Assembly: GCA_047973385.1 (NCBI GenBank)
Contig: JBKEBX010000021.1
Location: forward strand, 3,158 to 67,157
Length of the DNA stretch: 64,000 nucleotides
From: Lachnospirales bacterium
GTDB lineage: Bacteria > Bacillota > Clostridia > Lachnospirales > CAMZNU01
Reading direction: 5' to 3'
Part shown: in pieces, positions 1 to 64,000 of the stretch
How the letters are laid out: each line of letters starts with the position of its first letter
Position numbering within the stretch: the first letter of the stretch is position 1
Notes under the pieces: generated by a model
Told to the model about the DNA's origin: nothing
Seen by the model: only the letters and a program-made list of their open reading frames with translations
Databases searched by the model: none
Made by a program: the position numbers and the translations under genes

Positions 1-112
1 CACAAATTTCTCTTATGCTTGGCGAAATTTCATTTTTCTCAATATATGTTACTAAAAAGTCGTATACCTTTTGTTGTGCCGTCGTTAAAGGGCCTCTAGT
101 ATCGTTACTCAT
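1..112 (-). CDS. lexA: LexA repressor, N-terminal part (runs off the window edge)
   Basis: Manual translation MSNDTRGPLTTAQQKVYDFLVTYIEKNEISPSIREIC matches the LexA winged-helix start (LT.KQ..I..FI...I...G.PPSVREI). RBS GAGGTG lies upstream. Not in the ORF track. Confidence 0.8.
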   Translation of the reverse strand, partial: MSNDTRGPLTTAQQKVYDFLVTYIEKNEISPSIREIC

Positions 113-129
113 ATTATCACCTCATATAT

Positions 130-158
130 ATTATAATACATTTGTTCGCCTTTGTCAA
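130..158 (-). promoter_or_regulatory. Sigma-A promoter of lexA with an SOS-box-like site in the spacer
   Basis: TTGACA-N17-TATAAT on the minus strand. CGAACAAATGTATT (135-148) between the boxes resembles the Firmicutes LexA box GAAC-N4-GTTC/T, with one perfect half-site. Confidence 0.7.
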
Positions 159-221
159 TGAATTTTTCGAAAATTCATCAAAAAAATAATTTTAACCAAA
201 AATCAAGATGACCTATACTGC

Positions 222-304
222 AAGTGGGAGCTTGAACCCCCCACTTTTGTTAGATTAGCCTTTCTCGCCGCCTACGCTACACTTAGAGGCGGTGGTCTAA
301 TCTA
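222..304. repeat. Pair of adjacent GC-rich palindromes (REP-like or IS200/IS605-end-like)
   Basis: AAGTGGG(222-228)..CCCACTT(240-246), and TAGATTAG..GCCGCCT..AGGCGGT..CTAATCTA (251-304). Confidence 0.5.
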
Positions 305-313
305 TTCGATAAA

Positions 314-325
314 CAACATATGTTT
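314..325. promoter_or_regulatory. Possible second LexA box
   Basis: CAAC-ATAT-GTTT, one mismatch to GAAC-N4-GTTT, inside a near-palindrome in the lexA/lgt divergent region. Confidence 0.35.
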
Positions 326-379
326 GTTTATCATCAATGAATATGATTTCGCCAAAGTGTTAAAAATAATCTTATTATA

Positions 380-408
380 TTGAAAATAAACCTATGCTAT
401 GTTATTAT
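380..408 (+). promoter_or_regulatory. Sigma-A promoter for the lgt operon
   Basis: TTGAAA-N17-TATTAT with TG extended -10. Confidence 0.5.
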
Positions 409-486
409 TATGTAAGGGCTTATGATATTCGTTCTCGCATGTAATAATTGCCCATATTTATTATAACTCGAAAGGAATTTTATAAA

Positions 487-1353
487 ATGCAAGATTTTCC
501 AACAATTTGGTTTCCACACCTGAACCTAGAATTTTTCAACATAGATGGCGTAGCTTTTAGTATTGGCGGATTTGATGCTATGTGGTACGGTGTACTTATT
601 GCTATCGGAATGCTCACAGGTTATGCTTTGGCACTTTGGAATGCTGAACGTACTGGTTTCGATAAAACTCTTATAGACGATTTTTTGCCCTTTGCAATAA
701 TCTTTGGGATTTTAGGTGCAAGACTTTACTACGTCATTTTTTCTTGGGATTATTATAAAGATAATTTATCTTCAATTTTAAATCTCAGACAAGGTGGTCT
801 CGCAATATACGGAGGTATAATTGCAGCTGTATTATACGGAATATATTTCTGTCATAAAAGAAAAGTGAGTTTTTTTTCTTTAGCTGATATAAGTATGCCA
901 TCTTTACTTTTAGGTCAAGCTATTGGTAGATATGGTAACTTTATAAATCGTGAAGTATATGGAAACTATACAGATAATATATTTGCTATGCGTATACTTC
1001 TTGAAGATGCTGCTATAACAAGCGAGGAAATTATGAACAACCTTGTAACTTATATGGATCAAGTGTACATACAAGTACATCCTACTTTCTTTTATGAATC
1101 TTCCATAAATTTTTGTATTGCAATTGCACTTTTGATATATACTAAACGTAAAAGGTTTGACGGTGAAATATTTTTACTAGGTATGATGGGATATGGTTTT
1201 ATACGTTTTATAATTGAAGGTATACGTGTTGACCGATTATTAATTGGAAATACTCCAATTGCCATTTCACAGCTTCTAGGTATTTCTATTGCCATTGTTT
1301 CATTGATACTAATCTTTATTTTAAACAAAAAATCTAAAAATCAGGTAGGTTAA
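487..1353 (+). CDS. lgt: Prolipoprotein diacylglyceryl transferase
   Basis: WYG, GARLYY, GGLAIYGG, QAIGRYGNFIN.E.YG and HPTFFYES motifs. ATG at 487 preferred over the track start at 448. Confidence 0.95.
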   Translation: MQDFPTIWFPHLNLEFFNIDGVAFSIGGFDAMWYGVLIAIGMLTGYALALWNAERTGFDKTLIDDFLPFAIIFGILGARLYYVIFSWDYYKDNLSSILNLRQGGLAIYGGIIAAVLYGIYFCHKRKVSFFSLADISMPSLLLGQAIGRYGNFINREVYGNYTDNIFAMRILLEDAAITSEEIMNNLVTYMDQVYIQVHPTFFYESSINFCIAIALLIYTKRKRFDGEIFLLGMMGYGFIRFIIEGIRVDRLLIGNTPIAISQLLGISIAIVSLILIFILNKKSKNQVG

Positions 1354-1355
1354 TA

Positions 1356-2591
1356 ATGATAAAAACAAAAACATTTAATAACAATGTACGTTTAGTTTAT
1401 GAAAATATTCCAAGTGTTCGCACTGTATCCATTGGAATCTGGATAAATAATGGCTCTATACATGAACAAGTTAATGAAAATGGTATATCCCATTTTATAG
1501 AACACATGCTTTTCAAAGGCACATATAAACGTACTCAAAAGGAAATAGCCGAAGCAATCGATAATATCGGTGGCGTTCAAAACGCTTTCACATCAAAAGA
1601 ATTCACTTGTTACTATATACGCGCTTTAGATACACACTTAGAATTATCCCTTGATGTTTTATGTGATATGTTTTTCAATTCTAAATTCGACGAAAATGAC
1701 ATAGGAAAAGAACGAAATGTGATAAACGAAGAAATAAAAATGTATGAAGATTTGCCTGATGATTTAGTTATTGAGCAATTTAACTCAAATGTTTATAAAG
1801 GACATAGTTACTCTTTGCCTATTTTAGGCACAAAGGATAGCCTCGCAACCTTTAATCACAAAACTTTTAAAAACTATTTAAACAAACGTTATTGTTGTGA
1901 AAATGTAGTTGTATCAATAGCTGGTAACTTCGATGAAAACAAAACTCTTGACCTTGTCGAAAAGTATATTGGAACTGAAAAATTTGGTAGTTATGATAAT
2001 TTAAAAATCGAAAAACCAATATATAAACAACAAATTATAAAAACTCCTAAAAATATTGAACAGGCTCACCTTTTAATCGGTTATGAGGGCTTAAACTATT
2101 ACAATGATAATGTTATTGACCTTAGCATATTCTCTTCTATTTTTGGTGGAAGTTCATCATCTATATTAAATCAAATTGTACGAGAAAAATACGGATATGC
2201 ATACACAATATACTCATCATCAAGTTCCTCCTCAACTCATGGTTTATTTTCTGTTTATGCTGGACTTAGTAAAGAAAACATTAACCATGTTATCGAAATA
2301 GTTGACAAGGAATTTAAGGAACATACAAAGAATATCATAACAGAAGAACGATTAAATAACGCCAAAGAACAGTTTAAAAGTCAATTGCTTATGTCCCTTG
2401 AAAATACAAGTAACTGTATGACGAGAAATGGCAAAAATCTCATTGCTAAAGACAAGGTTTTAACAGTAGATGAAACACTTGAAAAAATAAATAATGTGAC
2501 TTTAAATTCTTTACATGATACAGTAAATAAAATCTATGTATCAAAACCATCTATCTCTTTAGTTGGTGATATTGATGATATTATAATATAG
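1356..2591 (+). CDS. M16 family zinc peptidase (MlpA/YmxG-like)
   Basis: Inverted zinc motif HFIEH, NAFTSKEFT, two-domain pitrilysin-like layout. Confidence 0.9.
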   Translation: MIKTKTFNNNVRLVYENIPSVRTVSIGIWINNGSIHEQVNENGISHFIEHMLFKGTYKRTQKEIAEAIDNIGGVQNAFTSKEFTCYYIRALDTHLELSLDVLCDMFFNSKFDENDIGKERNVINEEIKMYEDLPDDLVIEQFNSNVYKGHSYSLPILGTKDSLATFNHKTFKNYLNKRYCCENVVVSIAGNFDENKTLDLVEKYIGTEKFGSYDNLKIEKPIYKQQIIKTPKNIEQAHLLIGYEGLNYYNDNVIDLSIFSSIFGGSSSSILNQIVREKYGYAYTIYSSSSSSSTHGLFSVYAGLSKENINHVIEIVDKEFKEHTKNIITEERLNNAKEQFKSQLLMSLENTSNCMTRNGKNLIAKDKVLTVDETLEKINNVTLNSLHDTVNKIYVSKPSISLVGDIDDIII

Positions 2592-2604
2592 AAAGAGGAC
2601 TTTT

Positions 2605-3051
2605 ATGAATACAAATATTACTATTGAAAGAATAAAATCTGCTAAAGATTTACCTATGCCAACTTACCAAACTGATGGAAGTAGCGGCATGGATTTACAC
2701 GCAAATGTACAAGAAGATTTCACTTTAAATCCAGGTGAAATACAAAAAATTTCTGTAGGCATAAAGCTTAAACTTCCTGTTGGCTATGAAGCACAAGTTC
2801 GCCCACGTAGTAGCCTAGGTGCAAAATATGGAATCACTCTTGCTAATAGTGTTGGAACAATTGATTCAGATTATAGAGGGGAAATATTTGTTCCCCTTAT
2901 AAATCTTGGTAAAGAACCTTTTATTGTTAAACGTGGTGAACGTGTGGCTCAAATGATTATTGCAACATATACAAAAGCTAACATTATTGAAGATATAGTA
3001 GAAAATGACACAGACAGGGGTGCTGGTGGCTTTGGCTCAACAGGTAAATAA
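2605..3051 (+). CDS. dut: dUTP diphosphatase (trimeric)
   Basis: SGMDL, RPRSSL, GTIDSDYRGEI, RVAQMI, RGAGGFGSTG motifs. Confidence 0.97.
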   Translation: MNTNITIERIKSAKDLPMPTYQTDGSSGMDLHANVQEDFTLNPGEIQKISVGIKLKLPVGYEAQVRPRSSLGAKYGITLANSVGTIDSDYRGEIFVPLINLGKEPFIVKRGERVAQMIIATYTKANIIEDIVENDTDRGAGGFGSTGK

Positions 3052-3481
3052 TATTTATCCACTTAAAAATTTTAACAATATTAAAGATAATATACAAATC
3101 TCTAAAGTTGTGCAGTATTTTGAAAATTGTGGGTATTCTGTACCAAAAACAACTATACAAAATTATTCTCGAACAAAAACTATCTCAGAACTTTTCCAAA
3201 AAAGATATTACAGTAAACAAAATATTTTAGAAATCTACTTTACCATTAACTTTAAAGACTTTTTTACTCTTGATGAAATAAAAAAGATAAATGAACATAT
3301 TTTTGAGATGCCCTATACTTCTCAAGAAATCTATAATATTTTTATCGATATTTATACAAACTTTAATATAATATCCTATGATGAAGATATTGTTAACGAA
3401 AACTTAGATTTTTTCTATAATTTAGTTAGTATGTATTTATCTAAGAAAAAAACTTTAGTTTCTTTGAATAATAAAAATTAA
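3005..3481 (+). CDS. DUF1836-like putative DNA-binding protein (start uncertain)
   Basis: PKTTIQNYSRTK..KRYYSKQNILEIY....KDFFTLDEIK resembles DUF1836 (TKTMINNYVK..KKYS...LK..LSI.DIK). The only upstream ATG overlaps dut by 47 nt. Confidence 0.5.
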   Translation: MTQTGVLVALAQQVNNIYPLKNFNNIKDNIQISKVVQYFENCGYSVPKTTIQNYSRTKTISELFQKRYYSKQNILEIYFTINFKDFFTLDEIKKINEHIFEMPYTSQEIYNIFIDIYTNFNIISYDEDIVNENLDFFYNLVSMYLSKKKTLVSLNNKN

Positions 3482-3525
3482 AAAGTACATAATATATACA
3501 TATCATCGAAAAGGAGATATGTTTT

Positions 3526-3744
3526 ATGAGAATGAGAACTTTTGATTATATTTTTTTAACAATTTTAATTTTAGGTGGAGTTAATCTTGGTCTTATTGGA
3601 CTTTTTGACTTCAACTTAATAGCTTCTCTTTTAGGGGCTAATTCTTGGATATCAAGACTTTTATATGTACTTGTTGGTATATCAGCCTTATATTCATTAG
3701 TATTTTATTCATACTTTGAAAGAGGTAAGGAATATAGATATTAG
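3526..3744 (+). CDS. DUF378 (YuzA-like) small membrane protein
   Basis: LILGGVNLGLIGLFDFNLIASLLG..ISRLLYVLVGISALY pattern. RBS AAGGAG. Confidence 0.9.
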   Translation: MRMRTFDYIFLTILILGGVNLGLIGLFDFNLIASLLGANSWISRLLYVLVGISALYSLVFYSYFERGKEYRY

Positions 3745-3780
3745 TTTAAACATTTGTAATATTGCTAAAAACTCAATAAT

Positions 3781-3819
3781 AAAAAAAGACAAAACTTACA
3801 ATTACTTTTGTCTTTTTTT
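3781..3819. terminator. Bidirectional intrinsic terminator
   Basis: A7-GACAAAA...TTTTGTC-T7 between convergent genes. Confidence 0.8.
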
Positions 3820-3871
3820 ATATAAAATTATTTATATATTTTAAACGTAAAACTATATAAATAGGATAATA

Positions 3872-4591
3872 CTATCTTGCGATTAAATTATTGATAGATT
3901 GCTCAAAGCGTTCTTTCCCAGCTATACCAACTAATACATCAGCAGCCACACCTTCTTCATCAACAAAAACTGCCGCTGGATATCCTGGAACTGCATATAA
4001 AGATGCAACTTCATTATCATAGTCTATTAAGATTGTATCGAAACTTAACCCTCTTTCTGACATATAATCAGAGATTTCTTGAGGCTTTGCTTCGTTACCG
4101 TCATCTTCAGTAATAAGTACAAATTCAACATTTGAATACTCATTTTCAAGTTCCATCATATATTGCATAGTAGCTTCACAATGTTCACTCCAAGTTGCCC
4201 AGAAATATAAAACTATATTTTGTCCACGATGGTCATATAGTCTATATGGATTACCATATATATCGCCTAAAACAAAACCACTAAGTACATACTGAGCATC
4301 ATCACTAGATAAAGATGTATTTGATTCTACAACATTGTTAATATTAATGTTTGAACCTGATTCATCGTTACCACCTGCATATTGTTCCCATGTATCAGTA
4401 CCATTATTACTTGAACTTGTAACATCTCCATCAGTTGAATCGGTACCACTATCAGTAGTTCTGTCAACAACAGGTCTACTAACCGTTCCTTGATTATTAC
4501 TATTATTTTGTTGATTCCTAATAAACAAAATACCTACAATTACAACAATTATTGCCGCCAAAACGAATATTAATTTTTTTTCATTACCCAT
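3872..4591 (-). CDS. Membrane-anchored TlpA/redoxin-family thioredoxin-fold protein with SxxC motif
   Basis: N-terminal TM helix, low-complexity linker, then LYFWATWSEHC and YAVPGYPAAVFVD (cis-Pro) thioredoxin motifs. Confidence 0.8.
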   Translation of the reverse strand: MGNEKKLIFVLAAIIVVIVGILFIRNQQNNSNNQGTVSRPVVDRTTDSGTDSTDGDVTSSSNNGTDTWEQYAGGNDESGSNININNVVESNTSLSSDDAQYVLSGFVLGDIYGNPYRLYDHRGQNIVLYFWATWSEHCEATMQYMMELENEYSNVEFVLITEDDGNEAKPQEISDYMSERGLSFDTILIDYDNEVASLYAVPGYPAAVFVDEEGVAADVLVGIAGKERFEQSINNLIAR

Positions 4592-4651
4592 TTTTTAACG
4601 CACCTACCTCTTTACATTTTTTTGTTTTTCATTTGTTTTTATATTTTTATA

Positions 4652-4916
4652 TTTAGTATATTATATCATAAAGTAATTTCTATAAGAAATTACAATATTC
4701 TTAAGTCGTAGCCTTGTTTACGAGGCTAGGGCTTTAGTATATTATATCATAAAGTAATTTCCACAGGAAATTACAATGAACTTAACGAAAAGATTTATAT
4801 TAAAATCTTCGAGTTTTAGTTTATTATACCATAAAGTAATTTACACAGGAAACTACAATATGCTTAAGTCGTAGCTGTATTTATGTAGCTACACATTTAG
4901 TTTATTATACCATAAG
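4652..4916. repeat. Modular 81-82 bp repeat array, locus 1 (3 full 53 bp repeats + 1 partial; 28/29/28 bp hairpin spacers)
   Basis: Repeats at 4652-4704, 4733-4785, 4815-4867 and partial 4896-4916. Spacers at 4705-4732, 4786-4814, 4868-4895. Confidence 0.9.
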
Positions 4917-4967
4917 TATTTGGTGTAATTCAAGAGCAAATTGAAGTTTATTACTTTTTTCTTACAG

Positions 4968-5870
4968 TTACATCTTTTTACTATCGTATCCAAAACTTCT
5001 AAGCAAAAATTCGTTATCTCTCCAATCTTTTTTAACCTTAACCCAAGTTTTAAGATTAACCGACGAACCAAGTAATCTTTCAATATCTTCTCTCGAACGT
5101 CTGCCAATTTCTTTTAACTTTGTTCCGGATTTACCTATAATTATTCCCTTATGGTTTTCTCTTTCACAATAAATTGTAGCTTCTATATCTACTAAATCCC
5201 TATTGTCTCTTTTTTTCATAGACATAACTTCAACGGCAATTCCGTGGGGAACTTCTGCATTTAAAAGTCTAAGAGCCTTTTCTCTTACTATTTCAGCAAC
5301 AATTTGTTTTTCTGGCTGGTCTGTAATAGTATCTTCTGGAAAATACATAGGCCCAACAGGTAAATTATTTTTAATTGACGCTGTTAAAACTTCTGTATTC
5401 GTTCCATTTTTTGCAGAAATAGGTATAATTTCAGCAAAATCATATAACTTACTATATGCATCTATAACTTCTAAAACTTTTTCCTTTGGAAACTCATCAA
5501 TTTTGTTAATTATAAGGAAAACCTTACTTTTAACGTTTTTGATTTTAGAAATTATATTTAAATCATTATCATTTACTTTTTCGTATGGCTCAACTAAATA
5601 TAAAACTAAATCAACTTCATTTAATGTAGTTTCTGATGATTTCATCATATAACTACCAAGTTTTGTATTCGGTGAGTGCATACCTGGTGTATCTATAAAA
5701 ACGGCTTGAAAGTCATCTCTTGTAAGCACTGTTGTTATTTTATTTCGTGTTGTTTGAGGTTTGTTACTAATAATTGCAATTTTTTCGCCTATTAGATGAT
5801 TCATAAGAGTTGATTTACCTACATTTGGTCTACCTACAATTGAAACAAAACCTGATTTAAATTCGCTCAT
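4968..5870 (-). CDS. era: GTPase Era
   Basis: GRPNVGKST, DTPG, NKID and KH-domain GIIIGKSG motifs. Confidence 0.98.
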   Translation of the reverse strand: MSEFKSGFVSIVGRPNVGKSTLMNHLIGEKIAIISNKPQTTRNKITTVLTRDDFQAVFIDTPGMHSPNTKLGSYMMKSSETTLNEVDLVLYLVEPYEKVNDNDLNIISKIKNVKSKVFLIINKIDEFPKEKVLEVIDAYSKLYDFAEIIPISAKNGTNTEVLTASIKNNLPVGPMYFPEDTITDQPEKQIVAEIVREKALRLLNAEVPHGIAVEVMSMKKRDNRDLVDIEATIYCERENHKGIIIGKSGTKLKEIGRRSREDIERLLGSSVNLKTWVKVKKDWRDNEFLLRSFGYDSKKM

Positions 5871-5886
5871 TCTTTTCTCCTTATAT

Positions 5887-6279
5887 TTAAAAACTGTCTA
5901 CTTTAAAGCCAATAGGCAAAATTTCTTTAACCTTATAAACTTTGATTTCTCCTTTATTATTGCCAAGTAAAATCTCACATTCTTCATCAAAAAACTCAAA
6001 TATAACTTGTCTACAAATTCCGCATGGTGATGTAAAATCACCAGAGCTTGACATAACTGCTATTTTTGTAAAATTCTTATATCCTTCAGATATAGCCTTA
6101 AAAATAGCCGTACGTTCAGCACAGTTTGTTGCACCAAGACTTGAGTTTTCAATGTTACAACCTGTATAAACCTTACCTTCAGCTGTTAAAACTGCAGCAC
6201 CAACATTGAAGTGTGAAAAAGGTACATATGCATATTCTTTAGCCTTATCAGCCATTTCAATAAGTTTTTTATTATCCAT
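5887..6279 (-). CDS. cdd: Cytidine deaminase (homotetrameric type)
   Basis: GCNIEN, CAERTA and PCGICRQ zinc motifs; located next to era. Confidence 0.96.
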   Translation of the reverse strand: MDNKKLIEMADKAKEYAYVPFSHFNVGAAVLTAEGKVYTGCNIENSSLGATNCAERTAIFKAISEGYKNFTKIAVMSSSGDFTSPCGICRQVIFEFFDEECEILLGNNKGEIKVYKVKEILPIGFKVDSF

Positions 6280-6300
6280 AACTATTTCCCCTCTCTTTAA

Positions 6301-6364
6301 TCAGTCAAATGATATTTGGCTTAAAGTTGGGGCTCAAAACCCACTTTCGCTAAAATCCGACTGA
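6301..6364. repeat. Nested palindrome between ybeY and cdd
   Basis: Outer TCAGTC..GACTGA; inner AAAGTTGGG-GCTCAAAA-CCCACTTT, similar to the 222-246 hairpin. Confidence 0.45.
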
Positions 6365-6368
6365 TAAA

Positions 6369-6839
6369 TTATCTTCTTATATCTAAAGATTCTAAAATTT
6401 TCTTTTGTTTTCGTAGCATAACTTCTTCATCATTTTCATTCATATGGTCATAGCCTAAAAGATGCAGCATAGAATGTGCCGTTAAAAAAGCAATTTCACG
6501 TTTAACACTATGTCCGTACTCTTTAGCTTGTTTAAAAGCCTTATCAAGAGATATTACAATATCTCCAAGTGCTATAATCTCATCACTATCAATCTCAAGA
6601 GGCAACTCGCTATATAAAGGAAAAGATAGTACATCTGTAACACTGTCCTTTTGTCTATACTTTTTATTAAGTTCTCTTATCTCTTCGTTATCTACAACTG
6701 AAACAGATACCTCTACATTTGAAGTAAATTTTTCAAAAATCACTGTACCAAAAACTACATCTTTAATTAAATCCTCAATATTAAATCCAAGTTCATTTAT
6801 TCTTTTATCTTCCGTATCAAAGTTAAATAAAACTTCCAT
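6369..6839 (-). CDS. ybeY: rRNA maturation endoribonuclease YbeY
   Basis: TDVLSFP, LGDIVIS and HSMLHLLGYDH (H3xH5xH). Confidence 0.97.
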   Translation of the reverse strand: MEVLFNFDTEDKRINELGFNIEDLIKDVVFGTVIFEKFTSNVEVSVSVVDNEEIRELNKKYRQKDSVTDVLSFPLYSELPLEIDSDEIIALGDIVISLDKAFKQAKEYGHSVKREIAFLTAHSMLHLLGYDHMNENDEEVMLRKQKKILESLDIRR

Positions 6840-6841
6840 AA

Positions 6842-9055
6842 CTACTCCTTTTCGTCAACATGGGATTTTTCTTCATCATCTACTTCTGTTACTTCTTCAA
6901 CATCTTCTTCTTTTTCCTTACTATCATAGGAAGTTGTTGTATCAAGTTTATCCTTTATAGTTGCATCCTCAACCTTTGGAGTTTCTTTTTTCTCTGGGTA
7001 AACTACACGCTCATGATACATACCTTGGAAAACTCCAAAAAAAGTTTCTTTCACTACTTCAACTTCTTTATAGGTAAGTTCACACTCAGAAAGTTGACCA
7101 TCACTTATTTTATCGTTAATAAGTTTGCTTATATATGCCTTTAACTCATCATCAGAAGCTAAAGTTTTTATCATGCTTCTTACAGCAGCCTCAACAGTAT
7201 CTGCAAGCATTATGATACCAGCTTCCTTTGTTTGGGGACGATTTGAAGTATATCTGAAATCTTCTTCCTTTGCATCGGGATTATTTTCAAGTGCTTTATA
7301 ATAGAAAAACTTAACTAAAGTGTTACCATGATGTTGGAAAGCTATTTCCATAACTTTTTGTGGCAACTTATGTTTTTTAGCAAGTTCTATACCATCTGTA
7401 ACATGTGCCTTAATTATTTTTGTACTTTCTTCAGGCGATAAACTTGTATGCATACTTACACCGTTTTGGTTTTCTCCAAAATAACTTGAATTAGATAACT
7501 TACCTATATCATGATAATAACATGCAGCTCGTATTAAATTGAAGTTTGCACCGATTTTTTCAGCTGCAGCTTCTGAAAGGTTTGCAACTATTAAAGAGTG
7601 ATGATACGTACCAGGAGCTTCAATTGTCAATCTTTTAAGTAATGGTTTTGATGGCTTTGTAAGCTCAGTTAAAGTTGTAGGCGTAAGTATACCAAACATT
7701 ACTTCCCAAAGCGGCATAGTTCCAATCGCAAGACATACAACTAAGGCTGTTGCAAAAAGTGGTACATATATTAATTCTCTGTTTTCAACTGAAAAAATAT
7801 TTGTTGCCACTTGTGTACTCGTAAAGAAATAGTTAAGCACATAAGTTACAGCAACGTTAAATAAACATAGCATAATAGTTGTAGATACAAGCTTTGATCT
7901 TTCTGTAATTTGATGTGATACACTAACCATAAAAAATCCAGCAAGTAACACATACATAACATCGACCACTGTAAATCCAGCTAAACTTATACCCTGTATA
8001 CAAAGCATAATAGTCATAAGAAATGCCACTTTAAAATCAATTAAAACTGCCACCCATAAAAGTATTAACAACGAGAAATTTGCTGCATAATTACTACCTG
8101 TTATAACAGAAAGTGCCAAAAGTCCAATTAAATATATTACAAAAAAAGCAAGACATAAACTATGACTCTCAAGAGATTTTATCTCAAATTTAACTATGAA
8201 AGTCAAGAAAAGCAACAACATAATCATACATTGTGCAAGATAACCTAATACTTCAACAATGTCCACTTTTGAGGCATCTGCTTCAATAAATCCAAGTTGA
8301 TTTAACAGACTATATGATTCAAGAGTTATAATCTCTCCTTCGTCAACAATAGTCTGTCCCTCTTTTATCATAACATCTTCAACATTTTCAATTGCCAAAT
8401 CTTTATTAGCTTGGGTTATTTCCTCATCAATAAAGTTGTTAGGCTCTAAAAAGCTAAGAGCAAGTTTATAAGCAATATCAACATATTTTGAATCAATTTT
8501 ATTTGCTAAGCTATCTTTAACTAAAACAGAAGTTTTAGGCATTTCATCAGTTTTTATACCTGCTTGTAAAGTTTCATCTATAACAGATTCAATAGAGCTT
8601 TTAAAAACTGAATAATCTTCTGTACTCATAGTTATAAGGGTTTCAGCTTCTGTTGCTGTATAGTCCTCTAAAGCAGTTTCAAAATTATAAACTCTTGGCT
8701 CTGAGCCCTCTGGCAAAGAGGAATTGTACGCTATCATAGCATTATATGAAACTCTTTTAGACTCGATTAATAGAAAGAAATTATCCAGTTCTTTCTCCAT
8801 TTCTGTTGTTTTTTCTTCATCTATTACATAAACAGCCGAAGTGTTATTTTCAGCCTCAAGTTTCAACTCATCTGTTGCATATTCATTTACTGTTGTAATA
8901 GGACTTTTTATTTTTGTAGGTGCAACGTCACCTATTTCTAAATTAAAACTTTCAGATACATTACTTTTCAGAACTAGCAATAAAAAAGTTATAACAAGTG
9001 CAATCATAATTAACGTAGCTTTAAAAAAATCTATTTTACTATTTTTACTACTCAT
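6842..9055 (-). CDS. pgpH: 7TM-HD phosphohydrolase (PgpH/YqfF-like c-di-AMP phosphodiesterase)
   Basis: Extracellular domain plus multiple TM helices plus HD domain (APGTYHHS, YYHDIGK, HHG, LADTVEAA); phoH-ybeY synteny. Confidence 0.88.
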   Translation of the reverse strand: MSSKNSKIDFFKATLIMIALVITFLLLVLKSNVSESFNLEIGDVAPTKIKSPITTVNEYATDELKLEAENNTSAVYVIDEEKTTEMEKELDNFFLLIESKRVSYNAMIAYNSSLPEGSEPRVYNFETALEDYTATEAETLITMSTEDYSVFKSSIESVIDETLQAGIKTDEMPKTSVLVKDSLANKIDSKYVDIAYKLALSFLEPNNFIDEEITQANKDLAIENVEDVMIKEGQTIVDEGEIITLESYSLLNQLGFIEADASKVDIVEVLGYLAQCMIMLLLFLTFIVKFEIKSLESHSLCLAFFVIYLIGLLALSVITGSNYAANFSLLILLWVAVLIDFKVAFLMTIMLCIQGISLAGFTVVDVMYVLLAGFFMVSVSHQITERSKLVSTTIMLCLFNVAVTYVLNYFFTSTQVATNIFSVENRELIYVPLFATALVVCLAIGTMPLWEVMFGILTPTTLTELTKPSKPLLKRLTIEAPGTYHHSLIVANLSEAAAEKIGANFNLIRAACYYHDIGKLSNSSYFGENQNGVSMHTSLSPEESTKIIKAHVTDGIELAKKHKLPQKVMEIAFQHHGNTLVKFFYYKALENNPDAKEEDFRYTSNRPQTKEAGIIMLADTVEAAVRSMIKTLASDDELKAYISKLINDKISDGQLSECELTYKEVEVVKETFFGVFQGMYHERVVYPEKKETPKVEDATIKDKLDTTTSYDSKEKEEDVEEVTEVDDEEKSHVDEKE

Positions 9056-9106
9056 ATCTCCCTCGATTTCTTCTAAAATACATTATAGTTATCAGCGTTA
9101 TAGTCA

Positions 9107-10195
9107 TTATCTTTTATCCCTATTTCTAATAGGTTTACCATTAGCATCTCTATGAACATATATCTTTTTCAAATTAGTATTTGCAAAACGTGAGGAACGT
9201 TCTTCTTTAAATTCTTCTCGTTTTCGTCTTTTATCTTGTTCTTTATCAGCCTTTTCATAAGCTTTTATAATTGATTGAACAAGAGGGTGTCGCACAACAT
9301 CTTTATTTGTAAATTTACATATAGAAATATCTTCTACATTTTCTAAAATCGAAACTGCAACATCAAGTCCTGATTTTTTGCCATAGGGTAAATCAATTTG
9401 AGTAACATCTCCTGTAACACAAACTTTTGAACCAAAACCAATTCTTGTTAAAAACATTTTCATTTGTTCAGGTGTAGTATTTTGTGCTTCATCAAGTACA
9501 ATAAAGGCATTATCAAGAGTTCTACCACGCATATAAGCAAGTGGTGCAACTTCGATTAAACCTTTCTCCATATTTTTTGTAAAATTTTCAGCACCCATAA
9601 TTTCATATAATGCATCGTATAAAGGTCTAAGATATGGGTCAACTTTTTGTTGTAAATCACCAGGTAAAAAACCTAATCTTTCACCTGCTTCAATAGCAGG
9701 TCGAGTTAAAATTATACGGTTAACCTGATTGTTTTTAAAAGCTTTTATAGCCATAGCCATAGCTAAATAAGTTTTACCCGTACCAGCAGGTCCAACACCA
9801 AAAACAACTGTATTTTTCTTTATAGCCTCAACATATCTTTTTTGTCCAACGGTTTTAGGACGTATAGGCTTGTTAGATATTGTCAAAGCTACAACTTCGC
9901 TATCCATTTTATCTACTTCTTTTTCATCAATCTCTTCAATTATACTAATAAGATATTTTACATAGGTTACAGAAACTTCTTCATTTCGCTCTGCTCTTTT
10001 AATCATTTTATCTATTATTTTATATGCTTTTCTTAATTGTTCATCATCACCATTTATAGAAATATTTTCCCCACGAGCTATAATTTGTACTTTCAAATCT
10101 TCTTCAATCGCTTTTAGGTTTTCATCAAAGCTTCCAACTATTTTAGGTAACAATCTTGCATCTATTGTAATTGCATTATTTTCTTCCATTTTCAC
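9107..10195 (-). CDS. phoH: PhoH-like ATPase (YbeZ type)
   Basis: GPAGTGKT, LTRPAIEAGERLGFLPG, YMRGRTL, DEAQN motifs. Confidence 0.96.
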   Translation of the reverse strand: MKMEENNAITIDARLLPKIVGSFDENLKAIEEDLKVQIIARGENISINGDDEQLRKAYKIIDKMIKRAERNEEVSVTYVKYLISIIEEIDEKEVDKMDSEVVALTISNKPIRPKTVGQKRYVEAIKKNTVVFGVGPAGTGKTYLAMAMAIKAFKNNQVNRIILTRPAIEAGERLGFLPGDLQQKVDPYLRPLYDALYEIMGAENFTKNMEKGLIEVAPLAYMRGRTLDNAFIVLDEAQNTTPEQMKMFLTRIGFGSKVCVTGDVTQIDLPYGKKSGLDVAVSILENVEDISICKFTNKDVVRHPLVQSIIKAYEKADKEQDKRRKREEFKEERSSRFANTNLKKIYVHRDANGKPIRNRDKR

Positions 10196-10221
10196 CTCAA
10201 GTAAATCTTTTGTATTTATAT

Positions 10222-10313
10222 TGCTTCACTCACAAAATATAGAAAATCCATTTTCATAACAAAACAACAGCTACTTTTGCAATGTGCCATTCTTTTAATT
10301 TTGCAACGTTGCC
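10222..10313 (+). mobile_element. MITE copy A (internally deleted, 92 bp)
   Basis: Both ends match the 173 bp family; flanked by an ATAT direct repeat (10218-10221 and 10314-10317). Confidence 0.75.
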
Positions 10314-10318
10314 ATATT

Positions 10319-11572
10319 TTAACTTTCACTTTCCTGTTTTTCTTCTTCGTTTATTTTTTCATTTACTTCTTTTTCAATAACTTCATCATAATCTATTACC
10401 TTTTCTTCAGCAATATTCTCTACAACATATATTATACTATAAACTTCTATGTTTTGGCTAGTTTTTTTTATATTTATTGTTTTTTCTACAACATCAGCAT
10501 CAATATCGAAGTTACTATAAATTAAATTGTTCAGCATTTCATTGCTTTCAGCCTTGATTTCTTCTTCATTTTTCTCCTTAGTTGTGATTTTTAACTCCTT
10601 ATAACTACTTTTCGTTATAACAATTGGAAAAGTATATTTTTCCGACAATTTTAATTGAACACGTTTAGTAGTTTTATTAAAATTTTCATAGTTTATATTT
10701 CTTTTTAATATATCATAGTTTTTACCAAAAAAATAGATGCTATAATCATTTTTTAAATTTCCTGTTTCTTCTTCAATATAAACCTTATCATCAATTGTAT
10801 AATAAAAGTCATAAACAGTTTTAGCACGAACTTCACTTACAGCTTTAACATAGCTATAATTTTTCCCATTTTCATCTTCGTTTAATTCTATTTTCCCTGT
10901 AACTAAAATATCCCCCTTACTTACAACATCACCAATTGTAACTACTTGTTTACCCTTACTTGTTTTTGTATAATATATAACACCATCTTTTTTTGCCACA
11001 ATATTTGAAGGTATATCTTCTGTAAGATTTATTTCCTTTTCTATTGCCTCAGACACATCGATTTTTAAAGTTGTTCCTTCTGTATATATACTAACCCACG
11101 TAATTTTGGGAAAATTCTTTTGTACGATTTTCTCTAATTCTTCCATATTAAACTCATTATTATATTTGCCAATGTATATATCATTTTCCTTTAAAACTTC
11201 AATTACTTCATAGTTATTTATAGTAGTGTTTCCCTCAATTTCAATATTCCATATAAATCTTGATAAAAAATTAATTGTAAATAAAAAAAATAGGCAACCA
11301 AAAAGTAAAATTTTTCGTTTCCTATACCTATGCATTAAAAAAGGTATACCTGTTTTACCTTTTATCCTTACTTTACAACCTGTTTTCCTCCCAAAGCCTC
11401 TCATTAAGTAAAAACCTTTTATACTTGTTGAACAAATCAGCTTTGATCCATAATTGTTCACATTCCAAAGGGGTATTTCTTTATTATTACATAAATTTAA
11501 AAATCTATTAATCGCATACCCCAAAACTTCTACTTCTACATACCCTTTTACAAAATTAAAAATAAAACGCAC
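10319..11572 (-). CDS. yqfD: Sporulation protein YqfD
   Basis: GYVEVEV..RFLNLC, KTGIPF, SRFIWNIEIEGN, NIVAKKDGVI, GDILVTG; adjacent to yqfC and phoH. Confidence 0.92.
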   Translation of the reverse strand: MRFIFNFVKGYVEVEVLGYAINRFLNLCNNKEIPLWNVNNYGSKLICSTSIKGFYLMRGFGRKTGCKVRIKGKTGIPFLMHRYRKRKILLFGCLFFLFTINFLSRFIWNIEIEGNTTINNYEVIEVLKENDIYIGKYNNEFNMEELEKIVQKNFPKITWVSIYTEGTTLKIDVSEAIEKEINLTEDIPSNIVAKKDGVIYYTKTSKGKQVVTIGDVVSKGDILVTGKIELNEDENGKNYSYVKAVSEVRAKTVYDFYYTIDDKVYIEEETGNLKNDYSIYFFGKNYDILKRNINYENFNKTTKRVQLKLSEKYTFPIVITKSSYKELKITTKEKNEEEIKAESNEMLNNLIYSNFDIDADVVEKTINIKKTSQNIEVYSIIYVVENIAEEKVIDYDEVIEKEVNEKINEEEKQESES

Positions 11573-11580
11573 AATCTCAC

Positions 11581-11844
11581 CTACCCTTTAAATATAGCAC
11601 CATCTAAATCGCCATAAATTTTAATACTTTCGTTATTCATTTCTCTTATCCATATTTCACTACCTAATATACTAAGTATTCCAACTGATGTATTTAGCCT
11701 TATACATTGGTTAGAATATTCTATTATTCCCTTATAATTTTCTACATATATTTCACTTTTACCCAGAATCGTAACTATGGGTGCATTTAGATGTGTTGCT
11801 TTTTTAACTTCTCTTTCTTCTCTATTCCATATATTTTTTTGCAT
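11581..11844 (-). CDS. yqfC: Sporulation protein YqfC (YabP family)
   Basis: PIVTILGKSEIYVENYKGIIEYS...IRLNT motif. Confidence 0.9.
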   Translation of the reverse strand: MQKNIWNREEREVKKATHLNAPIVTILGKSEIYVENYKGIIEYSNQCIRLNTSVGILSILGSEIWIREMNNESIKIYGDLDGAIFKG

Positions 11845-11875
11845 AATACTCCTTTTACATAAACTAAGTTATAAT

Positions 11876-11904
11876 ATCCTATGTAAATAATTTTATATTT
11901 ATGA
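11876..11904 (-). promoter_or_regulatory. Sigma-E-type promoter of yqfCD
   Basis: TCATAAA-N14-CATAGGAT matches the sigma-E consensus (ATA..-N14-CATAnnnT). yqfCD is sigma-E controlled in B. subtilis. Confidence 0.6.
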
Positions 11905-12023
11905 TACACATTAAAAAATATAATTTTGAATTTTAAAAAGTTGAAGTTCTAAAACACTATACTAATATTTTATATTATGCTATACTGTAATAAGTATTTA
12001 ATAAAAATGTTAGGAGATATATT

Positions 12024-13259
12024 ATGAATTTTCAAGAAAAACTTAGATTATACGCAAAAACTGCTGTACGAGTAGGTGTAAACCTAAAACCAAACCAAGA
12101 CCTTGTAGTAAACGCATCTGTTGAGTGTCTTGAGGTTGCTAGACTTGTAGTTGAAGAAGCTTATGAAGCTGGTGCAAAAACTGTTACTTTAAAATTACTA
12201 GATGATTATATAACTTATTTAAGATATAAAAAAGCTCCAGATACATCTTTTGAAGATGAAGTGCCACCTTACCAAATTGCAGAATCAAAATATCGTTTAG
12301 ATAACAAATGTGCTTTTTTAACAATAAAATCAACTGACCCTGAACTACTTAAAGATTGTGACCCTAAAAGAGTTAGTGGTTGGTCTAAAAAAATGAGTAT
12401 TGCAATGGAGGAAAACAGTGCTAGACTTATGAATAATGAAAGTCAATGGCTTGTTTTAACTGCACCTACTAAGTCAGTTTCTACACTTATCTTTCCTAAC
12501 GAAACACCTGAAAAAGCTATGGAGCTTCACTGGGAAGAAATTTTCAAAGCTTGTAGAATAGACACTCCTGACCCTGTTGTTGCATGGAAAGAACATCAAA
12601 ATGCTATCCACGCAAAAGTTGATTGGTTAAATGAGATGAATTTTGACTCATTACAATTTGTAAATAGTGATAAATCAACTAATATAAATATTGGTCTTGT
12701 TAAAAATCATGTATGGGCTGGAGCTGGTGATACAACTGTCGACGGCCACCCGTTTATGCCAAACTTACCGACAGAAGAAAGCTTTTGTATGCCTGATTCT
12801 CAAAATGTTAACGGTGTTGTTAAAAGTACAAAACCACTTAACTATCAAGGTAACCTTATAGACAACTTTACCCTTACTTTTAAAGATGGTAAAGTAGTCG
12901 ATTTCACTGCTGAAACAGGTTATGAAGCTTTAAAAAATATGTTAGATGCCGATGAAGGTGCAAGACGTATTGGCGAAGTTGCACTTGTTCCTGACGATAG
13001 CCCAATTTCTAACTCTGGGCTTATCTTCTACAATACTTTATTTGATGAGAATGCATCTTGTCATCTCGCTCTAGGTCGTGCATACCCTACTAATATAAAA
13101 GGTGGAAGCGAAATGTCAAAAGAAGAACTTATAAAAAATAACGCAAATAGTTCAATCATTCACGTTGATTTCATGATAGGTAGTGCTGACTTAAATATTA
13201 CTGGTATTAAAAGTGATGGTAAAGAAGTGCCTGTTTTTGTTAGTGGAAACTGGGCTTAA
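12024..13259 (+). CDS. M29 family aminopeptidase (AmpS/PepS-like)
   Basis: PNLPTEE, GEVALVP, YNTLFDENASCHLALG.AY, NSSIIHVDFMIG motifs. Confidence 0.93.
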   Translation: MNFQEKLRLYAKTAVRVGVNLKPNQDLVVNASVECLEVARLVVEEAYEAGAKTVTLKLLDDYITYLRYKKAPDTSFEDEVPPYQIAESKYRLDNKCAFLTIKSTDPELLKDCDPKRVSGWSKKMSIAMEENSARLMNNESQWLVLTAPTKSVSTLIFPNETPEKAMELHWEEIFKACRIDTPDPVVAWKEHQNAIHAKVDWLNEMNFDSLQFVNSDKSTNINIGLVKNHVWAGAGDTTVDGHPFMPNLPTEESFCMPDSQNVNGVVKSTKPLNYQGNLIDNFTLTFKDGKVVDFTAETGYEALKNMLDADEGARRIGEVALVPDDSPISNSGLIFYNTLFDENASCHLALGRAYPTNIKGGSEMSKEELIKNNANSSIIHVDFMIGSADLNITGIKSDGKEVPVFVSGNWA

Positions 13260-13271
13260 TCAATTTAAAAC

Positions 13272-13308
13272 AAAAAGGCTATGCAAAAATTTTGCACAGC
13301 CTTTTTTT
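13272..13308. terminator. Bidirectional intrinsic terminator
   Basis: AAAAAGGCT.TGCAAAA/TTTTGCA.AGCCTTTTTTT between convergent genes. Confidence 0.8.
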
Positions 13309-13320
13309 GATTTAACAAAT

Positions 13321-14064
13321 TTATTCTACTATAAAAACAAAAGTATCATAATTAGAAAATTTGTCAGAGAACTTCAAATTCAACTCATTAAATTTCTTTA
13401 TATCCTCTATATTTTCTAGTTTATTTTTAGCCATATATTGTACCATTTTACCCCTTGCAATTTTCGCAAATGTACCTTTTTGTTTCACCTTACCGTCTAT
13501 AAGCTCACCAAAAACAACCGTAACAAATCTATCCTTTGGGTTTAAAAACTTCTCTATTGTTTTAGAATACTCTTTAGATGCAAGATTAAGTATTACATTA
13601 TCTTCCTGAATAACTTCTTTATACAACTTATCGTCCCAAAAGTCATACAAGTCTTTGTATTTATCAAAAACAAGTTTACCTTGCATTTCAAGTCTATATG
13701 GCGTTACAGCATCAAAGGGTTTTAGAACTCCGTAAAAGCCTGATAAAATTCTAAGTTTATCTTCTATATAATCAAGTTCATCATAAGTAAATATACTTGG
13801 CGCCATGTTTTGATACTGTAAACCCTCATAGGACAAAATGGCAGGTGTATTTGCCTTTTCTATATCCATATTAGAAAAACGTTCAAAGTTTAGTGTTGCG
13901 ATTTTATCGTTGCATTTCCATAAATCCTTTAATTCATCATATGACAGTTTTTTAATTTCTTTTAACAGAACATCTGTTTCTTTCATAAAATTTGAGAAAC
14001 CTCTATGAGTAAATACATCATTTTCTATATTCATTTTTTTAGCAGGAGATATAATAATTTTCAT
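13321..14064 (-). CDS. yaaA: YaaA/DUF328 peroxide-stress protein
   Basis: MKIIISPAK, LRILSGFYGVLKPFD, YRLEM, NLASKEY, AKIARG motifs. Confidence 0.92.
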   Translation of the reverse strand: MKIIISPAKKMNIENDVFTHRGFSNFMKETDVLLKEIKKLSYDELKDLWKCNDKIATLNFERFSNMDIEKANTPAILSYEGLQYQNMAPSIFTYDELDYIEDKLRILSGFYGVLKPFDAVTPYRLEMQGKLVFDKYKDLYDFWDDKLYKEVIQEDNVILNLASKEYSKTIEKFLNPKDRFVTVVFGELIDGKVKQKGTFAKIARGKMVQYMAKNKLENIEDIKKFNELNLKFSDKFSNYDTFVFIVE

Positions 14065-14096
14065 AAACTCACCTTTATTATTTTTATAATATATTT

Positions 14097-14199
14097 GGCT
14101 TCATTGCAAAATATAGAAAAATCCATTTTCATAGCAAAACAACGGCTTTGTGACTTTTCCTTTTGCAATGTGCCATAATTTTAATTTTACAACGTTTCC
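14097..14199 (+). mobile_element. MITE copy B (internally deleted, 103 bp)
   Basis: GGCTTCATTGCAAAAT ... TTTTACAACGTTTCC; ATTT direct repeat (14093-14096 and 14200-14203). Confidence 0.8.
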
Positions 14200-14299
14200 A
14201 TTTAAGCATACTTACAATTATAACATTTATTCTTGCAAGAAATCAATAAAAATGATAAAATATAACTTGTATGATTTTGAAATTTTATGAGGTGAAAAT

Positions 14300-15862
14300 A
14301 TGAGTATTTTAACAGTAAGTAACTTATCCCACGGTTTTGGAGATAGGGCGATATTTGATGATGTTTCTTTTAGACTTTTAAAAAATGAACATATCGGTAT
14401 GATTGGAGCTAACGGTGAGGGAAAATCTACTTTTATGGATATAATAACAAAAAAGCTTGAGCCAGATAGTGGTAACATAGAATGGTCAAAGAGAGTACGT
14501 GTTGGATACCTTGACCAAAATGTTGTACTAAAAGAGGGTATGAGCGTTCGTGATGTTTTAAACACAGCTTTTCAGTATATGTATGACATAGAAGAAGAAA
14601 TTGCCGAAATGTATAATAAAATGGCTGATTTATCCGATGAAGAAGTTACGGCTTTACTAGAGGAAGTTGGTACACTACAAGATATTTTAGATAATAACGA
14701 CTTTTATGCAATCGACTATAAAGTAGAGGAAACTGCTCGTGGTCTTGGTGTTTTAGATATAGGACTGGATAAAGATGTTAATGATTTAAGTGGTGGACAA
14801 AGAACTAAAGTTCTTTTAACAAAATTGCTACTTGAAAAACCTGATATTTTACTACTTGATGAACCTACAAATTATTTGGACGAAGACCATATAGAATGGC
14901 TAACAAAATATCTACAAGAATATGAAGACGCTTTTATTCTTATATCTCATGATATACCGTTTTTCAACAGTGTTGTAAATATAATTTATCATATGGAGAA
15001 CCAAAAACTTGATAGGTATGTTGGTGACTATGATAAGTTTAGAGAAGTTTATGAAATGAAAAAACGTCAAGTAGAAGCAGCTTTCAATAAACAGCAACAA
15101 GAAATCTCCGACTTAAAAGACTTTGTAGCTAGAAACAAAGCTCGTGTTTCAACTCGCAACATGGCTATGAGTAGACAGAAAAAACTTGACAAAATGGACC
15201 TTATAGAACTATCTAAAGAAAAACCAAAACCAGAGTTTAACTTTAAAGAAGCAAGAACTTCAGGAAAAACTATTTTTGAATGTAAAGATTTAGTTATTGG
15301 CTACGATAAAAACTCTCCACTTAGTAAACCTATAAACTTAAAAATGGAACGTGGACAAAAGATTGCTGTTGTAGGCGCAAACGGTATAGGTAAAACTACT
15401 CTACTTCGCAGTTTAATCGGTGAAATAGATAGTATTACAGGTAATGTAGTAACCGGCGAGTACCAACACATTGGCTACTTTGAACAAGAAATCAAAGATG
15501 ACAACTACAATAGTTGTATAGATGAAATATGGGAGGAGTTCCCTGTTTTTACCCAATACGAAGTGCGTTCAGCTCTTGCAAAATGTGGACTTACTAACAA
15601 ACATATTGAAAGTAAAGTTATGGTGCTAAGTGGAGGCGAACAAGCAAAGGTTAGACTTTGCAAGCTTATAAATCGTGAAACAAACATATTGGTACTTGAC
15701 GAGCCTACAAACCACCTTGATGTTGATGCAAAAGCAGAACTAAAAAAAGCATTAAAAAAATACAAAGGTTCAATACTTCTAATATGTCATGAACCTGAAT
15801 TTTACAATGATGTCGTTGATGAAGTATGGAATATTGAGCAATATACTACAAAATTAATATAA
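14300..15862 (+). CDS. ABC-F family ATPase (two ABC domains, no membrane domain)
   Basis: Two Walker A motifs (GANGEGKS, GANGIGKT), LSGGQ/LSGGE, LLLDEPTN twice, inter-domain linker. Confidence 0.95.
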   Translation: MSILTVSNLSHGFGDRAIFDDVSFRLLKNEHIGMIGANGEGKSTFMDIITKKLEPDSGNIEWSKRVRVGYLDQNVVLKEGMSVRDVLNTAFQYMYDIEEEIAEMYNKMADLSDEEVTALLEEVGTLQDILDNNDFYAIDYKVEETARGLGVLDIGLDKDVNDLSGGQRTKVLLTKLLLEKPDILLLDEPTNYLDEDHIEWLTKYLQEYEDAFILISHDIPFFNSVVNIIYHMENQKLDRYVGDYDKFREVYEMKKRQVEAAFNKQQQEISDLKDFVARNKARVSTRNMAMSRQKKLDKMDLIELSKEKPKPEFNFKEARTSGKTIFECKDLVIGYDKNSPLSKPINLKMERGQKIAVVGANGIGKTTLLRSLIGEIDSITGNVVTGEYQHIGYFEQEIKDDNYNSCIDEIWEEFPVFTQYEVRSALAKCGLTNKHIESKVMVLSGGEQAKVRLCKLINRETNILVLDEPTNHLDVDAKAELKKALKKYKGSILLICHEPEFYNDVVDEVWNIEQYTTKLI

Positions 15863-15867
15863 ACCAA

Positions 15868-15916
15868 GGGCTACAAGAAATATCACAAATGCGTGACTTT
15901 TTGTAGCTCATTTTTT
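15868..15916 (+). terminator. Intrinsic terminator after the ABC-F gene
   Basis: GGGCTACAA...TTGTAGCTC followed by a T-run. Confidence 0.6.
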
Positions 15917-15926
15917 CTTTTCATGA

Positions 15927-15954
15927 ACCTATTCTATAAAATTCACATATACTA
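15927..15954 (+). promoter_or_regulatory. Sigma-K-type promoter
   Basis: AC-N17-CATATACTA matches the sigma-K consensus AC-N16/17-CATAnnnTA; RBS AGAGG follows. Confidence 0.5.
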
Positions 15955-15966
15955 TTGTAGAAAGAG

Positions 15967-17244
15967 GTGATTTTTATTAGTAATTATAATTGTAACGATA
16001 GAAAACATGAAGATAAAAAATGCAAAGACGAAAAATGCAAAGATGAAAAAGGATATTGTATAATTGATAAGCCTAAATGTGACGATGACATATATGTACT
16101 TTTAAAAGGCAGTAAAGGTGAAAAAGGCGAACGAGGAGATAAAGGTAAAAAAGGATGTAAGGGCGACACTGGTTGCAAAGGTGACCAAGGTCCTCAAGGT
16201 ATTCCCGGTCCTCAAGGGGTTCCTGGTCCTCAAGGTGTTCAAGGTCTTCAAGGACCTATGGGTGTTCAAGGTGAACAAGGCGAGCGTGGCGACCAAGGTA
16301 TACAAGGTGAAAAGGGCGATACAGGTTGTACTGGTGAGCAAGGTCCTCAAGGTATTCCTGGTCCTCAAGGTGTTCCTGGTCCTCAAGGTGTTCAAGGTCT
16401 TCAAGGACCTATGGGTGTTCAAGGTGAACAAGGCGAGCGTGGCGACCAAGGTATACAAGGTGAAAAGGGCGATACAGGTTGTACTGGTGAGCAAGGTCCT
16501 CAAGGTATTCCTGGTCCTCAAGGGGTTCCTGGCCCTCAAGGTGTTCAAGGCGTTCAAGGCTTAACAGGGCCTAAAGGCGATACAGGTTGTGGAATACCTG
16601 GACCTCAAGGAGAACAAGGAGTTCAAGGTCCTGCTGGTCCATGTTGTGACCCTACTTGTAAAGAAACTATAACTACTCTATTGGAAGATTTAAGCGAAGA
16701 ACAAAAAACAATACTTGGAGATGAATATTTAGAAAGTGAGTTTTTAGAGGAAGCCCTAGTTTCTGTTTTAACTAAAGCTACTTTAAATTTAGAGGGTATG
16801 GGCTTTATACAAGATAGTATAATCGATAATATTATAGATGATTGTTTAGTTAAGCTTTATAGTAGTATTGGTGATGGCACTTTAGTTAATCTTATGGAAA
16901 TTTGCGATGTGCTTGGTATTTGTGTATCTGTTGATACAACTATTGGTCAATGGCTTTTAGACTATGAACTTCCCAGTTATGAAGATAGTAGTAGTTGCAA
17001 ATGCACTCTAGCTATATATGATTTAATAAACAATATTATAACTTTTTGCCCTGAAAAAACTTTAAGTTTTAACATTAACTTAAGTTTAGGCCAAGAAAAC
17101 TTTATTGATGTTAATGTTCTGGAAGTTAGTAAAGGGCTCGTTAAATTTACGCATTTTATAGAAAATACTGAAGTAGTTTGTGTGATTTCTCTTTGTGCAA
17201 TAAGTAGAGTATACTACTTACTTGATAGTTGTACTAATTCTTAA
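15967..17244 (+). CDS. Cys-rich collagen-like protein (probable spore/exosporium surface protein)
   Basis: Long Gly-X-Y run, Lys/Asp/Cys-rich N-terminus, Cys-rich C-terminal domain, no signal peptide, sigma-K-like promoter. Confidence 0.8.
   Translation: MIFISNYNCNDRKHEDKKCKDEKCKDEKGYCIIDKPKCDDDIYVLLKGSKGEKGERGDKGKKGCKGDTGCKGDQGPQGIPGPQGVPGPQGVQGLQGPMGVQGEQGERGDQGIQGEKGDTGCTGEQGPQGIPGPQGVPGPQGVQGLQGPMGVQGEQGERGDQGIQGEKGDTGCTGEQGPQGIPGPQGVPGPQGVQGVQGLTGPKGDTGCGIPGPQGEQGVQGPAGPCCDPTCKETITTLLEDLSEEQKTILGDEYLESEFLEEALVSVLTKATLNLEGMGFIQDSIIDNIIDDCLVKLYSSIGDGTLVNLMEICDVLGICVSVDTTIGQWLLDYELPSYEDSSSCKCTLAIYDLINNIITFCPEKTLSFNINLSLGQENFIDVNVLEVSKGLVKFTHFIENTEVVCVISLCAISRVYYLLDSCTNS
16186..16560 (+). 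repeat. 153 bp near-identical intragenic tandem repeat (about 2.5 copies)
   Basis: The CAAGGTCCTCAAGGTATT start recurs at 16186, 16339 and 16492 (17 Gly-X-Y triplets per unit). Confidence 0.9.
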
Positions 17245-17245
17245 T

Positions 17246-17418
17246 TGCTTCATTGCAAAATATAGAAAAATCCATTTTCATAACAAAACAACGGCTTTGT
17301 GGCTTTTGACAAAACCCAAGGAAAGGTTGTATCATCGCCATTTCCTGCATTTGTCAAAAGCATGAAAATTTGGTTTTTATTTTGCAATGTGCCATTATTT
17401 AAACTTTGCAACGTTTCT
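17246..17418 (+). mobile_element. MITE copy C (full length, 173 bp)
   Basis: Terminal inverted repeats; internal 12 bp inverted repeat GCTTTTGACAAA/TTTGTCAAAAGC; TAAT direct repeat (17242-17245 and 17419-17422). Confidence 0.85.
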
Positions 17419-17436
17419 TAATATATTTTTCCTAAT

Positions 17437-17464
17437 AAAAAAAGGCTTTTACAAGCCTTTTTTT
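17437..17464. terminator. Bidirectional intrinsic terminator
   Basis: A7-GGCTT..AAGCC-T7. Confidence 0.75.
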
Positions 17465-17485
17465 CATTTATATTGGTAAATCAAT

Positions 17486-18481
17486 TTATTTATTAAAAAT
17501 AATATCATGATATTTAAAAATAATGTCAAGATCTGAATCAACACCTGTTTTTAGCGAACGGTTTTGAACTAATTCAAGAAAATCTTGATATGAAATCTTT
17601 TCATCAACGAATAATCCAAAATTATTCACAAGTCCAATTCCTTCGTTTAAACCTAAGCTGTATAAGTCAACAAAAGAAGTTTCATGAACTAAAGTATCAT
17701 TCCAAGGAGAGCACCAGTCACCTTTTTTAAGATTTAAGAAGTCTAATGGACTATTACAAGTTCCTTCTATAAGGTTAGTAAACTGTTTTTCACAAACTTT
17801 TAAATCTTCACCAATATTTTTAAAATTACTACCTCTAGTAGAAAATAGGTTTAAAGCTTTTATAGCATACATCATCATTTTAAGACTAAGTTTAACATCT
17901 GAAACTGTAACATTTCTATCATATGCAACACTTATGCTTTTAGATAAAAGCTTAGCAATAACGTCTGTTTGCTTATCATCAGCCTCAACAAGATGCCATA
18001 TTTTTTCATCTCTAGGCGAACCATTTTCCGTAAAAGCTTCATGAATCATATTATCTATGTTAGATTCAAGTTTTCTATGTAAAAGGGAATATCTAAGTTG
18101 AAAAGGCTGACGGCCTTTTTTACTAAATCCCGATTTATAATAAATATAAGGGTGTGTATTTATATCCAAAGTATAGTGAGTTATATAACCTGCTATATAT
18201 GAAAAAGCAATCTGTCGCTCCATGCTTGTAGGAAAAGCTTTCGCCTCTCTAACCATTTCACCAAAAAATCTATTTATATTTTGTTTATGTAAAATCTGAC
18301 CTAAATTTCTAGTATCCTTTTTGAAAAAAGTAAGAAAGTCATAAAAGAATAAATCTGGCCCTTGTGAACCAATGTAGTATGCCTCTTTGTAATTTTCAAT
18401 AATTCCTTGATACTTCATCTCAGTATTTTTTAAAATAATTTCTCCACCAATTAAATGTGTTACTAATCCAGGAATTTTCAC
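17486..18481 (-). CDS. Zinc-dependent phospholipase C-like family protein
   Basis: PG..TH, GSQGPDLFFY, GYITHYTLD..THPYIY, H..LE..ID motifs. Confidence 0.8.
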   Translation of the reverse strand: MKIPGLVTHLIGGEIILKNTEMKYQGIIENYKEAYYIGSQGPDLFFYDFLTFFKKDTRNLGQILHKQNINRFFGEMVREAKAFPTSMERQIAFSYIAGYITHYTLDINTHPYIYYKSGFSKKGRQPFQLRYSLLHRKLESNIDNMIHEAFTENGSPRDEKIWHLVEADDKQTDVIAKLLSKSISVAYDRNVTVSDVKLSLKMMMYAIKALNLFSTRGSNFKNIGEDLKVCEKQFTNLIEGTCNSPLDFLNLKKGDWCSPWNDTLVHETSFVDLYSLGLNEGIGLVNNFGLFVDEKISYQDFLELVQNRSLKTGVDSDLDIIFKYHDIIFNK

Positions 18482-18725
18482 TACCCCCTTAAGAAATATA
18501 AAATATAATAAGTAACATTCACAATATAGATTGTATTTTATTCTATTACATATTATAATAAAATAAAAACCCTACACTACTATTATACCACTTTATGTGT
18601 AAGAAAGGAATAACTTTTTTCATTTTCTACATTATGTACAATTTTTTATAAATATATCTATTTTTATTTAAGTAAATTGCTACATAATTATTATCCGTAG
18701 AAAATAAAAAAAATATACAATCATT

Positions 18726-20156
18726 ATGTTTAATAAAAATTTTCATAAAGACAAATATATTTCCGAAGCCATAGACGATTATTTAAAGGAAAATCTTACA
18801 TCATTTCATATGCCATCACACAAAAATAGAAATCTATTTTTTCCTGAAAATTTACTTAGCATAGATTTTACAGAAATTTATGGCTTTGATAACCTTAGTA
18901 ACCCTCAAAATACAATTAAAAAATCTTTAGAAAGAATTGAAAAAATTTATAATACTAAAAAAAGCTATATACTTGTAAATGGCTCAACTATTGGTATTTT
19001 AACAAGTATATTATCAACTTTGTCAGAAGATGACTTAGTTTTAATTGGTCGTGACAGTCATAAATCTGTTTTTTCAGGTATAGAACTTGCTAAATGTGAC
19101 TATAAATTTATTTATAAAAATAAATCGCAGTATAATAATTATACAGATTTTGATTATGAAAATTTAGAGAATACTATTATAAAAACCTTAAAGTTACGAA
19201 AAATTAAGGCAATGGTTGTCACTTCTCCTACTTATGAAGGTATCCCTTGCGATATAGAAAAGCTTAGTAAAATAACTAAAAAATATAATATTATTTTAAT
19301 TGTTGATGAGGCACATGGTGCCCATTTCCCTCATAATAAAAGTTTGCCCTTTAGTGCAATAAATAAAGGAGCTGATATAGTTATACAAAGTTTGCATAAA
19401 ACTATGCCAGCTCTTACCCAGACAGCACTTTTGCATATATGCACAAACAAAGTATCCGTATCAAATATAGAAAAATACTTATACATGCTGCAAACAACAA
19501 GCCCAAGTTATATTTTTATTTACACAATAGATAAACTTATGGAAAATCTTGACAAACTACCTTTTGAAAATCAAAAAAAATCCTTAAAATTTTTTATAAA
19601 GTCCTTTAAAGAACTTAGTAAAAATGATATAATGGTATTAGATTATGTAGATTTTGAAGTTTCTGCACATGATTACACAAGATTAGTTCTGTTTTCCAAA
19701 AAAATTAATGGTGAAACACTGCATAATATTCTTTTAGAAAAGTATAAGTTCAACTTTGAAATGTTTACAGAAAATTATTGTATCGGTATAACATCTTCCT
19801 TTGACGATTTTTCATGTTATGATAAACTAAAAAACGCTTTACTCGAAATTGAAAAGGATTTTGCTCATTTACCTAATCGTATTTTAGTAAAATCTTTAGA
19901 TGAACAAAATTATGAAATTATAAAATATAGAGATTGGGATAATTATGCTTTAAATTCTTTAGACAATTCTGCCGGAGAAATAGCTTATGAAGATATTATC
20001 CCCTACCCTCCAGGTATACCATTAATATGTAAAGGCGAACAAATCACATTTGAGCATATAAACAATATAAAAAAAATATTAAATAATAAAATTGAGGTGC
20101 TAAATATTTATGAAAAAAACAATGATGAAAAACCATATATTAAAACTAGAAAGTAG
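18726..20156 (+). CDS. Orn/Lys/Arg decarboxylase family PLP enzyme (YaaO-like)
   Basis: FHMPSHK, LVNGST, HKSV, TSPTYEG, DEAHGAH, SLHKT (PLP lysine), QTTSPSY. Confidence 0.9.
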   Translation: MFNKNFHKDKYISEAIDDYLKENLTSFHMPSHKNRNLFFPENLLSIDFTEIYGFDNLSNPQNTIKKSLERIEKIYNTKKSYILVNGSTIGILTSILSTLSEDDLVLIGRDSHKSVFSGIELAKCDYKFIYKNKSQYNNYTDFDYENLENTIIKTLKLRKIKAMVVTSPTYEGIPCDIEKLSKITKKYNIILIVDEAHGAHFPHNKSLPFSAINKGADIVIQSLHKTMPALTQTALLHICTNKVSVSNIEKYLYMLQTTSPSYIFIYTIDKLMENLDKLPFENQKKSLKFFIKSFKELSKNDIMVLDYVDFEVSAHDYTRLVLFSKKINGETLHNILLEKYKFNFEMFTENYCIGITSSFDDFSCYDKLKNALLEIEKDFAHLPNRILVKSLDEQNYEIIKYRDWDNYALNSLDNSAGEIAYEDIIPYPPGIPLICKGEQITFEHINNIKKILNNKIEVLNIYEKNNDEKPYIKTRK

Positions 20157-21416
20157 GTGTTTCTTATAAAGGATAAAAGCAAATTCCGTGAGCCATATCT
20201 ACTCCATTTATCTGTGTGTATATTTGTTATTATAATGGCTTATTTAACTAATAAAGATGGAAATATTTATAATGGATTTATAGAAATCTTAAATTCCCAA
20301 AGTGTGCTTGTTTCTGATTATACGGATATAGGTGGTGTATCAGCATCCTTACTTAACGCTGGTCTTTGTGGTATTATAGTTTTAGCTATTTTATACATAT
20401 CCGATATGAAACTTAACGGCTCACTTATAATGTGCTTTTGGTTGATTTTTGGCTTTGGTTTTTTTGGCAAAAACGTAATTAACATTTTGCCTATTATACT
20501 TGGGGGATACCTATATTCTGTTAACAAAAAAGAACCCTTCTCAAGATATTCTCTTGTAACCTTGTTATCAACAACCCTTGCTCCTGCCGTAAGTTCTGTG
20601 GGACACTTGTTTGTATATAAGGGTATGCCCGTGGCAATCATAACAGCCACATCTGTAGGTATACTTATAGGATTTGTAATGCCATCTATTTCATCAAATG
20701 CTATGAAGGCACATTCGGGATTTAACCTTTATAATGTTGGTTTTGCAGGTGGTATGGTAGGTATATTTCTAATGGGATTTTTTAGAGTATTTGATAAGTC
20801 TTTTCCTACAAACTCTAATTGGGGAACAGGAAACAGTGAAATTTTAACTTTTATTGCAATATGTATTTTTATACTATTTATTATATACGGAATTAAAACT
20901 TCTGACAATACAAAACAAGGCATGAAGTCTATTTTTAAAAGCAAAGGGCGTCTTGTATCGGATTATTACTTAATGTATGGTAATGTTAGTTATATAAATA
21001 TGGGATTAAATGGACTTCTTGCGATTTTTGTAGTATACTTTATAGGTGCTGAAGTTAATGGCGCTACATATGCAGGTATATTTACCATTTTTGGCTTTGG
21101 GGTTTTCGGAAAACATTTGAAAAATATGTTCCCTGTATTAATTGGTGCTATTTTAACAGGAGGCCTTACTTCTCTTGGACTAGAAAGCCACGCTATTATA
21201 CTAGGTATTCTTTTTTCAACTGGACTTGCACCAATAGCCGGTACTTTTGGAGCAATAGACGGTATTATAACTGGTGCCATGCATATTATCGTTGTTGCAA
21301 ATCTTGCCCCTATCCATGGTGGTTTAAACCTTTATAATAACGGTCTTGCTGCTGGTATAGTATGTATAATTTTAATACCAGTTATAACAACCTTTAGACG
21401 AAGTGACTTTAACTAA
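20157..21416 (+). CDS. DUF1576-like polytopic membrane protein
   Basis: Highly hydrophobic; two internally related halves (GFGFFGKN / GFGVFGKH); GFNLYNVGF and GLNLYNNG motifs. Confidence 0.8.
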   Translation: MFLIKDKSKFREPYLLHLSVCIFVIIMAYLTNKDGNIYNGFIEILNSQSVLVSDYTDIGGVSASLLNAGLCGIIVLAILYISDMKLNGSLIMCFWLIFGFGFFGKNVINILPIILGGYLYSVNKKEPFSRYSLVTLLSTTLAPAVSSVGHLFVYKGMPVAIITATSVGILIGFVMPSISSNAMKAHSGFNLYNVGFAGGMVGIFLMGFFRVFDKSFPTNSNWGTGNSEILTFIAICIFILFIIYGIKTSDNTKQGMKSIFKSKGRLVSDYYLMYGNVSYINMGLNGLLAIFVVYFIGAEVNGATYAGIFTIFGFGVFGKHLKNMFPVLIGAILTGGLTSLGLESHAIILGILFSTGLAPIAGTFGAIDGIITGAMHIIVVANLAPIHGGLNLYNNGLAAGIVCIILIPVITTFRRSDFN

Positions 21417-21445
21417 AAAAAAAATAATGTAAGAGGTGAAGAAAA

Positions 21446-21823
21446 TTGAGTTATAAAATAGAAAAATCAATGAGAATAATAGATGAACTTGTAGGATTTT
21501 GTTGTAAGCGTGGAGCTAACGATGTTGATATACATTATAACACAACGAACAAAGTTCAAACAGTCATAACAATTGTTGCTAGAAATATAAATGTTACAGA
21601 CGAAGATATTCAAATCTTAACAACTGCATTAAACCAAAACCGTCAACGTGAAGTTGAGGAGTGTTTTTGGCTGATTTCTGGCGATGATTCTTTTGGAGAT
21701 GAACTTCCTCTTGTTGGTATTATGCTTGATAAAAGTGAAGTTGTATACGAAAATGGTACTCTTACTATAACTTCATATAGAGAGGAAAAGCAAGTAGATG
21801 AAAGCAATTTTTGGTCTAGGTAA
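21446..21823 (+). CDS. Conserved clostridial hypothetical protein
   Basis: RBS GAGGTG with TTG start; RIIDEL..F...GA and EVEECFW.ISG....ELPLVG.MLD pattern. Confidence 0.65.
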   Translation: MSYKIEKSMRIIDELVGFCCKRGANDVDIHYNTTNKVQTVITIVARNINVTDEDIQILTTALNQNRQREVEECFWLISGDDSFGDELPLVGIMLDKSEVVYENGTLTITSYREEKQVDESNFWSR

Positions 21824-22355
21824 TTATGGACGTGAGTATAATAATACAAGACATAATATAGGTTTTGAGGTTTTAGATAAACTCGCCTTTGACAACAATA
21901 TTAAAATCGAAAAAAAGAAATTCAAAGGTCTTGTGGGAGAAGGTTATATAGGAAATGAAAAATGTATTTTAGTTAAACCTCTAACTTATATGAACTTATC
22001 AGGTCTTTGCGTTAAAAAGGTTTTAAATTTCTATAAAGTTCCTCTAGAAGATTTGATAATTGTATATGATGATATAGCCCTTGATGTTGGCAAAATCAGA
22101 ATACGCAAACAAGGTAGTTCTGGTGGTCAAAAAGGCATACAAAGCGTAATTTACGAACTTGGAACACAGGAAATACAACGTGTTCGTGTTGGTGTTGGCG
22201 AAAAACCTCCAACAATTGTACTTAGCGACTATGTCCTATCAAAATTTTTCAAAGAAGAACTTGAAGACCTTATAAAAGGCGTAACCCTCGCAACATCAGC
22301 TTTGGAGGACTTTACAAATACGCCTATTGACAAAGTTATGTCTAAATATAATTAA
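21798..22355 (+). CDS. pth: Peptidyl-tRNA hydrolase
   Basis: GLGNYG.EY..TRHNIGF, KPLTYMNLSG, VYDDI, GSSGGQKG. Confidence 0.97.
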   Translation: MKAIFGLGNYGREYNNTRHNIGFEVLDKLAFDNNIKIEKKKFKGLVGEGYIGNEKCILVKPLTYMNLSGLCVKKVLNFYKVPLEDLIIVYDDIALDVGKIRIRKQGSSGGQKGIQSVIYELGTQEIQRVRVGVGEKPPTIVLSDYVLSKFFKEELEDLIKGVTLATSALEDFTNTPIDKVMSKYN

Positions 22356-22365
22356 TGAGGTTTAT

Positions 22366-25300
22366 ATGGAAGAAATGTTCGTAAATCCCTTTGCTAAAAA
22401 GTTACTTGAACTTAATAGCTTTGTGGATTTTAAAGATAATTTAGTAATAGAAAAAAATAAAATAAATTTACAAGGTGTTCTAGATTCCCAAAAAGAACAT
22501 CTTATTTTTGCGATTAAAAGCCAAATAAACAACAAGTCTTTAGTTATAACACATAATGAAAAAAAAGCTCGTGAAATGTACAATAACCTACGATTTTATC
22601 TAAAAGAAGATGTGTATTTATACCCCCAAAAAGACATTTTGTTTTATTCAGCTGACGTTAAATCAATCGATATTATGAAAGAACGTTCTAAGATTTATGA
22701 AAAACTTTTTTCAGGTGAAAATATTACTATTGTTCTATCAATTGACGCTTTATTTGATAGGCTTTCACCAAAAGAAATTTTACAAAACAATTTTATAACC
22801 ATAAGTATAGGCGATATTTTTTCTTTAGAAAATCTTATATCTATTCTTATTTCAATCGGTTATAAACGACGTTCCCAAGTTGAAAATGCAGGTCAATTTT
22901 CTGTACGAGGTGGTATAATTGATATTTTTACAACTACCCTTGAAACAGCTATAAGAATTGAGTTTTGGGGAGATGAAATTGATAGTATCCGTATACTTGA
23001 TGAAAACAACGTACGTTCTGTTGAGAAAATAGATACTGTTAAAATTTCACCTGTTACTGAGCTTATTTTTACTAAAGATGATATAAATCTTGCCCTTACT
23101 AAAATAAATCTTGAGTACACAGAACAACTTAAAACCTTTGAAAGTCAAGGAATGCATGAAGAATATGACAACTTACGTCATACTTTTAATCAAATCATTG
23201 AGGGATTAGAGGAGTTTGGATATTGTAAAAACATGGAGCTACTTCTCCCCTATTTTTATGAGGAAAAATATTCATTATTTGATTATCTTGACTCATCTTT
23301 TATTGTTTTTTTTGATGAATTTAATCGTATTGAAGAAAAGAGCAACTTCATCGAAAGAGATTATAAAGAAAGTTTAAATAGTCGCTTACTTAAAGGATAT
23401 ACACTTAAAACTTCTACAAACCTTATAAACACTACTTACGATATATTGTATAAGGCAAGTAACTTTAGATGTGTTAATCTTTCAAGTATTATGTCACTTT
23501 CACCAAACTCTTTATTTACTAAAAACGAAACTACAACAATAGAATTTTCTGTACAATTGCCTGTTGCTATAAAAAATGATATTGTTGAGTTTAAAGAAAC
23601 TGTAAAAGAATATAAGGAAAAAGATTATTCTGTTGTTATTCTTACATCTAGTAAAACAAAGGGTATAACTTTAGCAAAAGAATTTGAATATGATGATATT
23701 CATGCTACTTTTTATGAAAGTAGTAATTCAATTGAATTTGAAAAAGGAATCTACATTTTAAGAGGTTCTTTAAGTAGTGGTTTTATATATCCAGATATTA
23801 AATTTATAGTTTTTAACGAAAGTGACGTTTTCCAAAATACTCCTAGTAAAAAAGTTAAAAAATTTAAAGATGGCAAAAAAATATCTAACTATACTGACTT
23901 AAAAGTTGGCGATTATGTTGTACACATAAATCATGGTATTGGTGTGTTTAAAGGTGTTGAAAAAATAACAATAGACGGTATATCAAAGGACTATGTTAAA
24001 ATTGGTTTTGCCGATAACGGCAATATTTATGCACCAACTAACCAACTTGATTTAATTCAAAAATATATAGGCAAAGAAGTAAATGTAAAACTTAATAAAC
24101 TTGGTGGTGGAGAATGGCAAAAAACTAAACTTAGAACTAAAAAGGCAATTGAAATCCTTGCTCAAGATTTAATCGAACTTTATGCAAAAAGAGAGTCATC
24201 TAAAGGGTATGAGTATTCTAAAGATTCTTCATGGCAAAGTGAATTTGAGGGTGATTTCCCATATGTTGAAACTGACGACCAAATCGGTGCAATTATTGAT
24301 GTGAAATCCGATATGGAAAGTTCTAAGGTTATGGATAGACTTATATGTGGTGATGTTGGTTATGGTAAAACAGAAATTGCCATACGTGCAGCTTTTAAAG
24401 CTGTACAAGACGGAAAGCAAGTTGCTTATCTTTGCCCAACAACCATTTTAGCCCAACAGCATTACAATACCTTTGTTCAAAGAATGCAAGACTATCCTAT
24501 AAATATAGAATTGCTATCAAGGTTTAGAACAAAAAAACAAATTGAACAAGCATTGGAAAAAACAAAAATTGGTAATAGCAATATTATTATAGGTACTCAT
24601 AGACTACTATCAAAAGACGTTACTTTTTATGACTTAGGCTTAGTTATTGTTGATGAAGAACAACGTTTTGGCGTAACACATAAGGAAAAGTTGAAGAAGC
24701 TTAAAAAAAATGTTGATGTAATGACCCTTACGGCAACTCCTATACCTCGTACATTGCACATGAGTATGTCAGGTATAAGAGATATGAGTGTTTTAAGTAT
24801 GCCTCCTATGGAACGTTTGCCTATTCAGACCTATGTTTTAGAACACAATGATGCTTATATAAGAGAGGCAATAAATCGTGAACTTAACAGAAATGGTCAA
24901 GTTTTCTATTTGCACAACAGAGTTTCTACAATTGAAAAAGTAGCCGATAACATTAAAAAACTTGTTCCTGATGCTACTGTTGTTTATGCTCATGGTCAAA
25001 TGTCTGAACGTCAACTCGAAAATATTATGAACGGCTTTATAAACAAAGAATATGATATATTAGTTTGCACAACCATTATTGAAACTGGTCTTGATATAAG
25101 TAACGCCAATACAATAATTATTGATAATGCTGATTCTCTAGGACTATCTACTTTGTATCAACTTCGTGGTCGTGTTGGACGTAGCCACAGAAATGCTTTT
25201 GCATATCTTTTATATAAAAGAGATAAGGTTTTAAGTGAAGTTGCTGAAAAACGCTTAGAAACAATTAAAAACTTTACTGAGTTCGGTAGTGGTTTTAAAA

Positions 25301-25905
25301 TAGCTATGAGAGATTTGGAAATACGTGGTGCAGGTTCTCTGCTTGGCGAACACCAATCAGGTCACCTTGAAACTGTGGGTTACGAGATGTATTGTAAGCT
25401 TCTTGATGAAGCAATACATGAGTTACAAGGTAAAGGTGTGAAAAAGGATATTAAAACAACTATAGAAATGCAAACTTCTGCCTTTATACCAAACACTTAT
25501 ATACATGACGAATTACAAAAAATAGATATATACAAAAAAATATCTATGCTTCGTACAACAGATGACCTTTACGACTTAGAAGATGAACTTGTTGACCGTT
25601 TTGGCGATATACCAAAGGAAGTTATACATCTTACAAATATTGCAATTTTAAAGGTGCGTTTAAACAGTATCGGTATAACGAACCTTACACAAAAAGGTGA
25701 CTATATTCATTTACTTTGTACTAAAGATGCAAATATTTCTATTGCATCTCTTGAAAATATAAACAAAATTGATAGAGCTAGAGTCAAAGTTAAACTTGAA
25801 GAAAGTCCTTTAATTATATATAAGATAAAAGGCGATTATAGGGAAAAAAACTATGACTTAGTATATGAAGTTAATCAGTTGCTTGATGATATAACTTTAG
25901 AATAA
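22366..25905 (+). CDS. mfd: Transcription-repair coupling factor
   Basis: UvrB-homology module, RID (GDYVVHINHGIG), DRLICGDVGYGKT, DEEQRFG, TATPIPRT, QLRGRVGR, TRG motif. ATG 22366 follows GAGG. Confidence 0.98.
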   Translation: MEEMFVNPFAKKLLELNSFVDFKDNLVIEKNKINLQGVLDSQKEHLIFAIKSQINNKSLVITHNEKKAREMYNNLRFYLKEDVYLYPQKDILFYSADVKSIDIMKERSKIYEKLFSGENITIVLSIDALFDRLSPKEILQNNFITISIGDIFSLENLISILISIGYKRRSQVENAGQFSVRGGIIDIFTTTLETAIRIEFWGDEIDSIRILDENNVRSVEKIDTVKISPVTELIFTKDDINLALTKINLEYTEQLKTFESQGMHEEYDNLRHTFNQIIEGLEEFGYCKNMELLLPYFYEEKYSLFDYLDSSFIVFFDEFNRIEEKSNFIERDYKESLNSRLLKGYTLKTSTNLINTTYDILYKASNFRCVNLSSIMSLSPNSLFTKNETTTIEFSVQLPVAIKNDIVEFKETVKEYKEKDYSVVILTSSKTKGITLAKEFEYDDIHATFYESSNSIEFEKGIYILRGSLSSGFIYPDIKFIVFNESDVFQNTPSKKVKKFKDGKKISNYTDLKVGDYVVHINHGIGVFKGVEKITIDGISKDYVKIGFADNGNIYAPTNQLDLIQKYIGKEVNVKLNKLGGGEWQKTKLRTKKAIEILAQDLIELYAKRESSKGYEYSKDSSWQSEFEGDFPYVETDDQIGAIIDVKSDMESSKVMDRLICGDVGYGKTEIAIRAAFKAVQDGKQVAYLCPTTILAQQHYNTFVQRMQDYPINIELLSRFRTKKQIEQALEKTKIGNSNIIIGTHRLLSKDVTFYDLGLVIVDEEQRFGVTHKEKLKKLKKNVDVMTLTATPIPRTLHMSMSGIRDMSVLSMPPMERLPIQTYVLEHNDAYIREAINRELNRNGQVFYLHNRVSTIEKVADNIKKLVPDATVVYAHGQMSERQLENIMNGFINKEYDILVCTTIIETGLDISNANTIIIDNADSLGLSTLYQLRGRVGRSHRNAFAYLLYKRDKVLSEVAEKRLETIKNFTEFGSGFKIAMRDLEIRGAGSLLGEHQSGHLETVGYEMYCKLLDEAIHELQGKGVKKDIKTTIEMQTSAFIPNTYIHDELQKIDIYKKISMLRTTDDLYDLEDELVDRFGDIPKEVIHLTNIAILKVRLNSIGITNLTQKGDYIHLLCTKDANISIASLENINKIDRARVKVKLEESPLIIYKIKGDYREKNYDLVYEVNQLLDDITLE

Positions 25906-25970
25906 CAAGTAACAGCTTTTCTTTTACAATCAGCCATTCTTCCAGTTTCTTGCGTTCCAACTATTTTAAC

Positions 25971-26010
25971 AATAAAAAAGGTACTGAGTAATACTCAGTA
26001 CCTTTTATTT
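25971..26010. terminator. Bidirectional terminator between mfd and tuf
   Basis: Perfect AAAAGGTACTGAGTA/TACTCAGTACCTTTT inverted repeat. Confidence 0.9.
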
Positions 26011-26045
26011 TTTTAAGCTTTAACTTATAAACTTACAAAGTAAGA

Positions 26046-27239
26046 TTACTTAACGATTTCGTTAACGTTACCAGCTCCAACTGTTCTACCACCCTCACGG
26101 ATAGAGAAACGAACACCTTTTTCCATAGCGATTGGAGTAATTAACTCAACGTTCATCTCTACGTTATCACCAGGCATACACATTTCAACACCATCAGGTA
26201 ATGTGATTACACCAGTAACGTCAGTAGTTCTGAAATAGAATTGTGGACGGTAGTTGTTAAAGAATGGCTTATGACGTCCACCTTCATCTGAAGATAATAC
26301 ATAAACTTGTGCACTAAAGTCAGTATGTGGAGTTATAGAACCTGGCTTCGCAAGAACTTGACCTCTTTCGATTTCAGTTCTTTGAACACCTCTAAGTAAA
26401 GCACCGATGTTATCACCAGCTTGAGCTTCATCAAGAAGTTTACGGAACATTTCAATACCTGTAACAACGATTTTTCTAGACTCTTCAGCTAAACCAACAA
26501 GTTCAACTTCGTCTTGAACGTGAAGAGTACCAGCCTCAACACGACCTGTAGCAACTGTACCACGACCAGTGATTGAGAACACGTCCTCTACTGGCATGAT
26601 GAAAGGTTTGTCTGTTTCACGAACTGGAGTTGGGATATACTCATCAATGATTTCAAATAATTCAACAATTTTATCGCCCCAAGCACCTGAAGTGTCTTGT
26701 AACGCTTGGAATGCAGAACCTTGGATAATTGGAGTATCATCACCTGGGAAATCATACTCAGATAATAAATCTCTGATTTCCATATCTACTAATTCAATTA
26801 ATTCTTCGTCTTCAACCATGTCACATTTGTTCATGAATACAACGATTTTTGGAACACCAACTTGACGAGCAAGAAGGATATGCTCACGAGTTTGAGCCAT
26901 AGGACCATCTGTTGCAGCAACAACAAGGATAGCACCATCCATTTGAGCAGCACCTGTGATCATGTTTTTAACGTAGTCAGCATGTCCTGGGCAGTCAACG
27001 TGTGCATAGTGACGGTTTGGAGTTTCATATTCAACGTGAGTTGTAGAAATTGTAATTCCACGCTCTTTTTCCTCTGGTGCTTTATCGATTTTATCAAAAG
27101 CAACTTCTTCACCTAATTGATATCTGTCGTAAAGAGTTTTAGTGATAGCAGCAGTAAGAGTAGTCTTACCATGGTCAACGTGACCAATAGTACCGATATT
27201 AACGTGTGGTTTACTTCTTTCAAATTTAGCTTTAGCCAT
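26046..27239 (-). CDS. tuf: Elongation factor Tu
   Basis: [28 protein letters not shown]. Confidence 0.99.
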
Positions 27240-27367
27240 TTTAAATTGCCTCCTTATTAATAGGTTAATTAATTTTAATTATTTATATACTATTATAGTA
27301 AATTTTCTTATAATTTACAAGTAGTTTGAAGAAAAAAATTATAATTTGTGTAAAATTTTCCTCTAAA

Positions 27368-29458
27368 CTAGTTTTTGCTACGTCCTTCAGCAACCTTTTC
27401 TTGAATAGACTTAGGAACTGGCTCATAGTGGTCAACTTGCATAGCATATACACCACGACCTTGAGTGTTTGAACGTAAATCTGTTGCATAACCGAACATT
27501 TCAGCAAGAGGTACAAAACCATGAATGATTTGTGCTCCGTTACTTGCTTCCATACCTTCGATTCTACCACGACGTGAGTTAACGTCACCGATAACATCAC
27601 CCATGTATTCTTCTGGTACAGTTATATCAACTTTCATGATTGGTTCAAGTAAAGCTGGGTTAGATTTTCTCATGGCGTCTTTGAATCCCATAGAACCAGC
27701 GATTTTAAACGCCATTTCTGAAGAGTCAACATCATGATATGAACCATCATAAAGAACTGCCTTAAGACCAACAACAGGATAACCTGCAATAATTCCTGAT
27801 TGCATAGCTTCACGAATTCCGTTTTCAACAGCTGGGATATATTCACGAGGAATAGCACCACCAACAATTTGGTTTTCAAATACTAACTCATCTCCGGACT
27901 CACCTTCTGGTAAAGGCTCAAAACGAAGTTTACAGTGACCATATTGACCACGACCACCTGATTGTTTAGCATATTTTGAGTCAACATCTGCTTCTTGTGT
28001 AAACGCTTCACGATAGGCAACCTGTGGAGCACCAACATTAGATTCAACTTTAAACTCACGCTTTAAACGGTCAACAAGTACATCAAGGTGAAGCTCACCC
28101 ATACCTGCGATAATAGTTTGACCTGTTTCTTCATCAGTATATGTTTTAAAAGTTGGATCCTCATCAGCAAGTTTAGATAAACCAATACCCATTTTATCTC
28201 TATCACCCTTAGTTTTAGGCTCAATAGCAACCGAAATAACAGGCTCTGGGAAGTTCATAGACTCTAAAACGATATCATCGCCCTCAAGAACTAATGTATC
28301 ACCAGTAGTTGTATTTTTAAGACCTACGGCAGCAGCAATATCTCCTGCGTAAACTTTACTTATTTCTTCACGAGAGTTGGCATGCATTTGAAGAATACGT
28401 CCAATTCTCTCTTTTTTACCCTTCGTAGAGTTGTAAACATATGAACCTGACTCAAGTGTACCTGCGTATACTCTAAAGAATGCAAGTTTACCAACAAATG
28501 GGTCGTTCATGATTTTAAATGCAAGTGCTGAGAAAGGTTCATCATCTGAAGCTTTTCTTTCAATCTCTGCTTCAGTACCAATTTCAATACCTTTAATTGC
28601 AGGTATATCAGTTGGTGCTGGTAAATATTCGATTACAGCATCTAATAATTTTTGAACACCTTTATTTTTATATGCAGAACCACAAAGAACAGGAGTTAAT
28701 TCACAAGATATAGTACCTTTTCTTAAAACTTTTTTAAGTTCTTCTTCAGTGATTTCTTCACCATCAAAGTATTTAGCCATTAAGTCGTCATCTGCTTCAG
28801 CAATAGACTCAACCATAGCATCTCTCCACTCATTAGCTAACTCTTGCATATCTTCTGGAATTTCACGTTCTTCAATAACTTCACCTTTATCATCCATATA
28901 GAAAAATGCTTTCATTTTCATAAGGTCGATAATACCTATAAATGCATCTTCAGCACCGATTGGTAAAGTTACAGGTACAGCGTTTGCACCTAAACGATTT
29001 TTTATCATATCAACAACGTTGAAGAAATCTGCACCCATGATATCCATTTTGTTAACAAATGCCATACGAGGTACACCATAAGTATCAGCTTGTCTCCATA
29101 CAGTTTCAGATTGTGGCTCAACACCACCTTTAGCACAAAATACACCAACAGAACCATCAAGAACACGAAGTGAACGCTCAACTTCAACAGTGAAGTCAAC
29201 GTGACCTGGTGTATCAATAATGTTAATTCTATGCTCCAACCATTGAGTAGTTGTAGCAGCAGATGTGATTGTTATACCACGCTCTTGCTCTTGCTCCATC
29301 CAGTCCATAGTCGCTGTACCTTCATGAGTATCACCGATTTTATAGTTACGACCAGTGTAATAAAGGATACGTTCTGTCAATGTGGTTTTACCGGCATCAA
29401 TGTGTGCCATGATACCAATATTTCTAGTCATCTCTAAAGAATATTCTCTTTTAGACAT
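27368..29458 (-). CDS. fusA: Elongation factor G
   Basis: [35 protein letters not shown]. Confidence 0.99.
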
Positions 29459-29515
29459 TGATTTTTCCTCCTAAATAATAACGAATAACAGTAAACCAAG
29501 TAGTAAAGCCAACGC

Positions 29516-30037
<522 letters not shown>

Positions 30038-30152
30038 TTATATCACATAAACTGTATTGTGCTGTACTACCCTTTTTTTATATCTTCATGGCAGATTAAA
30101 TTTTGGTATACAGACAATTTCTTAAGTAACAATTAATTTAAAGTAACTTTGA

Positions 30153-30572
30153 CTATTTGCTCTTCTTTGGACGCTTAGCACCGTACTTTGAACGTGCTTG
30201 CATTCTAGAGGCAACACCAGCAGTATCAAGTGTACCACGAACAATGTGATAACGAACCCCTGCTAAGTCTTTTACACGACCACCACGAAGTAAAACAACG
30301 CTATGCTCTTGTAGGTTATGACCTTCACCTGGGATATATCCTGTTACTTCTATACCATTTGAAAGACGAACTCTTGCAATTTTTCTAAGTGCTGAGTTTG
30401 GCTTACGTGGTGTAGTTGTTTTAACAGAAGTACACACACCTCTCTTTTGAGGGCTGCTTTGATTAATTTGCTTCTTTTTAAGGCTGTTGAAACCTTTTTG
30501 TAAAGCAGGCGCTGTTGACTTTTTCGTAACAGACTTACGGCCTTGCTTAACTAACTGATTGAATGTTGGCAT
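30153..30572 (-). CDS. rpsL: 30S ribosomal protein S12
   Basis: [43 protein letters not shown]. Confidence 0.99.
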
Positions 30573-30648
30573 TCCTGCACCTCCTATTTAATCTACCTAA
30601 ATTTAAAATCTAGAGTTATCGTACCATGATTTACGATATACCATATTA

Positions 30649-30677
30649 ATTATATAGAAGAGTTACTATTTTGTCAA
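30649..30677 (-). promoter_or_regulatory. Sigma-A promoter of the str operon
   Basis: Perfect TTGACA-N17-TATAAT. Confidence 0.85.
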
Positions 30678-30817
30678 GTGTTTTTCTTCTCACACTGAAA
30701 AAACCTTTAGACTTTCCTCTATGAAACAACATAAAATAAGGCAAAAGCATATTCAAAGCTTTCACCTCATTTTATTTTTAAAACTATAATCAACTACTAA
30801 AATTAATATTCTTGTTA

Positions 30818-32791
30818 CTACGCTTTATCAAACTTTATAACAACCTTAAACATATCACCATCAACTATCACATTAAAAACACCTCCATTTAGGTTAGTAA
30901 ATGTTTTTGCAATCGAAAGTCCTAGTCCACTACCTTCTGTTGAGCGTGATACATCACCTCTTGTAAATCGTTCAACTATTTCTCCACTTGTAAACTTCAT
31001 CTCATAGTTTGCAATATTTTTCACTTCTATGGTAGCTATATTATTATCTTCTGCTGCAACTATATGAATTCTTGTTCCTTCTAGCGAGTACTTGAGAGCA
31101 TTTTCCACAACATTTTGTATGACTCTATATATTTTGTTACCATCTACATTAATGAACACATCTTCATCAATAGCTAAAACAAACTCCTTGCCTTTAGAGG
31201 CAACATCTAATTCGTCTATACTTTGTTCAATAAGTTTTTTTACATTTACTTTACTTAACTCAAGTTCCACGTTACCACTTGCAGATTTTGAAAGCATAAA
31301 TAAATCTTCAACCATTCCTTTCATTCTATTAGATTTATCCTTTAAAACCTCAATATATTCTTTTGATTCGTCATCAAAGTTTTCACTTTTCTTATCGAGT
31401 AAATCAACATAACCTATTATTGAGGTAAGTGGCGTTCTAAGGTCATGGGACACATTTGTTACAAGTTCAGTTTTTAAACTTTGTGCTTTTATTCCCTCAT
31501 TATATATTTTCGCATTATTCTGGCTTATTTCTTCAATTTTTTCATAGGACTTTATAAAAGGAAAATCCCAAAGCTTACGTTTGTACTCAAACAACTTATT
31601 GTTGCCAACTTTTTCTATGCAACCTACAAGTTTTAAGATAGCAATTGAAACCAAAAAAACTAAAATAGATGTAAACCCTATAACAAGTCCAGAAAGTTCA
31701 TCAAGTATGTTGTAATGCCATATACTGTATATAAACATAAGAATAGACAAAGCCAAGATAATTTTCATAGCTATATGTGATTTTATAGACAATAAATCAG
31801 TTAATTTATTGTAAATATATCGACAAACTATCACTATAAAGCATCTATCTAAAAATTCTCCTCTTTTAAGACTTCTTCCTATACTTGTTGCTGTGTAGGT
31901 AGCTACACTACAAAGTATTACTGCAACTATAACATATAAATAAGTATAATTTTTGTAATCGGTTGCGTTTGTTGGTATATACCTGTACTCTAAAGCCATG
32001 ACAACTAAAGCTGCGCCAAGTATAATTGCAGTCACCGTTAACAAAATTAAGATGTCGATGTGAATTCTATCTATGAATTTATAGCGTATCTTACCGTATT
32101 CATCTTCTACATTAGCCACAACTACAAAGTAAAACAAAATGATTAAACCTATCAAGAAACTTCCTACACTATTTACGGTTAAAGATCTAACGCTTTCTCT
32201 TGCTTCATCTTCATATTTTGCATAATCATTGTATATCTCGTTTTCTATCTTATCGTCAAGTTTTACAAAAATCCCCATGTCAAAATACTCAGCTTCATTA
32301 GGATCACTATTTCCAGCATTTACATATATCTCGTCATTGTTTGTATAACTATACGTCCTATATTTGTCATAAAAACTTATTGATTCACTCCAATAATTCC
32401 AATCTACATTCATTTCAGTTATACCATCTGTACCTATAACTTCATCTTTATTAGTATCTAATATTATATATCTTAAACCCTCATCAAGATAATAGTCCAT
32501 ATCAAGATTTAAAAGCTCGTGAACTGAATGTTCCCCTTTATCTTCTTTGATTTGAATATACTTATCCAATGTATTTATGTTTGTATATAAATAATCTCGC
32601 ATTTCAATTAAATCTTCTCCATAGGATAGCTCATTTTCTTCACAATAAGATTTAAAATTACTATTACCAACAAAAGAATACTCTATACCTACAAGATTTT
32701 CAATAAGAAAAGCTATGCAACCAACGAAAATTATAAACACAATGGTTTTCACAACCATATTATTACTAATATTTTTCAACTTTGTAACCAA
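30818..32791 (-). CDS. Membrane sensor histidine kinase (HisKA + HATPase)
   Basis: Multiple TM segments; H-box NVSHDLRTPLTSIIGY, N-box NVVENALKY, G-box GSGLGL. Confidence 0.93.
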   Translation of the reverse strand: MVTKLKNISNNMVVKTIVFIIFVGCIAFLIENLVGIEYSFVGNSNFKSYCEENELSYGEDLIEMRDYLYTNINTLDKYIQIKEDKGEHSVHELLNLDMDYYLDEGLRYIILDTNKDEVIGTDGITEMNVDWNYWSESISFYDKYRTYSYTNNDEIYVNAGNSDPNEAEYFDMGIFVKLDDKIENEIYNDYAKYEDEARESVRSLTVNSVGSFLIGLIILFYFVVVANVEDEYGKIRYKFIDRIHIDILILLTVTAIILGAALVVMALEYRYIPTNATDYKNYTYLYVIVAVILCSVATYTATSIGRSLKRGEFLDRCFIVIVCRYIYNKLTDLLSIKSHIAMKIILALSILMFIYSIWHYNILDELSGLVIGFTSILVFLVSIAILKLVGCIEKVGNNKLFEYKRKLWDFPFIKSYEKIEEISQNNAKIYNEGIKAQSLKTELVTNVSHDLRTPLTSIIGYVDLLDKKSENFDDESKEYIEVLKDKSNRMKGMVEDLFMLSKSASGNVELELSKVNVKKLIEQSIDELDVASKGKEFVLAIDEDVFINVDGNKIYRVIQNVVENALKYSLEGTRIHIVAAEDNNIATIEVKNIANYEMKFTSGEIVERFTRGDVSRSTEGSGLGLSIAKTFTNLNGGVFNVIVDGDMFKVVIKFDKA

Positions 32792-33470
32792 TACCCCACA
32801 CCACCTTTAAATATTTTGCATTTTTAGAATCAATTTCAATCTTTTTTCGTAAACGTCTTATATGAACCATAACAGTATTGTTAACATCATAGGCATCTTC
32901 ATTCCACACATTAGAATATATTTCTTCAACAGAAAAAACAACACCCAAGTTACTCATAAGCAATAGTAAAATACCATATTCCTTAGGCGTAAGACTTATG
33001 CTCTGTCCATCAACAATAGCCTCTTTACTTTTAGTATCTAAAATCAAGTTTCCTGTTTGATATAAATTTTCTGTATCTAAATCTTCACTATCTTTACTAC
33101 CTAAAAACATAAAACGTCTTATAGTTGCCTCGACCTTCGCCACAAGTATTTGTGGGCTATATGGCTTTGTTATGTAGTCATCTGCTCCAACTTTAAGCCC
33201 TAGTATTTTATCATAGTCTTCTGTTTTTGCAGATAAAATAATAACTGGTATATTGCAATTTACCCTTATTTTTTTTAGAGCTGACATTCCATCTAGTTTC
33301 GGCATCATCACATCAAGAATAATCAAATCTATATCATTATTTGTAGCAATCTCTATTGCCTCTATACCGTTATAAGCCTTTAAAGTAATATAATCATTTA
33401 GCTCTAAGAGTTTGCATATAGCGTTTACTATTTCCTTGTCATCATCTACAACCAATATTGTTGCTTTCAT
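32766..33470 (-). CDS. OmpR/PhoB-family response regulator
   Basis: ILVVDDD, LDVMMP, GADDYITKP, VMVHIRRLRKKIE, VWGIGY. ATG 33470 follows AGGAG. Confidence 0.95.
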   Translation of the reverse strand: MKATILVVDDDKEIVNAICKLLELNDYITLKAYNGIEAIEIATNNDIDLIILDVMMPKLDGMSALKKIRVNCNIPVIILSAKTEDYDKILGLKVGADDYITKPYSPQILVAKVEATIRRFMFLGSKDSEDLDTENLYQTGNLILDTKSKEAIVDGQSISLTPKEYGILLLLMSNLGVVFSVEEIYSNVWNEDAYDVNNTVMVHIRRLRKKIEIDSKNAKYLKVVWGIGYKVEKY

Positions 33471-33581
33471 ATAATCTCCTTTCCTTATATTCATATTATA
33501 CAAAATACTTTTTACTTTTTCGGTGATATAATTCTTACATTTTTCTTAAAATATTTTGGTGGATTTTTACTTTTGAAAAAC

Positions 33582-33606
33582 AAAAAAGACCTTTCGGTCT
33601 TTTTTT
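33582..33606 (-). terminator. Intrinsic terminator after yqeY
   Basis: AAAAAAGACC-TTTC-GGTCTTTTTT. Confidence 0.8.
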
Positions 33607-33609
33607 AAT

Positions 33610-34053
33610 TTAAGATAAAATTTCTTTTACTATTTGGTTAATCAGCTTTCCTTCAGTTTTACCTTTAAGTTTAGCTGACGCTTGTTGCATAACTTTACCC
33701 ATATCTTTCATGGAAGTAGCTCCAACTTCTTCTATTATAGAAGAAACTTCTGCTCTAACTTCTTCTTCAGACAATTGCTCAGGTAAGTATGTTCTTAAAA
33801 TTTCAATTTGACTATGAATCTCTTGGATTTTATCTTCACGACCGCTTTTCTCGTAATCTGGTAAAACATCAAGGCGTTTCTTAACCTCCTTACTGATAAC
33901 TGTAATTACACCGTCATCTTCAAGAGTAACTTTATCGTCTTTTTCGACTTGAAGAACACCTGCTCTTACTGCTTGGATTACGTCTTTTCTAATCGTATCT
34001 TTAGATTTCATAGCATCTTTTAAATCTGCAAAAAGTTGTTCTTTTAACGTCAT
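33610..34053 (-). CDS. yqeY: GatB/YqeY domain protein
   Basis: LKDAMKSKD, YLPEQLSEEE, DMGKVM; follows rpsU. Confidence 0.93.
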   Translation of the reverse strand: MTLKEQLFADLKDAMKSKDTIRKDVIQAVRAGVLQVEKDDKVTLEDDGVITVISKEVKKRLDVLPDYEKSGREDKIQEIHSQIEILRTYLPEQLSEEEVRAEVSSIIEEVGATSMKDMGKVMQQASAKLKGKTEGKLINQIVKEILS

Positions 34054-34155
34054 ATAAATTCAACCCAATCTATTATTTAGAAACGTTCTAAACCCACACT
34101 TGAAATAGTCAAAAAATCTATCTTTATACTATTTCAGCAGTTCAAAACGAAACAT

Positions 34156-34332
34156 TTAGTAAGACTTACGCTTTCTAGCAGCTTCAGACTTTTTCTTTCT
34201 TCTTACACTAGGCTTATCATAATGTTCTCTTTTACGAACTTCGCCCATGATACCAGCTTTTGCACAGCTTCTTTTAAAGCGTTTTAAAGCGTTATCTAAT
34301 GATTCATTTTCTTTAACTCTAACTTCAGACAT
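34156..34332 (-). CDS. rpsU: 30S ribosomal protein S21
   Basis: Manual translation [58 protein letters not shown] (58 aa). RBS GGAGG. Below the ORF-track cutoff. Confidence 0.97.
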
Positions 34333-34400
34333 TTTTCCACCTCCTAAATTTTAAAGAAGTTTGTATTCTGCATTATCGCATATGCAATAACACTTTTCTT

Positions 34401-34429
34401 AGTATACACCTAAAAACAAATTTAGTCAA
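34401..34429 (-). promoter_or_regulatory. Sigma-A promoter of rpsU
   Basis: TTGACT-N17-TATACT. Confidence 0.7.
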
Positions 34430-34469
34430 GCTTTTTTCCATAGCTTTACTAAAAAATTAATATAATTTC

Positions 34470-37097
34470 TTATACATCAAACATCTCAAAAGCTTTCTTT
34501 ACAGCATCAGAAACTTTGGAAATATCTTTACCACTACCTTGTGCCATGTTAGGACGTCCTCCACCACGACCACCTAAAACAGAGGTAACTTCTTTAACTA
34601 TATCTCCAGCCTTTGCACCTTTTTTAATTCCACTTTCTGAAACCATAGATACAACAGCAATGTTGTCACCCTTTACACCAACTAAACAAATAGCTACTGT
34701 ATCAAGTTTTTCTTTCAACTTATCTCCAAGTGTTTTAAGTGTATTTGCATCAGCATCTTTAACCACAGTTGAAACAATCGTTAAACCATCTTTTTCTTTT
34801 GCATTACCTAAAATATCATCAATTAGACCATTTGCATTTTGACTTTGCATTTTTTCTATTTGACTTTTAAGACTCTTATTTTCTTCTAAAAGTTGATTCA
34901 CTTTAACTAGAAGATTTTCAGGATTTGCCTTTATAGTTGTTGCTATTTCCGTAAGTTTGTTATAGTTGTTTTCATAAAACTCACGAACTTTCAAGCCTGT
35001 TATAGCCTCTATACGTCTAACACCTGCCGAAATACCTGCTTCACTAACTATTTTGAATAATCCGATTTGTGATGTGTTACTTATATGAGTTCCTCCACAA
35101 AATTCAAGAGAAAAATCCTTTACATCAACAACACGAACTACATCTCCGTATTTTTCACCAAATAACGCAGTTGCACCCATATTACGAGCCTCATCAATTG
35201 GCACTTCTTGCATATTTACCTTTAAGCCCTGAGCTATTTTTTCATTTACAATGTTCTCCACTTGTTCAATTTCATCTTGGGACATTGCAGAAAAGTTTGT
35301 AAAGTCAAAACGTAGTCTATCTGACGATACATTACTACCAGCTTGCTCTACATGGTTACCTACAACTTGCTTTAAAGCACTTTGAAGTAAATGAGTAGCT
35401 GTATGGTTATTCGATGTACTTTGTCTATTTTCTTTATCTACTTCAAGAGAAACTACATCACCTTTAGAAATAGCACCATTTTGAATTTCTACAACATGGG
35501 CAAAAATATCACCTTGTACTTTTTTAACATCTATAACTTCGCCCGTAAACTTATCAGTATATACTTTACCACAATCTCCATGTTGTCCACCACTTTCAGC
35601 ATAGAAAGGAGTTTTATCAAATACAACAGTAACAACGCCCTCACTTGCACTTTGTATTTCCATATCTTCACCGAAAACAGCTAAAACTTTACTATCCTTT
35701 GATTTAAGTTCAGTATAACCAATAAAGTTAGTTTTCTCACAAGAAAATCCGTCAAACACACTACCACTTGTACCCATATATGTGTTTTCTTCTCTTGCAT
35801 TTCTAGCACGTTCACGTTGCGTATCAAGTTCTTCTTTAAACTTATCTTCATCAACAACAATATTTTTTTCTTCTAAAATTTCCTTTAAAAGTTCAAGAGG
35901 AAAACCATAAGTATCATAAAGTTTAAATGCTGATGTACCGTCAAAGACTTTCTTATTTTCTTTTTCAACATCTTCGATATACTCATCTAAAATATTTAAT
36001 CCTTTTTCAATTGTATCATTAAATCTTTTTTCTTCAACTTCTAAAACTTTTAAAACATACTCTTTTTTAGCTTCAAGTTCTGGATATGCACCTTTGAAAT
36101 CTTCTATAACAACAGGTGAAATTTTGTCAAGGAATAAATCATTAAACCCAAGCTTTCTAGAATGTAAAATCGCACGTCTAATTATTCTACGAAGTACATA
36201 GCCACGTCCTTCATTAGATGGTAACACGCCATCGGAAGTCATAAAAGTAGCTGAACGTATATGGTCAGTAATTATCCTTACAGATACATCTTTACTTTTA
36301 TCAGAGCCGTACTTATATCCTGTTACTTCACATACCTTATTTCTTATATTTACAAAAGTATCGATATCAAATATAGTTTCAACATTTTGCATAACAAGAG
36401 CAATACGCTCAAGTCCCATACCAGTATCTATATTTTTATTGGCAAGTGGTTCATATTCACCATCTTCAGTTTTGTTAAATTGTGTAAATACAAGGTTCCA
36501 TATTTCTAAAAATCTATCACACTCGCAACCAACGGCACAATCTGGCGAACCACATCCATGCTCTACACCTCTATCGTAATGGATTTCAGAACATGGCCCA
36601 CAAGGTCCAACGCCAATTTCCCAAAAGTTATCTTCTTTACCAAGTCTTGTTATTTTTTCCTTAGCAAGTCCAACTTCCTTATTCCAAATATCAAAAGCCT
36701 CATCATCATCTTGATAAACTGAAATAAACAATTTTTCTTCAGGAATACCTAAAACTTCTGTTACATACTCCCAGCCCCAAGCAATAGCCTCATGTTTGAA
36801 ATAATCACCAAAGGAAAAGTTACCAAGCATTTCAAAAAAAGTTGCGTGTCTTGACGTTTTTCCAACATTGTCAATATCACCTGTTCTTATACATTTTTGT
36901 GCTGACGCCACTCTTTTACTAGGTGGTGTTTGTGTTCCTGAAAAATAGCCTTTAAGTGGTGCCATACCTGCACTTATAAGCAATAGTGTTTTGTCATTTT
37001 CAGGTACAAGAGAAGCACTTTGTAACACATAATGCTCCTTACTCTTAAAAAATTCTAAATAGCTTTCACGCAATTCATTTAATCCCATATAATTCAT
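34470..37097 (-). CDS. alaS: Alanine-tRNA ligase
   Basis: HATFFEMLGNFSFGDYF, DTGMGLER, GRGYVLRR, HTATHLL, FCGGTH, GGRGGG. ATG 37097 is correctly spaced from GGAGG. Confidence 0.99.
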   Translation of the reverse strand: MNYMGLNELRESYLEFFKSKEHYVLQSASLVPENDKTLLLISAGMAPLKGYFSGTQTPPSKRVASAQKCIRTGDIDNVGKTSRHATFFEMLGNFSFGDYFKHEAIAWGWEYVTEVLGIPEEKLFISVYQDDDEAFDIWNKEVGLAKEKITRLGKEDNFWEIGVGPCGPCSEIHYDRGVEHGCGSPDCAVGCECDRFLEIWNLVFTQFNKTEDGEYEPLANKNIDTGMGLERIALVMQNVETIFDIDTFVNIRNKVCEVTGYKYGSDKSKDVSVRIITDHIRSATFMTSDGVLPSNEGRGYVLRRIIRRAILHSRKLGFNDLFLDKISPVVIEDFKGAYPELEAKKEYVLKVLEVEEKRFNDTIEKGLNILDEYIEDVEKENKKVFDGTSAFKLYDTYGFPLELLKEILEEKNIVVDEDKFKEELDTQRERARNAREENTYMGTSGSVFDGFSCEKTNFIGYTELKSKDSKVLAVFGEDMEIQSASEGVVTVVFDKTPFYAESGGQHGDCGKVYTDKFTGEVIDVKKVQGDIFAHVVEIQNGAISKGDVVSLEVDKENRQSTSNNHTATHLLQSALKQVVGNHVEQAGSNVSSDRLRFDFTNFSAMSQDEIEQVENIVNEKIAQGLKVNMQEVPIDEARNMGATALFGEKYGDVVRVVDVKDFSLEFCGGTHISNTSQIGLFKIVSEAGISAGVRRIEAITGLKVREFYENNYNKLTEIATTIKANPENLLVKVNQLLEENKSLKSQIEKMQSQNANGLIDDILGNAKEKDGLTIVSTVVKDADANTLKTLGDKLKEKLDTVAICLVGVKGDNIAVVSMVSESGIKKGAKAGDIVKEVTSVLGGRGGGRPNMAQGSGKDISKVSDAVKKAFEMFDV

Positions 37098-37129
37098 ATT
37101 CATTCCTCCATTTAAAAATCTGTTTACTT

Positions 37130-37345
37130 TCGCTGTTTTATAAAAAAACAAGCATAGCAAGGGGCGACTTATCGCGGTACCACCCTTGTTATGCTTGTTA
37201 AATGCACATCTCTAAGAACTTTGTAACGTAAGTTATACGCCTATTTTTCAATAGGGATTACCTTAAAGTAGCTTTCAACAAGAACAAATGAAAATTTTCA
37301 CCAAGCATTTTCTCTCTAAAATTTATTTCTCGTTTACTTATCTTT
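37130..37345 (-). promoter_or_regulatory. T-box riboswitch (Ala specifier)
   Basis: AAGGGTGGTACCGCG T-box (37173-37188); AG/GNUG stem I elements; specifier GCU at 37270-37272; terminator with U-run before alaS. Confidence 0.93.
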
Positions 37346-37377
37346 AAAATCATAATTTTTTATTAAAAACAAAACAA

Positions 37378-37704
37378 GAAGCACATCTATAAGCCGTGTC
37401 CTGTCGTGGGCTATCATCTGTCTGGGACAATAATCACCTATTGCCTCTAGCGGTATTTTCGTAAACTAAAGCGAGTAACTTATATAAGTTTACACCTTGC
37501 ATCGAATGGGGTTTACAGAGCCAAAGTTATTACTAACTAAGCTGGTGAGCTCTTACCTCACCTTTCCACCTTTTCCCTTACGGGTAGTCTATTTCTGTTG
37601 CACTATCCTTAGTGTCGCCACCACCAGTCGTTAACTGGCATTCTACTCTATGATGCACGGACTTTCCTCATTTGCAAAGCAAACGCGATAACCTAACATA
37701 CTTC
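37378..37704 (-). ncRNA. rnpB: RNase P RNA (type A)
   Basis: GAGGAAAGTCC, AGTGCAACAGAAA, GGTAAGAGCTCACC, GTAAACCCC, AGACAGATGA, CGGCTTATA; the ends pair as P1. Confidence 0.96.
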
Positions 37705-37706
37705 TT

Positions 37707-37807
37707 GATTATATGTTGTAACATAAGGTAATTTCCATCGGAAATTACAATAACTTTAATGTGTAGCCGTATTTATGTAGCTACGCATTTAGGTCATTAT
37801 AACATAA
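37707..37807. repeat. Modular repeat, locus 3 (1 full 53 bp repeat + 28 bp spacer + partial repeat)
   Basis: Repeat 37707-37759, spacer 37760-37787, partial repeat 37788-37807; same geometry as loci 1 and 2. Confidence 0.85.
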
Positions 37808-37824
37808 TTTTTAATATTATTCAA
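37796..37824 (-). promoter_or_regulatory. Sigma-A promoter, probably driving rnpB through the repeat unit
   Basis: TTGAAT-N17-TATAAT with TG extended -10. Confidence 0.55.
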
Positions 37825-38097
37825 CTATTTTATTTTTATCTTCATTGTAAAATGCAATTACGCCATGATTGGTGTCAAAAATCAAATTACCTCCCGTCAA
37901 GCTATGGACACAGTAAAACAAAATTTTCAAAAGTTGCCATGTAAAATTTATATAAAATATAGACAAATAAAGACATTTGTTGTATACTTATGACAGGTTT
38001 ATTTTTAGGTAATTTTATAGAATTTTAAAGTTAAAATCCATTTAAACAACTTATTATATACCAACCTTAGAAATTTAAAATAAAGAGATACGGAGGT

Positions 38098-39732
38098 ATG
38101 ACTATGAAAAGAAAGGGCGCTTTATTAGTAACAGTTCTTGTTAGCATTGTAATTTTTATTATAATATCCGTTCCCTTAACTAACTTTATTCAGCAGTCAA
38201 GCGATTCTGCAAGTGACAATATTATGGAAAACAAAGCAGATGAGATAGCTTATGCTGGTTTTAAAATTTTTGAAAGATATGTTGTAGATTATGAACAAGA
38301 TTATCTTGGGGATTTAAGTTTTACAGATCCAAATGTAGATTATGGCACTTGGTCTACGACGATAACTGTACCTTATGCTGATGGTACTGTTGAAACACCT
38401 GTTTCTATAACAACAAAGGCAACAACAAGTGACGACGGTAAACTTATTGAAAGAGTAGAAGTTTTAGCCACAACTGCATACTCCGGTATAACTGGTGCCC
38501 ATGAAGAAATAATAGACTTTCAAGTTGAAACAATGATACTAGAAACACCTATGTCCGTTTTTCCTTATCACTATTTTGGCTACAAAGGTACTAACGCATC
38601 AGGAGCAAGATACAACCCTACTGATGGAACAACAGCAACTATGGGCAAAGATTTAGCTGGAAATGTAGTTGAGCCAACTTTAAAAAGTAGAATGCAAGTT
38701 GAAACAATTCCACCCATTGATAGAAACCATATACAGTACATTTTAAATCACGAAAATAGTAATGTAACTACAATAACATCAACACCTTATTTGTTCAACG
38801 ATGTTGTTTATGAATCTGATATAATGAATGCTATTGAAAAACTTAAGCAATCCGACGAAGAAAAAAAATCAAAACCATGGCAAGTTATATATCTAGATTC
38901 TTCTAAATTAGTTTCTCCATATGGCGGCGGAAGTATGGTAATTAGATTTGATGATTCTTATGGTTCTACAGACGGCTATATTCCAACATCAGAAGACAGG
39001 TATACAAAAATAGATATGACAGGTTTGGGAAACAATAAAGATAGAACAAGTCTAATTTTTTTATGTGATAAACCGCTTATACTATTGCCTTACTATAACA
39101 TACCAAATACAGATCCTACTTTTTTAAATAAGTATTTTTCAGTTCCAATATATGGTGTTGCAACAACATATTACGACCTAATAAATTGCGATATGTATTT
39201 TATATCCTATGGAACAGGTGCAAGAGGTCATAACTTTAGCGTATATAACAAAGATTTTAGAAACTTTGATGAACTAGGTCAGATAACAGTAGTAAGTGAT
39301 AGTACAATAGGTTACGATGCTTGGGTGTCAAGCTCAACAAACGCTTTTTTCTATTTACCTTTTTCTAACGGTTTCGCTTTTAATGGAGATAGTGGTGCTT
39401 ATACTATTGACTCAAATGCCACTGCAATTTCTGGTAACAATGCTACATATAACCTAAATTATCCTTATGGAGTCATTAGCGACAGCACAAAGCAAAATAT
39501 TCCTATGTATACATTTGGCGGTGCAGTTGGCGATAACTTAGGTACAGTTGGTGTTAGAAATTATATGTACCAAGAAGAATATGTTCCCGTTGAATGGAAG
39601 GGCGATCCTAGATTACTAGGATACTGGCAAGTACAGGATGAAAAAGGCACGGTTGCACCTATAAAGAACCCTTATGGTGAAACTGAGTATAACGCAGACT
39701 ATGACCTTATAACTAAACCCGAAACTAACTAG
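38098..39732 (+). CDS. Large PilX-like type IV minor pilin / adhesin-like protein
   Basis: Class III-like leader KRKG|ALLVTVLVSIV without Glu5; ADEIAYAG PilX-type helix; large beta-rich C-terminal domain. Confidence 0.7.
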   Translation: MTMKRKGALLVTVLVSIVIFIIISVPLTNFIQQSSDSASDNIMENKADEIAYAGFKIFERYVVDYEQDYLGDLSFTDPNVDYGTWSTTITVPYADGTVETPVSITTKATTSDDGKLIERVEVLATTAYSGITGAHEEIIDFQVETMILETPMSVFPYHYFGYKGTNASGARYNPTDGTTATMGKDLAGNVVEPTLKSRMQVETIPPIDRNHIQYILNHENSNVTTITSTPYLFNDVVYESDIMNAIEKLKQSDEEKKSKPWQVIYLDSSKLVSPYGGGSMVIRFDDSYGSTDGYIPTSEDRYTKIDMTGLGNNKDRTSLIFLCDKPLILLPYYNIPNTDPTFLNKYFSVPIYGVATTYYDLINCDMYFISYGTGARGHNFSVYNKDFRNFDELGQITVVSDSTIGYDAWVSSSTNAFFYLPFSNGFAFNGDSGAYTIDSNATAISGNNATYNLNYPYGVISDSTKQNIPMYTFGGAVGDNLGTVGVRNYMYQEEYVPVEWKGDPRLLGYWQVQDEKGTVAPIKNPYGETEYNADYDLITKPETN

Positions 39733-39743
39733 GAGGGATATAC

Positions 39744-41141
39744 ATGAAAAGAAAAGCATTTACATTAATAGAAATTATTGGGGCTATTGCAATTATTGGT
39801 ATATCATTTGTAGTTATAATTAGGTTTATGGGAAACCGAAGTTCTTATATAGATAAAACTCATACAGACTTAGAAGGTTATAGCACTATGGGGACAAGCT
39901 TGTCAGAAGTTGAGATGGCAGATGACGAAATAGACGGAAATGTTACGGTTTCTGATGGTACCGATACAACTGGTATCCATGCTATTAAAAAGACTGCTAC
40001 TATAAATGGACAGGCTATTGAATACGAACTTTTATATAAAGACGAAGAAACAAGTTCTAAAAACATTATAAATGATTTCACTTATAATTTTAAAGATATT
40101 TTATTGGCTGAAGCTGTGCCAAGTACAAAGTTATCCATCTTTCCTATTGAACCAGATTTTGCGATTGATACAGAGCCTTTAGACTCTTTTGCTCTTAACC
40201 CAAAGTATAATCCTGCTAACCCAAAATCCGAAAAATATGTTCCTGTGTATGGTCTCCTTAGCCGTACAAATAGTAACTATATACCTATGCTGGAATACGA
40301 TCATCTTGACTATTTAAAAGAAAACGAGAACTTTGTAACTATTCAAGAGGATAAGCAATATATAGATAACTCCTTTGGAGTAGTTACAAGTGATAGGAAC
40401 AGAGTTAAACAAAAGCTTATAGATGACGGAATTGCTATGTTAAAAGCACAAATAGACACCGATCCTAGTAAAGCAGAAAAGTATCAAGTTTTATTCTTAG
40501 AAAGACAAGTTTCAAGACTACCTGTACTGTTTTATACAACTAAGGTAACAGAGTTTGACTTGACACCTCTTAGTAAAGACGGAAAAGATGTAAACTTTGT
40601 TTTAATTACAAATAGTCAATTTGGACATAATTATACCTACGCTTCTAAAGAAACAGCTAGCTATATTCAATTTAAAGTAAAGGGAGGCAATATATATTTA
40701 CTCTCCATGTATGATGTTCCAGGTATATCTGCTAATTTTGAAGTAAATGGGGAAGACGAATCAAACCCTCCTCAATTCACCTATGCTATGGGTAGAGGTT
40801 ATGAAGGGCAAGAATTTAATATTGGTGAGCATGAGTTAACTATTGGAATTGCTGGCAATGCGTCATTTTTTATATACACACCTCTTTGTACAATAGACTT
40901 AACTGGAAAAGGCAACAAAGGAACTGACGGAGTTTTCCAAGGTGGAATTGTTACTAAAAATGCACGTTTTAGAAGTAGCACTTCGACTACAGGATATTCA
41001 GAAATCGGCCCAAAAGTAACTGGGAACTTAAATTCCACTACTGGTGAATATGAATTTAAACGTGAAGAATGGGAAGGTACAGCCGAACTTTTAGGTTTTA
41101 AAAACTATTTAGGAGAATACTCTGATACCTCTACTCCATAA
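39744..41141 (+). CDS. Large type IV prepilin-like protein
   Basis: MKRKA|FTLIEIIGAIAII N-methylation motif with Glu5; C-terminal domain related to the upstream gene. Confidence 0.8.
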   Translation: MKRKAFTLIEIIGAIAIIGISFVVIIRFMGNRSSYIDKTHTDLEGYSTMGTSLSEVEMADDEIDGNVTVSDGTDTTGIHAIKKTATINGQAIEYELLYKDEETSSKNIINDFTYNFKDILLAEAVPSTKLSIFPIEPDFAIDTEPLDSFALNPKYNPANPKSEKYVPVYGLLSRTNSNYIPMLEYDHLDYLKENENFVTIQEDKQYIDNSFGVVTSDRNRVKQKLIDDGIAMLKAQIDTDPSKAEKYQVLFLERQVSRLPVLFYTTKVTEFDLTPLSKDGKDVNFVLITNSQFGHNYTYASKETASYIQFKVKGGNIYLLSMYDVPGISANFEVNGEDESNPPQFTYAMGRGYEGQEFNIGEHELTIGIAGNASFFIYTPLCTIDLTGKGNKGTDGVFQGGIVTKNARFRSSTSTTGYSEIGPKVTGNLNSTTGEYEFKREEWEGTAELLGFKNYLGEYSDTSTP

Positions 41142-41197
41142 AGTTAAGATAACTGGCAACTCCTAAAAACTACAATAATAGTACATTTCAAAATGTA

Positions 41198-41237
41198 TAA
41201 GGTGTATTGACAAAGTTAATTTTGCCAATACACCTTA
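41198..41237. terminator. Bidirectional terminator
   Basis: TAAGGTGTATTG...CAATACACCTTA 12 bp inverted repeat between convergent genes. Confidence 0.75.
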
Positions 41238-41301
41238 TTTTTAAAAAATGAAATTATGCCATGATTTATAACGCAAACTCAAGACATTTCCAATATTAAA
41301 T

Positions 41302-42954
41302 TTATTCGTAAATACTTCCACCAACAAACTCACGAATTATGGAAGTTGATGGGACCATTTCAGCGGGTATAGATAACACACTTTTTAAAAACTTAATTAA
41401 ACGTCTACACTCTGAGTACTCCACATCATCACTTTCGACTTTGAAAAGTATTGGTAATACATAGTTTTTAAGTATTGCAAGTTCATATACTAAAGCAGAG
41501 TTAAACACTGCGTCTGCTTCCTCTTGATAAGGGAAAATATTATCCGACTCGCCTTTTAAAACATCTTGCCACATTGCAATAGTTGTAAGCGCATGGAAAC
41601 CTCTAAACTTGTGGTCACGAACAATTCTTCTTATAAGTCTAGTATCTCTTGTTGCTATTCTATTTATATCATCAACATTAATTTGAGTTAATGCAGCAAT
41701 AAAAATCTTAAATTTAAGTTCCTTTGGAATAAGTTTTGTAAGTTCATCATTCAAACCATGAATACCTTCTATAATAATTATACTGTTTTCCTTTAGCTTA
41801 ACTTTATTGCCTTTCCACTCTTTCTCACCTGTAACAAAATTAAAGTGAGGTATCTCAACTTCTTTGCCCTCTAACAACTCTGATAAATCACGATTTATCA
41901 TATCAATTTCTAAAGTTTCTATAACTTCAAAATTTCTTTTCCCATTTTCATCTACCGGTATGTCATCACGATTTTTATAATAATCATCAAGACCTATAAC
42001 AACAGGCATAAGCCCATTTACTTGTAAATGCACACAAAGTCTTTTTGAAAAAGTAGTTTTTCCACTTGAGCTAGGACCTGCAATCAAAACAAGTTTTTTA
42101 TGGTCTTTACATATACTCTCTGCAAGTTTAGTAAGCTTTTTCTCGTGTAAAGTTTCATTAATTCTTATTAACTCATCTATTCTATCATTTTCAATATGAT
42201 TGTTTATACCTGCCACATTTGACGCTTTTAGAACTTTCGCCCATTCTGCTGACTCCTCAAAAACTGCTGATACTTTATCATACAACTCAAGTCCACGTTC
42301 TTCATCAAGATTATCTCTTGTAGGGAACACTATAACAAATCCGTCTTTGTAAGCTGCAACTTCAAAGTTTTTAAGCCCACTACAACTTGATGCTAAAACA
42401 TCATAGAAAAAGTTATAGACTCCTTTTAGAGAATATAAAACTATGGAGCTTTCAACCTCATATTTTATTAAATCACGTCTTACAGGGTTATTGAATTTCT
42501 CCATTAAATCATAGGCTGTATCAACTCGTATATGTTCACGATAAATAGGCACATCTTCTTCAACCATTTTATCCATATGTTCATTGATTTTTACAACGTC
42601 TGCCTCTGTTACATCTATGCCTTCAACATGACAATAGAAACTTTTTGAAATAGAATGTTTTACAACCATTCTAGCTTTTTCTCCAAAAATTTCTTTTATA
42701 GCAACATATGCCATAAAGGAAATCGAACGTTGGAATGCTAAATATCCGTCATAATCTGTAACTTCAACAAAACTAACTGTTGAGCCGTCTAAAACTTCTC
42801 TATTTAAGTCAACTAAAACATTGTTTGTTTTAGCTACAATAGGTTCACTATCAAAATTAAGCTTATTATCTTTCTTTAATAAACTTATCAAATCTAAAAA
42901 TGTACTTCCTTTTGGAAGTTCTATTTTATTATTATTATAATTAGTAGTAATCAT
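41302..42954 (-). CDS. Nucleoside (uridine) kinase with ThrRS-like N-terminal domains
   Basis: N-terminal TGS/ThrRS-like region; C-terminal IAGPSSSGKTT, LDDYY, IIEGIHGLN, RLIRRIVRD. Confidence 0.88.
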   Translation of the reverse strand: MITTNYNNNKIELPKGSTFLDLISLLKKDNKLNFDSEPIVAKTNNVLVDLNREVLDGSTVSFVEVTDYDGYLAFQRSISFMAYVAIKEIFGEKARMVVKHSISKSFYCHVEGIDVTEADVVKINEHMDKMVEEDVPIYREHIRVDTAYDLMEKFNNPVRRDLIKYEVESSIVLYSLKGVYNFFYDVLASSCSGLKNFEVAAYKDGFVIVFPTRDNLDEERGLELYDKVSAVFEESAEWAKVLKASNVAGINNHIENDRIDELIRINETLHEKKLTKLAESICKDHKKLVLIAGPSSSGKTTFSKRLCVHLQVNGLMPVVIGLDDYYKNRDDIPVDENGKRNFEVIETLEIDMINRDLSELLEGKEVEIPHFNFVTGEKEWKGNKVKLKENSIIIIEGIHGLNDELTKLIPKELKFKIFIAALTQINVDDINRIATRDTRLIRRIVRDHKFRGFHALTTIAMWQDVLKGESDNIFPYQEEADAVFNSALVYELAILKNYVLPILFKVESDDVEYSECRRLIKFLKSVLSIPAEMVPSTSIIREFVGGSIYE

Positions 42955-42972
42955 AGTCCACCGCCTTTTTAG

Positions 42973-43770
42973 TTAATTATATTGCCTAATTATAGTTTCA
43001 TCAATATCACAAATTTTAGAATCAATTTTAAATCTCTCTTTTATCATCTTACTTAAAACATCTAAAACAATTACTTCTGAATTATAATGTCCAAGGTCAA
43101 TTATAGCAACATCACGATTAAAGCCCTCTTGTGCTCTATGATAAGTCAAATCGCCTGTAAGACATACATCACAGCCCATATCAATAGCTTTATTTAATAT
43201 TTTCGAGTCAATTGCACCTGTACAAAGCCCTACTTTTTTTATAGATTTATTTAAACCTCGTATGTCTGTGCAGTACTTAATATTTTCAAAACCACATTCA
43301 CTTATATACTTTAAAAACGCTTCTAAAGTCATTTCCTCTTTCAACTCTCCAACTCTACCAAGACCAGCCTTTGTAACTTCATCAATAACGGAAATTGTCA
43401 CTTTGCCTTGTAGCTTTAGAATGTCAAAAAGAGTGTCATTTGTTCCAATAATTGCACTATCTAAATTAGTATGTGCTGTATAAACGCTTATACCGTTTTC
43501 TATACATCTAATTATCTTTTTACTAACTGTTGTATCAGTGTTTACGGCAGTAATACCACCGAAAATAATCGGATGATGTGTTATTATAACGTTTGCCCCT
43601 TCTAAAATTGCAGCATCAATTGCCGAAGTTGTTAAGTCTAAGGATAGTAAAACCCCTTTTACTTTTTTATGTCTATCACCAATAAGTAGCCCTACATTAT
43701 CCCAGCTTTCTTTGTAATGCTCAGGTGCTATTTCATTTAGGAAACCAAAAAGGTCATTAAGTATAATCAT
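42973..43770 (-). CDS. Nif3-like dinuclear metal centre protein (YqfO/YbgI family)
   Basis: SWDNVGLLIGD, ITHHP, HTNLD, TGD..YH, DLGHYNSE. Confidence 0.93.
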   Translation of the reverse strand: MIILNDLFGFLNEIAPEHYKESWDNVGLLIGDRHKKVKGVLLSLDLTTSAIDAAILEGANVIITHHPIIFGGITAVNTDTTVSKKIIRCIENGISVYTAHTNLDSAIIGTNDTLFDILKLQGKVTISVIDEVTKAGLGRVGELKEEMTLEAFLKYISECGFENIKYCTDIRGLNKSIKKVGLCTGAIDSKILNKAIDMGCDVCLTGDLTYHRAQEGFNRDVAIIDLGHYNSEVIVLDVLSKMIKERFKIDSKICDIDETIIRQYN

Positions 43771-44425
43771 GTAATACCCCCTTATAAATTTCATTTTCTT
43801 TTAATAAAGTATCTATCTTACTATTGCCTTTATTTATTTTTTCTATTACTCTATTATTATTGTCAATTTGTCTTTTAATATATTTATAATATTCATCATC
43901 TTTTAGAGGATTTTTACCTATTAGTATTTCTATATCCGTGTATTTAGGCTTAACCATAGACTTAAGACAATCAAAAATAATATAGTATTTTCCATTATCT
44001 TCTATATAATGTTCTGTTACTTCAATATTTAAATTTTCTAAATATTTTTTAAATGCTGGTATGTCCGATTGAGGTTGTAAAATAAGTTGATTTAAAGTAC
44101 TTACTATTGCATGACTATCCTCTAAAATTTTTATCATAAGAAGTCCACCTATACCACCTATAATAGCCGTATCAACTTCATTTTCTTCAATACATTTTAA
44201 ACCGTCACCAAGTCTACATTCAACTTTATCATCAATTTCATATATTTTTATATTTTCCATACATTTACTAAGTGGTTCTTTATTTATATCACAAGCAATG
44301 ACTTTTTTAGCATTTTTATTTTCACAAGCTAAAATCGAAACAAATCCATGGTCACAAGCCACATCACAAACTCTATCATACTTCACTAAATCAACTAATT
44401 TATTTAGTCTTTTAGAAAAAAACAT
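43757..44425 (-). CDS. trmK: tRNA (adenine22-N1)-methyltransferase
   Basis: SKRL, DVACDHGF, RLGDGL, IGGIGG.LM..IL, LILQP; typical position before Nif3. Confidence 0.92.
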   Translation of the reverse strand: MFFSKRLNKLVDLVKYDRVCDVACDHGFVSILACENKNAKKVIACDINKEPLSKCMENIKIYEIDDKVECRLGDGLKCIEENEVDTAIIGGIGGLLMIKILEDSHAIVSTLNQLILQPQSDIPAFKKYLENLNIEVTEHYIEDNGKYYIIFDCLKSMVKPKYTDIEILIGKNPLKDDEYYKYIKRQIDNNNRVIEKINKGNSKIDTLLKENEIYKGVLHDYT

Positions 44426-44451
44426 ATTAACTCCTTTATTTTTCAATGTTT

Positions 44452-45828
44452 TTAATAACACTGAAAAGTTGGTTTCTTATCAAACTTGATTACCTGTTCT
44501 AAAATATAAGCAAAACGTATTAAATCCACATCTTTTTTATGTTTTCCAAAAATCTGTATACCAAAAGGAACTTTATTGTCACAAACTCCAACAGGCAAAG
44601 CAATTGACGGGCTTTTTGTGAAGTTTCCAAGGGTAACGATGTTCTGCTCATTTTTAACACTTGTAAGCGGCGTTAAAATAAAATCACAATTACTCATTAC
44701 TTGATTATATTCATAAATTAGCTTTTGAATCATATCTTCAGTTATTTTTATAACATCTTGCCCTTCATTTTTATAGTATTCACCCATAAAAATTCGTTGA
44801 CGTACTCTCTTGTCAAACAACAAACTTTTTTCTGCAATTTTGTTTGCACTGTGATATTTATTTAGTGTATATAAAAACTGATTATGCCCCTCTACTGCTG
44901 TTGTAACTTTATACAATGCCGAAGTTTTGTTAATCATAGGAATAGATGCCGTTTCAACTTCAAACAAATCACTTTTTTCAAGTTCTTTTATTAAATCAAA
45001 ATAGCCTACCATTTCATCAGTTTTACGCTCTATTTCATTAATTTCTTTTAAAACACGAACTTTAATTTTACTTTCATACTTTTGTCTCGCTTTTAAATAT
45101 GCATCTTTATAATCTACAAATTCAAAATTTTCATCATTTTTATCAAATACAGTCATATACTCCATAGAAATAGCCATATCAAGTACAGACCCTGCAATAC
45201 TACCTATTGTATCAAGGCTATTTGCATAGCCATAGCAATTCTTTTTAGATATACAGTTATATGTTGGCTTTATACCAACAACTCCTGTTTTACCTGCTGG
45301 CTCACGTACTGAACCACCTGTATCCGTACCAATTGAGTACGCTCCATACCCTGCTGAAACAAAAATAGCACTGCCCCCACTTGAGCCACTAGCATCATAA
45401 TTCAAGTTAAAAGGATTTTTTGATAAAAACTTAAAGGATTTTGTCATATCCCCAACACCAAACTCGTCAAGATTTAATTTTGCAAGCATGACTCCATCAT
45501 TTTTCAATAAGTTGTCAACACAAAAAGCTGTTTCATCAGGCTTGTACAATTCATAAAACCTAGAACCTGCCGTTGTAACTATCCCCTTTGTTTCTATACT
45601 ATCTTTTACACCAAAGGGAATACCTGCAATCAGGCTTATTTCTTTGCCACTTTGTATTTTTCTATCAACTTCATCTGCTTTATTTAATGCAAAATCAAAT
45701 GTACGATTTATTATTGCATTTGTTAAACTATCATATCTTTCAATTTTACTTATACAACTTTCTGTTATTTCTCTTGAAGTAATTTCTTTATTTATTAACA
45801 TATTATGTAAATCTAAAATACTTAACAT
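44452..45828 (-). CDS. Amidase-signature protein, divergent GatA-like
   Basis: GIPFGVKD, NLDEF, GSSGGS, GTDTGGSVREPA..TGVVGIKPTY; C-terminal half diverged from GatA. Confidence 0.8.
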   Translation of the reverse strand: MLSILDLHNMLINKEITSREITESCISKIERYDSLTNAIINRTFDFALNKADEVDRKIQSGKEISLIAGIPFGVKDSIETKGIVTTAGSRFYELYKPDETAFCVDNLLKNDGVMLAKLNLDEFGVGDMTKSFKFLSKNPFNLNYDASGSSGGSAIFVSAGYGAYSIGTDTGGSVREPAGKTGVVGIKPTYNCISKKNCYGYANSLDTIGSIAGSVLDMAISMEYMTVFDKNDENFEFVDYKDAYLKARQKYESKIKVRVLKEINEIERKTDEMVGYFDLIKELEKSDLFEVETASIPMINKTSALYKVTTAVEGHNQFLYTLNKYHSANKIAEKSLLFDKRVRQRIFMGEYYKNEGQDVIKITEDMIQKLIYEYNQVMSNCDFILTPLTSVKNEQNIVTLGNFTKSPSIALPVGVCDNKVPFGIQIFGKHKKDVDLIRFAYILEQVIKFDKKPTFQCY

Positions 45829-45843
45829 TCCAATAACCACCCT

Positions 45844-45993
45844 TTACTTGTCTATCAATAGACTTTTCTCTACAATTTTAAGCTCATATATAGAACGTTC
45901 AAGCACAAACTCTATCTCATCATCTAAAAAAATAATACTACCATTTTTACCACTATCTTCAATAGATAATTTCAAGTAATCATAACCATTCAT
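45844..45993 (-). CDS. Small 49 aa ORF upstream of the amidase
   Basis: ATG after GGTG; open for 50 codons and fills the gap between tsaB-rimI and the amidase; MNGYDYLKLSIEDSGKNGSIIFLDDEIEFVLERSIYELKIVEKSLLIDK. Confidence 0.4.
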   Translation of the reverse strand: MNGYDYLKLSIEDSGKNGSIIFLDDEIEFVLERSIYELKIVEKSLLIDK

Positions 45994-46007
45994 AAAACAC
46001 CTTTTTG

Positions 46008-47102
46008 CTATATATAAAGCCACATTATATAAGCATCTTCTCCATTTTCATAATAATTTTTGCGTTCTCCCTCAAGAACAAACCCAAGTGACTCATAGGT
46101 TTTTATAGCACCCTCATTATTTTTATTAACCTCAAGAGTTAATCCTATACATATTTGTTCCTTGTAATAGTCAACTAAATATGTAATTAACTTTTTACCG
46201 ATACCTTGACGTCGATATTTATCACAAATTGCAACATTCGTTATATGCCCTTCATTTATAATATATCTTGAACTTATATATCCAACAACTTTTTCATCAA
46301 TTAAAGCTATAAAAAAATTTGCCATAGAGTTTTTCGCCTCATCTTCAAACATTCCTCTTGTCCAAGGTTGTGCAAATGACTTTTTCTCTATTTCCAAAAT
46401 TTCGTCTAAATATTTTATATCAAACTCAACTATCTTTACATTTTTAAGGTTATACACTCTCTCTGCCTCTGTCTGCTTTAAATAAAATAACTCAACTTCA
46501 TCATATCTTACAGGCTGACTTTTTTCTATAAGCTCACTCATAGAAGAAACCCTTTGAAAATAATTATTGTTTGAAGCTACTTTATAGCCATCACTTTCAA
46601 TTTTTTCCTTATGCAAAAGTACACCATCACCAGTAAAGATAACCTCTTTATCATAGCTCTTGCATAAAGCTAAAACTTCATCAATATGTTTTAAATCATA
46701 GTTTCTAAGTTTTTCACCTTTTTCGTAAATACTAAAATACACTTCACTACGTCTTGCATCTATAATCGGTATAACTATACCTACAAAATCCCTTGCATTT
46801 TCCTTTAATAAATCTAAAGTATTTATAGGTAATACATCTTTTTGTATGGCACTTGCAAGTGCCATAGCAGTTGCTACACCTACCCGTTGCCCTGTAAATG
46901 AACCTGGGCCATTTGTTACAGCTATGTTATCAATATCCTTAAGCTCCATATCAATAATCTTAAACATATCTTCAATAAGCACCATTAAGGTTTTACTATG
47001 GTTTCTTATACAATTTATAGTAAACTCACTTAATATCTTTTTATCTTCAATAATCCCTACACTTGCAACTAAAGAAGTTGTATCTATACATAATGTTTTC
47101 AT
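46008..47102 (-). CDS. tsaB: TsaB-RimI fusion (t6A biosynthesis protein TsaB + GNAT acetyltransferase)
   Basis: IDTTS, GPGSFTGQR.G and IDARRSEVY (TsaB), then in frame GHITNVAI..KYRRQGIG, TLEV...N.GA...Y...GF..G.RKNYY (RimI). Confidence 0.92.
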   Translation of the reverse strand: MKTLCIDTTSLVASVGIIEDKKILSEFTINCIRNHSKTLMVLIEDMFKIIDMELKDIDNIAVTNGPGSFTGQRVGVATAMALASAIQKDVLPINTLDLLKENARDFVGIVIPIIDARRSEVYFSIYEKGEKLRNYDLKHIDEVLALCKSYDKEVIFTGDGVLLHKEKIESDGYKVASNNNYFQRVSSMSELIEKSQPVRYDEVELFYLKQTEAERVYNLKNVKIVEFDIKYLDEILEIEKKSFAQPWTRGMFEDEAKNSMANFFIALIDEKVVGYISSRYIINEGHITNVAICDKYRRQGIGKKLITYLVDYYKEQICIGLTLEVNKNNEGAIKTYESLGFVLEGERKNYYENGEDAYIMWLYI

Positions 47103-47104
47103 AC

Positions 47105-47536
47105 TTACCTCGTAACCTTTATATATCTGTAATCTTCACCCTTTGTTAAATCCTTAAATATCTCAATACTAATTATATTATCAGGTAAATAATCACTGAC
47201 ACGTTTTGGCCATTCAATTAAACAAACACCCTCACCAAAAATATAATCATCAAAACCTATATTTAGAACTTCATCTTGTTCTTCTATCCTATACATATCA
47301 AAATGATAAAACAACAGTCTTCCCTCATATTCATTAACTATTGTAAAAGTAGGGCTAGTTATTTCATCATCTATATCCAATCCCTTTGCAAAGCCTTTTG
47401 CAAAAACCGTTTTACCAACACCAAGGTCACCCTCTAAACAGTATACCTCACAAGCCTTTGCATTCTTTCCATATTCATATCCTATTTTATATGTTTCTTC
47501 CATAGAAAAAGATTCTTTTTGCATTTTTTTCTCCAC
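47105..47536 (-). CDS. tsaE: t6A biosynthesis ATPase TsaE
   Basis: GDLGVGKT, TSPTFTIVNEY, YHFDMYR, LIEWP. Confidence 0.96.
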   Translation of the reverse strand: MEKKMQKESFSMEETYKIGYEYGKNAKACEVYCLEGDLGVGKTVFAKGFAKGLDIDDEITSPTFTIVNEYEGRLLFYHFDMYRIEEQDEVLNIGFDDYIFGEGVCLIEWPKRVSDYLPDNIISIEIFKDLTKGEDYRYIKVTR

Positions 47537-47581
47537 TGTTTCTTATATTCTCCATAAATCGCTTTTACATTTATAGCTTTA

Positions 47582-47765
47582 TTTAGTTTATTAAAACATA
47601 GAGTAATTTTCACAGAAAATTACAATAATCTTAATGTATAGCTGTATTTATGTAGCTATGCATTTAGTTTATTATACCATAGAGTAATTTTCACAGAAAA
47701 TTACAATACTCTTAAGTCGTAGCCCTGTTTTCGTGGCTAGGGCTTTATGTTCATTATACCATAAA
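47582..47765. repeat. Modular repeat array, locus 2 (2 full 53 bp repeats + partial; two 28 bp spacers)
   Basis: Repeats 47582-47634 and 47663-47715, partial 47744-47765; spacers 47635-47662 and 47716-47743. Confidence 0.9.
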
Positions 47766-47793
47766 CAAACTCAAAAATAAACATATAGAAAGC

Positions 47794-47824
47794 AAAAAAA
47801 GAGTATAGAAAACCATACTCTTTT
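47794..47824 (-). terminator. Intrinsic terminator after the 3D-domain gene
   Basis: AAAAGAGTAT...ATACTCTTTT; U7 tail on the minus strand. Confidence 0.75.
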
Positions 47825-47831
47825 ATAATTA

Positions 47832-48881
47832 TTAATTTAATACATAAACCTTAACAGAACGTCTACCAAACTGTAAAGCTTCTGAAAGACTATGATAGAA
47901 TAAGTCAATCTTGTTACCTTTTATAGCTCCACCTGTATCTTGAGCGATTGCAAGACCGTATCCCTCAACATAAAGCTTAGTTCCAAGAGGAATAACGTTA
48001 GGGTCAACAGCAACTGTACCATCTTGAGCAACAGCACCTGAAGCAGTTATACCATAGCTTGGGTGTCCTGGTGATTTACCAGTACTTTCAGGACCTGCAG
48101 TATAAGCCGTAGCATTCATAGTAATTACATTATTGTAAGTTAAGTTGTTAACGTCAATATTATACCCCGATAAAGCTGGTGGTATTGTAATTCCATTATT
48201 CTCAATTTGGTTAGCTTTAAGCGTACCAATTTTTACAACTTTGTTAACTGGTTCAACTAAAACTTCAACATCTAAGTCATTACGCTCAATTTCTTCACCA
48301 GCATAATAGATAACTTCAATATTTCTAACGCCTTCTCCATCAACACCTTCTTGTGCAACTTCTTCAACGCCTTCTTTTATTGTTGGATCTTCAACATACT
48401 CTGTTTCAAAAGGAACTGCAACAACTTCCTCAAGAATTTCTTTATCTAAAGATTTAACATTAAGTATGTAGTTGTTTGTAACAACAGTTTCTTCTTCAAC
48501 AAGCTCAGCAACATATGCGTGTTCATCATCTTGTATATCTTCTAATACATCGCCAATAGTAGTTCCGTGATCATAGTATCTTATAAAGCTTTCACCACTA
48601 TCAACAACAATTTCAACTGGTACTTTTGCAGTAAGTTCAATTTCATTTCTTTCTTCTAAAGTTTCATTCAAGTCTGTTTCTGTTTCAATCGTGTTTATTG
48701 CGTATCCTTCTTCTCTAAAGAAATCTAAATACGTATTCGCCGTAGTTGTATATATGTTGTTTTCACCATTTTCTAAAACATATATAGTTTTTTCTTGTAG
48801 CTCATCATTTGCAGTGGCAGTAATTACACTTGCGATTACTAAGAAACAAATCGCTATAACTACTTTAAACCTCTCAGCCAT
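47832..48881 (-). CDS. G5 + 3D domain cell-wall protein (YabE/Sps-like lytic transglycosylase)
   Basis: Signal peptide; G5 (VPFETEYVEDP..QEGVDG); 3D motifs ATAYT, VAVDP.VIPLG, A.DTGGAIKGNKIDL. Confidence 0.9.
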   Translation of the reverse strand: MAERFKVVIAICFLVIASVITATANDELQEKTIYVLENGENNIYTTTANTYLDFFREEGYAINTIETETDLNETLEERNEIELTAKVPVEIVVDSGESFIRYYDHGTTIGDVLEDIQDDEHAYVAELVEEETVVTNNYILNVKSLDKEILEEVVAVPFETEYVEDPTIKEGVEEVAQEGVDGEGVRNIEVIYYAGEEIERNDLDVEVLVEPVNKVVKIGTLKANQIENNGITIPPALSGYNIDVNNLTYNNVITMNATAYTAGPESTGKSPGHPSYGITASGAVAQDGTVAVDPNVIPLGTKLYVEGYGLAIAQDTGGAIKGNKIDLFYHSLSEALQFGRRSVKVYVLN

Positions 48882-48947
48882 AATAATTCTCCTTTAATTT
48901 AAATATAATTTATTAATATTCTATATAAATATAAATATCTTTTTTTA

Positions 48948-49018
48948 ATTATATGTAATCATTTAAAATAAATTTACAATTTTTAAAAATAAATTAAAAA
49001 TGTTACATAAATGTTACG
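48948..49018 (-). promoter_or_regulatory. WalR-like direct-repeat boxes plus -10 upstream of the 3D-domain gene
   Basis: CGTAAC-N5-TGTAAC (49002-49018) and TGTAAA-N5-TTTAAA (48962-48978), each one mismatch from TGTWAH-N5-TGTWAH; TATAAT at 48948-48953. Confidence 0.45.
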
Positions 49019-49558
49019 TCGTCGTTACTAGATATATAATATCACTATTTTAGAAATATAGCAAGTCTTTATAAAAAAAAAGATAGACCTATTTTCTATC
49101 TTTTTCTACATATTTTTACTTTAATTTTAATTTTCTTTGTATACTTCTTATAATTTCACACTAATAGTTTTTTATTTTTTTTATTTTTTTTGTGCTTTAA
49201 TATAAATTTGCTAGAAAAATCCATTTAAAATAAAATTAACATTTAAAAAATATCCATTCAAAGCCCACTGTTATAGGGTACTTTCATCTTAGCAATCAAT
49301 AATCTATAAAACAAGTATATTTTTTGTATTTTTTCCAAATTTTATTTTAATTGGTATCTTTTTACATAATTATGGATAAACCCCTAAGATTTATTCCATT
49401 TTATGGTAAAACACCACTTTTACCCCTCTAAAAGCTTCCGAAACATACCTTTGATTTGTATAATTTTTAACATACTACAAGAAATACTTATAATTTACAC
49501 AAAAAATACAAAAACTTTTATGACAATTTTAATAAAAATATTAAAATCAGCCTTTTTT

Positions 49559-49807
49559 TTATGAGTTTTTTTGCTCTTTTAAAGACTTTACTAACTGGTC
49601 TGTACAAGAAGTATCACGAGGTCCACAAGTAATTCCTTCACATTTTGTTATAACTTCATCAACAGTTAAGCCCTCAAGTAGATTTGCAATAGCTTTAAGG
49701 TTTCCATTACACCCACCAGTAAACTCAACATTATAAACTTTACCATCTTCTAAATCGTATTTAATTGTTTTTGCACAGACACTATTTGTTTCATATATAT
49801 AGCTCAT
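49559..49807 (-). CDS. Stand-alone TSCPD-domain protein (TIGR03905-like)
   Basis: VCAKTI, FTGGCNGNL, GITCG.R.TSCTDQL. Confidence 0.85.
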   Translation of the reverse strand: MSYIYETNSVCAKTIKYDLEDGKVYNVEFTGGCNGNLKAIANLLEGLTVDEVITKCEGITCGPRDTSCTDQLVKSLKEQKNS

Positions 49808-49912
49808 TATTCGCCTCCATAAAATTTTTATTTATAATACATACTATAAATAATATACCTTTTTAGAAGAAAAGTCAAATAGTTTCTTCTATATTAATAC
49901 ATATTTTATATG

Positions 49913-49942
49913 TTGACTTATTACTACAATATATACTATAAT
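49913..49942 (+). promoter_or_regulatory. Sigma-A promoter of proC
   Basis: TTGACT-N18-TATAAT. Confidence 0.6.
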
Positions 49943-49965
49943 TAAAATAAAAAAAAGGAGTATGT

Positions 49966-50751
49966 ATGAAGGATTTTGAAATAGGTTTTATAGGTTATGG
50001 AAATATGGCAAATGCAATAGTAGAGGGACTTGTTAATCACGGTGGATATGACCCTACTAAAATATGTGCTTGTGCTAAGAATTTTGAAAAACTAAAAAAG
50101 AATACTAACAAATGTAATATTTCACCTTTTGAGTCCCCAAAAGATGTAATTACAAAAAGTAAAATAATTATTCTTGCAATTAAACCATATCAAATAGAGG
50201 AGTTCGCAAAGGAATACGGAGAGCTTTTTCTTAACAAGCTCGTGGTTTCTGTTATTCTTGGCATTGATTTAGAAAAAGGCAAAGCACTTTTCCCTAAATC
50301 AAAGTTTTTACCAACTATGCCAAATACTCCAATATCTGTTGGCGAAGGCATAATATTATGTAACAAGAAACATAGTTTTGAAGATGATGATATGACATAT
50401 TTCAAAAATATTTTTTCCGACATTGCTTTCATTGAAATGGTTGATAACTCTACTTTTGACGCAACTGGTACACTTATCGGCTGTACTCCTGCTTTTACGG
50501 CTATGTATATTGAAGCTTTAAGCGATGCCGGTGTTAAATACGGAATTACAAGAGATACTACATATAAACTTATATCAAAAATGTTACAAGGCACAGGTAA
50601 AATGGCTTTTGAGGGCAACAAGCATCCAGGACAACTTAAAGACGCAGTTTGCTCTCCTGGTGGAAATACAATAAAAGGCGTTACAAAACTTGAAGATAAA
50701 GGTTTTCGAGGTGCTGTTATAAGTGCAATTGATGCTATTGAGGGAAAGTAA
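49966..50751 (+). CDS. proC: Pyrroline-5-carboxylate reductase
   Basis: GFIGYGNMA, ILAIKP, MPNTP, EALSDAGV, VCSPGG.TI.G. Confidence 0.96.
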   Translation: MKDFEIGFIGYGNMANAIVEGLVNHGGYDPTKICACAKNFEKLKKNTNKCNISPFESPKDVITKSKIIILAIKPYQIEEFAKEYGELFLNKLVVSVILGIDLEKGKALFPKSKFLPTMPNTPISVGEGIILCNKKHSFEDDDMTYFKNIFSDIAFIEMVDNSTFDATGTLIGCTPAFTAMYIEALSDAGVKYGITRDTTYKLISKMLQGTGKMAFEGNKHPGQLKDAVCSPGGNTIKGVTKLEDKGFRGAVISAIDAIEGK

Positions 50752-50753
50752 TT

Positions 50754-50926
50754 GGCGACGTTGCAAAATTATAAGAATGGCACATTGCAAAAAAAAAATC
50801 AAATTTTCATACTTTTGTCAAACGCCTGAAATGGCAATAAAATGCCATTTCCACAATTTTTGTCAAAAGTCGCAAAACCATTGTTTCGCTACGAAAATGG
50901 TTTTTTCTATATTTTGCAATGACGCC
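50754..50926 (-). mobile_element. MITE copy D (full length, 173 bp, opposite orientation)
   Basis: GGCGACGTTGCAAAAT ... ATTTTGCAATGACGCC inverted ends (14/16 match); AATT on both flanks. Confidence 0.88.
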
Positions 50927-50943
50927 AATTTAATACACCAAAA

Positions 50944-50976
50944 AAAGGGTAGTCACAAAAATCAGGACTACCCTTT
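50944..50976. terminator. Bidirectional terminator between proC and lysS
   Basis: AAAGGGTAGTC...GACTACCCTTT. Confidence 0.8.
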
Positions 50977-51003
50977 AACTTTTATTTATACTATCTACAA
51001 ATT

Positions 51004-52497
51004 CTAACTTTCAACCGGTTTCATTGTAGGAAACAACAATACATCTCTGATCGAACTACTTTCAGTTAAAAGCATTACAAGTCTATCAATGCCAATTCCA
51101 AGACCACCTGTTGGTGGCATACCATACTCAAGAGCAAGTAAAAAATCTTCATCAATTTCATTTGCTTCTTCGTCACCAGCTTCACGAAGTTCCTCTTGAG
51201 CTAAAAATCTCTCTTTTTGGTCAAATGGATCGTTTAGCTCTGAATAGGCATTTGCAAACTCACGGCAACCAATAAACAGTTCAAAACGTTCTGTATATTC
51301 TGAGTTTTGTGGATCTTTCTTCGTTAGTGGAGAAATCTCTACTGGATATTCTGTAATAAATGTCGGTTGTACAAGGTGTTCTTCAGCAAAATCCTCAAAG
51401 AAAAGACTTAGTATATCACCTTTTTTATGATACTTTTCATAGTGTACACCTTTTTCGTCAGCAATTTTTTTAGCTTCTTGAGTGTCTTTAATTTCTTTAA
51501 AGTCAATTCCTGAATATTTTTTAACAGCCTCGCACATTGTCATTCTATTAAAAGGCTTGGATAAATCAATTTCATGTTCAAAAAACTGTAAAGTTTTATC
51601 TCCATTTACTTTTTGATGTAACTCTTTAAACAGACTTTCTGTAAGTTCCATCATGCCCTCATAATCTGTATAGGCTTGATAAAGCTCAAGTAAAGTAAAC
51701 TCTGGATTATGTCTAGTTGATAAGCCTTCATTTCTAAAAACTTTACCCATTTCAAATACTCTTTCGAAACCACCAACAATTAAACGTTTAAGAGGAAGTT
51801 CTAAAGATATTCTAAGACTAACGTCCATGTTTAAAGCATTATGATGAGTATCGAAAGGCTTAGCAGCTGCTCCACCTGGAATTTGTTGTAGAACTGGTGT
51901 TTCAACTTCCATAAATTCGCGGTTGCCTAAAAAATTTCTTACACCTGCTAAAATTTTTGTACGTTTAACAAACACATCTCTGCTTTCTGTGTTTGTAATT
52001 AAATCTATATATCTTTGTCTATATTTTGTTTCAACATCTTTTAAGCCATGGAATTTTTCAGGTAAAACATGGAAACTTTTAGATAAAAGTACAACTTCTT
52101 TTGCTCTAACAGAAATTTCGCCTTTTTTAGTTCTAAAAACTTCACCTTTAATACCAACTATATCACCGATATCATACTTTTTGATTTCATCATATAAAGT
52201 TTCATCTAAGATTTTACTTGTAACGTAGCTTTGTATACGTCCATATCTATCTTGTAAATCTAAAAATGAAGCTTTACCCATAATACGTTTAGTCATTATA
52301 CGACCTGCTAAGCTTACAACTGTATCCTCATACTTTTCAAAATCATCATGTATATCTGTTGAAGCCGTATCAACATCAAATTTTGTTTCACAAAAAGGGT
52401 CTTTACCCTTTTCTTGTAGTTCTTTAAATTTATCAATTCTAATCAAATTTTGTTCATTTAAGTCTATATCTTGTGTGTTTTCCATTACTTCCTCCAA
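51004..52497 (-). CDS. lysS: Lysine-tRNA ligase (class II)
   Basis: OB-fold (AGRIMTKR.MGKASF), KYRQRYIDL, FRNEG...RHNPEFT, YGMPPTGGLGIGIDR. Confidence 0.99.
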   Translation of the reverse strand: MEEVMENTQDIDLNEQNLIRIDKFKELQEKGKDPFCETKFDVDTASTDIHDDFEKYEDTVVSLAGRIMTKRIMGKASFLDLQDRYGRIQSYVTSKILDETLYDEIKKYDIGDIVGIKGEVFRTKKGEISVRAKEVVLLSKSFHVLPEKFHGLKDVETKYRQRYIDLITNTESRDVFVKRTKILAGVRNFLGNREFMEVETPVLQQIPGGAAAKPFDTHHNALNMDVSLRISLELPLKRLIVGGFERVFEMGKVFRNEGLSTRHNPEFTLLELYQAYTDYEGMMELTESLFKELHQKVNGDKTLQFFEHEIDLSKPFNRMTMCEAVKKYSGIDFKEIKDTQEAKKIADEKGVHYEKYHKKGDILSLFFEDFAEEHLVQPTFITEYPVEISPLTKKDPQNSEYTERFELFIGCREFANAYSELNDPFDQKERFLAQEELREAGDEEANEIDEDFLLALEYGMPPTGGLGIGIDRLVMLLTESSSIRDVLLFPTMKPVES

Positions 52498-52498
52498 C

Positions 52499-52975
52499 TT
52501 AATTAATAAGTTCTACAACTTTTATGTTTATATTTCCAGTAGTAGTTTTTGCAACAACAACATCTCCAACTTTTGCTCCTATAAGTGCTGCACCTACTGG
52601 GCTTTCATTAGAAATTAAGTCTTTTAGCGGATTCGCCTCTGCACTACCTACGATTTTAAAAATAGATTCTTCTTCATACTTTTCATCAAATATTTTAACT
52701 GTACTACCAAGAGAAACTTTGCTTTTATCTAAAGCATCATCAGATATAACTTCAGCATTTCTAAGCATTCCCTCAACTTCTGCTATACGAGATTCAATTT
52801 CAGCTTGTTCTTCCTTAGCAGAATCATATTCAGCGTTTTCCGAAAGGTCACCTTGAGCTCTAGCTTCTTTAATTTTTTGAGCTATTTCCTTACGCTTATT
52901 AATTTTCAAGTCATGTAATTCTTCTTCAAGCTTTCGTAAGCCCTCTTTAGTTAAAACAACTTTTTTCATTTCCAT
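52499..52975 (-). CDS. greA: Transcription elongation factor GreA
   Basis: GDLSENAEY, ISNESPVGAAL. Confidence 0.98.
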   Translation of the reverse strand: MEMKKVVLTKEGLRKLEEELHDLKINKRKEIAQKIKEARAQGDLSENAEYDSAKEEQAEIESRIAEVEGMLRNAEVISDDALDKSKVSLGSTVKIFDEKYEEESIFKIVGSAEANPLKDLISNESPVGAALIGAKVGDVVVAKTTTGNINIKVVELIN

Positions 52976-53013
52976 TTAAGCACCTCACACTTTCTTTGTC
53001 CTATCAATATTTT

Positions 53014-53042
53014 ATTGTATAACAAATTTTATCATTAGTCAA
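53014..53042 (-). promoter_or_regulatory. Sigma-A promoter of greA-lysS
   Basis: TTGACT-N17-TACAAT. Confidence 0.6.
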
Positions 53043-53065
53043 CCTTATTGGCAAATATCATAAAG

Positions 53066-53956
53066 CTAATTATGTAATAAACTTCTCTTAAAATTCACTT
53101 TATCAACTTCACTTAAACCAAAAGTTTTATCACAAACAAAAAGCATTTGACTTAAATCTTCTAGTGTATATTTATTTTCTATTGTTTTTACAAATAGATT
53201 TTGTACTACTTTAACATCATTTCGAACAGATAATATACTTTTACAAATTTTATCATTTACTATACTTACAAAAACACTATTTTCTTGTAGCTTATGTTTT
53301 ATATTTAAATCTAAATAGCTTAAATCTAAAATAAAATTATAGTATTTAACTGAATTTAGCAGTACTTTTTCATCATTAATTAATGAAATAAATAAACCTG
53401 TTTCCTCATATATATAGTCAACAAATTCAGATACATTTTCAGACAATAAATTTCCATATACACAAACTTCATCGCTTTCACTTGCTGCCTTTAAAATTGC
53501 AACTTTGTTGTAGTAATCTCTTTCACATAAAACAACAAGTATTTTACGTTCATGTTCCTTTATATATTTTATACTATTATCAAAGATTTCTTCAACAAAA
53601 CTATATTTAACTATGGGTAAATACTCACTTTCTTCATACTCATCAAAAAAAGCAAAAACTTCAATATCCATATTTACAATTGCACTTTTCACTTCATATA
53701 AAATATCTAAATACCTATCTTTATTTTTTTCTATATCTAGCTTTATAATTGGCAAAAAAACTTCAATACCCTTTACATCATTTATAAACATATCTTTTAT
53801 TAAGAAGGGCATATTTTTATCAATATATTTATATAGTTTTTTTTCATTACTTAATATTAGATTTTTCAAAAAATCCGGCTTAATATCTAAATCTTCATAT
53901 TTACTAACAGGGCTAAACTTACAAAAATAATACTTGTCCTTTAAAAACCTATTCAT
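53066..53956 (-). CDS. Hypothetical protein
   Basis: 296 aa ORF with RBS GGGAGG between dusB and greA; no motif recognised with confidence. Confidence 0.7.
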   Translation of the reverse strand: MNRFLKDKYYFCKFSPVSKYEDLDIKPDFLKNLILSNEKKLYKYIDKNMPFLIKDMFINDVKGIEVFLPIIKLDIEKNKDRYLDILYEVKSAIVNMDIEVFAFFDEYEESEYLPIVKYSFVEEIFDNSIKYIKEHERKILVVLCERDYYNKVAILKAASESDEVCVYGNLLSENVSEFVDYIYEETGLFISLINDEKVLLNSVKYYNFILDLSYLDLNIKHKLQENSVFVSIVNDKICKSILSVRNDVKVVQNLFVKTIENKYTLEDLSQMLFVCDKTFGLSEVDKVNFKRSLLHN

Positions 53957-54014
53957 TACAACCTCCCAAGCGAATACTTTTTACCATTATATTCTGTACA
54001 GAAGGATTTATAAC

Positions 54015-55007
54015 TTAAAGTTCTCTTTCAAACTCATCTATTAACATAAATATTTCTTCTTTAGTTTTTGCCATATTAACTTTAGCTCTAAACTCTTGGC
54101 TATTTCTATAACCTTTGGAATACCATGCTAAATGTTTACGCATCTCCTTTACGGCAATACGCTCAGGACGATATTCGCATAACATATCTGTATGGCGTTT
54201 CGCAATCTTGCACACTTCTGTACGACTACGTTTTTCAAGAGTTACACCATCTTTTAAATATGAAATTATGTCTTGAAAAATAAATGGATTACCTTGTGAG
54301 CCTCGCCCTATCATTATACCGTCAGCTCCTGTATACTCCAAAGCTTTTTTTGCTGAAATTCCATCAACTATATCACCATTTGCAATGACTGGTATAGAGA
54401 GATTTTCTTTTACTTCCTTTATAATATCCCAATCAGCAACACCTGAATAATATTCTTCCCTAGTTCTTCCATGAATAGCCAAAAGGTCTGCTCCGTTTTT
54501 CTCAGCAATTTTTGCAATCTCCACAGCATTTATATTATCATAGTTGAACCCTTTTCTAATTTTTACAGAAACAGGCTTTTCAGTATTTTCACGCATAGCA
54601 TATATGATATTACCAAAGTTTTCTCCGTCTTTCATCAACGCACTTCCCTCATTGTTTTTTACAACTTTAGGTGCAGGGCAACCACTGTTTAAGTCAATCA
54701 TACTAAAAGGTAAATGGTCAACTTTTCTTACAATCTCTCCAATTATCTTCGGGTCAGAACCAAAAATCTGTAAAACAACAGGCATTTCCTTTTCATTTAT
54801 CTTTAGCATGTCATTGGTATTTTTATTATTATATAAAATACCTTTAGCACTTATAAGCTCTGTGTAAACTAGTCCTACACCCATTTCCTTGCAGATAATT
54901 CTAAAAGGCATATCTGTTATACCCGCCATAGGAGCAAGGATAATATTATTTTCAAGTTCTAAATCTCTTATTTTAAGAGGTTTGTAAATTTCGTTATACT
55001 TTTGCAT
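54015..55007 (-). CDS. dusB: tRNA-dihydrouridine synthase B
   Basis: LAPMAGITD, DLNSGCPA.KV, SVKIR, HGRTR, NGDI, MIGRG. Confidence 0.95.
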   Translation of the reverse strand: MQKYNEIYKPLKIRDLELENNIILAPMAGITDMPFRIICKEMGVGLVYTELISAKGILYNNKNTNDMLKINEKEMPVVLQIFGSDPKIIGEIVRKVDHLPFSMIDLNSGCPAPKVVKNNEGSALMKDGENFGNIIYAMRENTEKPVSVKIRKGFNYDNINAVEIAKIAEKNGADLLAIHGRTREEYYSGVADWDIIKEVKENLSIPVIANGDIVDGISAKKALEYTGADGIMIGRGSQGNPFIFQDIISYLKDGVTLEKRSRTEVCKIAKRHTDMLCEYRPERIAVKEMRKHLAWYSKGYRNSQEFRAKVNMAKTKEEIFMLIDEFEREL

Positions 55008-55600
55008 TATATTTCTCTACGTCCTTCTAAAGCTCTTGATAAAGTTATCTCGTCAACAAATTCTAAATCCCCACCAACAGGAACACCATGGGCAATTCTT
55101 GTACTTTTGATACCCATAGGTTTTATAAGTTTAGCTATATACATCGATGTTGCCTCTCCCTCCACATTGGGATTAAGTGCCAGAATAACTTCTTCCACAT
55201 CAATTAGCCTACTCATAAGTTCTTTTATTTTTATATCATTTGGTGTTACACCATTCATTGGAGATAAAACCCCATGAAGTACATGATATACACCTTTAAA
55301 CTCATTAGTTCTTTCATATGCTGCCATGTCTCTTGGGTCTTCAACAACCATAATAACTTTTTTGTTTCGCTTTGAGCTTTTACAAATTTCACATAATTCA
55401 TCGTCAGATAAGTTGCAACACTCATTACAATATTTTATATTTTTCTTAGCGTCAACCATAGCTCTAGCTATACACTCAACTTTTTCTTCAGGCAAATTTA
55501 TAATATGAAAGGCAAGTCTTTGAGCAGACTTGCCTCCTATGCCTGGTAATTTGCTTAGTTCTTCTATAAGTCTATTAAGCTTATCACCATAAACTCTCAT
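55007..55600 (-). CDS. recR: Recombination mediator RecR
   Basis: [14 protein letters not shown]4 zinc finger, YHVLHG.LSP, EGEAT Toprim. Confidence 0.98.
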
Positions 55601-55954
55601 TTAGAATAATCCTCCAAGTCCACTTCCTGTTCCACCAGTAATTTTACCGATTTCGTTATTAGCAACTTCTTCAACTTGTCTAATAGCCTCATTTACAGCA
55701 GTCATAACGAGGTCTTGTAGCATTTCAATATCATCAGGGTCAACAACATCTGGGCTTATAGAAATTTCTTTAATTTCTTTTTTACCAGTAATTACAACTT
55801 TAACTGCACCACCACCAGAAGTAACTTCAAGCTCCTTGTTTCCAAGACTTTCTTGAGCTTCTTCCATTTGCTTTTGCATTTTTTGAGCTTGTTTCATTAA
55901 GTTGTTCATGTTCATTCCACCAGGCATTCCGCCACCTCTATATCCTTTAGCCAT
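55601..55954 (-). CDS. ybaB: YbaB/EbfC nucleoid-associated protein
   Basis: MKQAQKMQ, SGGGAV.V, DDIEMLQDL; dnaX-ybaB-recR synteny. Confidence 0.95.
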   Translation of the reverse strand: MAKGYRGGGMPGGMNMNNLMKQAQKMQKQMEEAQESLGNKELEVTSGGGAVKVVITGKKEIKEISISPDVVDPDDIEMLQDLVMTAVNEAIRQVEEVANNEIGKITGGTGSGLGGLF

Positions 55955-55985
55955 TACATTATCCTCCTTATGTTAAAATTATATT

Positions 55986-57602
55986 TTACTTTTCATCTAT
56001 TTGAAAAGCTATGTCATTTTTAAAATCTACTTCTTTTTTTTGCACTTTCGCTTCTGAAATTTCCTCACCACATCTAAGATGTACAATATCAAAGTCTATT
56101 ACGTTACCATAAACACTTTCAATTACCTTAACAACATTATCCTTTGAAGCTTCCAACTTTTTAGCAGACACTTCATTTGGTGCAACAATAGTTATTTTGC
56201 CATTTTTAACAATGAAAGTAGAGTTTTTCATAGCAGCTTCATCAAACTTCTTTAAGCTACTAGAAATTTTATTTTTATTCTCACTTAAAAATTTAAGTAT
56301 ATCTCTTTGTTCATCATCTATATTTTCATCATTTATATAAAGTGGCTCTACTTGAGCAACTTCCTTTTTTACAACATTATGATGCTGTCCACTTTTTACA
56401 TCATATATTTTATCTTCATTACCTAAAGGTCTATACCCATTTTTTAAAAAATTTTTTTGTTGTTCTTCAATGGCTATAACTCGGCTAACAAGTGCCTCGT
56501 TACCATCACACAAAGCAGGATTGCACAACTTTATAAACAATAATTCAAACAAAACTTTTTTATTATCACTATATTTCGCCTCTGATATAAACTTTGAAAA
56601 CTCTTCAATATATAACATTATTTGTTCCTTTTCAAAAGTTTCGCTTATAAGTATATATGCATCTTTTACACTTAGTGAGCCAACAAATAGGCTTGGTGCA
56701 ACTTTTGTCATAAGTAAATTTTTCAAAACATCCAAAAGCTCATTTGCAACTTGCATTACATCTAAACCTTCTGATATAATATCATTTACTTCTTGTAAAA
56801 CTACCTGTACATCAAAACTTAACATCGCCTCTATAATAGTAAGCAACTTAATTCGATCTGTACCACCTAAAACATCAAGTAACTTTTCATAGGTAATTGT
56901 TTCGTCAAAATAATATGCACGACCTTGATCAAGTAAAGATAAAGCATCACGCATAGCACCATCAGAACAACTAGCTATATACTTTATAGCTTCCTCATCT
57001 ATGTCTATGTTTTCAAGTTTAGCATACTTTTCTAAGGTGTTTTTTATATCAATTTCTTTTATTCTTTTAAAGTCAAACCGTTGTACCCTTGACATAATTG
57101 TTATTGGGATTTTTTGAGGGTCTGTTGTCGCCAAGATAAAAATAACTTTTTCTGGTGGTTCTTCTAGGGTTTTAAGCAATGCATTAAAAGCCCCAAGTGA
57201 TAGCATATGCACCTCATCAATAATATAAATTTTATATTTACTATGGCTTGTACTATATTTTATCTCGTCTATTATATCACGTATATTGTCAACACCGTTG
57301 TTACTTGCTGCATCTATCTCTATAACATTTAATGACGTGCCTGTATTTATCTCATTACAACTATTACATTTATTACAAGGTTCAACTTTGCCATTTAAAA
57401 CAGTTCTCTCCTCACAATTTACAGTTTTTGCAAAAAGCTTAGCTGTACTTGTTTTACCTGTACCCCTTGTACCTGTAAATAAGTATGCATGTGTCATATT
57501 ATTATTAATCTGATTTTGCAATGTTCTTACAATCAAATCTTGTCCAACAATTTCATTCCATTTTGACGGTCTAAATTTTCTATATAAAGCTTGATTTCCC
57601 AT
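55986..57602 (-). CDS. dnaX: DNA polymerase III gamma/tau subunit
   Basis: ALYRKFRP, GTRGTGKTS, C4 motif, EIDAASN, DEVHML, SRVQRF. True start ATG 57602 after GAGGTG; the track start at 57776 lies inside ffs. Confidence 0.97.
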   Translation of the reverse strand: MGNQALYRKFRPSKWNEIVGQDLIVRTLQNQINNNMTHAYLFTGTRGTGKTSTAKLFAKTVNCEERTVLNGKVEPCNKCNSCNEINTGTSLNVIEIDAASNNGVDNIRDIIDEIKYSTSHSKYKIYIIDEVHMLSLGAFNALLKTLEEPPEKVIFILATTDPQKIPITIMSRVQRFDFKRIKEIDIKNTLEKYAKLENIDIDEEAIKYIASCSDGAMRDALSLLDQGRAYYFDETITYEKLLDVLGGTDRIKLLTIIEAMLSFDVQVVLQEVNDIISEGLDVMQVANELLDVLKNLLMTKVAPSLFVGSLSVKDAYILISETFEKEQIMLYIEEFSKFISEAKYSDNKKVLFELLFIKLCNPALCDGNEALVSRVIAIEEQQKNFLKNGYRPLGNEDKIYDVKSGQHHNVVKKEVAQVEPLYINDENIDDEQRDILKFLSENKNKISSSLKKFDEAAMKNSTFIVKNGKITIVAPNEVSAKKLEASKDNVVKVIESVYGNVIDFDIVHLRCGEEISEAKVQKKEVDFKNDIAFQIDEK

Positions 57603-57656
57603 AAGCACCTCAAAAAAATAAAAAAAACGTCTTAACGACGTATTCTTTAAAAATAA

Positions 57657-57925
57657 AACCATGCACCCGACGTCGACAGATGACAACCATCGTAAATAAG
57701 TTTCTTTGCTCAAACTAAGCACCCTTACGGCACATAAAGGTGATTGCTTAGTGCTGCTACATTCCTGTCCTGACACGGTTCACAAGCCTTTATTGCGTAA
57801 GACTTAATCATCAACGCAAATACACAAATTCCGTTTTGACCATCACAAGCCTCGGCCGAGCGTCACCTCTGCTATAGTGGACTGCAGATACAAGGAACCA
57901 CTAACTCCCCGGCTAGCATGGAAAC
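57657..57925 (-). ncRNA. ffs: SRP RNA, large Bacillus/Clostridium type with Alu domain
   Basis: 5' CATGCTAGCCGGGGAGTTAGTGG..CTGCAGTCCACT (Alu-like); helix 8 GAACCGTGTCAGGACAGGAATGTAGCAGCAC; 3' GGGTGCATGG; upstream of dnaX. Confidence 0.93.
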
Positions 57926-57950
57926 TTTAAGTAGCGACGCTACTTATTAT

Positions 57951-57979
57951 ATTATATACAATTAATGTTTTTTTGTCAA
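57951..57979 (-). promoter_or_regulatory. Sigma-A promoter of ffs
   Basis: Perfect TTGACA-N17-TATAAT. Confidence 0.85.
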
Positions 57980-58042
57980 TAGTCATAGTACAATAGTATC
58001 ATTAATATTTCAACAAAAATTTTTAATAAAAGCTAGTAAATA

Positions 58043-58840
58043 TTAAAAATAAATATTAAAAACTAAGCTATCTAAAATAACAAATGTACCTACGGCAAAA
58101 ACGTAATAACTAAAATATTTAAGCTTTGCTTTTTGTATAACAACAAGCATAGTTCGTATAGCGAGATACCCCGATAAAGCTGCCGCTAAAAAACCAAATA
58201 AATATGGCACAAAATCGCTACTATTTACAACAAATTCGCCTGTTAACATCTTTGCTACTTGTAAAACAAATGCACCACCTATTGCAGGTATACTCATAAG
58301 AAAAGAAAATCTAGCCGCTGTTGTTCTATCAAGTCCTCTAAACATACTCCCTGTAATAGTAGAACCACTTCTTGATACTGCTGGCGTTATGGCAAAGGCT
58401 TGGAAACACCCAATTATAAATGCATCTAAATATGTTATATCCTCATCTTTTTTTGTTCCACTTTGTTTTCTTGGTTTATCGGCAAACAATAATAAACAAC
58501 CTGTTATAATAAAGCCTACACCTAAAAACACCGTTCCCTCAAACAACATTTCAACTGTATCTTCAAATAACAAAGTAAATATAACTGCTGGTATCGTACC
58601 TATAATTAATAAGTAAACATATTTTTGAAAAGGTTTCTTTATCAGTGCAAAAATATCTTTCCAATATACTATAAAAATAGGAATAAGTGTCCCTATATGT
58701 AATAAAACATCAAAAAACAACCCTGGTGCATCAACCCCTAATATTTTTTGGGTAAGTACCAGATGCCCTGAACTAGATATAGGTAAAAATTCAGCAATGC
58801 CTTGAACTAAACCTAAAATTATTGCTTCAAATATGTTCAT
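58043..58840 (-). CDS. uppP: Undecaprenyl-diphosphatase (BacA)
   Basis: QGIAEFLPISSSGHL, HIGT, PAVSRSGST, ARFSFLMSIPA. ATG 58840 follows GGAGG. Confidence 0.96.
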   Translation of the reverse strand: MNIFEAIILGLVQGIAEFLPISSSGHLVLTQKILGVDAPGLFFDVLLHIGTLIPIFIVYWKDIFALIKKPFQKYVYLLIIGTIPAVIFTLLFEDTVEMLFEGTVFLGVGFIITGCLLLFADKPRKQSGTKKDEDITYLDAFIIGCFQAFAITPAVSRSGSTITGSMFRGLDRTTAARFSFLMSIPAIGGAFVLQVAKMLTGEFVVNSSDFVPYLFGFLAAALSGYLAIRTMLVVIQKAKLKYFSYYVFAVGTFVILDSLVFNIYF

Positions 58841-58992
58841 AATAACCTCCAAATAAATATTCAAAACAATTATACTATATTTTATTTTATTTTTCAATAG
58901 GGATACTATTATAATTTCCTTTCAAAATTCAGTTAAAACTGTAAATATTTTTACTAATCAGGGCTTTTAAACTCAAACTTGCAAAAAAAATG

Positions 58993-59021
58993 TTGCATTT
59001 ACTCCAAACTTCTGTTATAAT
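58993..59021 (+). promoter_or_regulatory. Sigma-A promoter of the DEAD-box helicase
   Basis: TTGCAT-N17-TATAAT with TG extended -10. Confidence 0.7.
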
Positions 59022-59162
59022 TAAAAGGTTGACAAATCATTAAAGTGATTTTATATATTTTGGGGAGCCATATGTTATTTATCTTTATCAGCGAGTTAAG
59101 TAACTTGGCATTTTGTCAGATGAAATGATACAACAGTTACTTAATTTAAGAAGGAGAGATAC

Positions 59163-60938
59163 ATGGAAGAAACACAAACAATATTAGAAGAAAACAAATT
59201 CTCAAATCTCATTGATGATAGAGATATTTTAAAAGCAATCGAGCATATGGGATTTGTTCAAGCAACACCTATACAAAGCCAATCTATCAACTATGTTAAA
59301 GATGGTTACGATGTTATAGGTCAGTCACAAACAGGTACAGGTAAAACTGCAGCTTTTGGTTTGCCTACACTTGAAAAAATAGACGTGAATTCCAGAAAAC
59401 TTCAAGCAATTATACTTTGTCCTACAAGAGAACTTGCTATCCAAGTTTCAGAAGAGTTTAGAAAATTTTTAATGTTTAAAGATAGTATAAAAGTTTTACC
59501 AATATATGGTGGCCAACCTATTGGTAAGCAGATAGCTGCACTTAAAAAAGGAGTGCAAGTTGTTATAGGTACACCTGGTCGTGTTATAGACCACATAAAC
59601 AGAAGAACACTAAAGCTTGGAGATGTTCAAACTGTTATTTTAGATGAAGCTGATGAAATGTTAAATATGGGATTTAGAGAGGATATTGAAGAGATTTTAA
59701 AGTCTGTTCCAACAGAACGTCAAACGATTTTGTTTTCTGCTACAATGCCTAAGGAAATACTTGAACTTGCAAATAGATACCAAAATGACCCTAAACACAT
59801 TAGAATAAAAAGAAAAGAACTTACAGTTAGTACAATAACACAATATTATACAGTTGTAAGAGAAAAAATGAAATTCGAGGCTCTTTGTAGATTTGTTGAC
59901 CACAAAAACCCAGACCTTGCCATTGTTTTTTGTAACACTAAAAAACGTGTTGACGAAGTTGTTGAAGCACTACAAAAGAGAAATTATTTTGCCGAAGGTT
60001 TACATGGTGATTTAAAACAACTTCAACGTGATATGGTTATGAAAAAATTCCGTCAAAGAACATTGCAAATTTTAGTTGCAACAGATGTTGCTGCTCGTGG
60101 TATAGATGTTGATGACGTTGATGCTGTTTATAACTTTGACTTACCTCAAGACTATGAGTATTATGTACACCGTATTGGGCGTACTGGTCGTGCTGGTAAA
60201 AGTGGGGAATCTTACACTTTTGTTACTGGTCGTGAAGTTGGTAGATATGAGGACATTTTAAAACGTACAAAGTCTACTGCTACTAAAATCAAACCACCAT
60301 CAGTTAAAGACTTAGCCGATTCTAAAAAAGATGAATTTATTTCTAAAATAAAAGAAACTATTTTGTTAAATACAGACCTTTCTGTATATCAAAATGTTTT
60401 AGATAAACTTGTGAATGACGGTTATACAGTTGACCAAATAGCTCTTGCACTTATATATGACAACTTGTTTAATGATTCAATACAAGATATTGACTTTGAA
60501 GAAAGAAGCCGTTCTAAGAGCAACAATAAAAAAGGCAAAGATAAACTTAATGTTGATGAAAATATGACTAGACTTTTCTTAACTGTTGGTAAACGTGATA
60601 GAATTGACGTTCGTGATATAGTTGGCTGTATAGCAAACGAAACAGGTGTGCGTTCAAGACACCTCGGAAAAATAATTTTATTTGATGAGTTCACTTTTGT
60701 TGATGTAGATGCCGAGTATAGCAGTGTAGTTATCAAAAAGATGAAAGGTGCTAAAATCAGAAATCGAGAAGTTTCTGTTGAAAAAGCTAATGTTTCATCT
60801 AAAAAAGGTAAAAGCAGTAAAGGCGGCAGAGATAGAAAGTCTGATAAAAAGTATGACAAATCTGATAGAAGAGATAAAAAATACGATAAAAAAGATAAAT
60901 ATTACTCAAAAAAAACCAGTAAAAAATCTGAATATTAA
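59163..60938 (+). CDS. DEAD-box RNA helicase (CshA/DeaD-like, with DbpA-type RBD)
   Basis: Q motif, QTGTGKT, PTRELA, DEAD, SAT, ARGID, HRIGRTGRAG, C-terminal RNA-binding domain and Lys-rich tail. Confidence 0.96.
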   Translation: MEETQTILEENKFSNLIDDRDILKAIEHMGFVQATPIQSQSINYVKDGYDVIGQSQTGTGKTAAFGLPTLEKIDVNSRKLQAIILCPTRELAIQVSEEFRKFLMFKDSIKVLPIYGGQPIGKQIAALKKGVQVVIGTPGRVIDHINRRTLKLGDVQTVILDEADEMLNMGFREDIEEILKSVPTERQTILFSATMPKEILELANRYQNDPKHIRIKRKELTVSTITQYYTVVREKMKFEALCRFVDHKNPDLAIVFCNTKKRVDEVVEALQKRNYFAEGLHGDLKQLQRDMVMKKFRQRTLQILVATDVAARGIDVDDVDAVYNFDLPQDYEYYVHRIGRTGRAGKSGESYTFVTGREVGRYEDILKRTKSTATKIKPPSVKDLADSKKDEFISKIKETILLNTDLSVYQNVLDKLVNDGYTVDQIALALIYDNLFNDSIQDIDFEERSRSKSNNKKGKDKLNVDENMTRLFLTVGKRDRIDVRDIVGCIANETGVRSRHLGKIILFDEFTFVDVDAEYSSVVIKKMKGAKIRNREVSVEKANVSSKKGKSSKGGRDRKSDKKYDKSDRRDKKYDKKDKYYSKKTSKKSEY

Positions 60939-60939
60939 T

Positions 60940-60980
60940 AAAAAAGCGTGGGATGAATATTTTAAATTCCACGTTTTTTT
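60940..60980. terminator. Bidirectional terminator
   Basis: A6-GCGTGGGA...TTCCACG-T7. Confidence 0.75.
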
Positions 60981-60988
60981 AATCCATT

Positions 60989-61723
60989 TTATTTTAACAA
61001 CACTCTTTTCAAAAATTGTTTAGTTCTTTCTTCTTTTGGATTTTCAAAAATTTCTTCTGATGTACCTCTTTCGACAACTACACCATTATCCATAAAAACT
61101 ACTGAAGTTGCAACTTCTTTCGCAAAGGTCATTTCATGAGTTGCAACTATCATAGTCACACCCTCTTTTGCAAGATTTTTCATGACTTCTAAAACTTCTC
61201 CTACAAGCTCTGGATCAAGTGCCGATGTAGGCTCATCAAACAAAATAACTTTAGGTTTCACAGCTATGGCACGTGCTATACTAACCCTTTGTTTTTGTCC
61301 TCCTGACAAAGTCACAGGATATTCATTGTCTTTATCTGTAAGGTTAACCTTTTCAAGTGCATTTTTTGCTATAACTATAGCTTCATCTTTAGGTATTTTT
61401 CTAGCAATTATAAGACCTTCTGTAACATTTTCAAGTACTGTTTTATTGTTAAACAAATTATAATTTTGGAATACAAATGCCGTATTTTTACGCACTTCAT
61501 TTATAACTTCTTTGTCCACTTTTCCAAAGTCAATTTCTTTATTTAAAAACTCCATAGTGCCACTGTCAGCCTTTTCAAGAAAATTTAAACACCTAAGTAG
61601 TGTGGTTTTACCTGAACCACTTGGACCTAAAATAACTACAACATCACCTTTATTAACACTTATGTCTATACCTTTTAATACGTCAACATTAAATTTTTTC
61701 TTAATATTTTTTATTTTTAGCAT
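60989..61723 (-). CDS. Polar amino-acid ABC transporter ATP-binding protein
   Basis: [30 protein letters not shown]. Confidence 0.95.
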
Positions 61724-61731
61724 TTTTCAAC

Positions 61732-62433
61732 CTAACTACTTATTTTTCTATAAGCTCCAATATTCTTTTCTAGTAAACTAAACCCAAATTGTATAAGTGT
61801 ACAAATTATAATATAAATCAAATAAATTACTAAATAGGCTTCTATATAATTATAACCATAGGAGGCTTCTATCTTTGCAATGGCCGTAATATCTTGCACT
61901 GTCATAGCAAAGGCAAGTGATGTACTCTTTACTAAATTTATTGTAGTGTTACAGAGGTTAGGCATGGTATTTACAAAAACTTGAGGTATAATAATGCGTT
62001 TATACACCAAAAATTTACTCATACCAATAGATAAACCTGCCTCTAACTGCTCATCACTTACACTTCCTATTCCTGAACGAAAAACCTCTATCAAAATTGC
62101 CGTTGTATTTATTGTGAATATTATATACGCATAGTAAATAGGATTTATCTCAAAGACATTTATGTTTAAACCTAAATTAATAACTATAATATTTAATAAA
62201 CTTGGCATTAAACTGTAAATAATCAAAATTTGTAAAATAACTGGCGTTCCTCTTACAAAAGATACATAGATAGATATAATTTTCCTATATCTAAAACTTC
62301 TATCTAAGAATAAATAGGCAAAAAAGAACGCAATCGGAATTGAAATAACCATAGATATTAAAGTTATGCTAAGTGTAACTGGTATGCCCTCAATAACTTT
62401 AAAAAATAGGTCATACATAAATTCATAATCCAT
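61732..62433 (-). CDS. Polar amino-acid ABC permease
   Basis: FVRGTP, EAGLSIG (EAA loop), LVKSTSL. Confidence 0.93.
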   Translation of the reverse strand: MDYEFMYDLFFKVIEGIPVTLSITLISMVISIPIAFFFAYLFLDRSFRYRKIISIYVSFVRGTPVILQILIIYSLMPSLLNIIVINLGLNINVFEINPIYYAYIIFTINTTAILIEVFRSGIGSVSDEQLEAGLSIGMSKFLVYKRIIIPQVFVNTMPNLCNTTINLVKSTSLAFAMTVQDITAIAKIEASYGYNYIEAYLVIYLIYIIICTLIQFGFSLLEKNIGAYRKISS

Positions 62434-62437
62434 ATAA

Positions 62438-63136
62438 TCACCTATCCAATCTATTTTTATCTAATTTAACTTCTAACTTAAAGAAAATTTTATCAAACAA
62501 AAAGGTAAAAGACCAATATATTAAAGTTAAAGCTATATACGTTTCAAGGGCATATGCACCGTAGTTCCTTGCTATAATCAAATTACCCTGCCCCATTATG
62601 TCAATCAGCCCAATAGTATAGGCAATTGCTCCTTCTTTTAGCAAAGCAATCAGTGAATTTCCAAGGTTTGGTAAAGCATAAACTATCATTTGTGGTATTA
62701 AAATTCTTACATATGTTTGCTTTTTACTTAAGCCAATACTTATACTAGCTTCATATTGTCCAATATCAACATTTTCATAAGCTGAGCGTATAATTTCTGC
62801 CATAGATGCCGAAAAAATCATAGTAAGAGAAACAATAACAAAAAAGCTTTTATCAAAACCATTTATATCTACATCAAAAACACCCACTAATACTTTAGGT
62901 AACCCATAATATATTATGAATAATAAAACAATAGTAGGTGTACATCTCATAAGATATATATACATATTAGCAAAATAATTGCACAACTTATTTTTTGATT
63001 TTTTAAATTCAAATAATAAAAAACCAAAAACTATAGCATAAAACATTGTAGCAATTGCAATATACAACGTAATAGGTATATATGGAATTAATTTTTTTAA
63101 AACTTCAAATATATATATAAATTCAAACGGTCGCAA
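62438..63136 (-). CDS. Polar amino-acid ABC permease
   Basis: MRCTP, AEIIRS, GQYEAS.SIG, LLKEG. Confidence 0.93.
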   Translation of the reverse strand: MRPFEFIYIFEVLKKLIPYIPITLYIAIATMFYAIVFGFLLFEFKKSKNKLCNYFANMYIYLMRCTPTIVLLFIIYYGLPKVLVGVFDVDINGFDKSFFVIVSLTMIFSASMAEIIRSAYENVDIGQYEASISIGLSKKQTYVRILIPQMIVYALPNLGNSLIALLKEGAIAYTIGLIDIMGQGNLIIARNYGAYALETYIALTLIYWSFTFLFDKIFFKLEVKLDKNRLDR

Positions 63137-63148
63137 AATTCACCCTTT

Positions 63149-63976
63149 CTATTCCGTAAGCTGAAATACGTCCTCTTTAAAATATTCTAAGGATAACTTG
63201 CTAAGTGTTCCGTTTTCATAAAGTTCTTCAAAGGCTTTATCATATGCATCGGCAAGTTCTTGATTTTCCTTATTAAATAAAGGATATGTTCCTATCGCTT
63301 TATAAGTTACAAAAGCTAAATCATCATTAAAATCATGATAAACACCATCTTCGGCTATAACATTATTTTCATAGGAAAGTTTTATATTTAAGTAGCCGTC
63401 ATATCTGCCTTCTAAAACCCAAGCATATGAATCATTTATATCAAAAGTGTCTGATGGTACAAGTTCTATAGGTGCATCTTCATGTTCCGAATTATACTCC
63501 TCTATAACTGTATATTGGGCACTTTGTGGAGAAATAGGCACAAGTTTGCCACTATACTCAGCAAAAGATTTCATATCTGTTATCTCGTCGGCATCTTCTG
63601 CCCTTATGGCAAGACCTATAACACTTGCCCCAATCTGATTTTGTGGAAAAATAAATTTTTTAGCACGTTCTTCTGTATACCATACACCTTTTATACCAAC
63701 ATCATACTTACCTGCCTCAACCCCCATTAAAACATCTTCATCAGATGTGGGTATAAAGTTAAACTCATAATCTTCTAAAAGCTTATCAACTTCACGCATA
63801 ACATCAACTTCAAAACCTGTAGATATACCCTCATCATCAACATAATCGTAAGGCACATATGCTTGAGAATGTGCAATGTCTATACTCTCTACAACTGAAC
63901 TTTCTTCTTGAATACAACTTGTAAGTAGTATCATACTTGAGAATGCAATTGCAATTTTTTTATTGTTAAACTTCAT
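63149..63976 (-). CDS. Amino-acid ABC transporter substrate-binding lipoprotein (family 3; cystine/TcyJK-like by resemblance)
   Basis: Lipobox LLTSC; PYDYVD..G..TGFEVDV; ERAKKF.F. Confidence 0.9.
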   Translation of the reverse strand: MKFNNKKIAIAFSSMILLTSCIQEESSVVESIDIAHSQAYVPYDYVDDEGISTGFEVDVMREVDKLLEDYEFNFIPTSDEDVLMGVEAGKYDVGIKGVWYTEERAKKFIFPQNQIGASVIGLAIRAEDADEITDMKSFAEYSGKLVPISPQSAQYTVIEEYNSEHEDAPIELVPSDTFDINDSYAWVLEGRYDGYLNIKLSYENNVIAEDGVYHDFNDDLAFVTYKAIGTYPLFNKENQELADAYDKAFEELYENGTLSKLSLEYFKEDVFQLTE

Positions 63977-64000
63977 ACTGTAACTCCTTTTTAAAACAAC

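Follow-up and report, generated by a model that had tools for sequence, protein, structure and literature searches.

A lineage-restricted 81-nt repeat at extended -10 promoter boxes of a Lachnospirales bacterium

Results

Three loci of the window carry units of one repeat family

The window, i.e., the whole 64,000-nt stretch of DNA analysed here, contains three loci with one repeat family. An earlier note had described them, and our analysis confirmed its description and found the four palindrome variants it quoted to be exact. Units are counted here from AAAG to ...CAT. Each unit contains two hairpins, hp1 and hp2. The features are as follows:

4652-4669, + strand: gene-side tail of locus 1, TTTAGTATATTATATCAT (minus strand, ATGATATAAT)
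4670-4750, 4751-4832 and 4833-4913, + strand: units of locus 1 (81, 82 and 81 nt), with three different hp2 types
4904-4933, minus strand: predicted distal hybrid promoter of locus 1 (TTGAAT at 4933-4928, 18-nt spacer, TATAAT at 4909-4904)
14096-14215, minus strand: copy of a second repeat family with an intact empty site, GGCACAT^TGCAAAAG
10223-10315, 17247-17420 and 50749-50927: other second-family copies, all with an intact empty GGCACAT^TGCAAAAG
37374-37704, minus strand: RNase P RNA (class A; 262 bits), the gene served by locus 2
37707-37724, minus strand: degenerate gene-side box of locus 2, TATGTTA-CAACATA-TAAT
37725-37805, + strand: single unit of locus 2 (81 nt)
37796-37824, minus strand: predicted distal hybrid promoter of locus 2 (TTGAAT in unique flank, 17-nt spacer, the unit's own TGTTATAAT; 10/12)
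47582-47599, + strand: gene-side tail of locus 3, TTTAGTTTATTAAAACAT (minus strand, degenerate ATGTTTTAAT)
47600-47680 and 47681-47762, + strand: units of locus 3, with hp2 types B and A
47797-47824, minus strand: intrinsic terminator of the upstream gene (47832-48881, minus strand)

At locus 1, each unit reads AAAG-hp1-AATAnnCTTAA-hp2-TTTAGTnTATTATAnCAT, and the gene-side tail lies 62 nt upstream of a redoxin-family gene (3872-4591, minus strand). The predicted distal promoter there, the top promoter-like site of the region (10/12), combines a TTGAAT in the unique flank with the TG-preceded TATAAT box of the last unit itself. At locus 2, the gene-side TATAAT (37713-37708) stops 4 nt ahead of the start of the RNase P RNA match (37704). 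The gene-side tail of locus 3 lies upstream of tsaE (47105-47536, minus strand); since this array lies past the terminator of the upstream gene, it falls within the tsaE promoter region. As the earlier note stated, no cognate protein is found in the window.

The unit forms two covarying hairpins on one strand

On the reader's + strand, the unit consists of AAAG, the 9-bp hairpin hp1 and AATAATCTTAA, followed by hp2, whose 12-bp stem is variable in sequence, and the tail TTTAGTTTATTATAnCAT. The 28-29 bp "spacer" of the earlier description is indeed a hairpin, but not a separate one: conserved AATAATCTTAA pairs with TTTAGTTTATT to form the base of hp2, and the 28-nt spacer is its variable tip. 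The most conserved hairpin is hp1, with a loop of 2-5 nt; the palindrome GTAATTT-N7-AAATTAC occurs five times in the window versus 0.01 expected by chance. hp2 occurs in at least five types, unrelated to each other and dissimilar to hp1. Types A-C share a nearly invariant GTAGC at alignment columns 37-41, and GTAG is absent from types D and E. The unit ends (AAAGTAATTT... and ...TTATTATAnCAT) are without terminal inverted repeats, and the unit terminates in a perfect copy of the motif ATTATAnCAT.

In an alignment of 52 distinct units, pairing is seen in 90.8% of cells, versus 82.6 ± 0.5% after shuffling and 37-44% with the partners slid. Changes on both sides occur in 13 pairs, with 127 doubly changed cells versus 44 ± 6 in shuffled data. 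Covariation is strong in both hairpins, which bears out the earlier view of a structure-conserving modular element. Wobbles are asymmetric (G.T in 128 cells versus A.C in 28; 75 versus 6 in the hp2 stem alone), and the + strand gives the more stable fold in 67 of the 72 distinct units. The + strand is the folding strand, and the structure is strand-specific.

These wobbles are also what one would see if the unit were a small RNA (sRNA) gene and the arrays were rows of such genes, either antisense to the neighbouring 5' ends or leading them. The RNA would be either a ~75-nt + strand transcript (hp1, single-stranded AAUAAUCUUAA, hp2 and a UUUAGUUUAUU terminator) or a short promoter-strand transcript stopping at hp1 plus UUUAU. 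Terminator-like calls at hp2 (+ strand) and hp1 (minus strand), together with weak TATTAT promoter-like sites on the + strand, agree with this reading. However, the + strand -35 would lie in the variable hp2, where it is unconserved, and the TG extension is absent; unrelated hp2 types fit a structural role rather than a base-pairing sRNA; Rfam gives no match; and the insertion junctions and flanking -35 hexamers described below are left unexplained. We therefore consider an sRNA gene improbable.

The family is dispersed, recent and lineage-restricted

The genome is a 2.48 Mb Lachnospirales draft (96.5% complete, 82 contigs) of an uncultured gut bacterium. The genome-wide HMM search that the earlier note had proposed, run with nhmmer, gave 51 HMM loci, with 78 full units (72 distinct) as well as partial ones. 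Many of the arrays are situated at contig ends, and merging those split over them leaves ~46 real loci. All units are intergenic, and arrays comprise 1-6 units, in keeping with the tandem expansion previously proposed. Mean unit identity is 92% inside arrays versus 78% between loci; 16 between-locus pairs differ by at most 2 nt, and one pair is identical.

Beyond this genome, a pattern search of 40 relatives gave no match to the repeat, and neither did the contigs of the nearest relatives (Era protein 81% identical), the species-genome, metagenome, phage and plasmid collections, or the families of Rfam. A covariance-model search of 401 genomes of the order returned the genome itself and one diverged sister-species copy (44.9 bits), nothing more. 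The family is dispersed, recent and lineage-restricted.

The regular alternation of repeat and spacer (53/28 geometry) might suggest a CRISPR-like array, a reading that the earlier note had already rejected. The "spacers" form hairpins, and the same types turn up at different loci, as it had observed; this recurrence refutes the CRISPR reading. Moreover, the ~46 loci have only 1-6 units each and lie in promoters, and phages gave no match. We assign it practically no probability.

Units lie inside promoters

A gene start lies downstream of 39 of the 46 loci, typically 20-100 nt away, and this also holds for five lagging-strand loci. The sigma-A promoter association claimed earlier thus stands, as does the TGnTATAAT on the minus strand, which is present on nearly every unit. 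The units are not, however, just downstream of promoters as had been supposed, but inside them: the native -35/spacer lies on one side and the native -10 on the other, and each unit has its own consensus extended -10. Of 40 loci, 33 have a perfect TGnTATAAT as the distal (gene-far) box but only 19 as the gene-side box; the other gene-side boxes resemble ordinary -10 variants (CATAAT, TAAAAT, TGTAAT, TAGATT). The distal box is brought by the element, and the gene-side box is native.

A -35-like hexamer (at least 4/6) is found in the unique flank 16-18 bp upstream of the distal box at 20 of 44 loci; as background, random positions give 16% and TGnTATAAT sites elsewhere 29%. Among the stable RNAs, these are TTGACA-17 at a 5S/tRNA cluster, TTGAAT-17 at RNase P RNA and TTGATT-17 at tmRNA, and the gene-side -10 sits 4-5 nt ahead of the match starts of RNase P RNA and tmRNA. 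Judging from sequence, the distal box is probably part of a real promoter. Occupied promoters divide 36:10 between the replication strands versus 56:18 for free boxes, with no bias beyond that of promoters in general.

The genes downstream (redoxin, tsaE, mnmA, lysA, pheS, rsmG, soj, galE, RNase P RNA, tmRNA and 5S/tRNA) are functionally unrelated, so the repeat loci form no regulon. This bears on the earlier suggestion of promoter/operator cassettes: a -10 box is present in each unit, but an operator role of hp1 is unsupported, given these unrelated genes. If the units were host regulatory cassettes, a dimeric transcription factor would use hp1 (GTAATTTC-N3-5-GAAATTAC) as its operator, over the internal -35 positions, and the loci would make up a regulon with tandem promoters. 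The palindrome does span ~-42 to -19 of the next box, hp1 is the best conserved hairpin, and its half-sites resemble the CodY box AATTTTCWGAAAATT, with a different spacing. Nevertheless, stem bases that change in compensating pairs and a loop of varying length fit structure rather than base-specific recognition, and no such site exists at the RNase P locus of the sister species. Such a cassette is very improbable in our assessment.

Filled and empty sites define an 81-nt insertion

In the second, more abundant repeat family, ...ATGGCACAT^TGCAAAAG is intact in 114 copies, and these empty copies served as controls for nested 81-nt insertions elsewhere in the genome. Exactly one unit is found at that junction in four second-family copies. 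The cleanest filled site (C37:19812) reads CAT[CAAG-hp1-hp2-...TTTAGTACATTATATCAT]TGC, with an insert of 81 nt. Two further copies hold internally deleted remnants, with both junctions at C7:50045 and the left junction only at C24:97048. The nested filled sites are probably descendants of one insertion event. The sister-species copy lies directly after GTATATCAT, within the 3' end of an IS1380-family transposase gene, and excising it would give a C-terminus like those of related transposases. Altogether, the comparison shows a discrete insert of 81 nt that starts immediately 3' of ...CAT. A long target duplication is absent, and a 3-bp duplication of CAT may have occurred. The insertion motif is ATTATAnCAT on the folding strand, with the unit directly 3' in one orientation; on the opposite strand, this motif is the upstream edge of the sigma-A extended -10 box (ATGnTATAAT).

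On the two sides of a unit, the boxes agree in their variable base n more often than expected by chance (association OR 7; 13 of 18 perfect pairs by our own count). This agreement is predicted by a duplication or homogenisation model and not by an element-borne box, and thus counts against the explanation we propose below.

One such model is an enzyme-free dispersed minisatellite (MIRU-VNTR-like), in which template switching or gene conversion seeded at the -10 box is followed by slippage. It would account for arrays that vary in length and are uniform at several loci (C78, C44, C64), for the agreement of n and for the finding of no enzyme in the draft genome, and hybrid hp2 types and module shuffling point to frequent conversion. 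On the other hand, box homology is limited to a few bases at the insertions at GGCACAT^TGCAAAAG and in the IS1380 gene, near-identical units sit at unlinked loci with only 11 bp of common homology, and orientation is strict with boundaries exact to 81 nt. We regard this explanation as unlikely.

The agreement of n, the direct copies of box or CAT that bound every unit and the position of the sister-species copy within an IS1380-family element would also suit a MITE, moved by a DDE transposase (cut or copy) with a true target duplication of either the 11-14 bp box or the 3-bp CAT. At the nested sites, however, the right-hand box ATTATATCAT is no copy of the left-hand target AATGGCACAT, and CAT alone is common. 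Furthermore, the unit is without terminal inverted repeats, distal boxes match the consensus perfectly at loci whose gene-side boxes do not, the host genome has no IS1380 transposase, and related IS1380 copies are without the unit. A MITE therefore appears quite unlikely.

Discussion

A proposed insertion element of extended -10 boxes

We think it rather likely that the units are species-restricted, non-coding, non-autonomous 81-nt insertion elements that target the upstream edge of extended -10 boxes. After insertion, the unit's TGnTATAAT would take the place of the native -10, 17 bp from the gene's native -35, and the outcome would be a hybrid promoter with the transcript start inside the unit. 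The native -10 would be displaced 81 bp downstream, still adjoining the gene, and gene expression would presumably survive. Expression that is not destroyed would explain why units persist at promoters of unrelated housekeeping genes and stable RNAs. Because the unit end may regenerate the target, repeated insertion would yield mixed arrays, and slippage or unequal exchange uniform ones.

Mobilisation may occur in trans via a folded single strand, as suggested by hairpins specific to one strand, a single fixed orientation, a motif adjacent to the target and the absence of a long target duplication. Our leading guess is a single-strand Y1/HUH (IS200/IS605-like) mechanism with a hypothetical enzyme; the unit would then be PATE-like, a gene-less miniature form. 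Of the options in the earlier note, a HUH-mobilised module thus fits the insertion logic best, but the hairpins are dissimilar, replication-strand bias is absent, and neither an intact Y1 gene nor a RAYT, nor any intact mobilising enzyme, was found in the draft genome. Its two PF01797 (Y1 transposase) genes are both broken, one by two homopolymer frameshifts and the other as a C-terminal fragment, and neither hp1 nor hp2 resembles their ends (<17 bits). The insertion motif also adjoins the genome's IS200-like element at each of the two left-end junctions (AATTATATCAT^ at C13, CAATATCAT^ at C25), and immediately downstream of the C13 copy come a -10 box, a ribosome-binding site and a start codon. 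In IS608, one TnpA binds both element ends, and IS200/IS605 elements prefer the lagging-strand template. With hp1 unlike hp2 and at least five hp2 types, one sequence-specific TnpA on both ends is hard to reconcile.

Comparison with known systems

PATEs are non-autonomous IS200/IS605 derivatives (Y1 HUH TnpA, "peel-and-paste"; PMC10055086). The 81-nt units resemble them in being gene-less and short (<100-200 nt), with near-end hairpins folding on one strand, insertion in a single orientation immediately 3' of a short transposon-adjacent motif, no target duplication and a related motif at the element's own right end (PMC10055086); in addition, a same-genome IS200-like element abuts the same motif. 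Unlike PATEs, the units have dissimilar hairpins, the right one freely variable, ends without similarity to the resident IS200 ends, no intact tnpA and no replication-strand bias, and they form tandem arrays at a long motif (~10 nt) that is a promoter element.

BOX of Streptococcus pneumoniae (boxA-boxB(n)-boxC; PMC3049150) is likewise small, modular, intergenic and species-restricted, with extensive secondary structure, tandem internal modules in variable number and no known transposase; it is also co-transcribed with neighbouring genes, as is predicted for the 81-nt units. BOX combines three distinct modules and bears no fixed relation to a -10 box, whereas our repeat is a single repeating unit that brings a consensus extended -10 and occupies a defined place within promoters. 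REP/BIME elements (RAYT/TnpAREP; PMC8266576, PMC2817692) share structured palindromic GTAG-containing units, high copy number and a suspected HUH enzyme, but lie mostly downstream of genes, alternate in orientation in BIMEs and flank a RAYT gene. The 81-nt repeat, in contrast, forms head-to-tail arrays upstream of genes in a genome with no RAYT, and its hp2 types D and E are without GTAG.

Correia elements (CREE, Neisseria) and hybrid-promoter IS elements, e.g., ISEcp1 (IS1380 family), are, like the 81-nt repeat, mobile DNA giving promoter hexamers to adjacent genes. They insert at TA or loose sites, with terminal inverted repeats and target duplications, and we know of none that targets the -10 box itself and replaces it in register. 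Mycobacterial MIRU-VNTRs (~40 dispersed intergenic loci, 50-100 bp units of varying copy number) are similar in their dispersed short tandem arrays. MIRUs, however, lie between genes inside operons and have short overlapping reading frames, with no promoter box and no covarying hairpins, both of which the 81-nt repeat has. Altogether, it looks like an apparently new kind of promoter-colonising repeat, neither CRISPR nor regulon.

A repeat family of about 46 loci confined almost entirely to one genome

The earlier note had described a modular repeat at three loci of the window, with one shared geometry and orientation, and our re-reading of the window agrees with that description. The repeat unit is 81-82 bp long and runs from AAAG to CAT on the plus strand, as follows:

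Locus 1: units at 4670-4750, 4751-4832 and 4833-4913, plus strand; gene-side box-like tail at 4652-4669
Locus 2: one unit at 37725-37805, plus strand; gene-side box-like tail at 37707-37724
Locus 3: units at 47600-47680 and 47681-47762, plus strand; gene-side box-like tail at 47582-47599

The window contains the palindrome pattern 5 times, compared with 0.01 expected. The suggestion that further copies be sought genome-wide proved fruitful, since iterated nhmmer recovered 78 full units (72 distinct), plus partials, from the draft assembly (2.48 Mb, 82 contigs, 30.9% G+C), in which the window is C33:3158-67157; homologs of its proteins fit the assignment to Lachnospirales. These form 51 HMM loci, or ~46 real loci once arrays split by contig ends are merged, with 1-6 units per array and a period of 79-82 bp. 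Several arrays lie at contig ends (contigs C27/C38, the start of C33/C80, C64 and C53), which indicates that the repeat breaks the assembly. Mean unit identity is 92% inside arrays and 78% between loci. Nevertheless, 16 between-locus pairs of units are at most 2 nt apart, one pair being identical, and such near-identity at different loci suggests that the family spread or was homogenised recently. Two near-identical units with a common flank are found on separate contigs (C46:310-388, 19 nt upstream of tmRNA, and C74:18657-18734); this pair could reflect strain heterogeneity in the metagenome-assembled genome (MAG) or a duplicated locus.

Outside this genome, the family is nearly absent from the sequences searched. 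A pattern search of 40 relatives gave zero matches, and an exact-pattern scan of 185,579 species genomes and the JGI metagenomes gave none; the unit was likewise not found in phages and plasmids. A covariance-model search of 401 genomes of the order returned a single outside match (44.9 bits), in the sister species MAG Lachnospirales VLC_046. Contigs of the nearest relatives (45 kb in all, Era 79-81% identical) lack the unit and show different neighbours. An exact look-up and homolog search with Era place the species on record once, and a search of sequencing runs for the organism yielded only relatives, with RNase P RNA ~90% identical.

At the gathering score, no Rfam family covers the repeats. 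The only Rfam matches in the window are:

37374-37704, minus strand, RNase P RNA, directly adjoining locus 2
37157-37359, minus strand, T-box leader, on the strand of the RNase P RNA gene and starting 15 nt past it
57659-57921, minus strand, SRP RNA, of the large type

Units lie inside putative promoters

All loci are intergenic. Where the context could be determined, the minus-strand TGnTATAAT points to a gene start at 39 of 46 loci, usually 20-100 nt away. The served genes are functionally unrelated: they include redoxin, tsaE, mnmA, lysA, pheS, rsmG, soj, galE, an SbcD-like phosphoesterase and transaldolase, together with RNase P RNA, tmRNA and a 5S/tRNA cluster. Therefore, the loci are not a regulon. 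The idea of tandem operator-plus-promoter cassettes is borne out in part, most units carrying TGnTATAAT; an operator role is not supported, since the served genes are unrelated.

The units had also been placed just downstream of promoters. By sequence, they lie inside them instead, with the distal box (the TGnTATAAT furthest from the gene) paired with a flanking -35. Of 44 loci, 20 have a -35 matching at least 4 of 6 positions at 16-18 bp in the unique flank of the distal box; random positions reach 16% and other TGnTATAAT sites 29%. Examples are TTGACA at 17 bp before the 5S/tRNA cluster, TTGAAT at 17 bp before RNase P RNA, TTGATT at 17 bp before tmRNA and TTGAAT at 18 bp at locus 1. Taking a sigma-A extended -10 to be TGnTATAAT with a start 6-8 nt downstream, most units have the sequence, and the distal copies have the flanking -35 as well. 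The TGnTATAAT is perfect in the distal box at 33 of 40 loci and in the gene-side box (the box nearest the gene) at 19 of 40; imperfect gene-side boxes resemble ordinary -10 variants, and this box has the usual spacing to the starts of the RNase P RNA and tmRNA matches.

Arrays are oriented with the gene and not with replication: occupied loci have a G-rich to C-rich ratio of 36:10, free promoter-like boxes one of 56:18 and all ORFs one of 1330:440 (Fisher p = 0.83).

Two other features of the window were recorded. A single 364-aa ORF downstream of tsaE (46008-47102, minus strand) looks by eye like a putative fusion, which we take to join a TsaB-like N-terminal half to a RimI-type acetyltransferase C-terminal half. 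At 16097-16591, a periodic direct repeat has 153-nt copies with an 18-nt sub-periodicity, 8 copies being in register; it may lie inside a coding sequence.

Two covarying helices fold preferentially on the plus strand

On the plus strand, the unit reads AAAG, hairpin hp1, AATAATCTTAA, hairpin hp2 and the tail TTTAGTTTATTATAnCAT. The hp1 hairpin has a 9-bp stem (GTAATTTCC/GGAAATTAC) and a loop of 2-5 nt, and hp2 has a 12-bp stem and a 4-nt loop and comes in at least 5 sequence types, one of which is GTCGTAGCTGTC. Since AATAATCTTAA pairs with TTTAGTTTATT, hp2 forms the variable tip of a ~21 bp helix with a conserved base.

The covarying hairpins reported earlier stand up in 52 distinct units, in which 90.8% of paired cells are complementary, compared with 82.6 +/- 0.5% after shuffling and 37-44% when partners are slid. 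Double changes occur in 13 pairs and both helices covary; columns 9-15, for instance, hold CG 28, UA 15, UG 4 and AU 2, and columns 46-52 hold CG 16, AU 15 and GC 15.

Among non-Watson-Crick cells, G.T outnumbers A.C by 128 to 28 (75 to 6 within the hp2 stem), an asymmetry that is more modest when independent events are counted (9 pairs against 3, with at least 3 such sequences each). Of 72 units, 67 fold more stably on the plus strand, whose RNA folding energy averages -23.4 kcal/mol compared with -17.7 kcal/mol for the other strand. Mutation bias was rejected by reasoning as the source of the G.T excess, because deamination of the leading or non-template strand predicts G.T on the promoter strand, and the opposite is seen. 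Since the G.T asymmetry runs against the direction of deamination, the strand that folds, as DNA or RNA, is the plus strand, which serves the adjacent gene as template.

Filled and empty sites define a discrete insertion

The left flank of four units is atypical: it is part of a second repeat family, which is far more abundant and gives >200 BLAST hits genome-wide. Its uninterrupted copies in the window, all minus-strand in sense, are:

10223-10315, minus strand, second-family copy
14096-14215, minus strand, second-family copy
17247-17420, minus strand, second-family copy
50749-50927, minus strand, second-family copy

Genome-wide, 114 copies of this family read ...ATGGCACAT^TGCAAAAG and are empty (motif GGCACAT^TGCAAAAG), and four copies hold one unit exactly at ^, reading GGCACAT^CAAG...ATTATATCAT^TGC. 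The cleanest filled site, C37:19812, is CAT[CAAGTAATTTCC...TTTAGTACATTATATCAT]TGC, with an insert of 81 nt. Two further copies hold internally deleted remnants, with both junctions at C7:50045 and the left one only at C24:97048. The right-hand box ATTATATCAT is no copy of the left-hand target AATGGCACAT, and the two have CAT alone in common. These junctions indicate that the unit is a discrete insertion 3' of a box-like ...CAT, and that its 3' end supplies a box of its own. Our first working model, a long duplication of the box, was dropped on the comparison of distal with gene-side boxes and on these nested filled and empty sites. The variable base n tends to match on both sides of the unit, a match that insertion with an element-borne box does not explain.

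The second family itself consists of part 1, ACGTTGCAAAATTGAAATAATGGCACATTGCAAAAG, and part 2, GTTGTTTTGCTATGAAAATGGATTTTTCTATATTTTGCAATGAAGC, and has inverted ends (TTGCAAAAG / CTTTTGCAA). Its copies often lie directly upstream of gene starts, and it has no Rfam match; possible identities are a MITE and a leader element.

The sister-species copy looks like an independent insertion

The single copy in the sister species (L050/L062:258-347) has an hp1 loop 10 nt longer and directly follows GTATATCAT, which is coding (V-Y-H) and belongs to the 3' end of an IS1380-family transposase gene. Related transposases terminate a few codons past the homologous tyrosine, and removal of the 90-nt match from the gene gives ...VYH-SSYLTI*, similar to these relatives. 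IS1380 was considered as the origin of the family and rejected, since six related IS1380 copies are without the unit sequence and no IS1380-family transposase was found in the genome that carries the repeats. The copy thus looks like an independent insertion at the motif, into the IS. The region upstream of RNase P RNA in the sister species contains no unit and is too diverged to align.

The IS1380-family copies of other MAGs (L063-L068) carry an outward extended -10, T(A/G)TGGTAAAAT, ~70-80 nt inside the right inverted repeat CCAGAATTCTGCGT, which recalls the outward promoter of ISEcp1.

Proposed insertion at promoters and its effects on the host

Carried over to promoters, the logic of the nested insertions explains the pattern of distal boxes and -35 elements. 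On this reading, which we consider more probable than not, the element lands on the upstream border of the native ATGn-hexamer, its perfect box takes the place 17 bp from the native -35, and the native -10 is shifted 81 bp downstream along with the gene. Beyond this, we tentatively propose, at a strength short of probable, that the unit is a selfish, miniature single-strand transposon of a class undescribed so far, whose target-adjacent motif complements the sigma-A extended -10 box. Such an element would home to promoters and swap in a consensus -10 in register with the host -35. With the target rebuilt each time, tandem cassettes would pile up at promoters.

The hybrid promoter (native -35 with unit box) is predicted to start transcripts in AAACUAAAG, 6-8 nt past the distal TATAAT and within AAACTAAAG. 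Extra starts may arise at the internal boxes, which have the TG and, inside hp1, a poor -35. The transcript would read through the weaker promoter-strand hp2, then hp1 and the native leader, and each insertion would add an 81-nt double-hairpin 5' leader. Terminator-like sites were called at hp1 followed by UUUAU and, on the plus strand, at hp2 followed by UUUAGUUUAUU; attenuation or short RNAs arising from them are therefore possible.

Since an insertion would do almost no harm and might even help (through a stronger -10 and a 5' stem-loop), promoters could act as a safe harbour. Terminators are one for some group II introns. If true, the proposal could mean rewired expression across ~2% of the genome's genes. 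If confirmed, it would describe natural mobile DNA that aims at promoters without inactivating them, and it would offer compact portable promoter/leader cassettes for low-GC anaerobes. In addition, repeated "promoters" in metagenome-assembled drafts may be mobile elements, and such repeats break assemblies. Genomes commonly carry small interspersed repeats, REP, BOX, RUP, Correia and MIRU among them, and to our knowledge their site choice and movement are mostly unknown. On these questions the present family gives unusually clean sequence evidence, namely a defined insertion point at the -10 edge, an element-borne replacement -10 and internal filled and empty controls. Our literature search found no repeat described as inserting at a -10 box and replacing it in register.

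Candidate mobilisation and comparison with known systems

That the arrays are not CRISPR, as the earlier note held, is upheld: the spacers form hairpins in ~5 types, each type shared among many loci, none matches phage, and there are ~46 loci of 1-6 units each. For a REP/RAYT system, no RAYT-like gene was found in the genome, and GTAG lies inside the hp2 stem rather than 5' of the palindrome and is absent in types D and E. For a DDE-type MITE, the ends (AAAGTAATTT... / ...TTATTATAnCAT) are not inverted repeats, and in place of a fixed-length duplication the nested sites repeat CAT only. This CAT, common to both unit junctions, is consistent with movement by another enzyme that makes a 3-bp duplication, which is possible, as is spread of the units by enzyme-free template switching.

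IS200/IS605 elements, which transpose as single strands, and their gene-less miniature derivatives, PATEs, provide the comparison system for the proposed single-strand transposon (PMC10055086). The unit shows one orientation and an adjacent motif, with ...ATTATAnCAT^AAAG junctions at ~40 loci (possibly a CAT duplication), and its hairpins lie near both ends and fold on one strand. An autonomous IS with homologous ends and a functional Y1 tnpA was not found in the genome: the proposed search for TnpA or RAYT genes did turn up two Y1 (PF01797) genes, both broken (one by two frameshifts, the other a fragment), and no intact enzyme. IS200 ends score <17 bits against the unit model and bear no likeness to hp1 or hp2. 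An intact enzyme copy could have been missed, the assembly being 96.5% complete. Two left ends of the resident IS200-like element bear on the motif:

C13:3393-3745 (L043, outside the window), minus strand, IS200-like Y1 transposase with frameshifts in CCC and A7; left end abuts AATTATATCAT^, directly upstream of a -10 box, ribosome-binding site and ATG (contig end)
C25:27783-27836, 55-nt solo left-end remnant; abuts CAATATCAT^

The C13 frameshifts could mark a real pseudogene or be assembly errors. Both junctions indicate that the resident element uses the same adjacent motif as the unit, and this motif is all that the two share. Mobilisation of the unit by an HUH enzyme is our leading hypothesis, held at less than even odds, and not a finding, because the IS ends are unlike the unit, hp1 and hp2 are unlike each other, strand bias is absent and no intact enzyme was found.

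The closest kinds are PATE/IS200-IS605 derivatives, pneumococcal BOX (PMC3049150), REP/RAYT (PMC8266576) and MIRU-type dispersed minisatellites, none of which is described as landing on a -10 box and substituting for it in register. Unlike PATEs, whose left and right hairpins are alike and recognised by a common TnpA, the unit has unrelated hp1 and hp2, with hp2 free to vary; unlike IS200/IS605, whose top strand is on the lagging-strand template, the units have no replication-strand bias. Like IS200/IS605 and PATEs, the unit sits in a single orientation beside a conserved motif and lacks a long duplication, its hairpins fold on one strand and the target is regenerated at the element end.
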